A stretch of DNA of 64,000 nt, taken from contig CM082585.2 in NCBI GenBank assembly GCA_040954595.2, positions 2,944,902 to 3,008,901 on the forward strand, in the 5' to 3' direction. Below are positions 1-64,000 of the stretch, piece by piece. Both the position numbers and the translations under genes were made by a program. Origin of the DNA: Balanoglossus misakiensis. Lineage: Eukaryota > Animalia > Hemichordata. Position 1 is the stretch's first letter, and every line of letters starts with the position of its first letter. The notes under the pieces were generated by a model. That model ran no database searches. It had not been told where the DNA came from and saw only the letters and a list, made by a program, of their open reading frames with translations.

Positions 1-299
1 AAAGTTTTAAACGTGTACACTTTGACTAGAAAATGCCTCAGACACCTTCATATGCTGTCCGGCAGCCGGGGTGGGATATCCGACCGCGGTGCAGCTCAAA
101 GTGGCGTGGAGCTGGTCATGTTGGGAGCGGTGCTGTCGGATCGACGTCTTCGCCTACACTTTTCATACCCGCCGGCGTGCGGCAATCGGCAAGAACCCAT
201 CGGACGGAACCCAGTCCGTTTAAGCGCAAATGTCCCGGTCAGAAGGTAACTACGAGCTTCGTAGAGCAGCATCGACACGCTAAACAACTCTCGTCGTTT

Positions 300-600
300 G
301 CAACACGCCATTTTTTTCCAAGTCCACGTTTTGTCGGACAAACGATTTCTGACGGTTCGACAGACGGTGGGTATACACACGTCTGCTTGCGAAAATTCTG
401 CCAATTTTTGTTGAATTTCTTCGTATGAAATCGAAGGAGTTTGTCGTTTCAAATACTCGATATATTGCTCTTCATCATTAGGAAGTTTCCTTGGTTGTCA
501 GTGCAAAACATCCTGCTACAAGGTTCAGAGTAGACTACAGACAATCTTACAGTGGGATTACGCACGTTTGAAACGGTCACTTTGTTGCAAAATAAACAAA
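300..600 (-). mobile_element. Degenerate N-terminal HTH fragment of an IS630/Tc1-like transposase
   Basis: Minus-strand translation QPRKLPNDEEQYIEYLKRQTPSISYEEIQQKL...PTVCRTVRNRL..TWKKM resembles the GRPRK+HTH region of Tc1/IS630 transposases. No DDE core or TIR seen. Confidence 0.5.
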
Positions 601-699
601 GTGCGGTATTCAGTTTCATGAACTTAGACGTTTTTTTTCTTATCATGGGAGACGTTTATTGTAACACTCGAACACAAAGAATTTCCAAGGTATTTTGAA

Positions 700-1910
700 A
701 TCGGTAGTAATGGTGTTATACAATCAGCTTGAAGTGCCCGTTGTGTGCTTCTTTGTATTGGTGCACCGATGTATTTCGCAGTGGATGCCTTTATAATGTT
801 TGTCTCCGCCCCTGTATCTAGTGTCAGTCGTAACGGGTGATGGCGGTAAAAGGCTTTGACATATGGGGATTGTTTAATGTTGACACGGTATGTGCGAACG
901 GGGTCGATGTCGATGGCGGCCTCGTTGTCGAAATAATTTTGTAGTGGACTGCCGTCGTCCTCCTCATCATGACATGTAGTGTGTCGACTTTTGGTGAGGT
1001 ATAACCTGTCCTCCTGAGGTAAGAATTTGCACTTACTCAGGAAATGTTGATATTTTGGACGTCCTGCTTGCTTGCATAGGGGGCATGACTTGTTGCTTTG
1101 GCATCTACTGGCTGGTGTATCATCACTATATGTGGCTGCAGGCTGCGTATTTGTACGTGTGCGAACAAATGACTTGGCGACAGACCGGAGGACCTTGGCC
1201 TCGGATGCTGAGTGGATCAGCAGAGAGGGTAACGCCTGGGATATTTCTGGTTTAAGGGTGGCTAGTGTTTTTGACCTCAACTCCGTCCCATAGCGTTGCT
1301 TTACCAGGTTAGGGAGATCTGGGTGGACGAGTCGTAGCCAGGTGAGGACCACCATATTTTCTAATGTGGGTGACATATCTTCATCAACGCCTGGCTGTGT
1401 ACCGAGGTGGCTGATGTTGCCATCCACTGGTAGTAAATTATCTTCTACAAATGATTTCAGCCGTTGGTACAGGTCTTCAGGTCGCTCATCAGTTTATAGT
1501 TTAATATTGTTAAAGTCTAAGAAGTGAGCACCTGATGACTGAAACCCGTAGTGGAGACGAATAGCCTGCCAAATTGATGTTATAGAAGTCGAATTCTTAA
1601 TGATCGTGTTGCGAGATATAACGGGGCAGAAGTTCGCGATCTGACCCAGCATTAGTTCGAGGTGTGTGACTTTCTGTCCTGAAGTGCACCGCCTACGTTC
1701 GTCAATATCTACACCGTCATCGGTAAACCCACGTAGTGGTGAAGTATTCGATTTATTACCCCACGTACCACCTTCGACGAGGAAATCGGCGAAGTTCGGG
1801 TCCAGGGAAAGTACATATTGTAAGTTCTGACGCCACGCTTCGAAGGAAGTGATGGTCTCCCGTTTGGTGAGGCTCCATTGTTTTGGAGCTCGTACGGTGA
1901 AGGTCGCCAT
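700..1910 (-). mobile_element. Gypsy/Ty3-like LTR retrotransposon remnant (gag + aspartic protease), frameshifted and 3' truncated
   Basis: ATG at 1910, then [24 protein letters not shown]. Frameshift near 1494. Zn-knuckle CPLCKQAGRPKYQHFLSKC and protease motif LDTGA. No RT, integrase or LTR seen. Confidence 0.8.
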
Positions 1911-2119
1911 ATTGCTTTGACTAAAACGGAACACTGATAGTCCGTGGGCTGGAGGGGTCCACCGTGCACCCCCGCCCCCATAAACCTACCACTTGGGTAT
2001 TTTTTGTTCTTTAGAACGTGCTGAACAAGAAAAAAGATGTTAACATTGAATATTTTGGGTTGCACTACCCCTCCGGAGTGGTTTTTGAATGGTATGTGCC
2101 GCTCAAAATGGCGAAAAAT

Positions 2120-3470
2120 TGGTTGGGGTAGGGGGTACTATATTCTCTCCTAAAAAAAAAACTAGCATGAAATTACATAAACCTTATATTTTTAGAAAGC
2201 TTAGATACTACTCTTTACGGGAAGCACAAACTTTATTAACAAATATTTATCAAAATTTAATTATATGATTGTTAAATTAATTTTTACGGCAATTTTAAAA
2301 GTTTTCACCCAAAAGACAATGTTACAATGTGATTTTCTTTTTGTAAAGCAAATTTTGACAACTTTTTAGGTTTGGATTATTTTATTCTATATATTAAACA
2401 AGAAGACAAATGTTAACATTAGTTATTTAACATTATATTATACCAGTATATTGATGGTGTAAATCACGCTATTTGATTGGTCGAGACACGACACGTGACC
2501 GTGATATATTAGCCATATACCACAGTCATAATGCACGCAAAACTCGTAGTCAAAGAAAATGCCTTTTTAAAATGTTTTATGCAAAGTTTCAATATACTGG
2601 CATAATATAATAGCAATAAAACACCCCCAGCCATGGTATACCACTCGATTTTGACCAGTTCAACTCCATATACGCACTCGCTATCGCTCGTGCGTATATG
2701 TCGTGAACTGGTCAAAATCTCGTGGTATACCATGGCTGGGGGTGCTTTATTGCTTAAATACAATACTTCTTAAGAGACAACTTTGAAATGCATGTATCCT
2801 ATGGGATTACGCATGGTCTTGGGGTAGGGGGTACTATATCCTCTCCTAAAAAATAAAACTAGCATGAAATTACATAAACCTTATATTTTTAGAAAGCTTA
2901 GACACTGCTCTTTACGGGAAGCACAAACTTAAGTATAAAAAATTATGAATATTTAATTATAAGATTTTTAAATTAATTTTTTCGGCAATTTTGAAAATAT
3001 TCACCCCAAAGACAACGCAAATAATTGTGATTTTCTTTTTGTGAAGCAAATTTTTGACATCTTTTGGGGGTTTGGATTATTGACTTCTATTTATTAAACA
3101 AGAAAACAAATGTTAACATTAGTTATATAACAATACAATACTTCTTTAGAGACAACTTTGAAATGCATGTATCCTATGGGATTACGCATGGTCTTGGGGT
3201 AGGGGGTACTATATCCTCTCCTACAACAATAAAACTAGCTTCAAAGTACATAAACCTTATATTTTTAGAAAACTTAGACACTGCTCTTTACGGGAAGTGC
3301 AAACTGGAGTAATATTAATTTTTGATTATTTAATTATATGATTTTTAAATTATTTTTTTCGCAATTTTGAAAATATTCACCCCAAAGACAACGCAACAAT
3401 TGTGATTTTTCTTTTTGTGAAGCAAATTTTTGACAACTTTTTAGGTTTGGATTATTTATTTTTATAGTCA
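2120..3470. repeat. Three diverged tandem copies of a ~370-bp unit
   Basis: ggggtagggggtactatat..ctctccta...acataaaccttatatttttagaaa recurs at about 2125, 2821 and 3197. Copy 1 is interrupted by a hairpin-bearing insertion. Confidence 0.85.
2425..2760. mobile_element. Non-autonomous hairpin element, Crypton-like
   Basis: Near-perfect palindrome of about 145 bp at 2611-2756 (gcaataaaacacccccagccatggtatacca...gcactcgctatcgctcgtgc...tggtataccatggctgggggtgctttattgc) plus a tgattgg motif. It interrupts a repeat unit. The family call is an inference. Confidence 0.55.
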
Positions 3471-3851
3471 TAAACTGGACAAAACATCTCTACATCTCAA
3501 AAGAAAACAAAATGTTCAAGTACAGAAATTTTTGAAAATATTCCAGTACCTGTAGTGTGTGTGATTCTCCATTGCCTTTGCTTGGTAAGTATCAATTTCT
3601 TGTATATTATTGAGGTAAGATAAAAATCTGCGAAGGTTTGGCAATACTGGCTTAAATTTACATTTAAAGATCAAATTCTTTGACAGTAATATAAAGTAAT
3701 TCAGGGCTAACCACTCATCTTTTGTGTGGTTACTTTGAAAATTCTATTTTATACCCACCAAAACATCAAAAGGGGAAAGCTCAATGGCAATATTACACTT
3801 TGTCTGTAATTGCAACTCTACATCCTTCCAAAAAGAGAAAATATAGTCGCA

Positions 3852-6611
3852 GACTTTTCTGACCATCTACCCATTGTGTTACATATTGACCTTGACATAT
3901 ACACTAACTTTGAACAACCCATAATAATTGAAGAGAATTGAACAAAGAAATTAGTGAAGTTTAAGTGGAATCAAGAGTTGAAGGATAATTTCATTGAAAG
4001 GGTGAACATGTCTGAACATTGGGATCATGTAACAACTGCCCTGAACAGAGGTGATGCTAATGAATGTGTTAAATATATAGGTGCAATTTTTGAAGCCGCT
4101 GGGTCAGAAATGAAAGTGTGTACAAAATTAAATTACAACTCCCACTTGCAATGTAATATTCATGCTCCCTGGTTTGATGCTGAATGTATTTCTCTGAAAT
4201 CTGTTAAAAATAAGAGCCTACGTAAATTTCGTATTATGAATAGAGAGGTCGATTTGTCGGAGTATAATGAAACTAAGAGGAAATTTAAGGTGCTTTGCAG
4301 AAAAAAGAAACGAGATTACCAGGAAGAATTAAAATTCTCACTTGTGAAAGACATCAGCGATACTGGTTCAATATGGGAAAAGTTTCGTTTGCTGAATAGG
4401 AAGTTTTCAAAGTCAGAAATCCCAGCCAGTCATTGGATTGAGCATTTCAAAAAGTTGTTTCAGGCCCTCCCTGTAGACATGGATATTCAGAACATAACAA
4501 TGGGCGACACTGGTTACGCATCTGATGAATTGATTTTGAATAAGCCTATTACAGTGGATGAGATATCTAAAGCCATCCAGAAGCTTAAAACTGGAAAAGC
4601 ACCGGGTTTCGATGGCCTGCCAGCTGAATTTTTTAAAGTATCTGAGAATATTCTCCTTCCATATCTTGTGCGCCTTTTCAACTTAATTTTTGACTCTGGA
4701 AACTTTCCTGATGGTTGGTCCATGGGAGTCATTGTACCTCTCCACAAATCAGGCGATAAAGGCAATGTAAACAATTATAGAGGTATCACTCTTTTGAGTA
4801 ATTTCAGTAAAATTTTCACTACTATTCTTAACGAGAGGTTGACTACATGGGCCGATACGGAAGGCAAGTTATCAGAGTGTCAGGCAGGGTTTAGAAAAGG
4901 GTATTCCACTTTACATAATATTTTCTCTCTTTATGCAATTGTACAAAAATATCTGGGAAGACGAGGGGGACGATTTTATTGCGTTTTTGTTGACTTTGCC
5001 AAAGCATTTGACACTGTTAATCATACACTTTTATTTATGTCACTTTTACAGAATGGTGTGCAAGGTAAAATGTTCATAATCCTTAAAAGCATATATAAAG
5101 ACGTCAAATCTTGCGTCAGAGTGAAACAACATATAACAGAATGTTTTGACTGTCCATCGGGTGTGCGTCAAGGTTGCATCCTCAGCCCGTTTTTATTTGC
5201 TATATTTATTAATGAACTACAAAATATGGTTGAAAATGCAGGTCACATGGGTATACAAATAACACAGGAATTGAAAGATATTTTCCTCCTACTGTATGCT
5301 GATGACATCACGATGTTTGCAGACACTGTAGTTGGTTTGTAGAGGTTGCTAAACACGCTTAATTTATTTACTGAAAAATGTAAAATGAAAGTAAATTTGT
5401 CCAAAACAAAAATTATTGTATTTAGAAACGGTGGTATAATTAAGAAAACAGAAAAATGGCTATATGGAGGAGAACAAGTGAACGTTGTATCTTATTATAA
5501 ATATCTGGGTATTGTGTTTTCTAGTCGAAATGTATGGTTTAAGGCTGTACAAACTTTATCTGAACAGGCCAAGAAAGCTATATTTTCTGTCAACCGCTTT
5601 ACACGAAAATTTGGAGAACTCCCTTGTCAGCTTTACTTTAAAGTGTTTGATATAATGATCTTGCCAATTTTGACATATGGCTCAGAGATATGGGGTTTTC
5701 AACCCTACGCATGCGCAGAAACTGTACATTATAAGTATTGTAAACGCTTTTTAGGCGTAAAAAGTAACACTCCAAATGCCGCTGTAATAGGGGAATTGGG
5801 CAGACCACCTATTTTCGTTCATACATACATTCGATGCATAAAATGGTGGCTGAAATTATTATCTATGCCAAATACACAAATAGCAAAACATTCATATACA
5901 CTTCTTGTAAGAGAAGATTTATTGGGGAAAACAAATTGGGCATCTCATATTCGTAATATACTTTATAGATATGGTTATGGATATGCTTGGATTAATCAGG
6001 GAGTTGGTAATGAAAAATTGTTTATTACACTGTTTTCAGATACAGTAAAAGACTGGTGGGGGGAAATTTCTAGCACAAGCCGTTTACAAATGTTTTGTCA
6101 ATTAAAGAATAGCCCATGCCTTGAAAATTATTTATTTAATGTTAAAATTAACAAACATAGAAAGGCCCTTTCACAGATACGATGTTCCGGCCACCAGCTT
6201 TCTATTGAAACTGGCCGCAGCAAAGGTCTGGATAGGTCTGAAAGGTTATGTGAAATTTGTAATACATGTATCGTTGAAGACGAATATCATTTTCTTTTTG
6301 AATGTACACTTTATCAAAATCTTAGGGAGAAATATTTACCAAAGTGTTTTACAAGATATCATTATCAAGCAAATATGGTCAAACTTTTCACCTCAGGTGA
6401 TAATAATATTATAAATAACCTGGCAAAATATGTATATCAAGCATTCGAATTGCGGAAAGAAGCACTAAATTTGTAATAGCATGCAATACTCTGTCTAAAT
6501 GTTTTGTATAATTTTGTGGTGCAATCAAATCAAATTCTTTACCTCTGTATCATTTTGATGTACTAAATGCAATGGGCCGGTGGCCTTTATGCAAATAAAT
6601 ATTATTATTAT
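3852..6611 (+). mobile_element. 5'-truncated non-LTR retrotransposon, RTE-X-like
   Basis: End of APE domain (SDHLPI), RT with QGCILSP and YADD, C-terminal IETGR..ERLCEIC..EDEYHFLFEC..Y, (ATT)n tail, and 14-bp TSD aaaatatagtcgca at 3838-3851 and 6612-6625. Confidence 0.92.
3954..6476 (+). pseudogene. LINE ORF2 reverse transcriptase, interrupted by an in-frame TAG at 5340-5342
   Basis: ORFs 3954-5342 and 5346-6476 are in the same frame and separated by a single stop. Confidence 0.9.
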
Positions 6612-6899
6612 AAAATATAGTCGCATTCGAAAAATAAATGTATAAGGCTTTCCTCATAATTTTCACAGAAGGTGCATTTCACAGAATCGCATTTTCCCCT
6701 TTATCTTCAAAAAAAATATTTTTAGTACAGATTCTACTAGCAATTCTGAATTGAAAATTACGCTAAGTGGAATCCTTTGTTACAATAAATGTTAAGGCAT
6801 AGTGTAATTGCGAATCAAATCCCGAAGAGGTTTTTCCATTTTTACGTACATCTCATCGGTTTAAGATTATTCTTCAAAAATAACTTAAGTAAAATAGAG

Positions 6900-8285
6900 T
6901 AGGTTGTTTGCAGGATCTGTTTGTGTAATACATGTTTGGGTGGTCATTATTTACAGAGCCTTGTTGCTGAATCTTTCTGAACCGTGATCTTGGAATAGCG
7001 TTGATTAAACCCATATAAAGGAGACGGCTGGTGAAAAATTATGTCTGTTACTAAAATCTTGGAAAGATAAAATGGAACCGGAAAAATCTAATAAATCCGA
7101 AATATACATTACAACATTATCATACCAGTTTTTATAAAATATGGTAGCGTTGTTAACTTTCAGCTCTGGATTGAACCATATACACCTTTTTTATGTTATT
7201 AATAGGGTCGGGGGGGGGGGGGGTAAAGTTTTTGACCAACATAGTAGTACTGAGTACCAGAAGCTATGACGTGAAAATCTGTTTCTGGGAAACTCAACGA
7301 CCTGAGCGGGGGTGAAGTGGGTAAGATAAGCAGGGGATATACCCACAGTTTAAACATTTATATCCACTAAGAATATTGATTGGACATTAATCTGTTAATC
7401 CACGAAGCACGCACTGCTTGAAAGAAAGATGGGTCATTCGCAAACCCCACTCATCACAATTACAATTTTAATCTATTGACTTTATCCGATAAAACTCTAA
7501 TAAGTGTACAGATTTGACTTTCTGACATGGGAGGTAAGGGTGAGAAAATATGAATAAACTTTGACAAAGCAAGTGTTTTAGCTATTGTAATCTTCCCACA
7601 TAAGGTCACAGGTCGCCATGACCATTTAGTAAGCAGTGTGGACACTTCCCTTACTTTTGGTGTAAAATTTAACATTATCGAGCCCAACAAGATCAACGTT
7701 CAAGTTAATACCAAGAACTGTTAACGGTTCATCAACCCATAATAAGTTCTTGTTTGGCAACAAAATATCATGTGAATGGCATTTAGCGCCAAACCAAACC
7801 AATTTAGTTTTTTGGTAGTTAATTCGCAAACCCGACAGAAAAGTAAAGAAACCCAAGGTAGCAAACAGATTTTTTCAGAGAACTTTCAGAACCATCTAAA
7901 AATAAAAAAGTATCATCTGCGTATTGCCCCAGTAAATTTGTTTTATCTCTAAGTGTAATTCTATATTACTATGAGCTCTGATTTCATGCGCAAGTTTTTC
8001 AACACAGGTGATAAACAGGTACGGTGATAGAGGATCACCTTGTCTAACACCTCTCTCGAGGGGAAAAAATCAGAAAAGTTTCCGTTATTTATAACACAAC
8101 TAGTGGTGTTTTTATAAAACACTTTGACCCATTTTCTGAAAGAGGGATCAAAATTAAACTTTCTCAATGCTTTATCGATAAATTCCCAAGAAAGCGTGTC
8201 AAACGCCTTTTCAAAGTCTAGAAGTACAAGCAAACCCGGGACCTTGTCTATCTTTGAAGTTAACAATACATCATAAATCAAACGT
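6900..8285 (-). mobile_element. Degenerate L1/Tx1-clade LINE RT fragment
   Basis: LLDFEKAFDTLSW, LGQYADDT at about 7910-7935, GLRINYQKT, WSWRPVTLCGKITIAKTLALSKF and WFNPEL motifs, with several frameshifts. Confidence 0.85.
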
Positions 8286-8299
8286 GACTAGCTGTCATG

Positions 8300-8502
8300 G
8301 TGAAAATTAAGGCCAGCCATGAAAGCGTCCTTTCAAAGACTAATTTCACTAAGTCTTGTTAGACGAAAATACAACAAATTAGACCACAAAACGATTGCAA
8401 TGATCTCCATTATGTGTTGAAATTCTAGTTTTTCATACCCTTCTACGTCGGTGTCAGGAAAATTTTTGAAAGGACGCTTTCATGGCTGGCCTTAATTTTC
8501 AC
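8300..8502. mobile_element. Short MITE-like inverted-repeat element (TTAA-flanked, Kolobok-like)
   Basis: 38-bp perfect inverted repeat at 8300-8337 and 8465-8502 containing ttaaggccagccatgaaagcgtcc / ggacgctttcatggctggccttaa. Confidence 0.7.
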
Positions 8503-10279
8503 AGCTTGGCTTGCATTATAATGAAGCCGTTCACGCTTTTTTTCTTCCATCTCTATATTCACCTACTGGTTTACATAACAAAACAAAAAAAAAAACAGAT
8601 TTGAAAGAGAAACTTCTTGCTAATCAAAAGTTAATGCAAAAAATTCTATTCATTTTTGTGCATATTTCAGAGCGGTTTTGACAGTTTTTTTGAAAAGGGG
8701 GCGTGGCATGTTCATCTGTAATCCGAGCCAAGTAATCAGCATCAGCTTCTGGTCATACTTTATGGAACGTTTGTTATTTTTAGTTTGTTTACAGTTATTG
8801 TAATTGTGTCACGAAAATTCTACTTGAACGTATTCAGAAACGAATTTGTCAAACACATAGCAACAGCACTTAATACCAATGAATAATGGCAACACCCGCT
8901 ATTGTTGGATCCTCAAAAATCTTCTGAAACGGCTCGACGATAATAATAATACTTTTCAGAACAGAAGACGGCTATTAGAACTGAAACCTGACCCTGCAAT
9001 GAGAGTTTGTCGGAAAAAAAACGTTTGGAGGAATAGAGTGTCTCGGTAGATGTCTACATTACAATGCTATGGGTCTTCAGATACTTCCCCCCGGTCGTCC
9101 CACAATGCAACGCGTTTTTCAAGATGGCGGTTAATACAGCTTTGCCCTATACCCGTACACGTGAAAACGCGCTTTGACAAATCTAGCACACCGGAAGTGA
9201 GCAAACCATTCGCAAAAACCGTCCCCCATTGTCCACCATTAGATAATATGCTGTTTGAAGACATTGTTTCGTTCAACACTGTATAGGGAACATGAAACAA
9301 CAGGTCAATTGACTTAAACTAGGTATAGAAGGTTCAGATCGATGGTTTTTAAACTGGTACGTTCTATTGCTTGTTATGTCGATTCGAATCATGGCGGGCA
9401 AATGGTCACACGGACATCGATTTTCATGAAATTCGACTCTAATTTTTTACTTACCGTGTTCACACGACGCCATGCTGGAAGGGAGGGTGTGACGTACAAG
9501 TTCAAACCGAAAATACTCGAAAGTCGATGTACATAACGTCAATAACAGGCCGATAACATCCAAGAGCGAACTTCGACAAATACTTCCACATTTCCATGCC
9601 AGGGACGTCACGATATGCAAATACAGGGTCTGAGCATGCGCAGACATATTGTAGGCAGTCGCTAAATTTGGAGGTTTGTCCTACTGATTATACCATCATT
9701 GGAGAACGGGACAAACTCGTTAGTGACACAACAAACGATGTAAAACAAAACCAGGTACGTAGTATAGTTTAGGATCACATGTAAGAACAAAACTGGTTTA
9801 TACTCGAGGCGAGTTACTTATGTCCCGTGATCCTTGAAATAATAATAGCTGAAAGGCAGAAATATATTTAACACTGCTTCTTTGCGAAACCACCTGTTAG
9901 TTTATCAACTAAGCCCGAAAAAACTGTACTTAAAAAGTTCGTGCACCATACCCAAAGCTCAACTGTACTGGGAAGTTCGTCTGGCTGTTCTGATACATCT
10001 CTCTGTCTGCCTGCCTGCTTGCTTGTGCGCATGACTCTCTGGTCTAACATAATACAGAACACCACAACAAGCATAATCATGCGCAAACTTGTTTAAAATT
10101 AACACTTAACATGCAAAGTTTCTCAACAGGATATTTTTGCATGGAATATCCGTTTGATGCACGCCCGGAAGAATATGGTTAAGACGACAGCAACGCTTCT
10201 TAGAAGAGGCCTTCAACCACTGATCAAGTGCAAATGATTAACGTGGACTGGATTCATCCAAAGTAGATTATAATAATAG

Positions 10280-10960
10280 TATTAATAGTTTATTCTCAAA
10301 TAAGATCATAATCATAGCAACTCAAATACAAGTCAGCATTAACAATAGAAAGTTGAAGAGAGAAAAAGACTGAACAGTATTTGCGTTAGCAACTAATCGA
10401 GGTCAGACTTTTAACCAGATATACATTACTGAGTAAATCAGTAGGTGGCAACTGCTTCTAATACATGCACCATACCATAAAAGACTAACTTGTATAGCTA
10501 TATGACAAGTAGTGAAAAATTCTCAGTGTAGTGAAAACGGGTCGCGGAAATATGCACCAAAGAACAAATAATGTTTTCACTTCTTAAATCTGTAACGAGA
10601 GTGAAATTTTTTATCCTTTCTGGAATGCTATTCCATACTGTGGGACCAACAAATTTCAAATTGATTGAAGTCTGACCTAACCGACTGTTATATTTGGGGG
10701 TATGAAGAATATTTTGGTCTCTTGAACGAGTACCATGGGGATGGTGTAATTGGGAGAAATAAGAGTCAAAATGCGAAGGAAGTCTATTATGAAGTGTGTC
10801 ATAGACGAAAATAGCAACTTGTAACTTAAATTGACTGTATATATCGAGAATCTCTAGCTTTTTAAATAATGGGGCACTAGGAGCATCGTAATTACTGGCT
10901 GTAAGAATGCGTAAAATCCGTTTTTGAATTATAAAAATGTCATGAAGATATGTTTTGAAA
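10280..10960 (-). mobile_element. 3' fragment of an L2/Crack-like LINE
   Basis: Minus-strand peptides IIQKRILRILTASNYDAPSAPLFKKLEILDI and LKFVGPTVWNSIPERIK, followed by an AATAAA-rich tail. Confidence 0.7.
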
Positions 10961-12386
10961 GTATCGACTATTAGTATTACACAGGGAGTCGTTTTGCGTT
11001 TTAGACGGTTATGAAAACATTCGATGTCTTGCAGCGTAAAATCTAGACGTTATTTCACTATGTACACCGATTTGTTATTGTATGCACCAAATTGCTCTCT
11101 AAAGATCGAAATCACGCAAGTTATCATGTGCTGATGGAATAAGAAGGGTTTCTGATAATATGATCGTGTTTATGAAATCCGGATATCGTGCCTTGTGGTG
11201 TAATTTATGCAAACATAATTTATTTTGTAAATACAGGTGCATTAATCCATGTCATTGCAATTGTGACTGAACATTATATAATAATTGCTGCTGTGGCTTT
11301 TGTGGCTCTGTCAATGTTAATAAATAATTTATACTAATGACAATTCATAAATTTTAACTAGTGTTTTCGTTGGCTGAATGAATCGTGCGCAGTGTGTTTC
11401 AGTTGTCTACACTGTCTTGCATTTTGCCACCACGTCGATATCGAATTGAAGGTCCAAACTCCCCTTCATTAGAAAATCACTGCCTTGGAGACCAACGCCA
11501 CCAAGTATCCGAGTGTGGAGCGTTTCGTGGTTACACGGCCGACGCATTCCAACTGGTTAAAGGTTCAAATAAGGTCACGCCAGAGCTAGAGACAGAAACA
11601 GAGAAATTCAAAGACTGATAACAATACCGGTACGAACGATGATTACATTTAAAATACAGTTTGTCCAAGAAACATCTGGCGTGCGGTACCAATGCTGGGA
11701 TTGGTGGATTGGTAAATTGTTGAACGAGTAAAATGGAAGCGTGTTATCTAGCAAATGAATTTTACTCAAGACAACTTCATATTTTTTTTCTATTAGCATT
11801 GAGAAAAAGAATTGGGAGTCACCGAAGAAAACCACACTGGAAATGGGAGAGCATATTTCTCAAATTTCAAATCCCAAATGGCCGCAATTCTTTAGGTTAA
11901 GTCTGTGGAGAAAATGTAGTTATTTTTTTAATCAAGACAGTGAAAACCCTATTTTCTTTTTTGCTTTCAGGTTTTAATAAATGAAGGTTGATCCCCGAGG
12001 AGCATACACTATTAAGTGAAACACATTGAACACTGTAATTATTGGAATCTTCCTGCAAATGCAGAAAGGCTAGGCGATGTAGCATTAATCGCTTTATGTT
12101 GTTAAAATAAAATGAAATGTATGTGCAAATTCCAGAACACAAAGCGTTAACACATAAATAATGCATGTAGTACCAGCTTAACCTACCCAAGAGGACATCT
12201 TCTCATGCACTTAATTAAAAAGTTTCAGTGAATATTTTCTTATACCAAATCAAGCCGATCAGACATTATTTATTCATAGCTAAACTATTAATTCACTAAA
12301 CATGAGCATTTCGCTAATTACAATACTGGTGCTCACCAGTTGCTATCAGTCGTTCCAGGGCACGATTTGAAGAGGTTGCTAACAAA

Positions 12387-12477
12387 ATGAAGTCCTCTGT
12401 AAAACCTTTGATATACGTGCTGCCGTTGATGCTCATCATATTGGTTAGCCTTCACATTGCAGAATTTCAAAATCAGT
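12387..12477 (+). CDS. Signal-peptide exon
   Basis: MKSSVKPLIYVLPLMLIILVSLHIAEFQNQ followed by a phase-1 GTAAGT donor. Confidence 0.65.
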
Positions 12478-14317
12478 GTAAGTTTTACCTTTTTTCTAAA
12501 TGTCCATTTCTAATAATGTTGTTAACGTATTGGGCAAATAGTTAAAATGTTCAGGTCCGTTTATCAAAAAGAAACACATTTCAAGACAATTTTGTGAACT
12601 TAGCGAATTATGACAAGCATGCGATTGTAAGAGTATATGTTCATTTCATAATTATGACAGAAGTAATCCATTGAATCCTGTCAGCTGTTAAGGTATAGCA
12701 AGAACTGTTATTTATACTATGATAATTGTTTAGTGCTAATTTCACAATCTCTGACTACAGTTAAATTCCCATCACAGTATAAGGTTGCGATTGCAGGATA
12801 GTTCGATACGTTAGTCCTTCGAGCATATTGATCTTAACCAGGATTTTGCGGTCATGACGGCACAATCAATTACTCTCGCATTCCTTGGCTCTTATACACT
12901 GGTTCACTATGTCTCAGCTTGCGTGAAAACTGAATTGCCACCTGTATATAAACGATAAAGAAGACATATGAATTAGTTTTCGTGAAGGAGTACCGAAGTG
13001 TATTTTCTGTAAGCATTGCGAAAGTACCACAACTGTTTTCAAATCCGTGTTCTGCAGGCGGGAAGCCTTTTGCGCGACTGGCAAACTTCAAATTGACATG
13101 AAATTAATTCATTAACTTGAACAAAAAATTGAAAGAAAATGTTCCCCTCATCAGTGAAATCAAAGACCGTTATAGGGTGTTTGTTGTCCAGTCTGGAGGT
13201 AGCAAGTCAAACTCACTTTGTAACTGCTCCAATGTACATCTTTGCAAATAATGTGGTTACTACTTGTAGGACACTGTACAAGGAAACATGCGAAATTTTT
13301 CTCAAATTTCCAATTTAGTTTGATATAACATGTATCAGTTGGCAGGGTCTTCATGCACAGTGAGATCAATGTTGATAGTATATTTAAAACGCCGGACAAA
13401 AGCGCACGTCCAGTTCAGACGACTCCCCTTTAAGAGTGCATTGTAATAATGAGTTAGTTATAAACTTGGATTGCTTGTAGAAAAGTGAAATGAATGTAAT
13501 TAATAAGAAAAGCAGGAGCGCTCAAGCAAAACAGAGATCTGAATTAAGACCAACCATTCAATAATGTGTAAATACCACAACACCTCTACATTATTAAGGC
13601 TGTAAACATAAAGTTAATTTAAGTTTTATCAACCAAATAGACAGGTTTGCCTTTTACTTGTAATGAAATTGATTGAATTCAACTGGGACATCCTCAAGGT
13701 AAGCAAGAATAATTAAAAGATGTCCATTGAACACTTTTTCCATAGTGGGGTAATTTTGATAGTTGTAATACATGCATGCATCAGTTGGTACAAGTCATTG
13801 GAGGGTTCTAGTTGAGGAAGGGTTTTTTGAACTCTCAAAAAGTTCTCATAGGACCGCTATCTATGATATTCATGCTAACATTACACATTATAGAAATGGA
13901 TTGGAATACCTTCGCTCGGTGATTATTTCCCGCCGAATATGCTAATTTTCACCTGAGAGGTCTTATACCGCAACCAACTACCCTCGCTAGCCGTTTAGTG
14001 CCTTATGAATATCAATATAATAATAATTATTATTATTATTATTATTATGACAGAATATCAATATAATATCCTCTTGTTACATAAAACACACTCAGTTTCA
14101 ATTCAACTGAGGAGACAAATGCAATTTGGTAAGTACCATCAAGCGGCTGAATGATGGCGTATAATTGTCTTGTCCGATATTGGTATACAATCGAGCATTT
14201 ACCCGATGGCCGCAACATTTAGTTTACATAATCTTAAGTGTGGAAGATTTTAGCTAGAAAATCGGCATCAAGTACCAAAACAATGTTCCACCTACATCTG
14301 TATTATCTTTGTTTCAG

Positions 14318-14533
14318 GTTGCCCAAATGGTTGGGTATTCGACCAAACCGCAGGCATGTGCTACCTGTTTCATACCGAAGAGATGACAAATCCACAGGCC
14401 AAAGAGTTCTGTGCGTCAACAAGTTCAACACTGGTAGTGTTAAAATCCCCGTCTAAGTTTAGCAGTTTCAACCAATTGAAACCATTCAATCAATACTGGA
14501 TTGGGCTAGTACTGGATTGGGCTAGAGCGAGAT
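14318..14533 (+). CDS. C-type lectin domain, N-terminal half
   Basis: CPNGW..MCY..AKEFC..LV..YWIGL, with a tttcag acceptor and GTGAGT donor. Confidence 0.85.
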
Positions 14534-14709
14534 GTGAGTACATTTATCCTTTTAGTGGATGAGCTGGACAAGTATTGGTTTGCCATCACTGGCGAGAGTT
14601 GATTATCATTCGAGTACGTTGGTGGCCCTGGTTTTCAACTTATTGAGATAATCGGAGAACATTATTTCCTTTTACGTTATAATAACTGCCTTTTGAGTGT
14701 GCTAATTAA

Positions 14710-15444
14710 GGTGGCATTGCATGAAACCGTCGAGACTTTTTCAGAGGCCCATTTCTCATCGAAGACAAAGTTAAAACCCCCATAAACCATATATATTCTG
14801 GAAGCTGAGATTTTGAACTTTTGTTTGAGTTGCAAATATTATTGATCCCCGGAAATTGTGGCGATTTTGGGTGAAAAAAAAACATTTTTTGATATTATGT
14901 CATGAAATTTAAAATAGGTAAAAAAGTTGACCATGCATCATGCATCTTAATATGTCATTCGAAACTAGAGTACACGTGCAAAAAAACGGTAATTTTGTTT
15001 TGCGTTATCTGCTTCCATTGAGGAGTAACAGCGTTTGAAAGTTAGATTTTTAGTAAAATTTGATCAAATTCACGGTGAGTTGTATTGAATCAGAGTTTAT
15101 TCCCGCCAGGGACACTTTATCGACTAACAAAAATACCGTTTTGTTGGATGGGTCATACACAATCCCCAGTTAAAATTTGAGCAAATTCGGCCAACGCAGA
15201 GCGAAGCTATTTTCGTCTGAAGTTGTCAAGAGCAGCGAAAATGCAAACTGAGGAAAACGGCCATTTGCATTGTTGACACCTATTTGTTAAGCTAAGAACT
15301 CATGCAGAAAAGTGCTATTTTGGGATGATTATGCACCATTTCCGCCAAGACGTATTAGTCAGGGTGTGGGTCAGTATAAGGCCTACCGATTTATGTAAAA
15401 AAGTAAAATTTGGCAAAAATCACAACTTTTCATGCAATGCCACC
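14710..15444. mobile_element. Non-autonomous TIR element with TTAA TSD (Kolobok-like), copy 1
   Basis: TTAA|GGTGGCATTGCATGAAA...TTTCATGCAATGCCACC|TTAA. A highly similar inverted copy lies at 27996-28727. Confidence 0.9.
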
Positions 15445-16035
15445 TTAAGATGGGTGTGTAATTTCTTTACCCTGAATTACAACACCACATTTAATGACAC
15501 CTGCTGCAGATACACCAATCCCAGACTACAACGCACACATCCCATTGAGAGCATTCTGAAACGTTCTTGATTACACAGCATGTAATTTCGAATGTTATTC
15601 AAAATTTGAAGTCTGTTAACTCTGTCGGACCTGGTAACTTACTAGGGGAAATTTATAAAGCACCAAATCATAGATTATTGTCCAATTTAACTATTTCGTT
15701 TCCAACGGCAAGGGCTAACGCAATAATAGGCCAAAATCTTATCTTCTGTTTTGAATAATTGACCGGCCTATTGGCCTATCAAAAGCCTTTGAAAAAATCT
15801 ACAAAACACAGGCTGGTTTTATACGTGACTATTCTACTAATGATAATATATTAATTATTCAGTCTATTGTTCAGAAATATCTGACTATATAAAACGTGGT
15901 AGAATTTTTATTGTGCTTTAGTTGGGTGCTTTTTACAAAGGCTTTCTACACGTTACAGAAAGACAAAGACTGTGGTATATTTTGTTAAAGTGGGATAGGC
16001 TACATTGAAATTATTACAATCCTTTTTCATCATAG

Positions 16036-16222
16036 GTTGGTCACTCTGGTCAATTTCGTTGGATAACCGGTGAAATCGCAGAAGTAGACGCTGACTACTG
16101 GGGTACCGGTGAACCAAATAATTATGGCGGTGATGAAGAGTGTGTAGCTGTGCGCGCAAACGGCAAATTGAACGATAGAGGTTGTCTATATACGGCTCAT
16201 CCTGCGTGCAAAAGGACAAAAG
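16036..16222 (+). CDS. C-type lectin domain, C-terminal half (EPN type)
   Basis: FRWITGE..YWGTGEPNNYGGDEECV..KLNDRGC...ACK, phase 0 to phase 1. Confidence 0.88.
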
Positions 16223-17059
16223 GTTGGCAAAATATGTTTGATTAAGGATGTATGCCTCCGGGAAAGATTTCCGAGAAACAGTATCGTCCTCAAAACATTT
16301 CAATGGTTTGCTATATTAAAGTGTGCAGAGAGTATTATTGAAGAAAACTAGGGTGTTCATCAAATTTTAATTTTTCCAATACACTGAACATTGACTCTGA
16401 GATTTTAAATTTTAAATATACGAAATTGTGGACTATCTCATCAATGGAACGGACGACTGACTGCCTGCATTATGTGCAAACCAGCGTTATAAAAAGCTGA
16501 TGTCTCACAGGAAAATGCAAGGTCTAATAGAAAAAGTAATATAAAATATGAACATCAAGTTAAAAGGAGGGGGTCGTCGCGCCGCGAGGGTGTGCCCCTT
16601 GATGAGAATATGTCCTCTCATACAAGCGCAAACCCCACTGCAGTCGCCACGATCTACTAGATATAGGATCTTCAGTTGCTGCCATGCCCAGTCTAAGCTA
16701 AGGTTGACTGCTTCGTTCATTCTATAAGAATTGTCTAATTTCAGGGATTTGTGGATGAATTGTAATGGTTATAAACAACAAACACGGTGCGACGACCCCT
16801 TCACTCTAAAAGAGCATAGAACGCGATTGTAACTACGTTGTGATAATACGATCTTAGGTGTGGCCCGATAATAATTATATTTAACTCTTCTATTGATTTT
16901 TCCAAAAAAATTATGAAAACAAAAAAAAACGTATCATTAAGAGTGCGACAAAAGTACAGACTCAGTATTTCCTAATAACATTTTAGACACCAAAACTTAA
17001 AAGTGGGATTGCACCACCATGTTTTCTCTTTATTTTAGTATGGAAAATTCATTGATATA

Positions 17060-17366
17060 CAAACGTTCTGCCAATGATTTTAAACTCAACACTTTCGTGA
17101 CCAATACAAGAAAGTATGGTGACAGGGCTTTCTGTTCTGCAGCCGTATGTTTATGGAACCAGCTTCCAGTGAATATTCGTTCTTGTAACAATTTTTATAC
17201 TTTTAAACATATGCTTTAAACACACCTTTTTAATTTGGCTTAGATTTTATTTTGTTGTTATCCTTTTTTGTGTTGTACCTTTTCTGCGGCTGAGATCCCC
17301 TTTTTTTGTGGAGTTTGCCGCTTCATAAATAAATTATTATTTTTATTATTATTATTATTATTATTA
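17060..17366 (+). mobile_element. 3' end of an L2-clade LINE
   Basis: GDRAFCSAAVCLWNQLPVNIR...FK.ML*THLF, then AATAAA and an (ATT)n tail. Confidence 0.75.
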
Positions 17367-18962
17367 CCAGTTAAGGGGTTTAAAGAATTATATAAACAAT
17401 TTATCAATTTAATAAGCGCGGGCTGATTTTCTGTACAATCATTCCTGATTCTTCAGATTCATTATTTAGCGCTAAAGACATCATTTATCAAAGTGGCCTA
17501 TATCTAAAATTGCAGACGTTTCAACGCTTTCGGTTAGAGATTTTCTACATATTCACAAAAAGATCACGGGTATTGTTAACACTATTTAAAACCTTGTTAC
17601 CCGGTGAGTCTGGTGGCGTGTGTACGACAGATCTGAAACTTCTCTCGAAAGCCACAGGAGTTGGAGACCGAGTTTATTTATGTACAACATTGTAGCAATT
17701 TTTCGTATGTTTGCGCGCGCTCTGGAATCACGCGATGTCAACTGAGTGTGAACATCTGAGTGTGAACGAGCTGTTTCGCGTTGTGTCGTCTGCCTAGTTT
17801 TCGTGGCTAAAACGACAGGAATAATACCCCAGTTGGCATTAGAACTGCACATATCATGAGATTTGAGCGCCATAGAAACCGCAGATATCGTGGAACAGGA
17901 AGGTTAGTGTTAAAATCATTGTTTTTAATCGAAGTATTGACCTCTGAGTCATGTGAGTTATGCTGCGTTTGTGTCAGTGTCAAACGGACGCAATGTTTAC
18001 ACGGCAGCTAAATAGAATCGGGGAAATGAAGACATGTTAGCACGATACTTTGGATTTCGTGTTATTATTTCTCGGGAATTTTATTGTTTTCTCAGACGAG
18101 GTGACAGGAAAGACACACGAGGCATCTCGCGGTTCCGTTTTCAATGTTGAATTTTATGTTTTGACTGCATTTGCGTGTCAGCTGACAGGTCTTCGCATTC
18201 ATCCGAAGCTATCGTGCGTCGCTGAGATTTGATTCTTCATAAACGAACATTATTTCATAACCATACCAAATAAAACATTTCCAGAAATTTAGAAGTTTGT
18301 AGACTTTTCTGCTAGTTGTCTATTTACTAGTGTTGAAGTCACGCTGAACTGCCAAATTTAACACAGACTCGCCGTCAACACTCGAACAGTGTGTACTTCT
18401 TCTACGAGTGTGTCCTGTAACTGCCTTATTTCGATAACCATTCAACAACAAATAGACGGTAAACGTTTATGCAATACCAATGGATTTATGTTTTAAAACT
18501 GGTCGACAGTCAGGAAATATGCATGAACAATCAATTGATTGGATTCCCCAGCGATACTATTGTATCTTGTGATTTTTTGTAGTGAAACTGGAAATCGGCA
18601 GGCTGCATTGCCATTTGTTCTGCAAATGCGCAGTTCCTCTGTCTTGAAAGAAAAGTCAAATATCACCAACTTATAAATGTGCATTCGGAAAATAAACCCT
18701 AAATGTTTTCTTTGTGACCAAAAATACTGCCAGTGTGATTTTGTGTTCAAATCTAACCTATTATTATTTAAATTGACTTGTGATACCCTCTCTTAGCACA
18801 AAAAGCATAATTTCAGCCCCAAAATGGTTGCCATAGAAACATGTGATCACTAAACGGATATCATTTTTGTTCTTTTTGAGCCAAGATACCCTTATGGTGA
18901 AATTTTTGTGGAAATCGGACCTATTATTATTAAAATTATTATTTTTATATAATTCTTTATTT

Positions 18963-18963
18963 A

Positions 18964-19020
<57 letters not shown>
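18963..19020. repeat. (ATT)n microsatellite
   Basis: Seen directly in the sequence. Confidence 0.95.
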
Positions 19021-19021
<1 letters not shown>

Positions 19022-19244
19022 TAAACAAATTAATCGGGAAAATGCAATATTTTAAATTTTAAGTAGACCGTACCTTAATATCAGACTCTAAATCTACTTA
19101 ATATTTGGGCACGGTACTAGACTACGTAATTGTGGTGTACAAAATCGTACACTTGTACATGTGTGCAAGGTTTCACATTTAGTAGAAAGTCTCCATTGAA
19201 ACTTCACAAAACTATTTACGATGAAATTATCTCTGATCTTCCAG

Positions 19245-19484
19245 AGAGTACAGCTCCTGTGCTAAGCAACTGCCCCGGTGACCAAGTTGTAAAGACGTAC
19301 GAGAGCTCGATGAGCGTGACATGGCTGCTGCCAACAGCTACAGACGACGGAGAGTCCAGCGTCGCTGTAACTTGCGAACCCGACACAGGGACAATTTTCA
19401 ACATCGGTACGAAGCTGGTAACGTGTGCAGCAGTGGATGGCTGTGACAATGAAGCAAACTGTTCCTTTACTGTGACGTTTGAAG
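19245..19484 (+). CDS. HYR domain exon
   Basis: APVLSNCPGD..VTWLLPTATD..VTCEPDTGTIFNIGTKLVTCAAVDGCDNEANCSFTVT, 240 nt, phase 1-1. Confidence 0.9.
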
Positions 19485-19809
19485 GTATGACACTTGTCCA
19501 ATTTTAGGCTGGGTGGAAAACCTATGTAATGCAGGGCCTGCGAAGAAAATCTAAACCAGGTCGTATAGAATCCACATAATATTAGTTATCACATACACAA
19601 TCTCCACGTACATGTATTACCATAGTATGACGTCAGCAATAGGGTAATATGGAGCAAGCTATATTGTTATTACCATACTTCTGACGTCATCAATAGAACT
19701 TCTTAAAACTTGTCAACAAAGTCCTCTTCAGCGTGATCAATTAATATGCACTGTTATGTTTGTATGAAAGAATTGCGACCCTATAATGAATTCACACGTT
19801 TGTTTGCAG

Positions 19810-19863
19810 CTTGTCATAACGAACCTCCATTCGGTGGCCATTGTGAAGTGAACCATGAAACTG
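19810..19863 (+). CDS. REJ-like domain micro-exon
   Basis: NEPPFGGHCEV matches the N-x-PP-x-GG-x-C motif of REJ modules. 54 nt, phase 1-1, good splice sites. Confidence 0.75.
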
Positions 19864-20229
19864 GTAAGGCGGTTAATGGTTATCCCTGTAACATTTTGAC
19901 ATCTTTGGAAACTAACTATTCATGATACTGAGAAACATTTTTCGTATTCGTAAATGTTTCCAGCGTAGAAAGTCTAGATTTTGGAACGATCATCATGCTG
20001 TAGATATGTCTCATTGGTAGAAAATAAATACGGTGGCCCTCATGGACAATCAGGAAACACCTAATGTCTGGCAGGCGATATGACAACCCGAATACCGAAG
20101 CTTTATACATTGATGCAGGAACTTGCTTGTCAGATGCTATGAGTCTAAGTAGCCAACATGCAGTCATCGCCATACCCTGTGCTATCTATCCCTCTTATCA
20201 TCGGATGATGTTTATATTCTTGTCCAAAG

Positions 20230-20489
20230 GTGCTGTCCTGGATGAGTTCTATGCAACGTGCTTTGATTGGACAGACGAAGGAAACACCACGCTGCAGTGT
20301 TCAGAGTCCCGCGCTGACACCAACAACAATGCTGTGGGGTTGACATATGAACTCAGAGCCAGCCATACGCCCTCAGACGCAGTTGGCCAAATTGTGTACA
20401 TCAGTGCCAATTCATCATTTCCTGTGCGATTGCTCTTTCAAATCGTCGACATGTATGGCGACTATGCAACGTATAATCTTGACACACAG
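20230..20489 (+). CDS. REJ-like domain exon
   Basis: GAVLDEFYATCFDWTD...LTYEL...QIVDMYG resembles the REJ pattern F-x-x-x-C-x-x-W-x-D...L-x-Y...V-x-D-x-x-G. Confidence 0.7.
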
Positions 20490-21863
20490 GTGTGTGAGAC
20501 ACACTCACTTTCTTACATATTATTTTTAAAATTCACAACTCACCACTCTCGGCTAGTCTTGGTGATATAAATGCACGATTGTGTGTCACACAGCGGGAAA
20601 TTATAATAATGCCGCACAAATCTGATTGAAACTCCCCTTTGAAGCAACGGTTGAGGTAATGATAAAACAGCAACTAGTCTTCAATATAATAGATATCAAT
20701 TCACTGGTCAAATAAAATCGAATTTTCACTCCGCTCTTTTTTGAGATAATCTTCGTTAAATAGTTTAGCCATAGACAAACCACTTGCGAAAAAATGACTC
20801 AGCAGTTTTCGCGAATTGCCGTCTAAATTTATGGGCCTTGTATTTTTGAAAGGAACGCGGCAACCCCTATATTCTTTTACGGTTTGTTATTATACTTGCA
20901 GATGTGAAACCAAAAATCGACAATCAAAAGAAATGACAAAACTTTCAATGTTTCTGATCGTACATCCTTAAATGTCATTCCAGCAAATTTGAAAAATATG
21001 TTGTCGATAAGGAAGTATATTAATCACTTCCACATCAGCGTAATTGCATTTGGCATCAAAGTTATTACTAAAGTATCCTTAGTAGCGATTGATGACAATG
21101 TGTAGCAAAATGCATCTGCCTGATTTGCTGTAGGCCTAAAACATCACCGGCAAAACGGGGATTATCGGCATATCACCTATCAAGAGCGTGCCACGCCCGT
21201 GAATGTAAGCCTTATGCCTCAGTGATACAGGAGATACTGTAGGATATGCCATATGTTACGGATCTGCGAATGGAAACACAGTTACGAATATCAGTGTCAT
21301 CAGCGTCTATGCTGCTTTAAAACTGTGAATGTTGGAACAGGTCCTATCAGCTGTTAAACGTGTTTACCCCCCAGATATGTTGTTTGGTCAGGAATTGAGG
21401 CTATGATTCAAAGAATCATTTGTCGTTAGAAAATGCTCACGTTACTGATCTCTGAGCGTATAGTATGATATCTTATTGGTCACACCCATATCATTGTTTG
21501 CTGGCATCTGTCTGGCTAATTCAGTAGCAAGACTGTCGTTGGATTAGTCACAGGTCAGGCTGTACGGTGTGCTACGCCAGTTCCTGAATGACGAAACGGA
21601 GCAGGTAAGAAAACGTTTCTGTCTCGGATTAACTTTGACCATCTCTTCAAGGTCTTTGCTTAAACTGTTACAAACGTTCATCGGGTACTTCACTGGCACT
21701 TTGTAGTTCGGACAAGTTACCATAGCATAATCTATTGTCGGAAATAATAGACGAAAATTAAATATTATATTTATAGTCTTCCCAAATTGAGCAGGGTAGA
21801 ACACAGGATAATAACGTTGTTTTCGCCGATTTCCCTTTCTTGTCGATAGGATATATCATTTAT

Positions 21864-21945
21864 ATGACTATGGAATATCAAACTGCTGCATGGATGATGT
21901 GCCTGCTGGTCGCCTTTACCAGAACAGAATGGACTGATCACAAAG
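21864..21945 (+). CDS. Putative signal-peptide exon of the GPCR (GC donor)
   Basis: [27 protein letters not shown] ending AAAG|GCACGT in phase 1, which matches the next exon. Confidence 0.45.
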
Positions 21946-24900
21946 GCACGTTTCAAACATCAAGTAGTATGTGGAGGGGGAGTGTGAGAGGGTGAGAGAG
22001 AGGGAGACAGAGAGAGGGGAGTGGGAGAGAGAGGGAGACAGATGGAGAGCGAGAGAGATAGAGAAAAGGTGAAGGGAGAGGAGAGAGGAAGAGAGAAAAA
22101 ATAACAGAGGGAGAGGAAGGAAGAGAGGATGAGAGAGTGACAGACAGATACAAACAAGAAACATACGCATATACATTGTATCTCTGAAAAGCCTGTTATC
22201 CGAACTACGCATTCTTGGTCTGACGATCTTAGAATAGTTGACCGCAATTAAGTTAGTGGTTTGCAAAGATCGTACTAGTCCTCCCTGCATTCGCACCAGG
22301 CTGTCCATGTGGCACGACTTTGTAAGTTTTTTTTTCTTCTCGACCCGCAGAATGCTGGATAAAAAAGTCGGGGAGAAACCCTTGTAATCAGGGCACCTTT
22401 CTTGCGAAACATCTGTGCGAACTAGCTGGCTGTTGTTGGGACGCCACGACAAGGATATCTTCCCAAAAATGTTTCAGCCCACACGATGACAACAAAGGTA
22501 AAGTACTGCTCAACTATTAAATAATAAGATGGTTGAATGGCATATTTTTGGAGATATGAATTTATTTCTATGCATGTTTATCCAGATTTAACAGTTAGAA
22601 GCAAGATGTATGTGTCAGATTCAAAGGTCTAGAAATCAAATATTCAACCCAGCGATCTGTTGCTCTTCTGAACCATCAGTAAGTTTAGATTAGGAATAGC
22701 GTTCATGTATGACTCCCCTGAATACAAAATAACGTTAGGCCAGTCCATGTTTATGTTAGACTCTCTCACAGCCCCTCTCGCCGTCCATGCGGGCTCATAG
22801 TCTGATTGCATGTGTGCCCGGCGAGAGGGGCTGTTAACACTATTTTTCTCTATTTTATTTTCGATCTTTCGATTGACTAATCCAAATCCCGCCCTGGATT
22901 TTGCATTTTCTCTGCCATTGGTCCATGCTCTTGAGATTGATCTTTGTGTTTACAAGATCCAAAGCACTTCTACTGTCTATGATTGCAGACTCCCCATGGT
23001 TAACCAGATACTAGTTTCACTTACATTACGCAACAATGCATTCTATTGCTGTGAACACTTGTAAACGATCTCTTTCACACCACAATGTTTAGCTTACAGC
23101 ATATTCAAGCGACTGGCGTATTTGCAAAAAAAATCAATGTAAAATCGGCAGTTTGAGAGAACAAGTTTGGCATAACCTGTCTAATTTTGCCATATAAATC
23201 TGCTGCTTGTGATTAAGTTTGGACATAGCCTGGTGGCACTTTGTACCGTACAGTGAAATTAAGAATTGGTTGGTTTCATTGGGGTTCATCCTGCCTACAT
23301 GGCCATGGTAGACTAAACCTCACAATGTTGTTTTATTCTTTTACATTTCATGAATAAAACGTATGTAGTTGTCTTTATCTAGTGTAAAACCACCACTGTC
23401 TTTTATCTGGTAGGAATGTTATGCTGTTTGGATAGTAAGGGGACTTGTTGTTTGTCCCAAGGGGATTTAAATTAGTATACATCTGGTATCAGGTTTACCC
23501 ATATTCGCTAGAGCAGATCTGTCAATCTTGGTACTCAGGAAACCCCTTCTCCATCACATCGGGCAGGAATCTTGCCCAATGTGCTCAGACGCTTAGCCAA
23601 TCAGAAAAATCGAAAATATATTCCCAAAAATAAGTGTTAACAGCCCTAAGGTTCGCTACACAACACCAAACGGTGCTTCTCCCTTGCCAAACGGTTGAGG
23701 GCGCGTCAGTGAAGAGCCTTGTTGTAGCGAACCGTGGGCTGTGAGAGAGTCTAATGGTTATGTGTGCCTTTCCTGTGATGCTTTACCCCTTGTCCTTTTC
23801 CTCTTCCTGGCAGTGACAGTTAACATAGCTTTGAACAAGTTCGTCCAATATTCTTTGGGCAACGGCTGGAGTACGGTCGACGGGCGCTATCCGACAGACC
23901 CCAACGCGGAAGAGACCAGCATGGTCAGTTGGGAAGGTCGGGGCGGGCTTACCACAGAGAAAGAAGTGCGAAATCTGGCTCTGCAGTACTGGGACTATGT
24001 GGACAATTTCTCAGAGAACTGCCATATAATCATGGGCTATTACAACGAAAGCAAGTACATTGGCCTATATAATGTTGTTATTGATCTCCACCGGATGTAC
24101 AACGTCTACCTTGTGCGTTTTTGCATCAGAGAAGCTGACCGTAAGCTATCATTTCCATCTGTCACCATCGCTAACTGAAACTATTTTAGCATGCATTAAT
24201 TTTGATGTGCCAAACATCATCTCACTTGCAAAGTCTCAACATTCGTGATTACATTTTTGAAAGAACAGATGTCTTATTCCTGAAATGAAACAAGTGACCT
24301 ATCGGTCAAAAGAGCTCTGCTGACTTTAAAAGTGTAACGTGGGCAATGATATGAATACCCTAGGTTTTAATTCATAACAATTGTATTATATTGAACAAAA
24401 CAAAACATAGACTTTAAAAGTATTTATCAAAATTCAGCTTGATTCATTGTGCTAAAGAAAGAAAGAATTGAATCCTAAAGAACAACATCAAAAGGAAGCA
24501 CCAAGGTTCTAATTTGCATATTCATGACCCCATCAAAATTCCAATTAACAAAATCAGGTAGGGGCACCATAATACACATTCCTACCAAATTTCAGCTCCA
24601 TCGTACATGTAGTTATGGAAAAGAAGATTTTTTACCAAAAAATCTATTTTTAGATCTTATTTGCATATTTATGACCCCATCATATCCAAAAATTCTATTT
24701 TGATCTAATTTGCATATTCACGACCCCATCAAATCCAAATTTACAAAATCAGGTAGGGGCACCATAACACACATTCCTACCAAATTTCAGCTCCATCGTA
24801 CATGTAGTTACGGAGAAGAAGATTTTTACCAAAACTTCTAATTTTAGATCTAATTTGCATATTCATGACCCCATCAAATCCAAATTAACAAAATCAGTTA

Positions 24901-27900
24901 AGGGCACCATAACACACATTCCAACCAAATTTCAGCTAAATATGCCAAGTTGTTTTAAAGAAGAAGATTGAAATACAAAAAGTTGACGGACAGACGGACA
25001 ACGGACGGACACTTATCAACCTACTGCTACAGCTCGGCTGACACAAGTGACAGCAGAGCTAATAAAATGATATGAAATAAAATTAAATTAAATTAGGCGT
25101 ATATTCCATGTTAGACCCGAGGTGGTTTTCACCATCTTTTCACCATAGCTCTTCTTGGTCACCAACAAAGCAATAGGGCTCGCAGAGTGTTCTACTGTAA
25201 TTCAACGGATCCATTTTGGGCTGCCACATTTATAATTTTCATTTTCGGCGAGATCTGTCACAGCGCAGTCAGCGGTAGATATGGCGTGTATCACCCCAAT
25301 ATGTAATAATTAACCCAATATGTAATAACACCTTAACCCAATATGTAATACTAACCCAATATGTAATAACACCTTCACCCAATATGTAATACTAACCCAA
25401 TATGTAATAACACTTAACCCAATATGTCATACTAACCCAATATGTAATAACACTTAACCCACTATGTAATAAACTTTAATTCTACATGTAATAAACGTTA
25501 TCAGCTAGCTGCATATGTAATAAACGTTAACCCTATATGTTATAGACTTGAATTTTACATGAAATAGACGTTTTCAGTTAACCCTATATGTAATAAACGT
25601 TAACCCTATATGTAAAAAACTTTAATTCTACATGAAAAAATACGTTATTAGTTAACCCTATATGTAATAAACGTTAACCCTATATGTAATAAACTTTAGT
25701 TCTACATGAAAAAACGTTAATTCTACATGAAAAAAAAAACGTTATTAGTTAACTCTATATGTAATAAACGTTAACCCTATATGTAATAAACTTTAATTCT
25801 ACATGAAATAACGTTAATTCTACATGAAAAAAACGTTATTAGTAAACCCTATATGTAATAAACGTTAACCCTATATATAATAAACGTTAACCCTATATGT
25901 AATAAACTTTAATTCTACATGAAATAACGTTAATTCAACATGAAAAAAACGTTATTAGTTAACCCTATATGTAATAAACGTTAACCCTATATGTAATAAA
26001 CTTTAACTCAATATGTAACACTAACCCAATATGTAATAACACCTTAACCCAATATGTAATACTAACCCAATATGTAATAACACCTTAACCCAATATGTAA
26101 TACAGTAGACCCTCGCTAAGTCGCGCCTCAATAAGTCGCGGTTTCGGCTAAGTCGCGGGTTACAGTATGGCTCCCATTATTTTCTTTGTTTTTCCCCCGA
26201 CATTTTGCTTTGTCGGCCACATCTCAAAATGTTTCAGTAATTTTGTATTTCTTTGCGCGCGGCCGATCGACTGAGGCGCATCACCAGGGCCAATAAAGCT
26301 GTGAACGTGTTGCGGTATGTCAAAATGATCGAACATGTCAATCACGGGAGTTGACAAAATACGCAATAAAGTGGTGTCGCGGTTTGCCTTTGACGGTACG
26401 GCCAAACAATTAACGGTGAATTTGATTAAACGTGTGATGCCAATTTTCACGATTTCTTGGCGGCACGTCTTTGCAAGAGCGCAATAAAATGTCCAAGCAA
26501 TTGGAATGGTTATCATTCTGACCTCACATTTCGAACTGAGCAGTATGTCTAAGCGAAAGTTGGCCAGCGTTTCCGTCCGCGAGAAACTTTCAGCGATCGA
26601 GCGAGTCAAGAACGGCGTCGCGAAAGCGAAGGTTGCACGTGATTTGGGTGTAGGCGAGTCCACTATCCGAGGGTGGATGAAGACCGAGGAAAAGCTGCGA
26701 CAGTTTGTTTTCGAAGTCGATGAGGAGGCGGGGCTGAGCAGAAAACGGGCGAAACATGTAATGGTTACATAAACAGAAGTACGTTATCGCGTTTTCAGTC
26801 AATACCCCCCCCCCATCCCCCTTTTCATGGCCCCTCGTTAAGTCGCGGCCCTCGCTAAGTCGCGGTTTTCCCGATGGACCCCGCCACCCGCGACTTAGCG
26901 AGGGTCTACTGTACTAACCCAATATGTAATAACACCTTCACCCAATATGTAATAACACTGCCCTAATGTATTTTAATGCTAAGCTAAATGAAATACACCA
27001 AATCAATATGAAATTATATCTGAATATGAATTAAAATCCTTACTAAACATGTTTTAAAACTAAACTCAATGTTTTTCATTAACCCAATATGTAATAACAC
27101 TTTAACCCAATATGTAATGGTAAAGGTGGCTTGTATTTTTTTTACAGGGGGGGGGGGGTACATTTGTCTTTCTGGGAAAAGACCATAATATTATTTCATC
27201 TATTTTCAATAGAGGTGGTGATAGAGGGGGCAACCCTATTGTTTAACATACTTCCCGCTTAACCCAACGAATTACTTGCAAGTTCCGGTAGCATTTGATA
27301 GTCCTGGTAAAGTTAACATAGTGATATATTTACCTAACCTTTACACCCACACGAAATCCAGGTAAATTTTGTTGTTTGAACCTCTAGCTTTATGCTATAT
27401 TTCGCAAAACTATTACTATCGGCTGTTAGTATACGGATCCACCCACTAGGGGACTGCAACCACCGGGCTAATTTCCCACATTTGTCTCGTATCACCCGAG
27501 GTGGGGAGGCGCCGGGGGTATGTTGGGGATTAGAAAATTTTGTAAAATAAAGGGCGCGAAACTGCAATTTTGTGGACTCAAAAGCACAAGTTTTGTGGCA
27601 AAAATATGTGAACCCCCTTAACGTTTTAAAAAAAAGATGACCCTCCCCCCCCCCCCCCCCCCCCCCCGCTTTTGGACTTCTAAATTAAGAAAGGTATACT
27701 TGACGCGTAAGGCGTTCAATATCAGTATCTGTTTCACTTTTGACGGGCAAGTAGTGTGCACGGATGGTAAAGTGTACCCGCCCCCATCTCAGGGTTGATG
27801 TGTCCTGATGTATATGGCTTCATTAATACATCTAAAATTTGGAAATTTTCCATGTCAATTATGTGTCCTGGGTAGTCTCTGTATATGTCTGGAAGCTTCC

Positions 27901-30900
27901 ATCTGAGACAATATGTTGATGTCACGCATGCTAACACAGCTTGATTTCAGTACTTTTATAAAGAATTGAGTTTTACTTCAACTCTATTGGGTTAAGGTGG
28001 CATTGCATGAAAAGTTGTGATTTTTGCCAAATTTTACTTTTTTACATAAATCGGTAGGCCTAATACTCACCCACATCCTGACTAATACGTCTTGGCGGAA
28101 ATGGTGCACAATCACCCCCAAATAGCACTTTTCTGAATGAGTTCACAGCTTAACAAATAGGTGTCAACAATGCAAATGGCCGTTTTTCTCGGTTTGCATT
28201 TTCGCTGCTTTTGACAACTTCGGACTAAAATAGCTTCGCCCTGCATTGGCCGAATTTGCTCAAATTTTGACAGGGAATTGTGTATGACCCATCCAACAAA
28301 ACGCTAGTTTTGTTTGTCGATAAAGTGTCCCTGGCGGGAATAAACTCTGATTCAATACAACTCACCGTGAATTTGATAACATTTTCAGAAAATCTAACTT
28401 TCAAACGCTGTTACTCCTCAATGGAAGCAGATAACGCAAAACAAAATTAGCGTTTTTTTGCATGTGTACTTTAGTTTCGAATGACATATTAAGATGCATG
28501 ATGCATGGTCAACTTTTTTACCTATTTTAAATTTCATGACATAATATCAAAAATGGTTTTTTTCACCCAAAATCGCCACCATTTCCGGGGATCAATAATA
28601 TTTGCAACTCAAACAAAAGTTCAAAATCTCAGCTTCCAGAATATATATGGTTTATGGGGGTTTAAACTTTGTCTTTGATGAGAAATAGGCCTCTGAAAAA
28701 GTCTCGACGGTTTCATGCAGTGCCACCTTAATATTACATATTCAAACACATTAGGACAGTGTTATTACATATTGGGTTAAAGTGTTATTACATATTGGGT
28801 TAGTATTACATATTGGGGTAAGTTGTTATTACATATTGGGTTAGTGTTACTTATTGGGTTAAAGTTTATTACATATAGGGTTAACGTTTATTACATATAG
28901 GGTTAACTAAAAACGTTTTTTCAAGTAGAATTAACGTTATTTCATGTAGAATTAAAGTTTATTACATATAGGGTTAACGTTTATTACATATAGGGTTAAC
29001 TAAAAACGTTTTTTCAAGTAGAATTAACGTTATTTCATGTAGAATTAAAGTTTATTACATATAGTGTTAACGTTTATTACATATAGGGTTAACTAATAAC
29101 GTATTTTTTCATGTAGAATTAACGTTATTTCATGTAGAACTAAAGTTTATTACATATAGGGTTAACGTTTATTACATATAGGGTTAACTAATAACGTTAT
29201 TTCATGTAGAATTAAAGTTTATTACATATAGGGTTAACGTTTATTACATATAGGGTTAACTAATAACGTATTTTATATCCCTGCACCAGAATAGACCTGT
29301 ACTGGTCATTTTGCTCTGTTTGTGGGAGATACAAAAACACGACACAACCAGAATTGGCGGAAAATGGCCAAGAGATATTGACCCTTTATTGCAAAGTTAA
29401 CAATGTGTAAAGATGATGAAAAATTCCTCGCCAGTTGCCTGCCTCAATAAAACAGCAAAAACCTCAACAAGGTAGGTATAGGTCAAAGGTCAACCAGCGA
29501 GGAAAATTAACATAACACTAAACACTGTAAAATAGGTACATAAAGAATCTCCCACAAAGGTGTGGGCCTAAAAACGCCTCTAACAACTACAATCCAATGC
29601 GACAATGAGATAAGTAAAGATACAAAGTCCATGTAAGCTCTAAAATACATATACCTCCGTCCCATACGACCTAGGTAGGGGAGGTAGATGGGGATGCGGT
29701 GGTAGTGAAAATTCGATGAGATGAACCAGCTCGTTGTCTTGAAGTCACGGCTGTAAAATGGAAAAGGCTGTTCCTAGTATTGACTCCCCCCCCCTATAGG
29801 AAACTGCAAATATTGTCAAGGCGGGAAAATGAAGTTGCTCTTCCATGAAGTGTCTCCCCCCGGAGACTAAAGTTTTGTAAACCTCCCTGTCGGATAATAG
29901 AAAACTGCAAAACTTGATCACTAAGAAGCATGTCTATAAATGCGATTATAATAGTGATTATAATCGTGCTTTTATATCCCTGCACCAGAATAGACCTGTA
30001 CTGGTCATTTTGCTCTGTTTGTGGGAGATACAAAAACACGACACAACCAGAATTGGCGAAAAATGGCCAAGAGATATTGACCCTTTATTGCAAAGTTAAC
30101 AATGTGTAAAGATGATGAAAAATTCCTCGCCAGTTGCCTGCCTCAATATAACAGCAAAAACCTCAACAAGGTAGGTATAGGTCAAAGGTGAACTGGCGAG
30201 GAAAATTAACATAACACTAAACACATAAAGAATCTCCCACAAAGGTGTGGGCCTAAAAACGCCATAAGCCACACCCTGGTGTGGCCGCCCCACCCAAAAT
30301 GACCAGACCACCCCAGGGAAGGACCCTAAAAACACCATCCCCTGCTCTTGATAGCCAGAAGCCTAACAATTGGTTACCAAGATGCTGGTTGCCTAATGTA
30401 CCCCTTAAAAGCATCTGACTTCCACCTGCCTAAGGCGTGTATCTGTGCATCAGACAAACCGTCTTTAGCAGCTTGAGAGGCTGCTCCTATCCTAAAGCTA
30501 TGTCCCTTGAACCTGTCTACCTCAAAGCCGCAAAAAGTGAGCGAACGCCTAAGCTGTGCCGTGAAATCTCCCCGTCCTATGCCTAACGGCCCTGGCATGC
30601 AGAAAAGAGGGCCAGGCTCACTCCCCCTCAAACGACTAAATTCCCACAATGCCTTAACCGGACACAAGTCGGACCTAAGAACCTTCTGAAATTTGATAAC
30701 AAATACATCGCCTGGTTTACTGTGCTTAAAATTGAATAAGGACACAGTTGCTGACTGTGGCAAACCTGCGCTAACCTGAAACTCCAACTGGTGGAAAAGA
30801 ATGGCTTTTCCAACATCAAACCTATTCCGAACTGTGAATTTCCCAATCCTGAGGTACCCATAGAAGGCTGATAAGAACATAGCCTTAAAAAGAGAACGCT

Positions 30901-33900
30901 GATAAACAGATGTGACCACATTTGGAATGGCCTTAATCAGACGAAGTAGGATATCCCTAGTGATAGGGAGACGATCATCTCGTTGATGCACCAGCTTACG
31001 GTATGACTGGACCAATTTGTGAACCAAAAAGGACTTAGTAGGGTCCTGCAAGCCTGCAAGTTTATGAACGTAGCTAATGGCTGACAAATAGGTAGAAACA
31101 GTGGATGGGGCAAGGTGTTGCCTAGAGAGGTGACCAATAAACAATGTGACCGAGGATTCTGACAGCAGCAGAGATGGACAATGCACCCCTAACTGGCTAC
31201 CCATGAACTATGTAAGAACTCTCCAAGCACGCTGATAGGTTGACCTGGTAGAACTGTGAAGAGCCTGCTGCAGAAGTCTGCCTACTTCCATGTCCAATGT
31301 ATAGGTAGCAACTGAGACGGCACTGGAGTCGGATAGGTATCCATGCCCCGAGATGCAGACTTGAACTGGCCTACCTGCAAGCGGGAAAGACAGTCTGCCA
31401 AAATGTTATGCTTACCAGGAATATGTTTAGCTCGAAAAAGAATGTTGTACTGAAGGCTAGTGAGCACAATCCGTCTAACCAAAATCAAAAGGTCCCTGTC
31501 CTTCGCTGTTTGTTTATTCAAGACTGACACCAAGGCCTCATTATCAGTGTAGAACATCACACGTTTGTTACATAGCTTTTGTCCCAAACCTCTAACGCCA
31601 GCATGATAGGGAATAACTCCAGGACTGCGATATTTAGTGCATGCCAACTAGTAGGCCACTCTCCAAAGAACCAGTGAGAACCAAAAATGCCACCATACCC
31701 AAGAGACCCAGCTGCATCTGTGAACAAACGAAGTGAGTCGGATGAATGCCACCGATCCTCTATAAAAAACGACTTCCCGTTGTAATGGTCTAGGAACTGT
31801 TTCCACACTAGGAGGTCTGCTTTAACCTCTCTGGTCAGACGTAAAAAGAAGTGCGACTTCTTGACCCCTTTCGTTAAATCGATCAACCTACGTAAAAATG
31901 CCCGTCCTGGGAGCACCACCAAACAAGCAAAATTTAAGGTCCCAACCAATGACTGAATTTCCTGTAGCCTAACCTTTCTTCTAGACAAAAAGGAATTGAT
32001 CAAGTTGCGGCACCGAAACAATTTATCCTCTGGGAGCCTAGATTCTCCTAATACAGTGTCTAATTCGATACCTGCGAAAACCAAAGTAGTACTGGGCCCC
32101 ATGGTCTTATCCTGAGCAATAGGAACCCCCAGTTCTGCACAAAAACCTAGGAATGTCTGTAGATCCGCTGAACACCGTTCTTTGTTACTAGCCAGAAAAA
32201 GGAAATCGTCTAGAATGTGAATAACAGCCTCCACGCCTGCAACCTGATGAGACATCCACTCTAATGCAGTACTAAACTGTTCAAAAATGCGACAGGACGA
32301 CGAACACCCCATAGGCAGACATCTATCAAAGAAGAAACACCCATCCCACTTGAAACCCAACAAGCAATGATCCTGAGGTGCCACTGGTATGATTCTAAAT
32401 GCTGACTTGATGTCAGTCTTAGCCAAAAAACATCCCGGGCCCAACCTCAAAATGATCCGAACTGCATCATCAATGGTGGCATACTGAACAGTTGCCAACT
32501 CAGGAGGAATACCGTCATTAACTGATGACCCCGGAGGAAAAGAAAGGTGGTGAATAAACCGAAACTTACCGGCCTGTTTTTTGGGAACAAGACCCAATGG
32601 GGAAATGTGGAAGTTGGGAAAAGGTGGTGAACGAAAGGGCCCTGCGACCCTGCCTGCATGTACCTCAGAAGTAAGCATGACCCTAACTGCTTCAGGATTG
32701 TCAAGTGCAGACTTCAAATTAGGTGATGACCCCCCGCCCCTATGACCACAGTACTTTATTGAAAAACCATGTGAAAAACCTGCCAACAAATACGCCGCCT
32801 TGCTCTTGTCGTAGCCGTGTAGAAACTGCCTAAGAACTTGAACCTTTACTGGTGACACTATTATTGGCAACGGAGGGCTGTTTGGACACCACGGAAGCTC
32901 TGGAAGCGTGGTAGGGACCTCCTCCTTTTCCAGAGTGAAAGGGCTGATGGACTCCTTCCCCACTGCTGAGACTAGATGAGCTTTTGACACTACACATGGA
33001 AATGGGATGGTTTACCCCACACTTAAAGCACTTGTGGTCGAAGCGACATCCAGGGCAGAACTTTCCTGAGTGAAAACGCCAACAAACCCCTTTCGGAAAG
33101 GACGTACTGGAGAAACCCGAAATGGAACTGTTACTGCTAGACATGGGGGCAGCCCGATCAGAAGACAAATTCTTAACCCTATGTATGGCCTGTAACCACA
33201 ACTCCCAGTGAATCTGGTCTCAAGGAACAGGAGTCGACTGCTTCATAAAGCGAAACTGCTCATCGTAAAACTTCCAGCCCGCTTTTTTGGCAGCTAGATC
33301 CGGCACCACTTCCCCATACTTCAAAAGGCCTGCAATGTCTTCAGGCTTTCTCAATGTGTACACAGCTACAAAGATGTTAAAAGCTGAAATCCACTGCTCA
33401 ATGTAAGTAATTTTCTTAGCACTAGCAACGGGCTCTAGACATAGCTGAGGCCTACCAACACTATCAGATAAAGCGACGGTGTATTTACCATCACGCAGGG
33501 AGGGATTGATGAGCAAAGACGCGAAATCGATGTAATCACCTGCCCAGATTTTAGCCTTAACCTTATCCGACACCCTTGTAACCAAGGGCATGGATTGGCT
33601 TGCAAACAGTGTGGTAGGTTGACGCTCTGTCTCAGACCCCTGAATAGTAGGTGTTAGATTAACCTGACATGCAGGTTCATCCTGGACCTGACCTTGTGGT
33701 AACGACTCAACTTGCACCTCTGGACCAGTAGTGTCATGGATGACTTGATTAGCGACTGATGAAGATGCGGTGGCTGTCGCTGTAGGTGGGCTTGCAGCGG
33801 GAAAAAGGCCGGCTTCTTTAAGACTCTTGACGACTGCCTTAGATATTGAGGTAGCTAACGCATCTGGGTCGATGGTTGAACTTGGGGCCGGCTGTTCTCC

Positions 33901-36900
33901 CTGTTGTGAACCTGCCTGGGTTGGTACCTCAGCACTTGATGACGTGGCCTTGCGCTTAGGCTAAATAGTCTTGCCCTTCGAAGTAGCTTTCCGCTTCGAT
34001 GGCATGCTGTTGATTTAAATATTAAGTACAAGTAAAGTGTGCTAAAAATTATATGCCCCTATTGGCTAAAATAATCGAATAACATAGCTATGTAGGAGTA
34101 CCAATAAAATCTGTAAAATGTAAAATAAACTATCAGCAATATACTCCTCAGAAAAACAACCCTTCTAATAAAGGGTATTGTGAGTTAATTAACGTGAAAA
34201 AGGAAAACACCTTATAAATGGCCACCATATGATATGGTTACCGAGAAAATTGATGTATAATACTTGTGACATGCATAGCAAAACCACCACTGGGTAACGA
34301 TAAAATTGCCAGAATGTCACGACCCGAGGTAATGGTTCGGCGGGAAAAGTCAAACAAAGTAGCAAAATAAACCTGCTAAAATTGATCATGTGACCCGTCA
34401 GGCGGGAATTGCACCGTGAAAAGATGCAAGCACTGATTTATAAATGATCCCAACAATAAATCCTGACAGAGACAAATTAAAATAAAAAGTAAACGTCTTT
34501 TCTATGAAAAAGACTATCATTTGTATCGCCCGATAATTTCTGGCGAGTAAAGATACCTTCACTTGTATCATGTTGCACTCGTACAATGAAAAGTCTAGAT
34601 GTAATATAACCAAGTCTCAAAATTTGAGAGAAGAAAGTGCGTAATGTAATGTAAAATGAAAATAAACCACGTAGATGAAAACCTTGGAAAAAGGTAAAAA
34701 CGGACGCCGTAATATATCAATGTGGGGCTTGTAAAACTATACCATAAAATGTAATTACAACTCGGGATGCAAAACTGTGAAACGGCGTTAAATGAAAGCT
34801 ACTATGAAATATTGATTAACATATATACCGACAACTACTTCGTAAAAAAGAAAATAGCCTTAGCATTTACCGCCAATGCTATATGCAATTCTCTACAAAA
34901 ACCTTATGAATGGTAGGAAATTGGCACTTGCCTGAAAATTCGAAGAAAAAGTGAAAATTCGAGGAGATGAACCAGCTCGTTGTCTTGAAGTCACGGCTGT
35001 AAAATGGAAAAGGCTGTTCCTAGTATTGACTCCCCCCCCCCCCCATAGGAAACTGCAAATATTGTCAAGGCGGGAAAATGAAGTTGCTCTTCCATGAAGT
35101 GTCTCCCCCCGGAGACTAAAGTTCTGTAAACCTCCCTGTCGGATAATAGAAAACTGTAAAACTTGATCACTAAGAAGCATGTCTATAAATGCGATTATAA
35201 TAGTGATATATTAACGTATTTTTTCATGTAGAATTAACATTATTTCATGTAGAACTAAAGTTTATTACATATAGGGTTAACGTTTATTACATATAGGGTT
35301 AACTAATAACGTATTTTTTCATGTAGAATTAACATTATTTCATGTAGAACTAAAGTTTATTACATATAGGGATTAACGTTTATTACATATAGGGTTAACT
35401 AATAACGTTTTTCTTGTAGAATTAACGTTATTTCATGTAGAATTAAAGTTTATTACATATAGGGTTAACGTTTATTACATATAGGGTTAACTAATAACGT
35501 ATTTTTTCATGTAGAATTAACGTTATTTCATGTAGAACTAAAGTTTATTACATATAGGGTTAACGTTTATTACATATAGGGTTAACTAATAACGTATTTT
35601 TTCATGTAGAATTAACGTTATTTCATGTAGAATTAAAGTTTATTACATATAGGGTTTACGTTTATTACATATAGGGTTAACTAATAACGTATTTTTTCAT
35701 GTAGAATTAACGTTATTTCATGTAGAATTAAAGTTTTTTACATATAGGGTTAACGTTTATTACATATAGGGTTAACTGAAAACGTTTATTTCATGTAAAA
35801 TTCAAGTTTATAACATATAGGGTTAACGTTTATTACATATGCAGCTAGCTGATAACGTTTATTATATGTACATTACGTTACCACTCCATTAAAACTAAAA
35901 CCCGAGTTAGCAGGCCTAACTCGGGTCTGAGGGGGTTGCCTTATCAGTGCCTGTGTAAACAAAACAATCACAGATTACGTTGTAGTAAAGTGCAAGGTCA
36001 AGATTAATTCCCCTGCTCAGACTGATTACCTTTACAGAGTATTCATGGGCAGGATTATTTTGGTTTGAAATAAAATAGTAGATGCTTAAACTACTTGTAA
36101 AACACTAATATTATGCACTATAAAACTGTTTGTGATAATAATAATTTGTTGACGAATTCATGGTTATGCTACTTATACCCAAATACATGCCGTGGGATAC
36201 CCCATATGTGAGCGTAGTAATCTTACATCAAAAGTAGTCCCATGCTCAAAGTAATCTTGACTTAAATTTGGCATTTTATCAGCAAACACCTGATAGGAAG
36301 TCAGGTTTATGGGGGACTTAGCTTCCTTGTGTGTACATTACCTGAGATAAAAAGGGGGGGGGGGGTGGTTGGCTGCCTCTAGTTTTTAATGGAGTGGTAA
36401 CGTAATGAGAATTAAAGTTTATTACATACTGGGTTAAGTGTTATTACATATTGGGTTAGTATTACATATTGGGTTAAGTGTTATTACATATTGGGTTAGT
36501 ATTACATATTGGGTTAAGTGTTATTACATATTGGGTTAGTATTTTATATTTTGGTTTAATTATTACATATTGGGGTGATACTGCCAGAGGGACATTTGCT
36601 AGAGTGCCATGTGCAACGACACTCCCGCTAAAACAAGTTCACTTCAGTCTCTCTCAATCTCCCTCTCTCCCTCTCTCTCTCAATGATGATAAAAGTTGCC
36701 CTTTTAATCTGTATTGCTTTATAGTGATGAGTTTACGGGAGAATTTCGTGGACCTTGGCCAGTTCAACATCAAAACTTTCTGGACAAGACATCGGTGCGC
36801 CTCAAACCTCTCGCAGGCCATTTTGAATGGCGAGGAAACAAACGATAATATCTATATCCACCAGGAAGACACGTGGTTCTGGGTGTACCTCTTCTGTGAC

Positions 36901-39900
36901 GAGCAACCGGGGCGGTTTGTCTTTTCCCTTAGCATGGTTCCTGACCCATTAAAATTTGTTGAATTTGAAGTTTATGTACGTGAAATGCCAGGTAAGCAGA
37001 ATTCTGAATATAACCTGTATACAACCATCTTCCTTCAATTATTGATCAATTCTAAGGAACAAACTGCCATCTGATATTTGTCAGCTTCTAACATTTGTAC
37101 TTTCGGATCTTGGCTTAAGACATTTTTAATGAGAGCGAATACCTGTGATCTATTGTAAAGCGCCGGTGGATACGATAGCCGCTAGAGAAATCATTTATCC
37201 TTTCCTATCCTAACTTGGCCTGTACCCATGGGCAGAACATGTCACAACAGGCTTTGTCTGTCCACAAGCGCCTGTGGAACTTTCTGAAACACTGTGGTGT
37301 TCTTGGCTCCAGCGTCCCATATCCTAGTCACAGGTGCAAGTATTGGATTGGCTGACTCACAGTTGCATGTATACTCTCACACGCTGAATAACACACCTAA
37401 GGAAACAGAATGAATCTATCTACACACTGTATCCTATTTGCAATAAGTCATGTATTTCAATAAGATGAAGAGACTTATACTTAAATCTACCTAAAAGGAT
37501 AATAATTGGAGGTTAAACCATTTGCTCAACCAGCTGTGAACTGAATGCGCTTGCGTTGTTGGACGTGTCAGTGTAATTTGTATGTATGCCAGCTGGCATC
37601 CGTGTAAAATAGTGAGTGGTGCATATTGTATCTTGCAGAGAATATCGTTGACTACTGCAATACGACCCCCTGCCTCAATGGGGGAACCTGTGTCAATGTC
37701 ATTGAGACGTATACTTGCATTTGTCCATTTGGATTCACGGGCACTCACTGCGAATGGAGTAAGTCAAAATCCCTGAATTCTTAATCCCTGATACACACAG
37801 ACACGAACTCGCGCGCGCATGCACACACACACACACACACCTTATGTTAAAAGTTTGATTGGCGTGTCACTATACATACATACATACATACATACATACA
37901 TACATACATACATACATACATACATACATACATACATACATACATACATACATACATACATACATACATACATACATACATACATACATACATACGTACA
38001 TACATACATACATACATACGTACGTACATACATACATACATACATACATACATACATTACATACATACAGTATTCTTTCAATTTACAATGAAAATAAAAT
38101 AGATACAAAATATTGTTAATTTTTTTGGAAAGTAATTGACCGCAAAAAGTTAAAGCCCCAGTATTGCTCGTGTGTATCCATTTTACATCATCGAAAAATG
38201 CCCGTTTTTCCCGTACATTTATCATGGAATACTACATAATGAAGATAGAAGAAAGGTTTGCGCAACTGTAGCTACGTGCAAGCTGTAAATATTGCCCGTA
38301 ACACTTGAAATGATGCGCGGGTTTGTTTACAATGGAAATGTTGTACATGTCGATCAGCAAACGTGCCACTTTGACATTTGATGGTCAGACTATTTTCGGA
38401 TTTGATCTGGTTCCATCGACTGATTTCTCCCATAAAGTTATCTTCCCAAAATTTCGCCGAATTAGTGCGCATTTCTTCGCTGAGTCGCTTGATTTGGGGC
38501 GACCAAACCTCTTCCGCATAGATTCACATTTGAGTGCGCATGCGCACTAGTCACGTGTGTCAACAGAGCCTGACTTTCTGTCCGGACAGAAAGTCATTCT
38601 TCACTCGTTATATTGTAAATTGTATGAGTTTATGAGCAGAGCTGGGGATGATGACTGTTCGATTCAGTATCAATTATCATCTACTTTTAGAAATTATAGA
38701 TGCCGTTTCAAACAAAATTTTGCCCCTACGAGAAATACTGAGGCTTTAAGAAGTGATTTTCAAAAAATTCCTGTCTAAAAGAAACGAAACTGTTGAAATG
38801 AAAGCTCACACTTAATGCATTCACCTTGTGTATAATATAATTTGTAAGCAGATGCAGCGTTTGTGGTGTTGGGCCCATTCCCGTTCGATTTTGTCGAAGA
38901 AAAATGCAAAGACGTCGGTGCTGATGTGGCCACTTTCCATACGGTGCGCACGGCCTGGCGGTTCGGTCTAGAAACCTGTGACTATTTATGGATTGAGGGC
39001 CAGTTTCGATGGTTTTCCAGAACAGGAAAGTCGAACTGTCCCTACGCCACCTCCTACCTGATAGCCGATGTAACCGAGTCAATAATCCGACGGAGTCACG
39101 TGTTCTGCACACCCCGAAATGCCCAAGGTAATAGTCCATTTTCCGATCTCCACTAGACCTTACGAGATCCCGCGTGGCCAGACAGTTTGTTCATGTAAAA
39201 CAAGAAAAACAACACATGGCCCATAGTTTTATTTGGAATAAAGCTTAAATCTGGTGACTCTGAACACAAAAATAGCATTATAACATACACTATTTTTCAA
39301 TATCGCAACAGCGACCTCTACGTCATGTCTCAAACCTCTGGGTATGGAGGATTTACGTATCGCGCATTCGCAAATCACCGCGTCCTCGTACGTGAACGTG
39401 GACTTGGCACCACACTATGCCAGGCAGCTTGATATTCACTACAACGGACACAAGCGCCCCCTGAGATTCCAGCACATACCGGGCGTTAATCTGGAACGGG
39501 TGGACCCAGAGAGGATCCCCGGATGGGTGCCCAAAGAGGATGACCAGTTCCCGTGGATCCAGGTGGACTTTCTGATGATGACGAACGTCACCGCCATCGC
39601 CACTTCCAAATTCAAGTATCACGAGGACTGGAAGACTTATGCCCAAAATCCCATCAGTAAAGATAAGGCAGTTTGGTATCTACTCAATCATTTCACTCTG
39701 ACCTACAGTGATGATGGAGAAAACTGGTTGCCCCACCTGGACATCAATCAAAGAACTGCTGTAAGTCTCTACCAAATAGTAATAGAAATCAATTTACATT
39801 TTCTATATGGAAGAAATAAACTAGGTAAAACTAAGCCAGAATATTATAGGTTTAGGCTTTGGAACATCTATTATATCTGAACAATGAAGTTAAACATTAC

Positions 39901-42900
39901 TGTAATTTCCAGGGGGCGTACAGCAAGGTGGAAAAACCCTTGTACGGTACTAGTATTCCACAAAGGACAGGCTGAGATTTGCGTTAAGATGATAGTGCCG
40001 CCAATACAAATTTAACATTTTACCCTGGAAAACTAAAATATATCTAATCACATGATCGAATGACCCGCCTTTTGACCATATATTGACAATATAAATTAAA
40101 TATATGTAAATTGGGGGTTACCATATACCGTTAAGATTAGCTGATCATGCTCACATGAATCACTATTCGCAATGTCAGATTCACAGAAAAACGTTGGTAG
40201 TTTTGACATGTTCCGTGTTGCCGAACTGCCAAACACAATGCTCATTGTTTTGTTACATTACAGGTGTACCGAGGTAGTTATCAGGAAGACTCGCACGTGT
40301 TCCACTCTGTCATTCCACGCGTGGAGTCCCGTATGATACGAGTCCATCCCGAAGAGATGAACGGCCCCTACATGATAGGCACCAGACTAGAGTTCTATGG
40401 CTGTCAGGCTGAAAGAGGTCTGTCGCTGCTTGTGATACTTTTAACTGCAGCCTGAATGTTGAGAAACTGGAGTTAAGAAGAGTATAGGATGATTATCATT
40501 TCGAAGCCATATTCCTCATCAAAGACATCGATGGCCGAACATTTAAACATAGCTTCTTAGAATCTAAATCTGCAGTCAAAAGAGATGATATTATTTTCAA
40601 CTTTTAACCAATCGTATACAACTTACGCTTTATGATATCATTAACACTGTCGAGCTATGTACAGTGTAGCCATGCAGTCGATAATGTTCAGGCGACTAGT
40701 CACTGGGCACCATGTGGCGTCCTAGAAGTCAATAACTTAACTGGACCTACTACTGATTGGCTACATTAATGAGCATGAGTGTTACTCAATATCAGTGACC
40801 TGAGTGGCCTAGGTTAGAGTACAAAATTATGCAAATAGCCAATGTATCCTATTTTTGCAATGTTAGAGATAAAACGCTAGACTGTATTTGACTGAGCGAG
40901 TGAGTGAGTGCACAAACTTGAAAAAACGATGGCTAGTTTCTGTACATTATTAGACGGATTATTTTACCGCTCCAATGTGTAGAACTGAAGGCACAGTGGA
41001 ACCTGACAGAAGGAAACACAACGTCACTGTTCTACACACGGTACGGTATACAGCCATCGCTAGAAATTCACCACCGCCACAACCTGTCCGATATCTACCA
41101 CTTATTGACACTCGACGAGTGCCACTACTTCTGTCTGTCCGAGGAGCAGTATGAATGCCGATATTTTCTTTACGACGTGGTTGAACGCCAGTGCATGTTC
41201 GGCTCACTACCCCACTGGTACTTTGATCCGGAGATCGAGCTCCTACTTGCGCGGAATGCAGAGTATCACATTAAAGTAACACCAGGTATGTAACCTTGTC
41301 TGCATGTTAGATTATTAACATTGAACGCTGCATACACTGTCTGAACTGGAAACCGGTCTGCACATGCACCATCTTACTGAACACAGCTATAGAGATATTT
41401 GATCGTGTATGTAATTTATCTTCGTGGGTTGAGGCTGTTGCTTCTACTAGCAGCAGAATGAGACAAGCTGACTAGCTAAACACAGTAAAGGCGGATGCTA
41501 TACTTGTAAGCAGGTTGACATATAAACTGAAATAAAATCTTCACAGAGGTGCACCAAACAAGTGGTAGACCATGTGTCGAGCTCCGCGACAGTATGCAGG
41601 ATCTTTTGTGGGTATGCAGTTTGTACGGGGGGCATACTCATGTGGCGCAGGATAAACAACAACCGGCCCATTGTATTAAAATGAACAACATTTACAATTG
41701 TTTCATTCTCCACCTATTCCAGTTTCATGCAAAGCTTGACGAATATCTTCTTTATAGATATTGAAGAGTGTTCTGGTGTTTCTCACGTGTGTCTGGCTCC
41801 TTTGCGGTGCACTCAAACGAGTGGCATGCTGTCCAGTGTAGACCATCCTGACTTGTACCCAGCCGACAGTCGCTGCTCCTGGCAGCTCACAGTGCGCGAG
41901 AACTCGTACATCGAGTTGGAATTCTACACTTTCGACGTTGGCGGCGAACAGACGTCCTGTGAGTTTGATTTCCTGCTGCTGTACGACGGAGCTCGCGAAA
42001 TCGACGAAAATCTCCGCCGGCGGTTTTGCAATTTCCATCCGCCCCCTCTGTTGCCCGGGGTCGTCAAATCTGGTTTTAACGAGTTACTGGTGATTTTCAC
42101 GACAGACAGCCATGCAGATAATAGTACTGGCTTCATTGCTTCTTACAGAGATGTGCAAATTACCAGAAAACGAGCTGAAGAACTGAACATAACAGGTACA
42201 TCAAAATAGACAATGTTCTTTTGGAACCAACTGCAATGTATCGTTCAATACATATCTCTTCCGACAGGTATATTTTAAATCACGCATACAATGTTTTTTT
42301 ATGAAGAGAGGTTGAAAGTTTCTCGTTCTATTTCCCAATAATCCAGTGTACAAAAGTCGTAGATTTCCCATGCACATGACACTTATCTAACAAATCAACG
42401 CAGGTTACCACTGTGATGAGACAGACGGGTGGCAGTGGCACCACTATGGCTCAAGTTGCTACAGTCTGCGTCCGGCTCCTACCAGGATTTCTTGGCATGT
42501 TGCAGACCAGCTGTGCAAAGAGAACAGCCACAACACATTCCTGACCAGCATCACCACTGAAAAGGAGGCCAAATTCGTCCACGAGCTCCTGTCCGATAAA
42601 CGTCTCAATAAAACATATATCGGTGGGTGACAATTCAAGATATCGTTTCAGGGACTTGGCAAAAGTTTTGAGATGGAGGGCGGTATAAATTACATTGCTT
42701 TACCTGGGGAGAATCACTATACTGGTATAAACAGTTATTTTTTTCAGGACAAATTCAAAAGGTATGGTATTTCGGTTGGTATATGTATCTAGGTCAGCGA
42801 TCCAACGGTCAGTGTGGAGACATAAGTGCTTGCAAGCCGCCCAAGCTGACTTTGTCACGGTTGCATTTCAGGGTTGACCGATTTGGGTACAGAAGGAAGA

Positions 42901-45900
42901 TATCGATGGGTAGACGGCAGTGCTGTGAGCTATATAGATTGGAATACGGAAACGTAAGTATTGCGTTTCTTATTCGAGAAAAGATATTCTTATATGGTGG
43001 TGTTTAGCTATTAGAATGATATATTAAATTATGCACGTTTGGCTGGTTACTTTTTTATACATATACACATCGGAATAGACACAGGAATGTGATTTGTATC
43101 ATTGGAGAAACTTAGGGTGCTACCCGATATAGGCTTCTAAACAAACTCATGTGGTGTTCTTTAAGACGTTTGCAGTACCATTTACAGTAGACAGTATATA
43201 TCAGTGGGCGAAGAGTTTTCCTACCACATATTAGAGATGGGCTTTTCATAGGTGTAGAATACCTACACAAGTAACAACCTGAGTTTACGAAGCACTTAGC
43301 CATTGTTTCCCCGCGCTAGTTTGTACGGTTCTCAGCCTGATGGTGGAACCCTGGAGAATTGCGTCATCATCTACTTGGACAGTTTGCGGACAACCAAACA
43401 ATGGCACGATAAGGTTTGCTCCTACAACATCACAGACCAGTATCTCTGCAAGAAACCAGCAACCAAAGACGAAAATACCCGTTAGTGTTGTCCTTTTTTT
43501 ATTTCAATACGCAATTTTCCTATTGAATCCTCGAGACGCTGCGACATTTCGTGTGACCAAGCAGTTCATATGGGAGGACAAACAACACAGGCATGGCCTT
43601 TTATGTTTAACGGCACAAAACTTATTTTGTGAAGCTTTACACCTATTTTAGTATCATACATAGCTTTGTAAATAAAACATGAGTCTCAGCTGGAGGAGTA
43701 GTCATAACAAATCGTATGCAGAAACATAATAGGCTTACCTTTCAGGGTAGGTATTAAAATCGCCAAGGACTGTATGGCACTACAACGATGTTTACATAAA
43801 GGTCTTAATAAAATAATAATTGTAGTCCCATGTCTCATAATGAATAACAATTTTATCCTGCTTTTGACAGCTGACCTATCTTATGAGGATATTGTCACAG
43901 TACCAGTCGGTAAGAAGTTTTTAGAACGAACGAACGAATGAATGAATCAATCAATCAATCAATCAATAAATGAATCAATCAATCATTGAATCAATCAATC
44001 AATCAATTGGGCAATGAACGGATGGATGGATGGATGGATGGATGGACGGACGGAAGGGAGGATAGATGGACAAAAATTGTGTACTGATAAATAAATATTT
44101 ACATGTTTCTTTTACTCCAAAAATGAATTATGTACACCTCATACTAACGGAAGAACAAGGATGTAAGGTTTTGTAAAGGTCATTGTTGTGGCCTGCTATA
44201 ACGTAAAAACCATACAGCGAAATATTACATGCACAGAAAATAAATGCCGACCACTTCTGTCGTTTTTATTAGATCACAGCAAGGAATGTGGGGATCAGTA
44301 TTTCACTTGCGACAACGGTGAATGTTTACATAAAACATTCTTGTGCGATTCAGTCTCTGATTGTCATGATGGCTCCGATGAAGTGAACTGCCGTAAGTAG
44401 CGATCACTTACAGTCGTACATGTGCTGTATCTCCACCATACCGTACAATAGTGATGAATGATAACAATGATATGCCATAAATAGAAACTAAATTATTGCT
44501 GATGTTAGCTTATCAGTGTATGTCTCCTTGTATAAGGGAGGGATTGACGGAAACAGACATAAAACAGTGACTGTTTTCCTACATCTGACTTTTTCATTAC
44601 CTGTCTTCGATAACACAGCCGAAGAATGCCAAGGTTTCAGATGCGGCAATGGTCGATGTATAGCCTGGTCACGCTATTGTGACCGCCGAGGTGACTGCCT
44701 TGATGGATCGGATGAAAACCAGTGCGGTAAAGTTCAGAAATATTTAGATTTCTAACATCCGCCTGCTTCCTCGTAGGTTTGTTATTACTATATACCAAAT
44801 TGGAACTATATCACCACGTATTATTTGAAAACAATGTTTTCGGATATGCACACTTTAACGGTATACATCCACCGGTAAAATGCAATGTTAACACTGTTAC
44901 TATGTAAATTCAAATGTAGCCAACCGCAGATTTTCAGTGGGTGTCAGTCGCGATAATAATTAACGTCACATGGTAATTCGAATACATAGACACGCCACTT
45001 TGTCCATATATAGGCATTTGTACATTAAAAGTATCAGCAAGTGTCAGAGACCGAATCGCACAAGAATGTTTTATGTAAACATTCACCGTTGTCGCAAGTG
45101 AAATACTGTCAACGTATTTTCCTTATCATTTTTGTATGAGAACGTATACCACTTTGCTCCACAAAAATATACTGAACACAACTTGACGGATCAAGCCTTC
45201 TTTCTGTGCTAAATAGAGTATCCACCGTGTCCTGAACATCAGTGCGACGATTCCAAGGAGTGCATTCCCTTCCGTGCTCTGTGCGATTTCAAACACCAGT
45301 GTATGGACAACTCCGACGAGAAGAGCAAGATGTGCTCAAGTAAGTCGTTATCATTAACACCAAAATTAAATTTGCTAAATTACAACACATTAGTTAAAGG
45401 GGAAAGATGTCGGAACTACACATGTGCCACTTTTCTGTTTATAAACACTAAGTCGCCACTGTTCATGGAGGCCCTTACAACTAATTGCGTTTCAAAAAGT
45501 AAATTGGAAATACGTTAAGCAGTTAGAGGCACTTTGCCATGGTGTACAATGTACAAAGTAACAACAACATTGTTTGTAATTATATACATTGTAGCGGTTA
45601 CACTAGGCACCAACTTTGACTAGGTAGCAACTTAAAGCATTTGACCAATACCAGTAGACGCAGATGAGACGATCCCCACCCTTTAAGTGGCGATTTCGTA
45701 ACGGCATTTGATTGTTGTGAGATTCATCGTCAGATATAGTAAAGTATTGACAATACGTTTCATATAGTTTTGAGTAATTACGCGTTCTATGAGTGTAGTA
45801 GGTGAGTGAATGGACGGTTGTGTGTGCGTGTGCGTGTCTGTCTGTGTCTGTGTGTGCATGACAGTGTGTCTTGGAGTATGAGTGTTCGCCTTGTTTCAAA

Positions 45901-48900
45901 ATATCTGCTCTTTCATCCAGCAACGTGCTCGAGTAATGGTGGATTTCAGTGTCATGACGGGAGCTGTCTGCCCCCTCGTGTTCAATGCGATGGCATCGTT
46001 GACTGTATGGGTTGTGTCGAGGGACTTCAGCAAGATGAAGGCGAAACAATATGTGGTATGTAATAGACAATTTCCCGAACTCCACGACACAATGTGAGAT
46101 CTTGCGAGGCTAGACAGTTCATATTGCAGGACATTCTTATGTATTATAGGACCAACAACACATGACCAATCGTGTCAAAGGCACCAGATTGACAATGTAC
46201 ATTTATCTCTGCACCTATTCTAGTTTCATTCAAAGGTTGACTTGGCTAGTTAACTAACCAAGGTCTCGCGAGAGCTCGTTACGAGCGGAACAATCACCAA
46301 TTTTGATGGGCAATCGTAACAACTTCTCACATGGACCATACATAACAGAGATTACGTCGCAACATTTGGAAACGTCGTCGTTTTTATTCCATTAGCTGGC
46401 ATGGTGGTGGAGGATGTAGCGTTGTGTCCTTACCGGGATTCTGGGTATGGTCTCAGATGTGAAAATGGTGTTTGCGTAGCAGACTCGTTGAAATGCATCT
46501 ACCAAAAGGATGAATACAAGTACGAAATCGGTTGCCGTGATCTCACACATCTAAGAGGATGTGGTATGTCGTTCACATTGTGACTGTACACTAATATAAT
46601 TTCTGTCAGTTTACTATATTTTGATAGTAGTAATGTTATACTCCACAAGGTACTTTTTACTAAAATCAAATATACATACACAGAGTTGTGATTGGCGTAT
46701 ATTCAGTAATCGAAATAGAGAGCGATTAACTCAGTTAATCGGAATTCTCAGTATAAAATCTGAATAATGATTGACGACCGGAAATATGTTATCTTTTGCA
46801 GCCAATTTTGCCTGCCCTGAAGACAGGGCAATGTACAAGTGTCCTAGTAGCTATTGCATTGATCTGTTCAGACGTTGCAATGGAGAAAACGACTGTCCAA
46901 ACGCAGAGGATGAAATTGGTTGTGGTATAAGTGATTCTGCTCTGTTCCTTGTTCATCTATGAACGTCCCGTTTGAATCTCAGTCGTCAGAATCTAAACAT
47001 AAATGACGAAGATGCAATCACTAATCATTTATCTAGGAAATGCATTGTACTTCGCAAATCTGATAGCTCTTTAAACCCACTGAAATATTATTTGAATGTA
47101 GAAACAATGTTTCGTCTACAGTAAACTTGACTTACACATTTGCAAGAAAGTTGCCTGACTGTGTACTTTGTAAAATCACTACATGAACTCGTATATTTTT
47201 CCCTTTCCCTTACAAAGACCAATACACCTGCCCCGCAGGAACAATTAGGTGCGTTGAATCTGGCAACTGTTTACCAGAAAGCCAGCTATGCAATGAAATA
47301 CGGCAATGTCGATCTGGGTCGGACGAGCTCTATTGTGGTAAGAAAGGATTTCTTGTTCTTCATCAAGACACAAATTCACATAGGCAGTATGACATTTGTC
47401 AAAAACCTGTAGAATTAATCTTTTTAATCGCCGAAATGTTTTCAATATTTACACGGGCGCAAGCAATGTTTGTTAAGTAAGTCAGTAAGTAAGTAAGTAC
47501 ACATTCCTTTAATTGTAATTATTTTAGCGTCACTCGTTGATATCTGATTCAACATATTAGTATAACATAAAGTGTGTTGTTCGCATGACAACATATGGTG
47601 CTTAGGATGTTTAGGGTGACCCTTTTTTTTTATTTGTTTCTCATCTCCAGAGGAACACTCAGGCAGGGCGGGCGGGCGAAATAAAAAAAAAAACAAGTAC
47701 AAAAAAAATGTTCACTTTACAATGTGCTCTGTCCTTTTATTCTTTTACTTTACAATTTCTTTCCTCTCCCCTTGATTGGATTCCTGGTTTTTGGCTGCTT
47801 TCCTTCCTTTCGGCATAGTGAACATGTTGGGAGAACAACTTTAAAAAATGCAGAGTATTTATCGACATCCGGGAGTTCAGTCTGTAGTGAAAAACATCAA
47901 AGAGTTTGGTTAGACAGATGAAGTTATTGAACACAGAATTTTACTTGTAAATGTTGAACACACTATACAAAGATCTTGTACTTCAGCACCAGCAATTGTT
48001 CGTATTGATATAAATTGTCAGCCATGCAAATCCCTTAAAAGTTGTTTTTATACAGGCAGATATATACATGTGGACTACAACTCATATGAAATTTTGTGAT
48101 TACTCCGTCTTGGTTGCAATGACCTGCAAATACTGGTTCATTGTTATAAAATTACTTACCTCAGCTTCACCACACCAAACACAAACTTGTGGGAATAATC
48201 CACTTGAGTAGAATTGGAATTCTACATGGCTACTGCAGGATAAATTGCACCTCACAACCACAGTCCTATGTAGATCGTGCTCATCACCGAATAAAGGTGA
48301 TCCACACGTATAATGTAGTTCCTGAAAAATGAGCAAATTAGAACTCAAAGTGAATTTTTGAAACTGTTTTTTTTTAAATATTGGAATTTAGTAAAGCATA
48401 CTATCTAATGTTTAAATACAGTTGCATTGTACATATGTAGTGTAGCTGTTTGGCAATACAGATATTCTGCTATTTATGATACTTTGCTCTTTGAGAGGAG
48501 GTACATGGATTTTTATAAATAAATAAATCAAAGAAAGGAAAATAAGTTTTAACACTACGTTGTGGTTTACTTACATCTATTTGCATTCTGAGTTGAAGAT
48601 GTTGTTGACTCCACAACCTCTTGTCAGAATATATACATCTGGGCTTCCTACAAACCACACAGGTGATCTCCGCACGGACTTTCTCCTTGATCAAGAGGCG
48701 TCTGTTAGGGCCATCATGGTCTTCTTTCTTTGAAGGACGGTCTACTTCATCTGTGTCATTTCCATATATATCTTCAAAGTCAGCAAACTTTGTCTTTTCC
48801 ACTGTAGAATACTGTGGGTCAGGTAGCCAACTCAGTTTGGCAAATTCTTCAAGAGGCAGTCTTGGTGGCATGCAAAAAGCACATATTGTTTGTGTCTCAG

Positions 48901-51900
48901 CCTGTTCACATATCTTGACTGCATTTTCCATTGCTACTTCATTCCTACCAGCTTCCACTAACAGCCATATTCCAGACCAGGTTGTAGCATGCTGTATTCC
49001 TTCAAACAACTGGTACTTGACCTCGCTGTTCAGACCAGCAACACTGTGTAGTAGTTCTTTTCCTTCTTGGCGAAGGGTTGCGTTTGCAGGAGCACTGGCG
49101 CACTTCTTCAACTGGAATACATATTGTCGTTGACGAGCATGTCTTTCCATCCACTCCAACAGTTCTGTTCTCTTCTGCAACTCTTTCTTTGTTGTGTCAG
49201 TCACCAACAAATCTTTGTCGATGCTGTTAGCAGACAAAAACATCTGTGAAATCTCTTCTTCTGTTGCTGGAGGATCTGTCTTCACCTGTCTCTCCTTGAG
49301 GGCAAGCCTGCCAAATCTGTCATCCAATAGACGTTTCACTGGATCAAGGCTTCTTTGCAGGTGCCCCTTTATTTGGGGATTTTCTTTGGATTTGTCTCTC
49401 AACTCTTGCATATTTGTACAGGATTTGGTACTCTTTTCTATGGCCGGATCCATCTCTTCTCTTGACAGAGCAACTCCATACAATGCAAGATTTAAAATAC
49501 TCATGACTCTTTCAGCAGGATTTATCCAACTTCCACCTGGTGCAGTAATTGCAGCAATAAGCATGTCGAGGTTTCGCTGAGTGAAACTTGCTACAATGGG
49601 CAACCTTTACAGATCCGTGTCGCACATTATGGTCTGGCCCACCATCACTGTACTGTAGGTCGATAGGACTCCCTTGTTGGTCAACGTGATTGATAGCCTG
49701 TTGTAATTCAACAGCATGTCGCAATGGTGTTGATGGTTCAAACACTGCATCTTTGATGGATACGAAGACTTGGCCACGATAGAAAGAATCTGTATCCTTC
49801 TCTGGTATATCACAGACAAGTGTGACTGAGGGTACCAGCTTGAACCTGTGAAAGTCATGGTCAAGGGCTACTGGTTCCCTACCATTCAGCATAAGCACTT
49901 TCTTGCCACGATCAAGTGAAGCTAACGGTGCGTTTGGCTCACCAATATTAATGGAATGTTTGTCATCACCACATGACAGTGTTGACCATTTCCTGTAAAT
50001 CACAGCAAAGCATCGTAGATACTTGAATATGGCAATGCAGTAATATGAATCTTCATGATCTTTATGCAGGCTTCGTGACTGAATTTTATATCGCAAGGGG
50101 AAGCGACCAGTATAATTCAGTGCACTGTGTGTGGATGGATCTTTAGGTTGACACTGTAATCGCACCCATGATTCTGATGGTACAGGGGTATTTTCAGGAA
50201 GCTTACTTTTCACCATGTTGATCAGATCACGAACAGAAATGGCAACAGGGAGCTGAACTGTTGCACTGTGTCTGCGTTCATCAGCGGCTGCAGGAAAGTT
50301 GTGTTCCAGGGTATCACCAAGCTTCTCCCAGAAAATATCATACTTCTCCTTCCTGCCAGTATTTAGGTGTCTCAAATCAACCACTAACTCTGGATCGTTG
50401 CACTGGAGGGCTATTCTCATCCTCTCATCTACAGCTTTAGTCACAGTACTTGGTGCTTTAGAACAGTCATTGGTCAGGAAAGCATACATAGCTCTGTACA
50501 CTGCTGGTTTAACATCACAAATATTGCTGAAATGGTGGAAGAACTCAGCCTTCATTGCACGGGTATGGTATTGTGGGATGTTCTTTGATATTTCATGACT
50601 TAGTTTGAAGTACATCGTACTGTCACGATCTGACTCCTTTTCAGGCAGTTTCCAAAAGAAGATGTAAGTTGTAATACCACCGAATGGTGAGTACTTGAAG
50701 AGAACAATCGGTACAGAAAGGCCATGTTGTCGTAGTTTCTCCACAAATTTGTACTTCTGGTCAGGATTACAGTCCTTCATCTCTGGTGAGTCATTCAGTT
50801 GCACTGGTTTGTAGACATCACTGTCTCTCATTTCACGATCCAGCCTTGCAAATATCAGTGGTACTGGTCCACTACTTGTGACATCCCAACACTTTCCATC
50901 TTCTAATGGTACCCGGGCAGGTGTAGACTTCACATACAAGTTCTGCATATCTTCATTTTTCTTCTCTAGATAGGACATGTAGGTACGGCATGTTGTAACA
51001 AGCTCTTCTAGTGCAGTATATATGGGTTCCCACACAGGCTGAGTTAACCACGCAGTCATCAAATATTCTTGGATGTATCCTACATGTCTCTCCATTTCAG
51101 TCCTCTGTATACTAGGTTTACTTTTCTTCTTGGCTTTGTAATCATTGTATGAAAAGAATGAGTGTCCCTGGGTTTTCTTTTTATACAACAGTTGGAATAA
51201 TGCTGGCATTTTCAATGATCTCTGGAAAAGGCTGCTCTCCCAGTGAGGATCTAAGTACCATAGGATGTCAGTAATTGCCTGAATGAATGCTTTGCCCGAT
51301 GAATCAGCAACTGAAGGAGAAAATCCAACTGTAGGATGCTGTGTGTTAAAGAGCTGAAACAGAACCCAAATATTCTTGTTAAAATTTCATACCAAAATAT
51401 TAAAAATACAATAATTTTCTCATTAAAAATCAAATTTGTACATGTATGTCCAAGACATCAATGTTTCAAAACCAGCCACACTTGGCCTGGGTTACTTTGT
51501 ATTTGAAATCATACTAAAACAATTCAAAAAGATACAGCTATTATGTGCATTAAATACTACCTCTATGATATCATTGAACAGCTGCTCCTTTGAGTTCCTC
51601 ACTTTATTCTTGATTTGTGATGGCAGAACTCGCTTTCTGGATGATGACATCATCAGGCTAAATGCATTTGACTTTGCTGATCTGTCTGGAGCATCTATAG
51701 AAAATATCAAGTACAAACAATCATAAAATGTTTAAGTCTTATGAGAATATTAAATTTTTTTGTTTCCAACATTTGTTTTAACACATTGTATATGTGTGAT
51801 AAAGTTTCCTTTTAGCCATTTGTTCAACTTATACTTCCACATGGTGATGGAACATACTAAAAAATAATTATTTGTACACTACTGAATATCTCAATGTGAA

Positions 51901-54900
51901 TTCAAGCCCCTATAGCAACATCATTTGATATTTAGAAACATAGAAATTTCATTTATAAAATCTGCATCAAATATTGGCATTTCTGTGTAAATTAATCTGC
52001 TGCATAATTGCTTGCTTTAGTTATCTTTGTGCATGCAAAATCACAAAGATTTATGATTTCCACTCTAACACAGCAAGAATCTAATCACAAATACATGCAG
52101 TATGAATATAGAATACAACAATCCATTAGTGAAGCAAAACATAAAAATGACCTTTAGTGAAGATGCATACATTGCATTCAGTGCATTTATGTGCTTTCTA
52201 GGGTTAAACTATTGCATAGAATCCACCACCACCATACACAATGTACACCATCAAGGTAAAATAACTACTTACATGGAAGTAAATTCAGGACAAGACTGAT
52301 TGGATTGCTGGTTTGAACAAAAAAATTATATTTTTATTTCAATTTAATCTCGACATTCTTTGAAAATCCATAGAGACACTCAAACAGGTTGACATACATC
52401 AGCCTCGACTTGTGATAGACAAACACAATGTACAAAGGCAGTATTGCCTGATTAATGGCCAGTCGACTCTGTATAGTATTCAATCGTCCATGACACACTG
52501 TGAAAAATGATTTGATTATCACTGAGCACATACTACGACTGCGGAAGTTTTGACATATTTGACAAGGGACCGGACATCCATCTGCGCCAGTACCATACAA
52601 GCACAACATCGTCTGACTTAACATGCATTCAGAAAACGGTAGAAAACATAACTGTTTCTTTGTTTTTCAATGGAAATAGGATGAACCTAACGAAATTAGC
52701 TCCTTGGGCTTGTAAGAGTTTGACAGTTGCCGTCATCGGCGCCGTGACCATGTGCAGATCTGCACCCTGGTCAGTGGGACCTTTATGTCCTAGTTTGACA
52801 GTAACGCCATGGTCTGGGTATTTCTCTTCATTGCCAACTTTACATATTATTTTCATGACATCAGAAAATGTTGTGGTGTCAGAGACATCACACACCCATT
52901 GCTTCTCTTCGAAAACTCTTCCCCCGGCCTCGATGGCCTCAGCCATAAACGATAGACGCTGGTCTGACACGACCGCCATGATGAATATGACGTCAGATTT
53001 GCAGACTGATCTGCAAAATCTCACGATTTGCCGATGGTGGCGCTGTTGCTAGGATGATCGCCTCAGAGTCGGCGCAAATAAAACAGTTTTTTTTATTTTC
53101 ATGTCGGAGCTGAAATTTACGGTCGGTCGGGAGATGAGAAACACAGAAAATAAAAATGTCACCCTTATTACGAGAATAAAATATTCTTGAACAAATGATC
53201 ATTTACATAATTATTACTGCGCGCTTAAATTATAATGTGCTCCTATATTTTGCTTCCCAGATATTGAGTGCCCGTTGGGATGTACATGCACGGGATTTCA
53301 GTATGACTGTTCCGGTAACGATGTCGAATCGATCAGGGAAGTCGATCCGCTGATTGCGAGGTCACTGTAAGTTATATAGCCCTCACCCATATATGGTATT
53401 TGCCATATACCAATTATTATATGCCTATAATGTGCGCGTATTGGTACCATGGTACCAGCAAGACCAGTTGGTCTCCACTGAACAATAATTCGCATTGGCG
53501 TGTACTATGATGGCATACTTTAATGCATATTTTTACAAAGTTCGGAAATGATTTCCTTATCTAAAATGAACTGTTGATTTCAAAATCAGATATGTCTATT
53601 TTCTGCTATAAGTGGCTGTTACATTCTTACATTCGTGTAGAATTGTTCGCGATTTACGAGGAGGAATACTGGATCTTGCCGGGAATAACTCAACATGGGA
53701 AGAATTCTTTGACCCTTACATTCTGGTTGGCGAACTGTGAGTACAACACTATACATGTAAATGCCATCAATCATAGGCCTAATAGTGACGACGAGACTGA
53801 ATGATAACTACAAACGCCTTGTCTTCTCAAAACAATTTACCCTAGGAGATAGGTGCCGTTAATCAGAATTTTTGGTGAGGAAGGTTTGAGAAGTCCATTC
53901 TATGTAAAAAATGGTGCTGATTCCAAAAATGTCAGTCTTATTGACCCCACTCAAGACAAAATTGCCATTTTGGCCATTTTTAACCCAAAAATGGTATTTT
54001 TAGAAAACACTAAAAACACACTGTTTTCGTCACATTCTGAGATCTGATGACATACGATATACTTATTCTATGTAAAATTTGGTGAATATTACGAAAAAAG
54101 TAGTCCGATTGACCTAAAACAACACAAAATTGCCTTTTTGACCATGCAGCGCAGGTATTGTCCGAGACGCGCAGCGTCGAGGACAATACCGAAGCGTACG
54201 ATGTACGAGGACATAAATCCCGGTATTTTGTGAATAACCTTATTATTATACACCTTTTCCGGACGTCCTTGATGAACGATAAAGAATAAATTGGCCGCTA
54301 TCGGACTTTCTAGTTTTCAGACACTGCCATGATGTAATTTGCATATCGAACGCGCCTTGACCACGCGCATCAGGTGATGCTAGTGTCGAGCTGCCGACGT
54401 CTCGCGCGCGACGTTCTACGCTGCTTGCGCTGAGCTCGTTCTGGAACTTGAAATGAACGCGCTCGCCTGTTCGTTCACAGATTCCTTCGACTGAAATTTC
54501 AGCGTGGATTTTGACTTATTTCGCATCTTGGGTCACCAATAATTTTGTTTAATAACGGCTGTGTACTTTTTATATACATTTTTGTCAGAGTAGGGTTAAT
54601 ATCATTGTTTACATTGATCACCGGTCCTGTGAGGTCAAAGTCACAATGCGTCCAATAACCCTGTGGGTTATGGGACTCCGCGTCCTCATTTGAATAATTA
54701 TTGTACGGTGATACCGCGAATTATTGTATCACGGAACTCCATAGGTTACAGCAGTAGGTGTATAATAATATAATTTATATCATGATACCTCCGTCAAACT
54801 GATTGGACAGGAGTGCAACCCAACGATGCTAGAATACTCAATAGAGCACTGCTAAAACTGGCCCCTGAACTAGCACGCAGCAGGGAAAATGTGGGCTTAA

Positions 54901-57900
54901 ACCAAATAAACATAATACAAACACTTAAATTCCTTGACGTTTTAATTTGGAACTGCTGTTCATTAAGACTGCATTTCTGGAAACAACACCTATTTTACAA
55001 TAAATGTACTTTTCACACATCATAGAATCTCCAAATAATAAGAAAACAGTTTGAAAAGTGGCTTTTTGGGCAAAACGCACTGTTTTCTTGAGTGGCGCCA
55101 GTAAAACTTTTTGTTGGGAATTTTTTCACATAGAGTGGGTATATAATACATCATCATCTCCGAAAGTGAAGAAAATATAAGCACGATTATAATCACTATT
55201 ATAATCGCATTTATTGACATGCTTCTTAGTGATCAATAAAAGTTTTGGGTGGTTTCTAGAAATGACACTTTTTGAGCAAAAACTTGCCAAAAAGGCACTT
55301 TTATCTTGAGTGACATCAATAAAACTGCTTTTTTTTGGAAATTTTTCACGTATAGTGGGCATATAATACATTATCAGATCTCCGAAAGTGAAGAAAATAT
55401 ATAAATTTTGAGTGTTTTCTGAAAATGACGTTTTTGAGGCAAAAAGTGGCAAAATGGCATTTTTTTCTTGAGTAGGATCAATAAGACTGCTATTTCTGGA
55501 ATCAGCACCATTTTTTACATAGGATGAACATTTCATATATCACATGATCTCTGAGCTTTATGAAGAAAAGTTTGTTTTTAATGTTTTTTCTAAAAATGGC
55601 CTTTTTGGGCAAAAACTTTCCAAAAGGGCATTTTTGCATTAGGTTGGGTCAACAAATCTGCTTTTTTTGGAATAATCACCAAATTTTACATAGGGTGGGC
55701 ATATAATACATTATCAGATCTCCGAAAGTGAAGAAAATATATAAATTTTGAGTGTTTTCTAAAAATGACGTTTTTGGGCAAAAAGTGGCAAAAATGGCAT
55801 TTTTTCTTGAGTAGGGTCAATAAGACTGCTATTTCTGGAATCAGCACCATTTTTTACATAGAATGGACATTTCATATATCCAATGATCTCTGAATATGAA
55901 GAACACAATTTGTTTTTAGTTTTTTTGTAAAAATGACCTTTTTTGACCTCGAAAAGTGGCCAAAAATGGCATTTTTGTATTGATTGAGGTCAAAAAGACT
56001 GCTTTATTTTTTAAAGTCACCACTTTTAACATAGAATTGACTTTCCATATATCACCAGATAAATCATTATGTGTGTTTTATTTTTTTTTCTAAAAATGAC
56101 ATTTTTGGGGCAAAAAATGGTCAAAAAGGCAATTTTGTGTTGTTTTAGGTCAATCGGACTACTTTTTTCGTAATATTCACCAAATTTTACATAGAATAAG
56201 CATATCGTATGTCATCAGATCTCAGAATGTGACGAAAACAGTGTGTTTTTAGTGTTTTCTAAAAAAGACCATTTTTGGGTTAAAAATGGGCAAAATGGCA
56301 ATTTTGTCTTGAGTGGGGTCAATAAGACTGACATTTTTGGAATCAGCACCATTTTTTTTACATGGAATGGACTTCTCAAACCTTCCTCACCAAAAATTCT
56401 GATTAACGGCACCTAGCTCCTGGACTAATTGTCTTGCCCAAAATATGCTGAAAAATTGCTGTTCAGCGAAGCAGTGCGATCAGCAGTGCGCAATCGACGT
56501 TTTTCTGGCGGGTTGTCGGTAAAGTCCTCCCAAGCGATTGCAATAAACTCAGCCTGGCCAGACACCGGTTTGACGAGCTGTAAAATCCACTGACAAAGTA
56601 AAACTTGAAGTAGTGGCGGATTTAAAATTTTCCACAGACTCTTAAATAGGCAAGCAGAATCGTTGTTCACGGTCCCTCCGTGGGAATTGCCGAATGATAT
56701 TGTAATGTCCGAGCAATGGACCAAATGTGAGTCGATGTGTGTTAGATTGCTTGATAGGTACCCAATCGCGATTGCACCCGAACACGCGACTGGTTTCGAT
56801 ACTCCCTAGTCAGATCAGCAATCATTCGCTTAAACTAAAATACCATTATTCCAAACTGACGTAAACCAAGTTTCCGTAATCGTTGGCCTTCTCGTGTCCC
56901 CGACAGTTTGGTACGAGTTTGCGCCTTGAAGTTCAACGAATGATCTCACGACCAGCAACTGAGAGTCATTAGTAGAAGTATAATGCAACTGAGAGTCATT
57001 AGTGCGCTGTGGTCGCTACTCGAACACTCTCGCCATACGTAGGACTATCCACGAACATTCGAAAATTTAGCTTTGGCGAGACTGTACAGTATCAGGTTTA
57101 TGTTTTATAGATACTACTAGTACATGTTGAAGAAGTAGAGTGACTATGTTTTCTGTTGGTGGGGTCATAATTTACCACGTTTATATGATTGTCAACCGTG
57201 TGCTGAAAGTCAGTGATGTGTGCTTGAATCAACCAGTTGTATCAGGCGCGCGAGTATAACTACGGCTACGACTAGACTGTTCGCACCACATACTCCTGTT
57301 GTTTTGCATCATAGTCTCTTCATGGTGCTGTCCATGATTGCGGCAAAGTTTACACAACTCAGATCTCTCATAGCATGTACTCTTTGTTTGAAGTGTAATT
57401 GATCTCCTATATATAGCAAATTTTGAACACTTTACACCTCTGCGCGTCTCTGAAGATTGACAGCTGTTTGAATGACATGGCCATTGTCTCCCAGGGACGC
57501 GATCCATTGTTCTGAAAAGCACTGAAACCAGATTTCGCTCAAAATCATCGTTTTTTCAAAAGCTCGTGTACTTTTTCGTCGATAACTTTATGTTGTGTGT
57601 GTTTATAAAGCCGACTACTGTCGTGGTGTGGAATATTTCTTTATGCTTAGACCTGTTTGGGCCGATTTTCATAGACCCAAGATTGTTGGTGTTGTCTGTT
57701 GTCAGTCAAACGGCATTAAGATTCGCCACCGATTTGGGGGCCTTTTATACCCCGCACCGGGGTTTAAGATTATTTACATTACTTTCTGAAAGCATAATCA
57801 CACATTTCATATAATGCCTATTATGACTTGCTGCAGCGATCTTTCAGGAAACCAAATAGAATCATTTTCGAGTCGTCTGTTCCAGGGATTGACTAACATA

Positions 57901-60900
57901 GCAAAATTGTAAGTATTTGTATAAGGTCAATTGACATGTGCAGTGTATTTATCTTCGTTTTTTGAAAATCTGCCAGGCGCTGTGTATTCTCAAGCAATGA
58001 ATTCTTTTATATTTTACCATACTGCACTTTTTTCCTGTCCCAGCGCAACACTGCCATGAGGTGAAATTGGAACAATACTATCGCTAATTTGTAATACACG
58101 CAGATCGTATCGTACCCTACGCATAATTTGAAACTGTATGCCAATAACTGATAAGAGAGATAATGTGGATTGTATATTCAGATTCCTATTATCCAAATTC
58201 CTTTTTCATCACATTGTGAAATTAACGAAAGTTAGTATAAAGGAAATGTATATTACTTTGCAGAGTAATAAGAGATAACGATCTTCTTACCTTGTCAGAA
58301 GGTATTTTTAACTCTGTACCTAAACTGAGACATCTGTGAGTATCTGACATTTTTTTAAATTGTTCAATGTGGCAGAAATGTGTTCATCCGTGACGACTTC
58401 CTGTTAACGAGCTTCTGTGCTTCGTGGGTTTTTATTCCATCATTCAACCTACGTCATTCGTATGTACATCAAAATTTGGAATTTGAATGTTCACAAAGAT
58501 CGTACTCAATATCATTGTGCATTACATGGTGGCAGATAACTAAAATAACTCTCAGAGCAGTAATCCTTTAGAAGGAATTTTTAGAACTCTTTTAGAATAC
58601 ATGTAGTTAAACAATTGTATTGTACAGAAGCAAATAAATGGCTTCTATGTTCTGACACAGTTGAATGTTTCCAGTGCGAGAACGCTGTCTGTAATTACAG
58701 TAACATATACATCTTTTCCGTCCTAGGAATATGGAGGTCAATAGAATTACCTTTTATCCCGAGACACTTTTCGATGAACTGGACCATCTCTCCAAACTGT
58801 AAGTATTACAGCCAATTGCGCTGTTTGTGATGGGGAAACAACAGAAATCCGCAATCTTGGCATACCTGCTGTCGCTCGAATGATCAAAGATATTTCATGT
58901 CCTTTGATTTTATGACAGATTGATCTTTGTGCCCACCGCAGTACATGTATTTCATTTATTCTTGCAATGCTTCGAAATATTTTCTTTGTTTAGCTTTAAA
59001 CTGGTGCAGAAAACATGGTCACTACCAAACACTCTCATAAAAATTATATTAAGAATTCCAGAGGCTGAAACATCGGCCTTGTTTTAGACGTCTCACTATG
59101 CCTATGTAGTTTCTGATTCGTTTTTTTTTTAATTCTATAGGAAAACCAAACTTATTGATAGAATGCTTTGAACGAAGGTTAATGTGGTCTTCTTATACAT
59201 TCCCTTGCAGTGTTTCTGATGATTACGCTTTCTGCTGTCTGGCCGGCTATGAAGAGGGTAGAATTACAGACTGTGTACCATCCAGTGACATATTCTCGTC
59301 ATGCACTGACTTGATCAGCGACACCTTCATGCGATTTGTCATCTGGGTCGTGGGGTTGGTAGCGTTCATCGGTAACCTGGTGGTGTTACTTCGACAGGTT
59401 AGTCTCTACGACACCGACAAAAGCAAGGTGAGCATGATACTGATCACCAACCTTGCTTTGGCGGACATCTTGATGGGCTCCTTCCTCATGATCATCGCCA
59501 TTGCCGATGTCTACTACAGAGGAATATACGTCACACACTCTAGACAGTGGAGAATCAACGACTTCTGCGTCATAGCTGGCGCAATGGCCACCGTATCCAC
59601 TTTGATGTCGGTGTTCATCGTGGGCCTCATGGCTGTGCAGTGTGCCTTGGTGGCAATGTTCCCTCTAGGCAATGTCTTCATCACGCCATTCGGTTCCAAA
59701 GCGCTCCTCTTCATTGCCTGGTCCTTTAGCGTGTTAGCTGCTGTTGCACCGAAGCTCGACTTTGAGTACTTCGACGAATTTTTCTACGGCCGCACTGGAA
59801 TGTGCCTGCCAATTCACCTGCACAGTGATAAAACGCCGGGGTGGGAATACGCCATGTTCATATACATTATCTCTGTTGGCGTGGGGATCATTGTGGCCGT
59901 AGGTTCCTATGTGGCAGATAGGGTTGGCAAGAAACGAAGTGAGGATTACAGTAACGTTCGCGTCAATATGGTTGAGGAGAGCCTAGTAGCAGTGACCTCT
60001 ATCTTGGTAAAAACTGACCTCCTGTGCTGGATACCCGTTGTTATCATTGGTCTATTAGCTATTGGAGGAACAGGGATCCACTCAAACCTGTATGCGTGGA
60101 CATTCATCGTCATTCTACCCTTTAACGCGGCTTTGAATCCGATTCTGTTCAACTACAGAAGTAAGGAGATAGTTAAGAAGAAACTGATGGAGGATGAAAA
60201 TGTCCGCCCAATCGGTAAAAATATAAGACATGTATAGACTAACTATGATCCCTCTGTCCCATAAGAAAAACCTTCGCTTCGTTCATCGACAAGGCATCAT
60301 AATGATTATTAATCAGGGTAGCTGGGATTGCTAGAGATTACGTCTATATCGCCCATACATCACACATCATTCACTGTTACATACTACATCCTCTCTTTTT
60401 TGATATACTATATTCAAAATCGGTGTCGACAATGACAACGGTTTTTAAATTAACACACACTATGCTAACATAGCTGGCCGTTTTAGCATTGTGGAAGAAA
60501 ACGAAATCTGGTGTTGATACACATACAACAAATACTGAAAAATTAGCCAAAAGATGAAGCTAGGGGATACGTTATGGCGACATATTCGATGGTATGCATG
60601 AGTTATTCGGACGATTTTTATTATGTTTACGAAGAATGATGATCTGGACAGTATCAAAGGTAGGAACTTAATGTCTATGAGAATCAGGCTCTCACTCATT
60701 TCTCTGTTATTCAGACCCGGCAACAGTGCAAGCTGTCTTTTACGATATTGTGACCACTCGATTGTTCTACGTGATTCCCCCAAGTCTAGTCGCTCACCTG
60801 TCAATGACAGCATGGCTGGCTTACAGCGAAGCCAACTACATCACTCAACTGGACATCAAAACTATGATCAATGACGTCAAGAAGGCGCTGTCAAATTTAT

Positions 60901-60962
60901 ATAAGCGGGGGCTCTACCATGGCAGTGTGGACTTCGATCACCTTTTAATTTATGTCGACGCT
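21864..60962 (+). CDS. Giant mosaic GRL101-like (LDLa-LRR, LGR type C) GPCR with a multi-lectin ectodomain and a C-terminal kinase-like exon; 3' end not located
   Basis: 28 exons join in phase with no stop (5631 nt). The LDLa array, LRRNT/LRR, hinge (FCC..C.P..DIFSSC.DL) and 7TM fit GRL101-like receptors. Confidence 0.8.
21975..22150. repeat. GA-rich low-complexity repeat
   Basis: Degenerate (GA)n purine tract. Confidence 0.9.
22351..22497 (+). CDS. Trefoil (P-type) domain exon
   Basis: [25 protein letters not shown] six-cysteine pattern, 147 nt, phase 1-1. Confidence 0.8.
22757..23753. mobile_element. Non-autonomous TIR element with TAG...CTA ends (Academ-like)
   Basis: TIR tagactctctcacagccc / gggctgtgagagagtcta, flanks atgt and atgg, subterminal hairpins at both ends. 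Confidence 0.75.
23814..24140 (+). CDS. F-type lectin/discoidin-like domain, first half
   Basis: NIALNK..TVDG..NCH..VIDL..YNV..V..R, 327 nt, phase 1-1. Confidence 0.75.
24290..25064 (-). mobile_element. Helentron/HINE-like non-autonomous element, copy 1
   Basis: Terminal hairpin agctcggctgacacaagtgacagcagagct, (GGAC)n tract and ~137-bp internal tandem units. A second copy in opposite orientation lies at 61159-63495. Confidence 0.7.
26103..26911 (+). mobile_element. Internally deleted Tigger/pogo transposon
   Basis: TA TSD, 23-bp TIR cagtagaccctcgctaagtcgcg and repeated subterminal taagtcgcg motifs. Confidence 0.92.
26545..26772 (+). CDS. Truncated pogo/Tigger transposase (HTH_psq/CENP-B N-terminal domain only)
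   Basis: [49 protein letters not shown]. Confidence 0.75.
   Translation: MSKRKLASVSVREKLSAIERVKNGVAKAKVARDLGVGESTIRGWMKTEEKLRQFVFEVDEEAGLSRKRAKHVMVT
27996..28727. mobile_element. Non-autonomous TTAA element (Kolobok-like), copy 2, inverted relative to copy 1
   Basis: Same TIR and TTAA TSD as 14710-15444, with a reverse-complementary body. Confidence 0.9.
30374..31280 (-). pseudogene. Tyrosine recombinase of the Ngaro element (frameshift near 31205)
   Basis: [19 protein letters not shown] and [11 protein letters not shown] motifs. Confidence 0.9.
31282..32990 (-). pseudogene. Reverse transcriptase/RNase H of the Ngaro element (frameshift near 31560-31600)
   Basis: [37 protein letters not shown] and [15 protein letters not shown] motifs. 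Confidence 0.92.
32830..34005 (-). pseudogene. Gag-like ORF1 of the Ngaro element (stop at 33961, frameshift near 33220)
   Basis: [19 protein letters not shown] and a C-terminal Cys/His finger CWRF..C..CRFDHKC..CG..H..C. Confidence 0.8.
35871..36407. mobile_element. Non-autonomous TIR element (MITE)
   Basis: ~27-bp TIR cattacgttaccactccattaaaa, inserted in the right arm of the foldback element. Confidence 0.8.
36725..36991 (+). CDS. F-type lectin/discoidin-like domain, second half
   Basis: ..[23 protein letters not shown] matches the C..GRYV..L..CEVEV pattern. 267 nt, phase 1-1. Confidence 0.75.
37639..37758 (+). CDS. EGF domain exon
   Basis: [35 protein letters not shown]. Confidence 0.93.
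37872..38069. repeat. (TACA)n microsatellite
   Basis: Seen directly in the sequence. Confidence 0.97.
38852..39127 (+). CDS. Link (Xlink)-like module exon
   Basis: [25 protein letters not shown] four-cysteine pattern, 276 nt, phase 1-1. Confidence 0.72.
39312..39760 (+). CDS. FA58C/discoidin domain, exon a
   Basis: [39 protein letters not shown]. Confidence 0.92.
40264..40417 (+). CDS. FA58C/discoidin domain, exon b
   Basis: [20 protein letters not shown], phase 0 to phase 1. Confidence 0.9.
40983..41285 (+). CDS. PAN/apple domain exon
   Basis: [20 protein letters not shown] four-cysteine PAN core, 303 nt, phase 1-1. Confidence 0.78.
41758..42195 (+). CDS. CUB domain exon
   Basis: [47 protein letters not shown]. 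Confidence 0.93.
42404..42622 (+). CDS. C-type lectin exon a
   Basis: [34 protein letters not shown]. Confidence 0.9.
42872..42953 (+). CDS. C-type lectin exon b
   Basis: [23 protein letters not shown], phase 1 to phase 2. Confidence 0.9.
43320..43480 (+). CDS. C-type lectin exon c (QPD, galactose type)
   Basis: [23 protein letters not shown]. Confidence 0.9.
43871..43909 (+). CDS. Linker micro-exon
   Basis: 39 nt, phase 1-1, ttttgacag acceptor and GTAAGA donor. Confidence 0.6.
43925..44070. repeat. Compound (GAAC)/(AATC)/(GGAT) microsatellite
   Basis: Seen directly in the sequence. Confidence 0.9.
44273..44392 (+). CDS. LDLa repeat 1
   Basis: [26 protein letters not shown]. Confidence 0.93.
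44619..44726 (+). CDS. LDLa repeat 2
   Basis: [25 protein letters not shown]. Confidence 0.93.
45217..45339 (+). CDS. LDLa repeat 3
   Basis: [25 protein letters not shown]. Confidence 0.9.
45921..46055 (+). CDS. LDLa repeat 4
   Basis: [26 protein letters not shown]. Confidence 0.9.
46396..46563 (+). CDS. LDLa-like repeat 5 (GRL101-type variant)
   Basis: [24 protein letters not shown]. Confidence 0.88.
46802..46924 (+). CDS. LDLa repeat 6
   Basis: [30 protein letters not shown]. Confidence 0.92.
47218..47337 (+). CDS. LDLa repeat 7
   Basis: [32 protein letters not shown]. Confidence 0.9.
47614..53164 (-). mobile_element. Zator-like DNA transposon, full length, inside a GPCR intron
   Basis: TTA TSD on both sides, imperfect TIR GGGTGAC...TTTCTCATCTCC, and a transposase with DDK, DHDF, DGGPD and APG.S..N..ER motifs. 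Confidence 0.82.
47750..52981 (-). pseudogene. Spliced Zator-like DDE transposase (frameshift near 49600)
   Basis: Exons near 52981-52652, 51694-51561, 51353-~48575, 48322-48160 and a last exon ending [15 protein letters not shown]. The C-terminus is Cys-rich. Confidence 0.75.
53261..53366 (+). CDS. LRRNT exon
   Basis: [20 protein letters not shown], phase 1 to phase 2. Confidence 0.9.
53641..53736 (+). CDS. Divergent LRR exon
   Basis: 96 nt, phase 2-2, LDLAGNN..F...V.EL. Confidence 0.7.
53845..56420. mobile_element. Foldback-type element with ~300-bp TIRs and internal tandem subrepeats
   Basis: 53845-54142 is reverse complementary to about 56118-56420. Related subunits repeat across 55000-56100. 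Confidence 0.85.
54143..54815. mobile_element. Crypton-like non-autonomous element nested in the foldback
   Basis: Hairpin gtattgtccgagacgcgcagcgtcgaggacaatac, inverted repeat tattattatacacc (~54242) / ggtgtataataata (~54757), and a ctgattgg motif. Confidence 0.55.
57837..57908 (+). CDS. LRR exon
   Basis: 72 nt, phase 2-2, [25 protein letters not shown]. Confidence 0.92.
58264..58335 (+). CDS. LRR exon
   Basis: 72 nt, phase 2-2, [25 protein letters not shown]. Confidence 0.9.
58727..58798 (+). CDS. LRR exon
   Basis: 72 nt, phase 2-2, [25 protein letters not shown]. Confidence 0.9.
59211..60214 (+). CDS. Hinge and rhodopsin-class 7TM exon (GRL101/RXFP-like)
   Basis: [66 protein letters not shown] and [13 protein letters not shown]. 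Confidence 0.95.
60715..60962 (+). CDS. Cytoplasmic exon resembling protein-kinase subdomain VI (pseudokinase-like)
   Basis: The phase-1 acceptor matches the 7TM exon donor. Encodes [32 protein letters not shown] and ends in a GTAAGT donor. Confidence 0.65.
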
Positions 60963-61158
60963 GTAAGTGAATCATGTTCTCCAGACCACAGCACGTTTGC
61001 CTTTATCAAATAAGCCACTTTCATGGCCCCTATGTGACCTTTACACAGTGAGATTTTGTTGTTATGGGTTTGCCGTTTTCTTTAAACTCTCAAACAGTCG
61101 ACCATCCTGAAAATTGGTGTGGGTGATCAACTGTGAAGACAATGGAAACATCGTCTTT

Positions 61159-63495
61159 TTAGCTCTGCTGTCACTTGTGTCAGCCGAGCTGTAGCAGTAA
61201 GTGTCCGTCCGTCGTCCGTCAACTTTTGGTATTTCAATCTTCTTCTTTAAAACAACTTGGCATATTTAGCTGAAATTTGGTTGGAATGTGTGTTATGGTG
61301 CCCTTAACTGATTTTGTAAATTTGGATTTGATGGGGTCATGAATATGCAAATTAGATCTAAAAATAGAATTTTTGGTCAAAAATCTTCTTCTCCATAACT
61401 TCATGTACGATGGAGCTGAAATTTGGTAGGAATGTGTGTTATGGTGCCCCTACCTGATTTTGATAATTTGGATTTGATCGGGTCATGAATATGCAAATTA
61501 GATCTAAAAAAAGAAGTTTTGGTAAACATCTTCTTCTCCACAACTACATGTACAATGGAGATGAAATTTGGTAGGAATGTGTGTTATGGTGCCCCTACCT
61601 TATTTTGTAAATTTGGAATTGATGGGGTCATGAATATGCAAAGTAGATCTAAAAATTGAAATTTTGGTCAAAAATCTTCTTCTCCACAACTACATGTACA
61701 ATGGAGCTGAAATTTGGTAGGAATGTGTGTTATGGTGCCCCTACCTGATTTTGTTAATTTGGATATGATGGGGTCATAAATATGCAAATTAGAACCTTGG
61801 TGCTTCCTATTTATGTTGTTCTTTAGGATTCAATTCTTTCTTTCTTTAGCAAAATAGTCAAGTAAATATAGGGCTAGACCCACCACAAATTGCAACAGAA
61901 TTTTTTTCTTCAGAATATACTTTGGAGAGGTGTCTAGAACAACATATTAAAAATGCACCCGAATCCACCTTGTGGAAATATGTCTAATTTGCATAAATTT
62001 AATATTAGAGATTTTGGGGCCAAATATCAAGAAATAGACGCTTTTTTCCATGATTTTAAAGTTTAAAAACTATTTCATGTTCATGACAAAACATTTTGGA
62101 ATAATATTTGACATGGGCAGTTTTCATAATTTGTATAAATTCAATATGGCAGACAGTATTCCTAAAAAACATATTTGGGCTATATATTGGATACTTAGTA
62201 AGCTATTTTAGTGTTTTTAATTCAAAATTACCTCTATGACATTTGAAACAATGTTAAAAATATCTTGTTTACATTTACACTTTATATTTTGCATAAATCT
62301 AATATTGCCGCCAAATGAATATTCGACAGCTTATCATACTCCGGCATATATAATAAGGTTCTGGCATAGAAAATATGTTGTAGCATTAGGATTATATACA
62401 AAAGAGAATGAAAAATGCTTCCAGATTCAAGCATATACTGTAAAGTAGGTCCAAGTTACAGCTAATGGAGTAAAAAAATAGTAAGGTAATATCTCAGTTT
62501 ATTTAACAGGTGTTAGTCGTGTAACCAATTCGCCAGAATACGTTTCAGCTGATTTTTAAGACTTAGATATATGATTTTAAAATTATTTTCGGGCATAAAG
62601 TACGACTTACAAGTTAAATAATAATCTACAATCGTCATTTAATTGACATTTTAATACTATAGGAAGTATATCGTTAAACTGATTACTATACAGGTTTAAA
62701 GAAGTCATGTGATTATAATTATCTGTTGCATTGCTGTTATATTTTCGTTTTACATATTAATGAAAGAGAGTTTTATATTTGCTTCATTACTCATTCCTAG
62801 TGCTACAACATATATTCTATGCTAGAACCTTATTATATATGTCGGAGTATGATAAACTGTCAAACATTCATTTGGCGGCCATATTGGATTTATGCAAGTG
62901 CAAATGTAAACAATTTTTTTTCAAAATTGTTCCAAATGTCATAGAGGTAGTTTTGAATTAAAAAAAACACTAGAATTGCTTGCGTATTACCTGATATACT
63001 GCCCAAATATGTTTTTTTAGGAATACGTCTGCCATATTGAATTTATGCAAATTATGAAAACTGCCCATGTCAAATATTATTCCAAAATGGTTCTTCATGC
63101 ACATGAAATATTTTTAAACTTTAAAATCATGGAAATTCATGTTTATTTCTTGATATTTGGCCCAAAAATTTTCAATATTAAATTTATGCAAATTAGACAT
63201 ATTTCCACAAGGTTGATTCGGGTGCATTTTTGATATGTTGTTCTAGACACCTCTCCGAAATATATTCTGAAAAAAAAAATTCTGTTGCAATTTGTGGTGG
63301 GTTAGGTGCCCAAATCTCGTAGATTTACTAGACTACAATGAATCAAGCTGAATTAGGATAAATACTTGTGATGTCGATATTTGGTTTTGTTTACTAGAAT
63401 ACAAATGTTATGAATTAAAACCTAGGGTATTCATATCATTGCCCAGGTTACACTGTTAAAGTCAGCAGAGCTCTTTTGACCGATAGGTCACTTGT
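61159..63495 (+). mobile_element. Helentron/HINE-like element, copy 2, split by an insertion
   Basis: Reverse complement of 24290-25064. Homology stops at 61854 and resumes at 63336. Confidence 0.75.
61855..63335. mobile_element. Non-autonomous element with long TIRs and TAG...CTA ends (Academ-like)
   Basis: Ends tagtcaagtaaat and atttactagacta, several hundred bp of imperfect TIR. Comparison with the uninterrupted copy 1 gives a 3-bp target (aaa/caa). Confidence 0.78.
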
Positions 63496-64000
63496 ATTTA
63501 AAATTCGACGGGAGTTTCAAATCAATTGTACATTACAGCAAATATAAAATTATTGAAGAGCGGGAAAAAATACAATAACTAAGAAAAAAATAGCATCAAG
63601 GACACTGTGGTCCCATTTGAGGATTATGCAGAAACAGTGACACACCAGAATAAAAATTACAGGTGACATTGCAAGCAGATATGATCTTACGATATAGAAA
63701 TATGGAATGTAAAAAAATTAACAAGGAACATGCCCAATAAACTGTACAAGTGGTGCCAGAAAAAAATTGACCAAAAATTGTCTGTACAAACACATATGAG
63801 AAGCAACTTCTTTCAGTTAGCCCTGGAACAGACAGACAGACGCACACACTGACCTGCCACTTGTAATTAAAAATTTAATAGCTGGTGGTCTCTGTAACAG
63901 CTGGCCAATTAAAGTTATGTAAACATGTCTAAGTTGGGGGTAACAACTCCTTGTAAACAGTAACTTTCAAAACAACTGGACAATTGGTTTAGGAGAAGAT

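Follow-up and report, generated by a model that had tools for sequence, protein, structure and literature searches.

The window, by which we mean the whole 64-kb stretch of DNA analysed here, probably of acorn worm origin, contains what is likely one gene on the plus strand, running from the ATG at 21864 to 60962 in 28 exons with GT-AG borders throughout (Table 1). The spliced frame has 5,652 nt, or 1,884 codons without a stop. This agrees with the preliminary description, which gave 28 exons spliced in phase into about 1877 codons, and the domain order proposed there was also borne out by the spliced model.

The 27 junctions comprise 20 of phase 1, six of phase 2 and one of phase 0. They were chosen by eye with the reading frame in consideration, which means that selection accounts in part for the in-phase chain; its independent backing comes from homologs and domain boundaries. 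In leave-one-out scoring with a splice-site PWM, 19 of 28 donors ranked with the best 5% of background sites, as did 11 of 27 acceptors, and eight acceptors were weak. A single BLAST alignment with a nemertean receptor (P0039) extends from model residue 467 in FA58C to residue 1878 in the tail, crossing the boundary at 41758 upstream of which the preliminary description allowed for a separate gene. Exons 1-6 are joined to the remaining exons only through phase and spacing, and queries with exon 3 or exon 7 gave no ortholog piece for the N-terminal exons among proteins of 190/262-2000 aa.

Exon 1 is plausibly a signal peptide and may follow a 5' non-coding exon, given the acceptor-like site that precedes it at 21850. 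At the other end, exon 28 stops at a strong phase-0 donor, and about 50 further residues of the ortholog, XP_070548178.1 of Ptychodera flava, have no counterpart in 60963-64000. The model is open at its 3' end, with the final exon probably beyond the window. A candidate final exon at 61850 had a strong acceptor, but it was rejected as it showed no similarity to the end of the ortholog or to the tail HMM. No missed domain exon turned up among 100 ORFs on the plus strand that lie in introns or flank the gene (102 sequences searched, taken from 200 listed, those left out being mostly transposon or repeat interiors), one transposon HTH excepted. The Rfam search gave no match. The three long introns consist mostly of mobile-element sequence.

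Table 1. Features of the receptor gene and its long introns in the window
Feature	Position	Strand	Evidence
Exon 1, putative signal peptide	21864..21966	+	no Pfam hit; best 11-residue hydropathy 2.3
Exon 2, trefoil (P-type) domain	22351..22497	+	PF00088 29.3 bits, cutoff 21
Exon 3, start of ~200-aa domain, possibly galactose-binding-like/F-type jelly roll	23814..24140	+	
Nested mobile elements, intron 3	25295..36574		long inverted repeat arrays, CENP-B-type HTH, reverse transcriptase on minus strand
Exon 4, remainder of the ~200-aa domain	36725..36991	+	phase 1-1; splice sites in top 3%
Exon 5, EGF	37639..37758	+	PF00008 40.9 bits
Exon 6, Link (hyaluronan-binding-fold) module	38852..39127	+	PF00193 33.4 bits, cutoff 27
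Exons 7-8, FA58C/discoidin	39312..40417 (39312-39760, 40264-40417)	+	PF00754 E 4.5e-6; local HMM 2e-22
Exon 9, PAN/apple	40983..41285	+	PF00024 21.2 bits
Exon 10, CUB	41758..42195	+	PF00431 63.9 bits
Exons 11-13, C-type lectin (CTL), QPD + WHD	42404..43480 (42404-42622, 42872-42953, 43320-43480)	+	
Exon 14 (linker) and exons 15-21, seven LDLa	43871..47337	+	six of seven above PF00057 cutoff; fifth atypical
Probable DNA transposon, intron 21	47614..53164	-	39-nt terminal inverted repeats; TTA on both flanks
Exons 22-26, LRRNT and short LRR region	53261..58798 (53261-53366, 53641-53736, 57837-57908, 58264-58335, 58727-58798)	+	
Fold-back element, intron 23	53837..56428		
Exon 27, hinge and 7TM	59211..60214	+	PF00001, profile 1-259 of 260
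Exon 28, pseudokinase-like half-domain	60715..60962	+	81% to XP_070548178.1 over 72 aa; gene runs on beyond

Modules of the ectodomain

Pfam was searched exon by exon with the gathering score as cutoff. Trefoil, EGF, Xlink, CUB, six of the seven LDLa and 7tm_1 passed it, confirming these labels of the preliminary description, and F5_F8_type_C (27.2 against 28.2), PAN_1 (21.2 against 21.4) and Lectin_C (19.9 against 22.6) fell slightly below. LDLa5, LRRNT and LRR had weak Pfam scores; the atypical pattern of LDLa5 recurs in 52 homologs. The LRR region is short, with LRRNT and four exons, and exon 26 is 87% identical to P. flava XP_070548178.1. The FA58C-PAN tandem is also present in the P. flava paralog P0123, which aligns at E 1e-10.

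The F-lectin label given earlier to exons 3-4 is unproven and serves as a lead. Neither these two exons nor the kinase-like exon had a relevant Pfam hit, and exon 3, exon 4 and the trefoil had no significant PDB sequence match. Exon 3 reached an ESM Atlas feature score of 0.89 to F5/8 type C clusters (a lead only), and its single-exon, single-sequence fold model was unusable (pLDDT 43). Local HMMs for the F-type fold were negative, and for two of the four F-type targets the pairwise score was equalled by 2 and 8 of 300 shuffles. The fucose motif of F-type lectins is HX24RXDX4(R/K), according to PMC5712786. By eye, the spacing in exons 3-4 is off, because the His stands 34 residues ahead of R-x-x-D-x4-R, and the hDGx motif is absent from the putative domain.

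The Link module has the four cysteines of its fold, and its PDB hits were aggrecan and LYVE-1, in alignments that span the first two thirds of the module only. The C-type lectin, split across three exons, gave 4e-34 with a local HMM on the joined domain. It carries the calcium-site motifs of sugar-binding C-type lectins, QPD and, in place of WND, WHD; family-wide, 13 of 37 CTLs have QPD. The QPD motif favours galactose. The earlier count of five potential carbohydrate-binding folds was too strong, because a sugar-site motif is kept only in the CTL, which appears the best candidate for a sugar site.

The seven-transmembrane domain and the kinase-like tail

The preliminary description overlooked two things: residues for G-protein coupling have been lost, and the pseudokinase-like tail is highly conserved. 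Four cytoplasmic coupling features of class A receptors are lost in the window 7TM: D3.49, R3.50, the TM6 basic pair and Y7.53. The sequence reads QC at 3.49-3.50, AV at the inner end of TM6 (numbered by our own count from the conserved aspartate) and NPILF at NPxxY. Among 150 gap-free 7TMs (six of 156 rows were excluded for gaps), 139 have all four features, eight lack one, one lacks two, and only the window protein and XP_070548178.1 lack all four. A lysine ahead of the TM6 aspartate is also unique to these two among the 156.

The hinge and ECL2 switch residues, D2.50, the CWxP of TM6 and N7.49-P7.50 are retained; Y5.58 is present in the window protein and lost in XP_070548178.1. ECL2 reads CLPI, matching the C-hydrophobic-P-hydrophobic motif described as essential in RXFP1 in bioRxiv 10.1101/2022.01.22.477343. 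Between the two proteins, 33 of 38 hinge residues, 28 of 31 in ECL2 and 6 of 18 in ICL2 are identical. The window 7TM is the most divergent of 23, whereas CTL, CUB and LDLa5-7 show normal divergence. The extracellular half of the 7TM is likewise fast-evolving (39% vs 49%), so the change is not restricted to the G-protein face.

A tail HMM seeded without the window sequence matched the window tail at 2e-7. Comparing the window protein with XP_070548178.1, identity was 86% in the tail core and 72% in the 7TM. The tail is more conserved than the 7TM in this pair only and the reverse holds in the other 38 of 39 pairs, a contrast that concerns one pair among non-independent pairs, with the window protein used to choose the tail columns. 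The same pattern could also arise if paralogs had recently exchanged exons.

The tail of the ortholog was modelled at pLDDT 86, and nearly all structure matches listed were kinases or pseudokinases, the best with Z 9.4 and rmsd 4.6 over 118 residues. Its TM-score to the JAK1 pseudokinase was 0.55 (E 0.019), Foldseek gave nothing for the tail at E<=0.001, and matches to the Atlas (TM 0.60-0.68) stayed below the Atlas naming bar. In the tails of some relatives, Pfam kinase appeared at E about 2e-5. An active kinase has an N-lobe with ATP site, the HRD aspartate and DFG; the tail here is about 130 aa with HGS in place of HRD, and only 4 of 48 tails have Asp at that position. The tail is predicted to be a dead kinase half-domain, part of a kinase fold. 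It is family-wide, being present in 48 of 103 tails, those of receptors with intact coupling motifs included. We found no description of a kinase-like tail on GRL101 in the literature covered, mostly open-access main texts.

Relatives and family placement

The gene has the properties of a type C LGR: a full-length PF00001 match with RXFP1 as the best of 18 PDB hits (E 1.6e-36), and LDLa followed by LRRs and then the hinge. The earlier GRL101-like assignment was upheld, and the sequence supports placing the gene as a GRL101-like (type C2-like) LGR with a mosaic ectodomain. Canonical GRL101 (Lymnaea) shares multiple LDLa, LRR, hinge and a related 7TM, and the hemichordate copies also share the kinase-like tail, but it has 12 LDLa, six LRRs and no lectin modules (bioRxiv 10.1101/2021.04.15.440029), against seven LDLa and eight other module types here. 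P. flava carries a separate canonical copy (P0011). RXFP1 (type C1) shares the hinge and the ECL2 tethered-agonist motif but has one LDLa, a peptide ligand and Gs coupling with K3.50, Y5.58 and Y7.53.

In the 7TM phylogeny against GRL101 and RXFP that the preliminary description proposed (45 rows of our own selection, P0083 left out for its short match and the P0066 row labelled ambulacrarian being a nemertean), the window 7TM falls outside the 99/96-supported GRL101 clade. Its grouping with the hemichordate canonical GRL101 pair was rejected (p-AU 0.005, the group being named after the tree was seen). On its long branch, with a stem of 1.92 substitutions per site, neither a position as sister to the whole GRL101 clade (p 0.09) nor to the RXFP-like clade (p 0.11) was rejected.

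The proposed uniqueness of the architecture held only in part. Among the 155 nearest 7TM relatives, from cnidarians to hemichordates, 38 have CUB and/or CTL ahead of LDLa-LRR-7TM, and several of these also carry discoidin, EGF or PAN. Discoidin, CUB, CTL, EGF, PAN, kringle, ApeC, SRCR and MAM are common on giant mosaic GRL101-like receptors in annotated genomes; trefoil and Link are the only window modules absent from all scanned relatives. The window gene belongs with a mosaic CUB/CTL group, a grouping made in this analysis and not a formal family, as CUB-CTL-LDLa-LRR-7TM-tail is collinear in single alignments of 1,100-1,500 residues at 29-34%. This core is shared by Acanthaster XP_022098818, P. 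flava XP_070531728 and XP_070532232, Lineus XP_064641999 and Ostrea XP_048738543, and by Nematostella XP_048584250, but there CTL and LDLa lie further upstream. The mosaic relatives often have discoidin, EGF or PAN in front and a QPD/WHD CTL. Unlike the window gene, they have DR, NPxxY and the basic residues of TM6 intact in almost every case.

The closest protein is XP_070548178.1 ('GRL101-like', P0008, 487 aa), with the same motif losses and the same TM6 lysine; unlike the window model, its record begins only at the last LRR. We found no functional study of it. SudRes2 CTL-GRL101 of Biomphalaria sudanica also combines CTL, LDLa, LRR and 7TM, with pathogen recognition proposed, but CTL is its only addition, it lies in a tandem cluster of 12 and the authors assume G-protein activation (PMC12297450). 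The same text links CTL-GRL101 clusters to parasite resistance in a snail GWAS, which makes the earlier suggestion of pattern recognition reasonable; its argument from several sugar-binding folds was overstated. No description of the window-type architecture was found in mostly open-access main texts, and the supplements of PMC12297450, PMC11863921 and PMC10140915 may list such receptors. The main text of PMC10140915 has no 7tm, GPCR or LDL and that of PMC13554239 no GRL101; PMC11521371 and PMC13619432 gave nothing further on receptor architecture.

A possible glycan or matrix receptor

The absent coupling residues together with the unusually conserved tail suggest sugar or mucus sensing with signalling by another route. 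We tentatively favour, as a quite possible reading, a receptor that engages glycans or matrix, is uncoupled from G proteins and signals via its tail. Phase-1 exon shuffling would have put trefoil, the jelly-roll-like domain, EGF and Link onto an older FA58C-PAN-CUB-CTL-LDLa-LRR stalk. The stalk might bind multivalently to a large glycoconjugate of mucus, matrix or a microbial surface, with the QPD CTL as the best candidate site. By analogy with RXFP1, binding might free ECL2 from autoinhibition by the LRR/hinge, and the change in the 7TM would be read by partners docked on the tail instead of G-alpha. The fuller version is rather doubtful: a class A lineage with swapped output, which kept the LGR tethered-agonist switch, discarded G-protein coupling and signals through a kinase-lobe scaffold from a lectin/mucus-sensing stalk.

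It is somewhat unlikely that the protein is a non-signalling capture, adhesion or decoy receptor, like atypical chemokine receptors or LRP-type scavengers, in which the 7TM would serve chiefly as an anchor and the tail as an adaptor for trafficking or the cytoskeleton. The loss of all four coupling features and the strong divergence of the 7TM beside a normal ectodomain core would suit it, as would seven LDLa modules, which suit ligand uptake; but the retained hinge, ECL2 switch, D2.50, CWxP and N7.49-P7.50 go beyond the needs of an anchor. A conventional G-protein-coupled pattern or chemical sensor tolerating unusual motifs is unlikely. In its favour, LGRs vary at 3.50, where RXFP1 has Lys; links to sensory organs and resistance loci are on record for GRL101-like genes; and the window protein retains Y5.58. 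Against it, none of the other 148 relatives has lost more than two features, XP_070548178.1 has additionally lost Y5.58, and ICL2 is poorly conserved.

There is a small chance that the gene boundaries differ: exons 1-9 (or 1-6) might encode a secreted protein of their own, as a separate product or through alternative polyadenylation, or an upstream CTL-HYR-REJ-like gene might splice into the trefoil exon. Link, PAN and CUB are among the exons with weak acceptors, and the phase 1 ends of the HYR and REJ-like exons further upstream would fit exon 2; homologs, by contrast, are collinear across the exon 9/10 point. Reading on past the donor of exon 9 leads to a stop two codons later, and a single AATAAA lies in intron 9, but this donor ranks in the top 1%, AATAAA is present in 12 of 27 introns, and no signal-peptide exon was seen by eye in this intron of 472 nt. 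It is very improbable that the gene is a paralog decaying towards a pseudogene under relaxed selection, since, despite the long stem branch and mobile elements in three introns, the codons run on without stop or frameshift, and the losses are common to XP_070548178.1, yet hinge, ECL2 and tail are 86-90% identical.

To our knowledge, GRL101-type receptors are orphans, and the family, although widespread, has received little study. The one canonical GRL101 is accompanied by many modular relatives with ectodomains apparently rebuilt by exon shuffling, many of them bearing a kinase-derived tail; snail CTL-bearing GRL101-like genes were already published (PMC12297450). The window gene and XP_070548178.1 form a natural experiment, in which the G-protein motifs are gone and the switch and tail are kept, and the pair offers a direct test of the role of the tail and of LGR signalling without G proteins. 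If the output was indeed swapped, the protein would amount to a receptor pseudokinase with a GPCR for its body, and a kinase-derived tail that has been overlooked would come to light in receptors of the GRL101 type, from cnidarians to hemichordates. A GPCR with trefoil and Link would also link mucus or matrix sensing to a receptor of a mucus-feeding animal.

Gene model and domains of the receptor

Exon junctions of the receptor were picked by eye from the window sequence and then joined by coordinates. The join gave 28 GT-AG exons spanning 21864-60962 and 1,884 codons free of stops, so the 28-exon in-phase frame of the preliminary description holds. Phase 1 was used at 20 of the 27 junctions, and splice scores were weak at eight acceptors. 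The final exon is missing from the model: the counterpart in Ptychodera flava (P0008, XP_070548178.1, a 487-aa "GRL101-like" record beginning at the last LRR) runs about 50 residues further, and these residues were not found downstream of exon 28 up to position 64000.

Trefoil, EGF, Link, CUB, six LDLa and 7TM domains were above the Pfam cutoff; discoidin, PAN and CTL fell narrowly below it and were confirmed via local profiles or homologs. In the domain list first proposed, the F-lectin label of exons 3-4 is unproven, and the domain stays unassigned. Its main support is an Atlas score of 0.89 against F5/8-type clusters, and the domain lacks the F-type fucose motif as given in the accessible text of PMC5712786. 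The ectodomain has a single RKR-type basic cluster, at model residue 852 (exon 10, near 42170) between CUB and CTL; it is short of the full furin consensus and is a possible shedding site.

The single gene that had been proposed is supported by homology from exon 7 onward, because a single alignment with a nemertean receptor covers residues 467-1878 and the discoidin-PAN pair is also present in a P. flava paralog. For exons 1-6, phase and spacing are the only link to the rest. The receptor may have a non-coding first exon, to judge from a strong donor at 21604 and a weak acceptor (21554-21604, forward strand, and 21850). Phase-0 splicing of the upstream gene at 21554-21604/21850 would instead make that gene's stop codon overlap the receptor ATG.

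Mobile elements make up most of the three long introns, which without them would measure roughly 1.3, 0.4 and 1.5 kb, near the 184-1,316 nt of the other introns. An ORF of the intron 3 retroelement resembles a tyrosine recombinase by motif, and we take the element to be DIRS-like; Pfam gave no match for this ORF and no family for either ORF of the probable DNA transposon.

Features neighbouring or interrupting the receptor gene in the window
Feature	Position	Strand	Remarks
LINE-type reverse transcriptase ORFs and gag/protease-like fragment	3942-6473; 627-1985	+; -	
Separate-looking gene, SP-CTL(EPN)-HYR-REJ-like fragment	12387-20489	+	341 codons open using weak donor at 14508
Retroelement in intron 3	30377-33960	-	reverse transcriptase
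Probable DNA transposon	47614-53164	-	terminal inverted repeats, TTA flanks, 624-aa and 378-aa ORFs

Relatives and phylogenetic position

Searching the entire library with the 7TM exon yielded 4,187 matches, of which the best 150 were examined together with 7 from another search. The closest among the best 150 was P0008, 72% identical to the 7TM exon, which makes an enteropneust hemichordate the likely source of the window. In this set, CUB and/or CTL stand ahead of the 7TM in 38 of 155 relatives, and discoidins occur in 13/156. Sea anemone, coral, nemerteans, bivalves, snails, echinoderms and hemichordates are all represented among the named mosaic relatives, which reach 3,282 aa and have added kringle, ApeC, SRCR, MAM, PAN or EGF modules. 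No trefoil or Link turned up in 51 Pfam-scanned proteins or in those parts of 38 long relatives that lack annotation, and a trefoil pattern search gave 0 of 155. Thus, of an architecture thought to be unmatched, trefoil and Link remain absent from scanned relatives, while CUB, CTL, discoidin, EGF and PAN are all present in them. According to the accessible part of PMC12297450, CTL-bearing GRL101-like genes are already published from Biomphalaria, with the CTL on a GRL101-like body as here. Because relatives share many of the module types and such genes are published, the ectodomain is, judged by sequence, a known design newly arranged.

In the portions of the literature available, IGF-like peptides are proposed as GRL101 ligands (bioRxiv 10.1101/2021.04.15.440029), type C2 is termed orphan (PMC11863921), and LDLa/LRR variants as well as sensory or haemocyte expression are described (PMC6267866, PMC4079206, PMC2396169, PMC13403566); the available text of the last four held no description of this architecture or of the kinase-like tail.

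A 45-row 7TM tree placed the receptor and P0008 on a shared stem of 1.92 substitutions outside the canonical GRL101 clade (99/96), and grouping them with the hemichordate canonical GRL101 pair was rejected (p 0.005). Of the deeper placements, a sister position to the whole canonical clade (p 0.09) and one to the RXFP-like clade (p 0.11) both withstood the test. Each half of the receptor's 7TM ranked first in divergence among 23. The ectodomain core evolved at an ordinary rate: of about 22 relatives, 7 (CTL), 13 (CUB) and 10 (LDLa5-7) were more divergent. A second fast-evolving P. flava paralog (XP_070545973) has lost D3.49; it adjoins the pair in a quick tree only.

Coupling motifs and the kinase-like tail

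Four coupling features were scored in 150 gap-free 7TM rows: D/E3.49, R/K3.50 and Y7.53, plus a basic residue at the cytoplasmic end of TM6. All four were kept in 139 rows, one was lost in 8 and two in 1; among these rows, drawn from the best 150 of 4,187 matches plus 7, only the receptor and P0008 had lost all four. A mid-TM6 lysine is likewise unique to these two among the rows compared. The outer switch is intact: the two are identical at 33/38 hinge and 28/31 ECL2 positions, against 6/18 in ICL2, and the ECL2 motif that activates RXFP1, as described in the accessible part of bioRxiv 10.1101/2022.01.22.477343, is also present in the receptor.

A profile built from the tails of three other receptors matched the receptor tail at 2e-7, and after iteration it covered 48 of 103 tails; those of Nematostella and of two canonical hemichordate GRL101s are among the 48. 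The 130-residue P0008 tail has a predicted fold with pLDDT 86. Foldseek with this model gave no match at E<=0.001; the rows it listed were kinases, with the JAK1 pseudokinase first. A wide structure search reached Z 9.4, nearly all matches being kinases. With too little length for an N-lobe and no HRD aspartate, the tail cannot be an active kinase. Tail conservation was below that of the 7TM in 38 of 39 related pairs, whereas the receptor and P0008 showed the reverse (86% vs 72%); exon exchange may lie behind this high identity, the contrast coming from one pair. The canonical hemichordate GRL101s P0001 and P0011 and the Nematostella receptor P0090 have longer kinase-like tails, with a weak Pfam Pkinase match in P0001 and P0011, which suggests an ancient GPCR-kinase fusion.

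Possible mode of action

The observation on the receptor is real; its explanation is tentative. In the reading we favour, short of even confidence, a multivalent glycan or matrix ligand would engage the stalk, the LRR/hinge would let go of ECL2, and the change would be read via the tail acting as a scaffold, instead of by G-alpha. That the receptor captures its ligand or serves as a decoy without signalling is rather doubtful, and ordinary G-protein coupling despite the odd motifs is unlikely. Gene boundaries other than those modelled are quite improbable; the upstream CTL-HYR-REJ-like gene has a stronger signal peptide than the putative one of the receptor and is in a phase compatible with splicing into the trefoil exon. 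Decay of the receptor gene is hardly credible. What deserves testing in this finding is the combination of lost coupling motifs and a conserved pseudokinase-like tail.

Follow-up and report, generated by a model that had tools for sequence, protein, structure and literature searches.

The window, a 64,000-nucleotide stretch of Balanoglossus misakiensis DNA, encodes an LGR-like GPCR that is predicted to continue by splicing into a dead, truncated kinase-like domain, and comparison with two acorn-worm gene models confirmed this fusion as real and conserved. This hemichordate receptor appears to hold its kinase remnant more tightly than its own seven-transmembrane (7TM) domain while its G-protein switches decay, and we assign a probability of roughly 0.47 to the reading that the tail serves as a nucleotide-free docking module, which would pass the signal to a cytoplasmic partner, either replacing G-protein coupling or adding to a weakened form of it. 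The receptor and its tail are laid out as follows.

59211-60214, plus strand: 7TM exon of a type-C LGR-like GPCR, taking in hinge, all seven transmembrane helices and helix 8/linker in one piece
60215-60714, plus strand: intron between receptor and tail, 500 bp, phase 1, GTAAAA...TTCAG
60715-60962, plus strand: tail exon, 248 bp, 83 codons, phase 1 in and phase 0 out; in the kinase alignment it supplies putative strands 4-5 and helices D and E of a kinase-like domain, together with its degenerate catalytic loop

The 7TM exon lies within a long open frame (59110-60237, plus strand) and is bounded by an acceptor just before 59211 and by a phase-1 donor after 60214 (ATC G|GTAAAA); without splicing, its frame meets a stop at 60235-60237. 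The intron closes at 60714 with a pyrimidine tract and acceptor, and the tail exon, which encodes DVKKAL at 60873-60890, is open in phase 1 and closed after 60962 by a GTAAGT donor in phase 0. Among 70 donor-acceptor pairs, 12 of them open to 60962, the pair 60214/60715 scored best against the homologues (851 versus 813 for the next), and its product of 417 residues forms a single ungapped block against both. The junction is based on this conservation and on two predicted homologous gene models. A receptor ending at the 60237 stop, with the downstream exon belonging to something else, is very unlikely: both homologues are indeed predictions that are apparently short at their 5′ ends, yet only one of the 70 pairs yields the ungapped 417-residue match, it does so in two models from different acorn-worm genera, and the residues read through past the donor have no counterpart in either. 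The earlier note had proposed the phase-1 donor at 60214 and a following exon, open in that phase and ending in GTAAGT, through which the protein continues. Both proposals were borne out, as 60214/60715 is the best-scoring pair and both homologues run from the 7TM through the tail into 47 more residues, and all coordinates and the peptide given there are correct in the sequence.

Searching 5.8 billion proteins of 145-2000 aa with the 82-residue exon product returned two proteins from 17 candidates, both from acorn worms, namely Ptychodera flava XP_070548178.1 (E 1e-34) and Saccoglossus kowalevskii XP_077870319.1 (E 5e-25). Each is a 487-aa model carrying the NCBI label 'GRL101-like', in which the 7TM leads straight into tail sequence, and each is annotated as 7tm_1 alone, showing that standard annotation has missed the tail. 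Saccoglossus is an experimental animal. A search of proteins of 854-2435 aa with the P. flava tail gave no further relative among 187 candidates, a tail profile recovered the same two proteins only among 6883 candidates, and metagenome and prokaryote contigs held no tail relatives, the two plasmid matches being due to chance. In one tail search, 14 of the 16 matches were rejected as chance matches to short repeats, 13 of them in beta-propeller proteins and the last in another kind of repeat protein.

The tail exon of the window is identical to P. flava at 65 of 83 positions (78%) and to S. kowalevskii at 51 of 83 (61%), compared with 70% and 50%, respectively, for the 7TM. Three-way identity amounts to 47/83 (57%) for the tail exon, 44/71 (62%) for the tail core and 121/277 (44%) for the 7TM, and between P. 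flava and S. kowalevskii alone the tail exon is 72%, the last exon 62% and the 7TM 52% identical. Judged from these alignments, the tail is under constraint and more conserved than the 7TM. The full homologue tail comprises 143 aa, of which 47 residues follow the equivalent of the tail exon. As these 47 residues gave nothing better than E 0.69 when sought in all 3740 ORFs of the window, the last tail exon likely lies beyond position 64000.

The 7TM matched Pfam 7tm_1 with E 5.9e-15 (55.9 bits against a cut-off of 30.5). For 7TM and hinge together, the best PDB match was the relaxin receptor RXFP1 (E 1.6e-36, the next being 2.1e-23), and all 18 sequences in the result bear LGR names apart from 8w1z, which we take to be a nematode LGR. 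By sequence, the receptor is therefore assigned as a type-C LGR-like GPCR of the rhodopsin class. The relevant elements within its exon are the following.

59269-59328, plus strand: conserved cysteine hinge motif before TM1, aligning with the LGR hinge and presumably an internal agonist
59614-59664, plus strand: end of TM3, where D/E-R-Y reads Q-C-A (Q-H-A in P. flava, Q-R-V in S. kowalevskii)
60106-60213, plus strand: TM7, helix 8 and linker; the linker may double as kinase helix C (low-confidence columns)

Several residues with roles in G-protein activation, namely D/E-R-Y, NPxxY, a tyrosine in TM5 and basic residues in TM6, are altered in one or more of the three proteins. NPxxY has become NPxxF in all three species, the arginine of D/E-R-Y is absent from two and kept in S. 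kowalevskii, the TM5 tyrosine is phenylalanine in two and kept only in the window protein, in which, however, the basic residues found where TM6 begins in RXFP1 and TSHR are missing. These substitutions are suggestive of eroded G-protein switch motifs. Loss of the TM3 arginine alone is no proof of uncoupling, because the solved LGR 8w1z likewise lacks it and S. kowalevskii keeps it. The losses lower the case for function as a typical G-protein-coupled receptor and leave the assignment to the 7TM family as it is.

Within the tail, the kinase alignment is confident for helix E, the catalytic loop, strands 7-8 and the DFG position, and its central element is the loop:

60918-60947, plus strand: degenerate catalytic loop, ten residues, identical in all three species

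Here HRD has become HGS, with the catalytic aspartate replaced by serine in all three species and the following lysine by aspartate, and the magnesium-binding asparagine of the loop is histidine, again in all three. DFG reads GFL in both homologues, the only two sequences in which that position is available. The tail aligns from column 62 of the 305 in the kinase consensus onwards, with TM7 and helix 8 lying upstream, and contains no counterpart of the glycine loop or the strand-3 lysine. With low confidence, the alignment can be extended so that helix C and strands 4-5 fall where the tail begins, helix C then sharing residues with the receptor helix 8/linker. At the other end, the homologue chain stops one helix past the DFG position, so that the later C-lobe helices are absent. 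The tail thus looks like a dead half-kinase, devoid of the ATP-binding strands and of the end of the C-lobe. Without such motifs, binding of Mg-ATP and transfer of phosphate are not expected of a kinase, and as predicted from its residues the tail domain should do neither.

These assignments refine what the earlier note had read from the window. Its changes of HRD to HGS and of asparagine to histidine both fall in the right alignment columns. Its view of a dead kinase C-lobe joined to the receptor by splicing stands as regards a dead kinase-like domain, but not as regards a whole C-lobe, since the later helices are missing. Likewise, it had seen no N-lobe, which is correct for the region of the glycine loop and strand-3 lysine, whereas helix C and strands 4-5 may survive according to the low-confidence part of the alignment. 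A downstream exon with a DFG equivalent, which it had anticipated, has its match in the GFL of the homologues, but the exon itself was not found among the 3740 window ORFs. The one-piece receptor/scaffold that it proposed is retained here as a putative role.

The evidence for a kinase origin holds for the two full homologue tails and not for the window exon alone. Using the full tails, Pfam returned Kdo as the sole family matched (E 0.0077, below its curated cut-off), NCBIfam returned the MAD6 kinase (E 3.5e-5), Kdo kinase (0.029) and Bud32 (0.037), all below curated cut-offs, and PADLOC returned MkoA (E 1.3e-5), PD-T4-6 (0.0018) and mad6 (0.009); we take MkoA and PD-T4-6 to carry kinase domains. 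Neither PK_Tyr_Ser-Thr nor Pkinase matched the full tails at E<=10. We also built a kinase profile from bacterial Ser/Thr kinases, using the 74 loci out of 121 that had enough flank; their catalytic-loop motif is fixed by the pattern used for selection; a plasmid record examined for reference kinases contained none. Against this profile, the three-sequence tail alignment scored 36.7 with a probability of 74% and 62 confident columns, compared with a mean of 13.4 and a maximum of 22.8 for 300 column shuffles and with 14.3 for the reversed alignment. The window tail exon on its own scored about 0 bits against the same profile, its frame was outside the 12 best of the 3740 window ORFs, it matched none of the Pfam families at E<=10, and it found no kinase family in Pfam, NCBIfam or PADLOC.

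Structural comparison had been proposed in the earlier note as a check on the kinase fold. When the P. flava tail was modelled in the ESM Atlas, all ten structural rows were protein-kinase clusters with TM scores of 0.57-0.65, spanning 107-119 of 143 residues, and none reached the bar for assignment to a named family; several of these rows align from query residue 1. The top Atlas feature matches were to an uncharacterised bacterial family (PF27690, four matches), for which, as PF27690/UCP004546, no literature was found, and the whole S. kowalevskii protein gave no usable match in the Atlas. AlphaFold2 with alignments of two and three rows reached mean pLDDT values of only 36.4 and 40.0, too low for fold searches based on it to be informative: with the tail model, Foldseek found nothing at E<=0.001, and no chain out of 48,161 reached Z>=5 in VIA-align. 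In a PDB sequence search with the tail, a flavin monooxygenase (E 0.07) outranked STRAD-alpha (E 0.38), CaMK1D and Greatwall, all of these matches being weak. The best non-hemichordate match among 1.84 billion proteins was a helix E/catalytic-loop stretch in a protein with kinase-like repeats. Protein P0003 (2179 aa) combines a PDS5 cohesion domain with nine short stretches of kinase-like sequence and is possibly a mis-predicted model.

On this evidence the tail very probably descends from a kinase, our confidence in ancestry and fold taken together being moderate. The contrary view, that the tail is a conserved non-kinase domain whose likeness reflects convergence on a helix-loop-strand motif, could draw on the weak scores of the window exon alone, on the monooxygenase ranking above the kinases, on the uncharacterised family leading the Atlas feature matches and on the fact that all catalytic motifs differ. 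It would, however, leave unexplained that the best matches of the full tails in three profile libraries are kinase families, that none of the 300 shuffles reaches the profile score, that all ten structural neighbours are kinase clusters and that the matched elements follow the kinase order, helix E first and the DFG position last, and we regard it as improbable. A dead kinase-derived tail fused to the receptor is accordingly graded as highly likely.

Like Kdo/WaaP, Bud32 and RIO, the tail runs on only briefly past the DFG position before a single helix, and the profile matches span helix E to the last helix, with the Kdo-type profiles covering that last helix beyond the DFG position; unlike the tail, those families are active enzymes with an N-lobe. 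This resemblance, which is weak (E 0.008-0.07), may reflect shortening and not descent. An atypical enzyme, still active as a minimal kinase or ATPase like those of the Kdo/Bud32/RIO group, would suit the length, the last helix and the invariance of the loop across three species. Nevertheless, the catalytic aspartate, the loop asparagine and the DFG aspartate are all replaced and no space is left between helix 8 and the domain for a glycine loop and strand-3 lysine, making an active enzyme extremely unlikely.

If the tail is indeed a dead kinase derivative, a signalling-scaffold role would have slightly better than even odds. In the favored reading, a docking module, ligand would bind the LDLa/LRR ectodomain and perhaps its lectin/CUB parts, the conserved hinge would then move the helical bundle, and movement of TM7/helix 8 would be passed on to the half-kinase, which follows helix 8 directly, and would leave the tail differently exposed or clustered. 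A partner, for example an active kinase or an adaptor, would then bind or be released. A competing account, tentative in our estimation and still to be taken seriously, accepts the dead kinase remnant but retains G-protein output, with the tail acting as a structural or regulatory cap in folding, in trafficking, in holding the receptor off or in blocking arrestin, and not as the output. It is consistent with the good alignment of 7TM and hinge to Gs-coupled LGRs, with the TM3 arginine retained in the S. kowalevskii copy and with its absence from the solved LGR 8w1z; moreover, an inactive accessory domain alongside ordinary G-protein output is one of the models for GPCR fusions in the review of oomycete GPCR fusions by van den Hoogen and Govers (PMC6033456). 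The concurrent erosion of three switch motifs and of the basic residues in TM6, together with tail conservation exceeding that of the 7TM, argues against the cap and for the docking module.

Should the tail be the output, it would represent a new mode of signalling for a rhodopsin-class receptor and a natural test of how minimal a kinase fold a scaffold needs. The strongest form of the docking reading, in which an animal hormone-type GPCR lineage has swapped G-protein coupling for a nucleotide-free half-kinase running on from helix 8 and signals like a receptor pseudokinase, is less likely than not; if true, the tail would rank with the smallest scaffolds derived from kinases and stand as the most reduced member of an LGR-kinase family of animals not yet described.

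Pseudokinase scaffolds such as STRAD-alpha, JAK JH2 and the kinase-homology domains of receptor guanylyl cyclases use a catalytically dead kinase fold for allostery or docking. They are two-lobed and mostly still bind nucleotide, whereas the tail has neither the ATP-binding strands nor the last part of the C-lobe and belongs to a GPCR. STRAD-alpha, which ranked first among kinases when the PDB was searched by sequence, has a similarly altered loop. On the receptor side, the hinge and the rhodopsin-class 7TM, and probably the LDLa and LRR exons, are shared with type-C LGRs (RXFP1/RXFP2 and the invertebrate GRL101), from which the window receptor differs by its kinase-like tail of ~130 aa, by the eroded D/E-R-Y and NPxxY motifs and likely by additional lectin, HYR, trefoil, Link, F5/8, PAN and CUB modules. 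The type C1/C2 naming of LGRs is used in PMC4079206, and GRL101 is described as LDLa repeats plus LRRs in PMC8286064.

Fusions of GPCRs to kinases are already in print. GPCR-TKL/K and GPCR-TK fusions are described from choanoflagellates and from sponges, as early-branching animals (PMC12716839 / bioRxiv 2025.04.15.649019), with no GPCR-kinase fusion functionally characterised according to PMC12716839, and GPCR-type transmembrane kinases of sea urchins and felids nest within the tyrosine-kinase clade (PMC10463195); the sea-urchin proteins of the latter may include LGR-type ones. The window protein shares with these fusions (GPCR-TKL of oomycetes and amoebozoans, GPCR-TKL/K, GPCR-TK and the metazoan types) a 7TM with a kinase-type domain C-terminal to it on a single chain. 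In contrast to GPCR-TK and GPCR-TKL fusions, which those accounts found via recognisable kinase domains, its tail is about half as long and passes no curated cut-off, and, unlike the GPCR-kinase fusions so described, it lacks catalytic motifs and sits on an LGR-type 7TM. Among the papers listed by full-text searches, in a body of literature with few subscription journals, none announces an LGR with a pseudokinase tail in its title or the opening of its abstract. The passages covered of the ambulacrarian LGR paper (PMC8286064) mention no kinase-like tail, the amphioxus GPCR paper (PMC2246102) does not contain the word 'kinase', and no further such tail appears in the passages covered of PMC4079206 and PMC6321704. 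A dead, truncated kinase fused to an LGR was thus not found in the literature searched.

Upstream of the 7TM exon, the window contains a series of exons of ectodomain type.

14318-42622, plus strand: ectodomain-type exons encoding two C-type lectin domains, HYR, trefoil, Link, F5/8 type C, PAN and CUB (Pfam E 3e-17 to 8e-4)
44273-46563, plus strand: four LDL-receptor class A exons and one more cysteine-rich exon (Pfam Ldl_recept_a above cut-off in four of the five)
53261-53366, plus strand: LRR N-cap exon (Pfam LRRNT E 0.036, below cut-off)
53641-53736, plus strand: first LRR-like exon, an exon candidate
57837-57908, 58264-58335 and 58727-58798, plus strand: three LRR exons of 72 bp, phase 2, with identity read from the motif

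A Pfam scan of two of the short LRR exons gave no match. The four exons of the LDLa region with checked ends are phase 1-1, and exon phases are compatible from the last of the LDLa-region exons through to the tail. The LDLa/LRR exons would belong to one putative receptor transcript, and the modules at 14318-42622 likely form the rest of that ectodomain. If all modules of 14318-46563 belong to the receptor, its ectodomain would be unusually mixed for an LGR. Both NCBI homologue models are probably cut short and missing most of the ectodomain, because they begin at a methionine internal to the LRR exon 58727-58798.

The window also contains repeats and putative mobile elements. Downstream of the tail exon lie a tandem array of ~145-bp units (61237-61793) and, in the intron after that exon, a nested inverted repeat of ~1.4 kb (61878-63302) that is foldback- or MITE-like, with outer arms of 192 nt that are 92% complementary. 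Between the LRR exons, a 2.6-kb element (53837-56428) shows long inverted ends with arms 93-98% complementary and an internal array of a ~170-bp unit. On the minus strand, the intron before the LRR cap carries three long frames of 378, 624 and 139 aa (48473-53048), which have no Pfam match at E<=0.1 and probably represent a transposon-borne gene. Further upstream, minus-strand frames at 30377-33960 (gag, reverse transcriptase/RNase H and tyrosine recombinase) presumably belong to a DIRS-type retrotransposon, a plus-strand frame at 3942-6473, broken by a stop, is taken to be a LINE-like reverse transcriptase, and gag/protease-like frames at 627-1985 on the minus strand presumably derive from an LTR retrotransposon.
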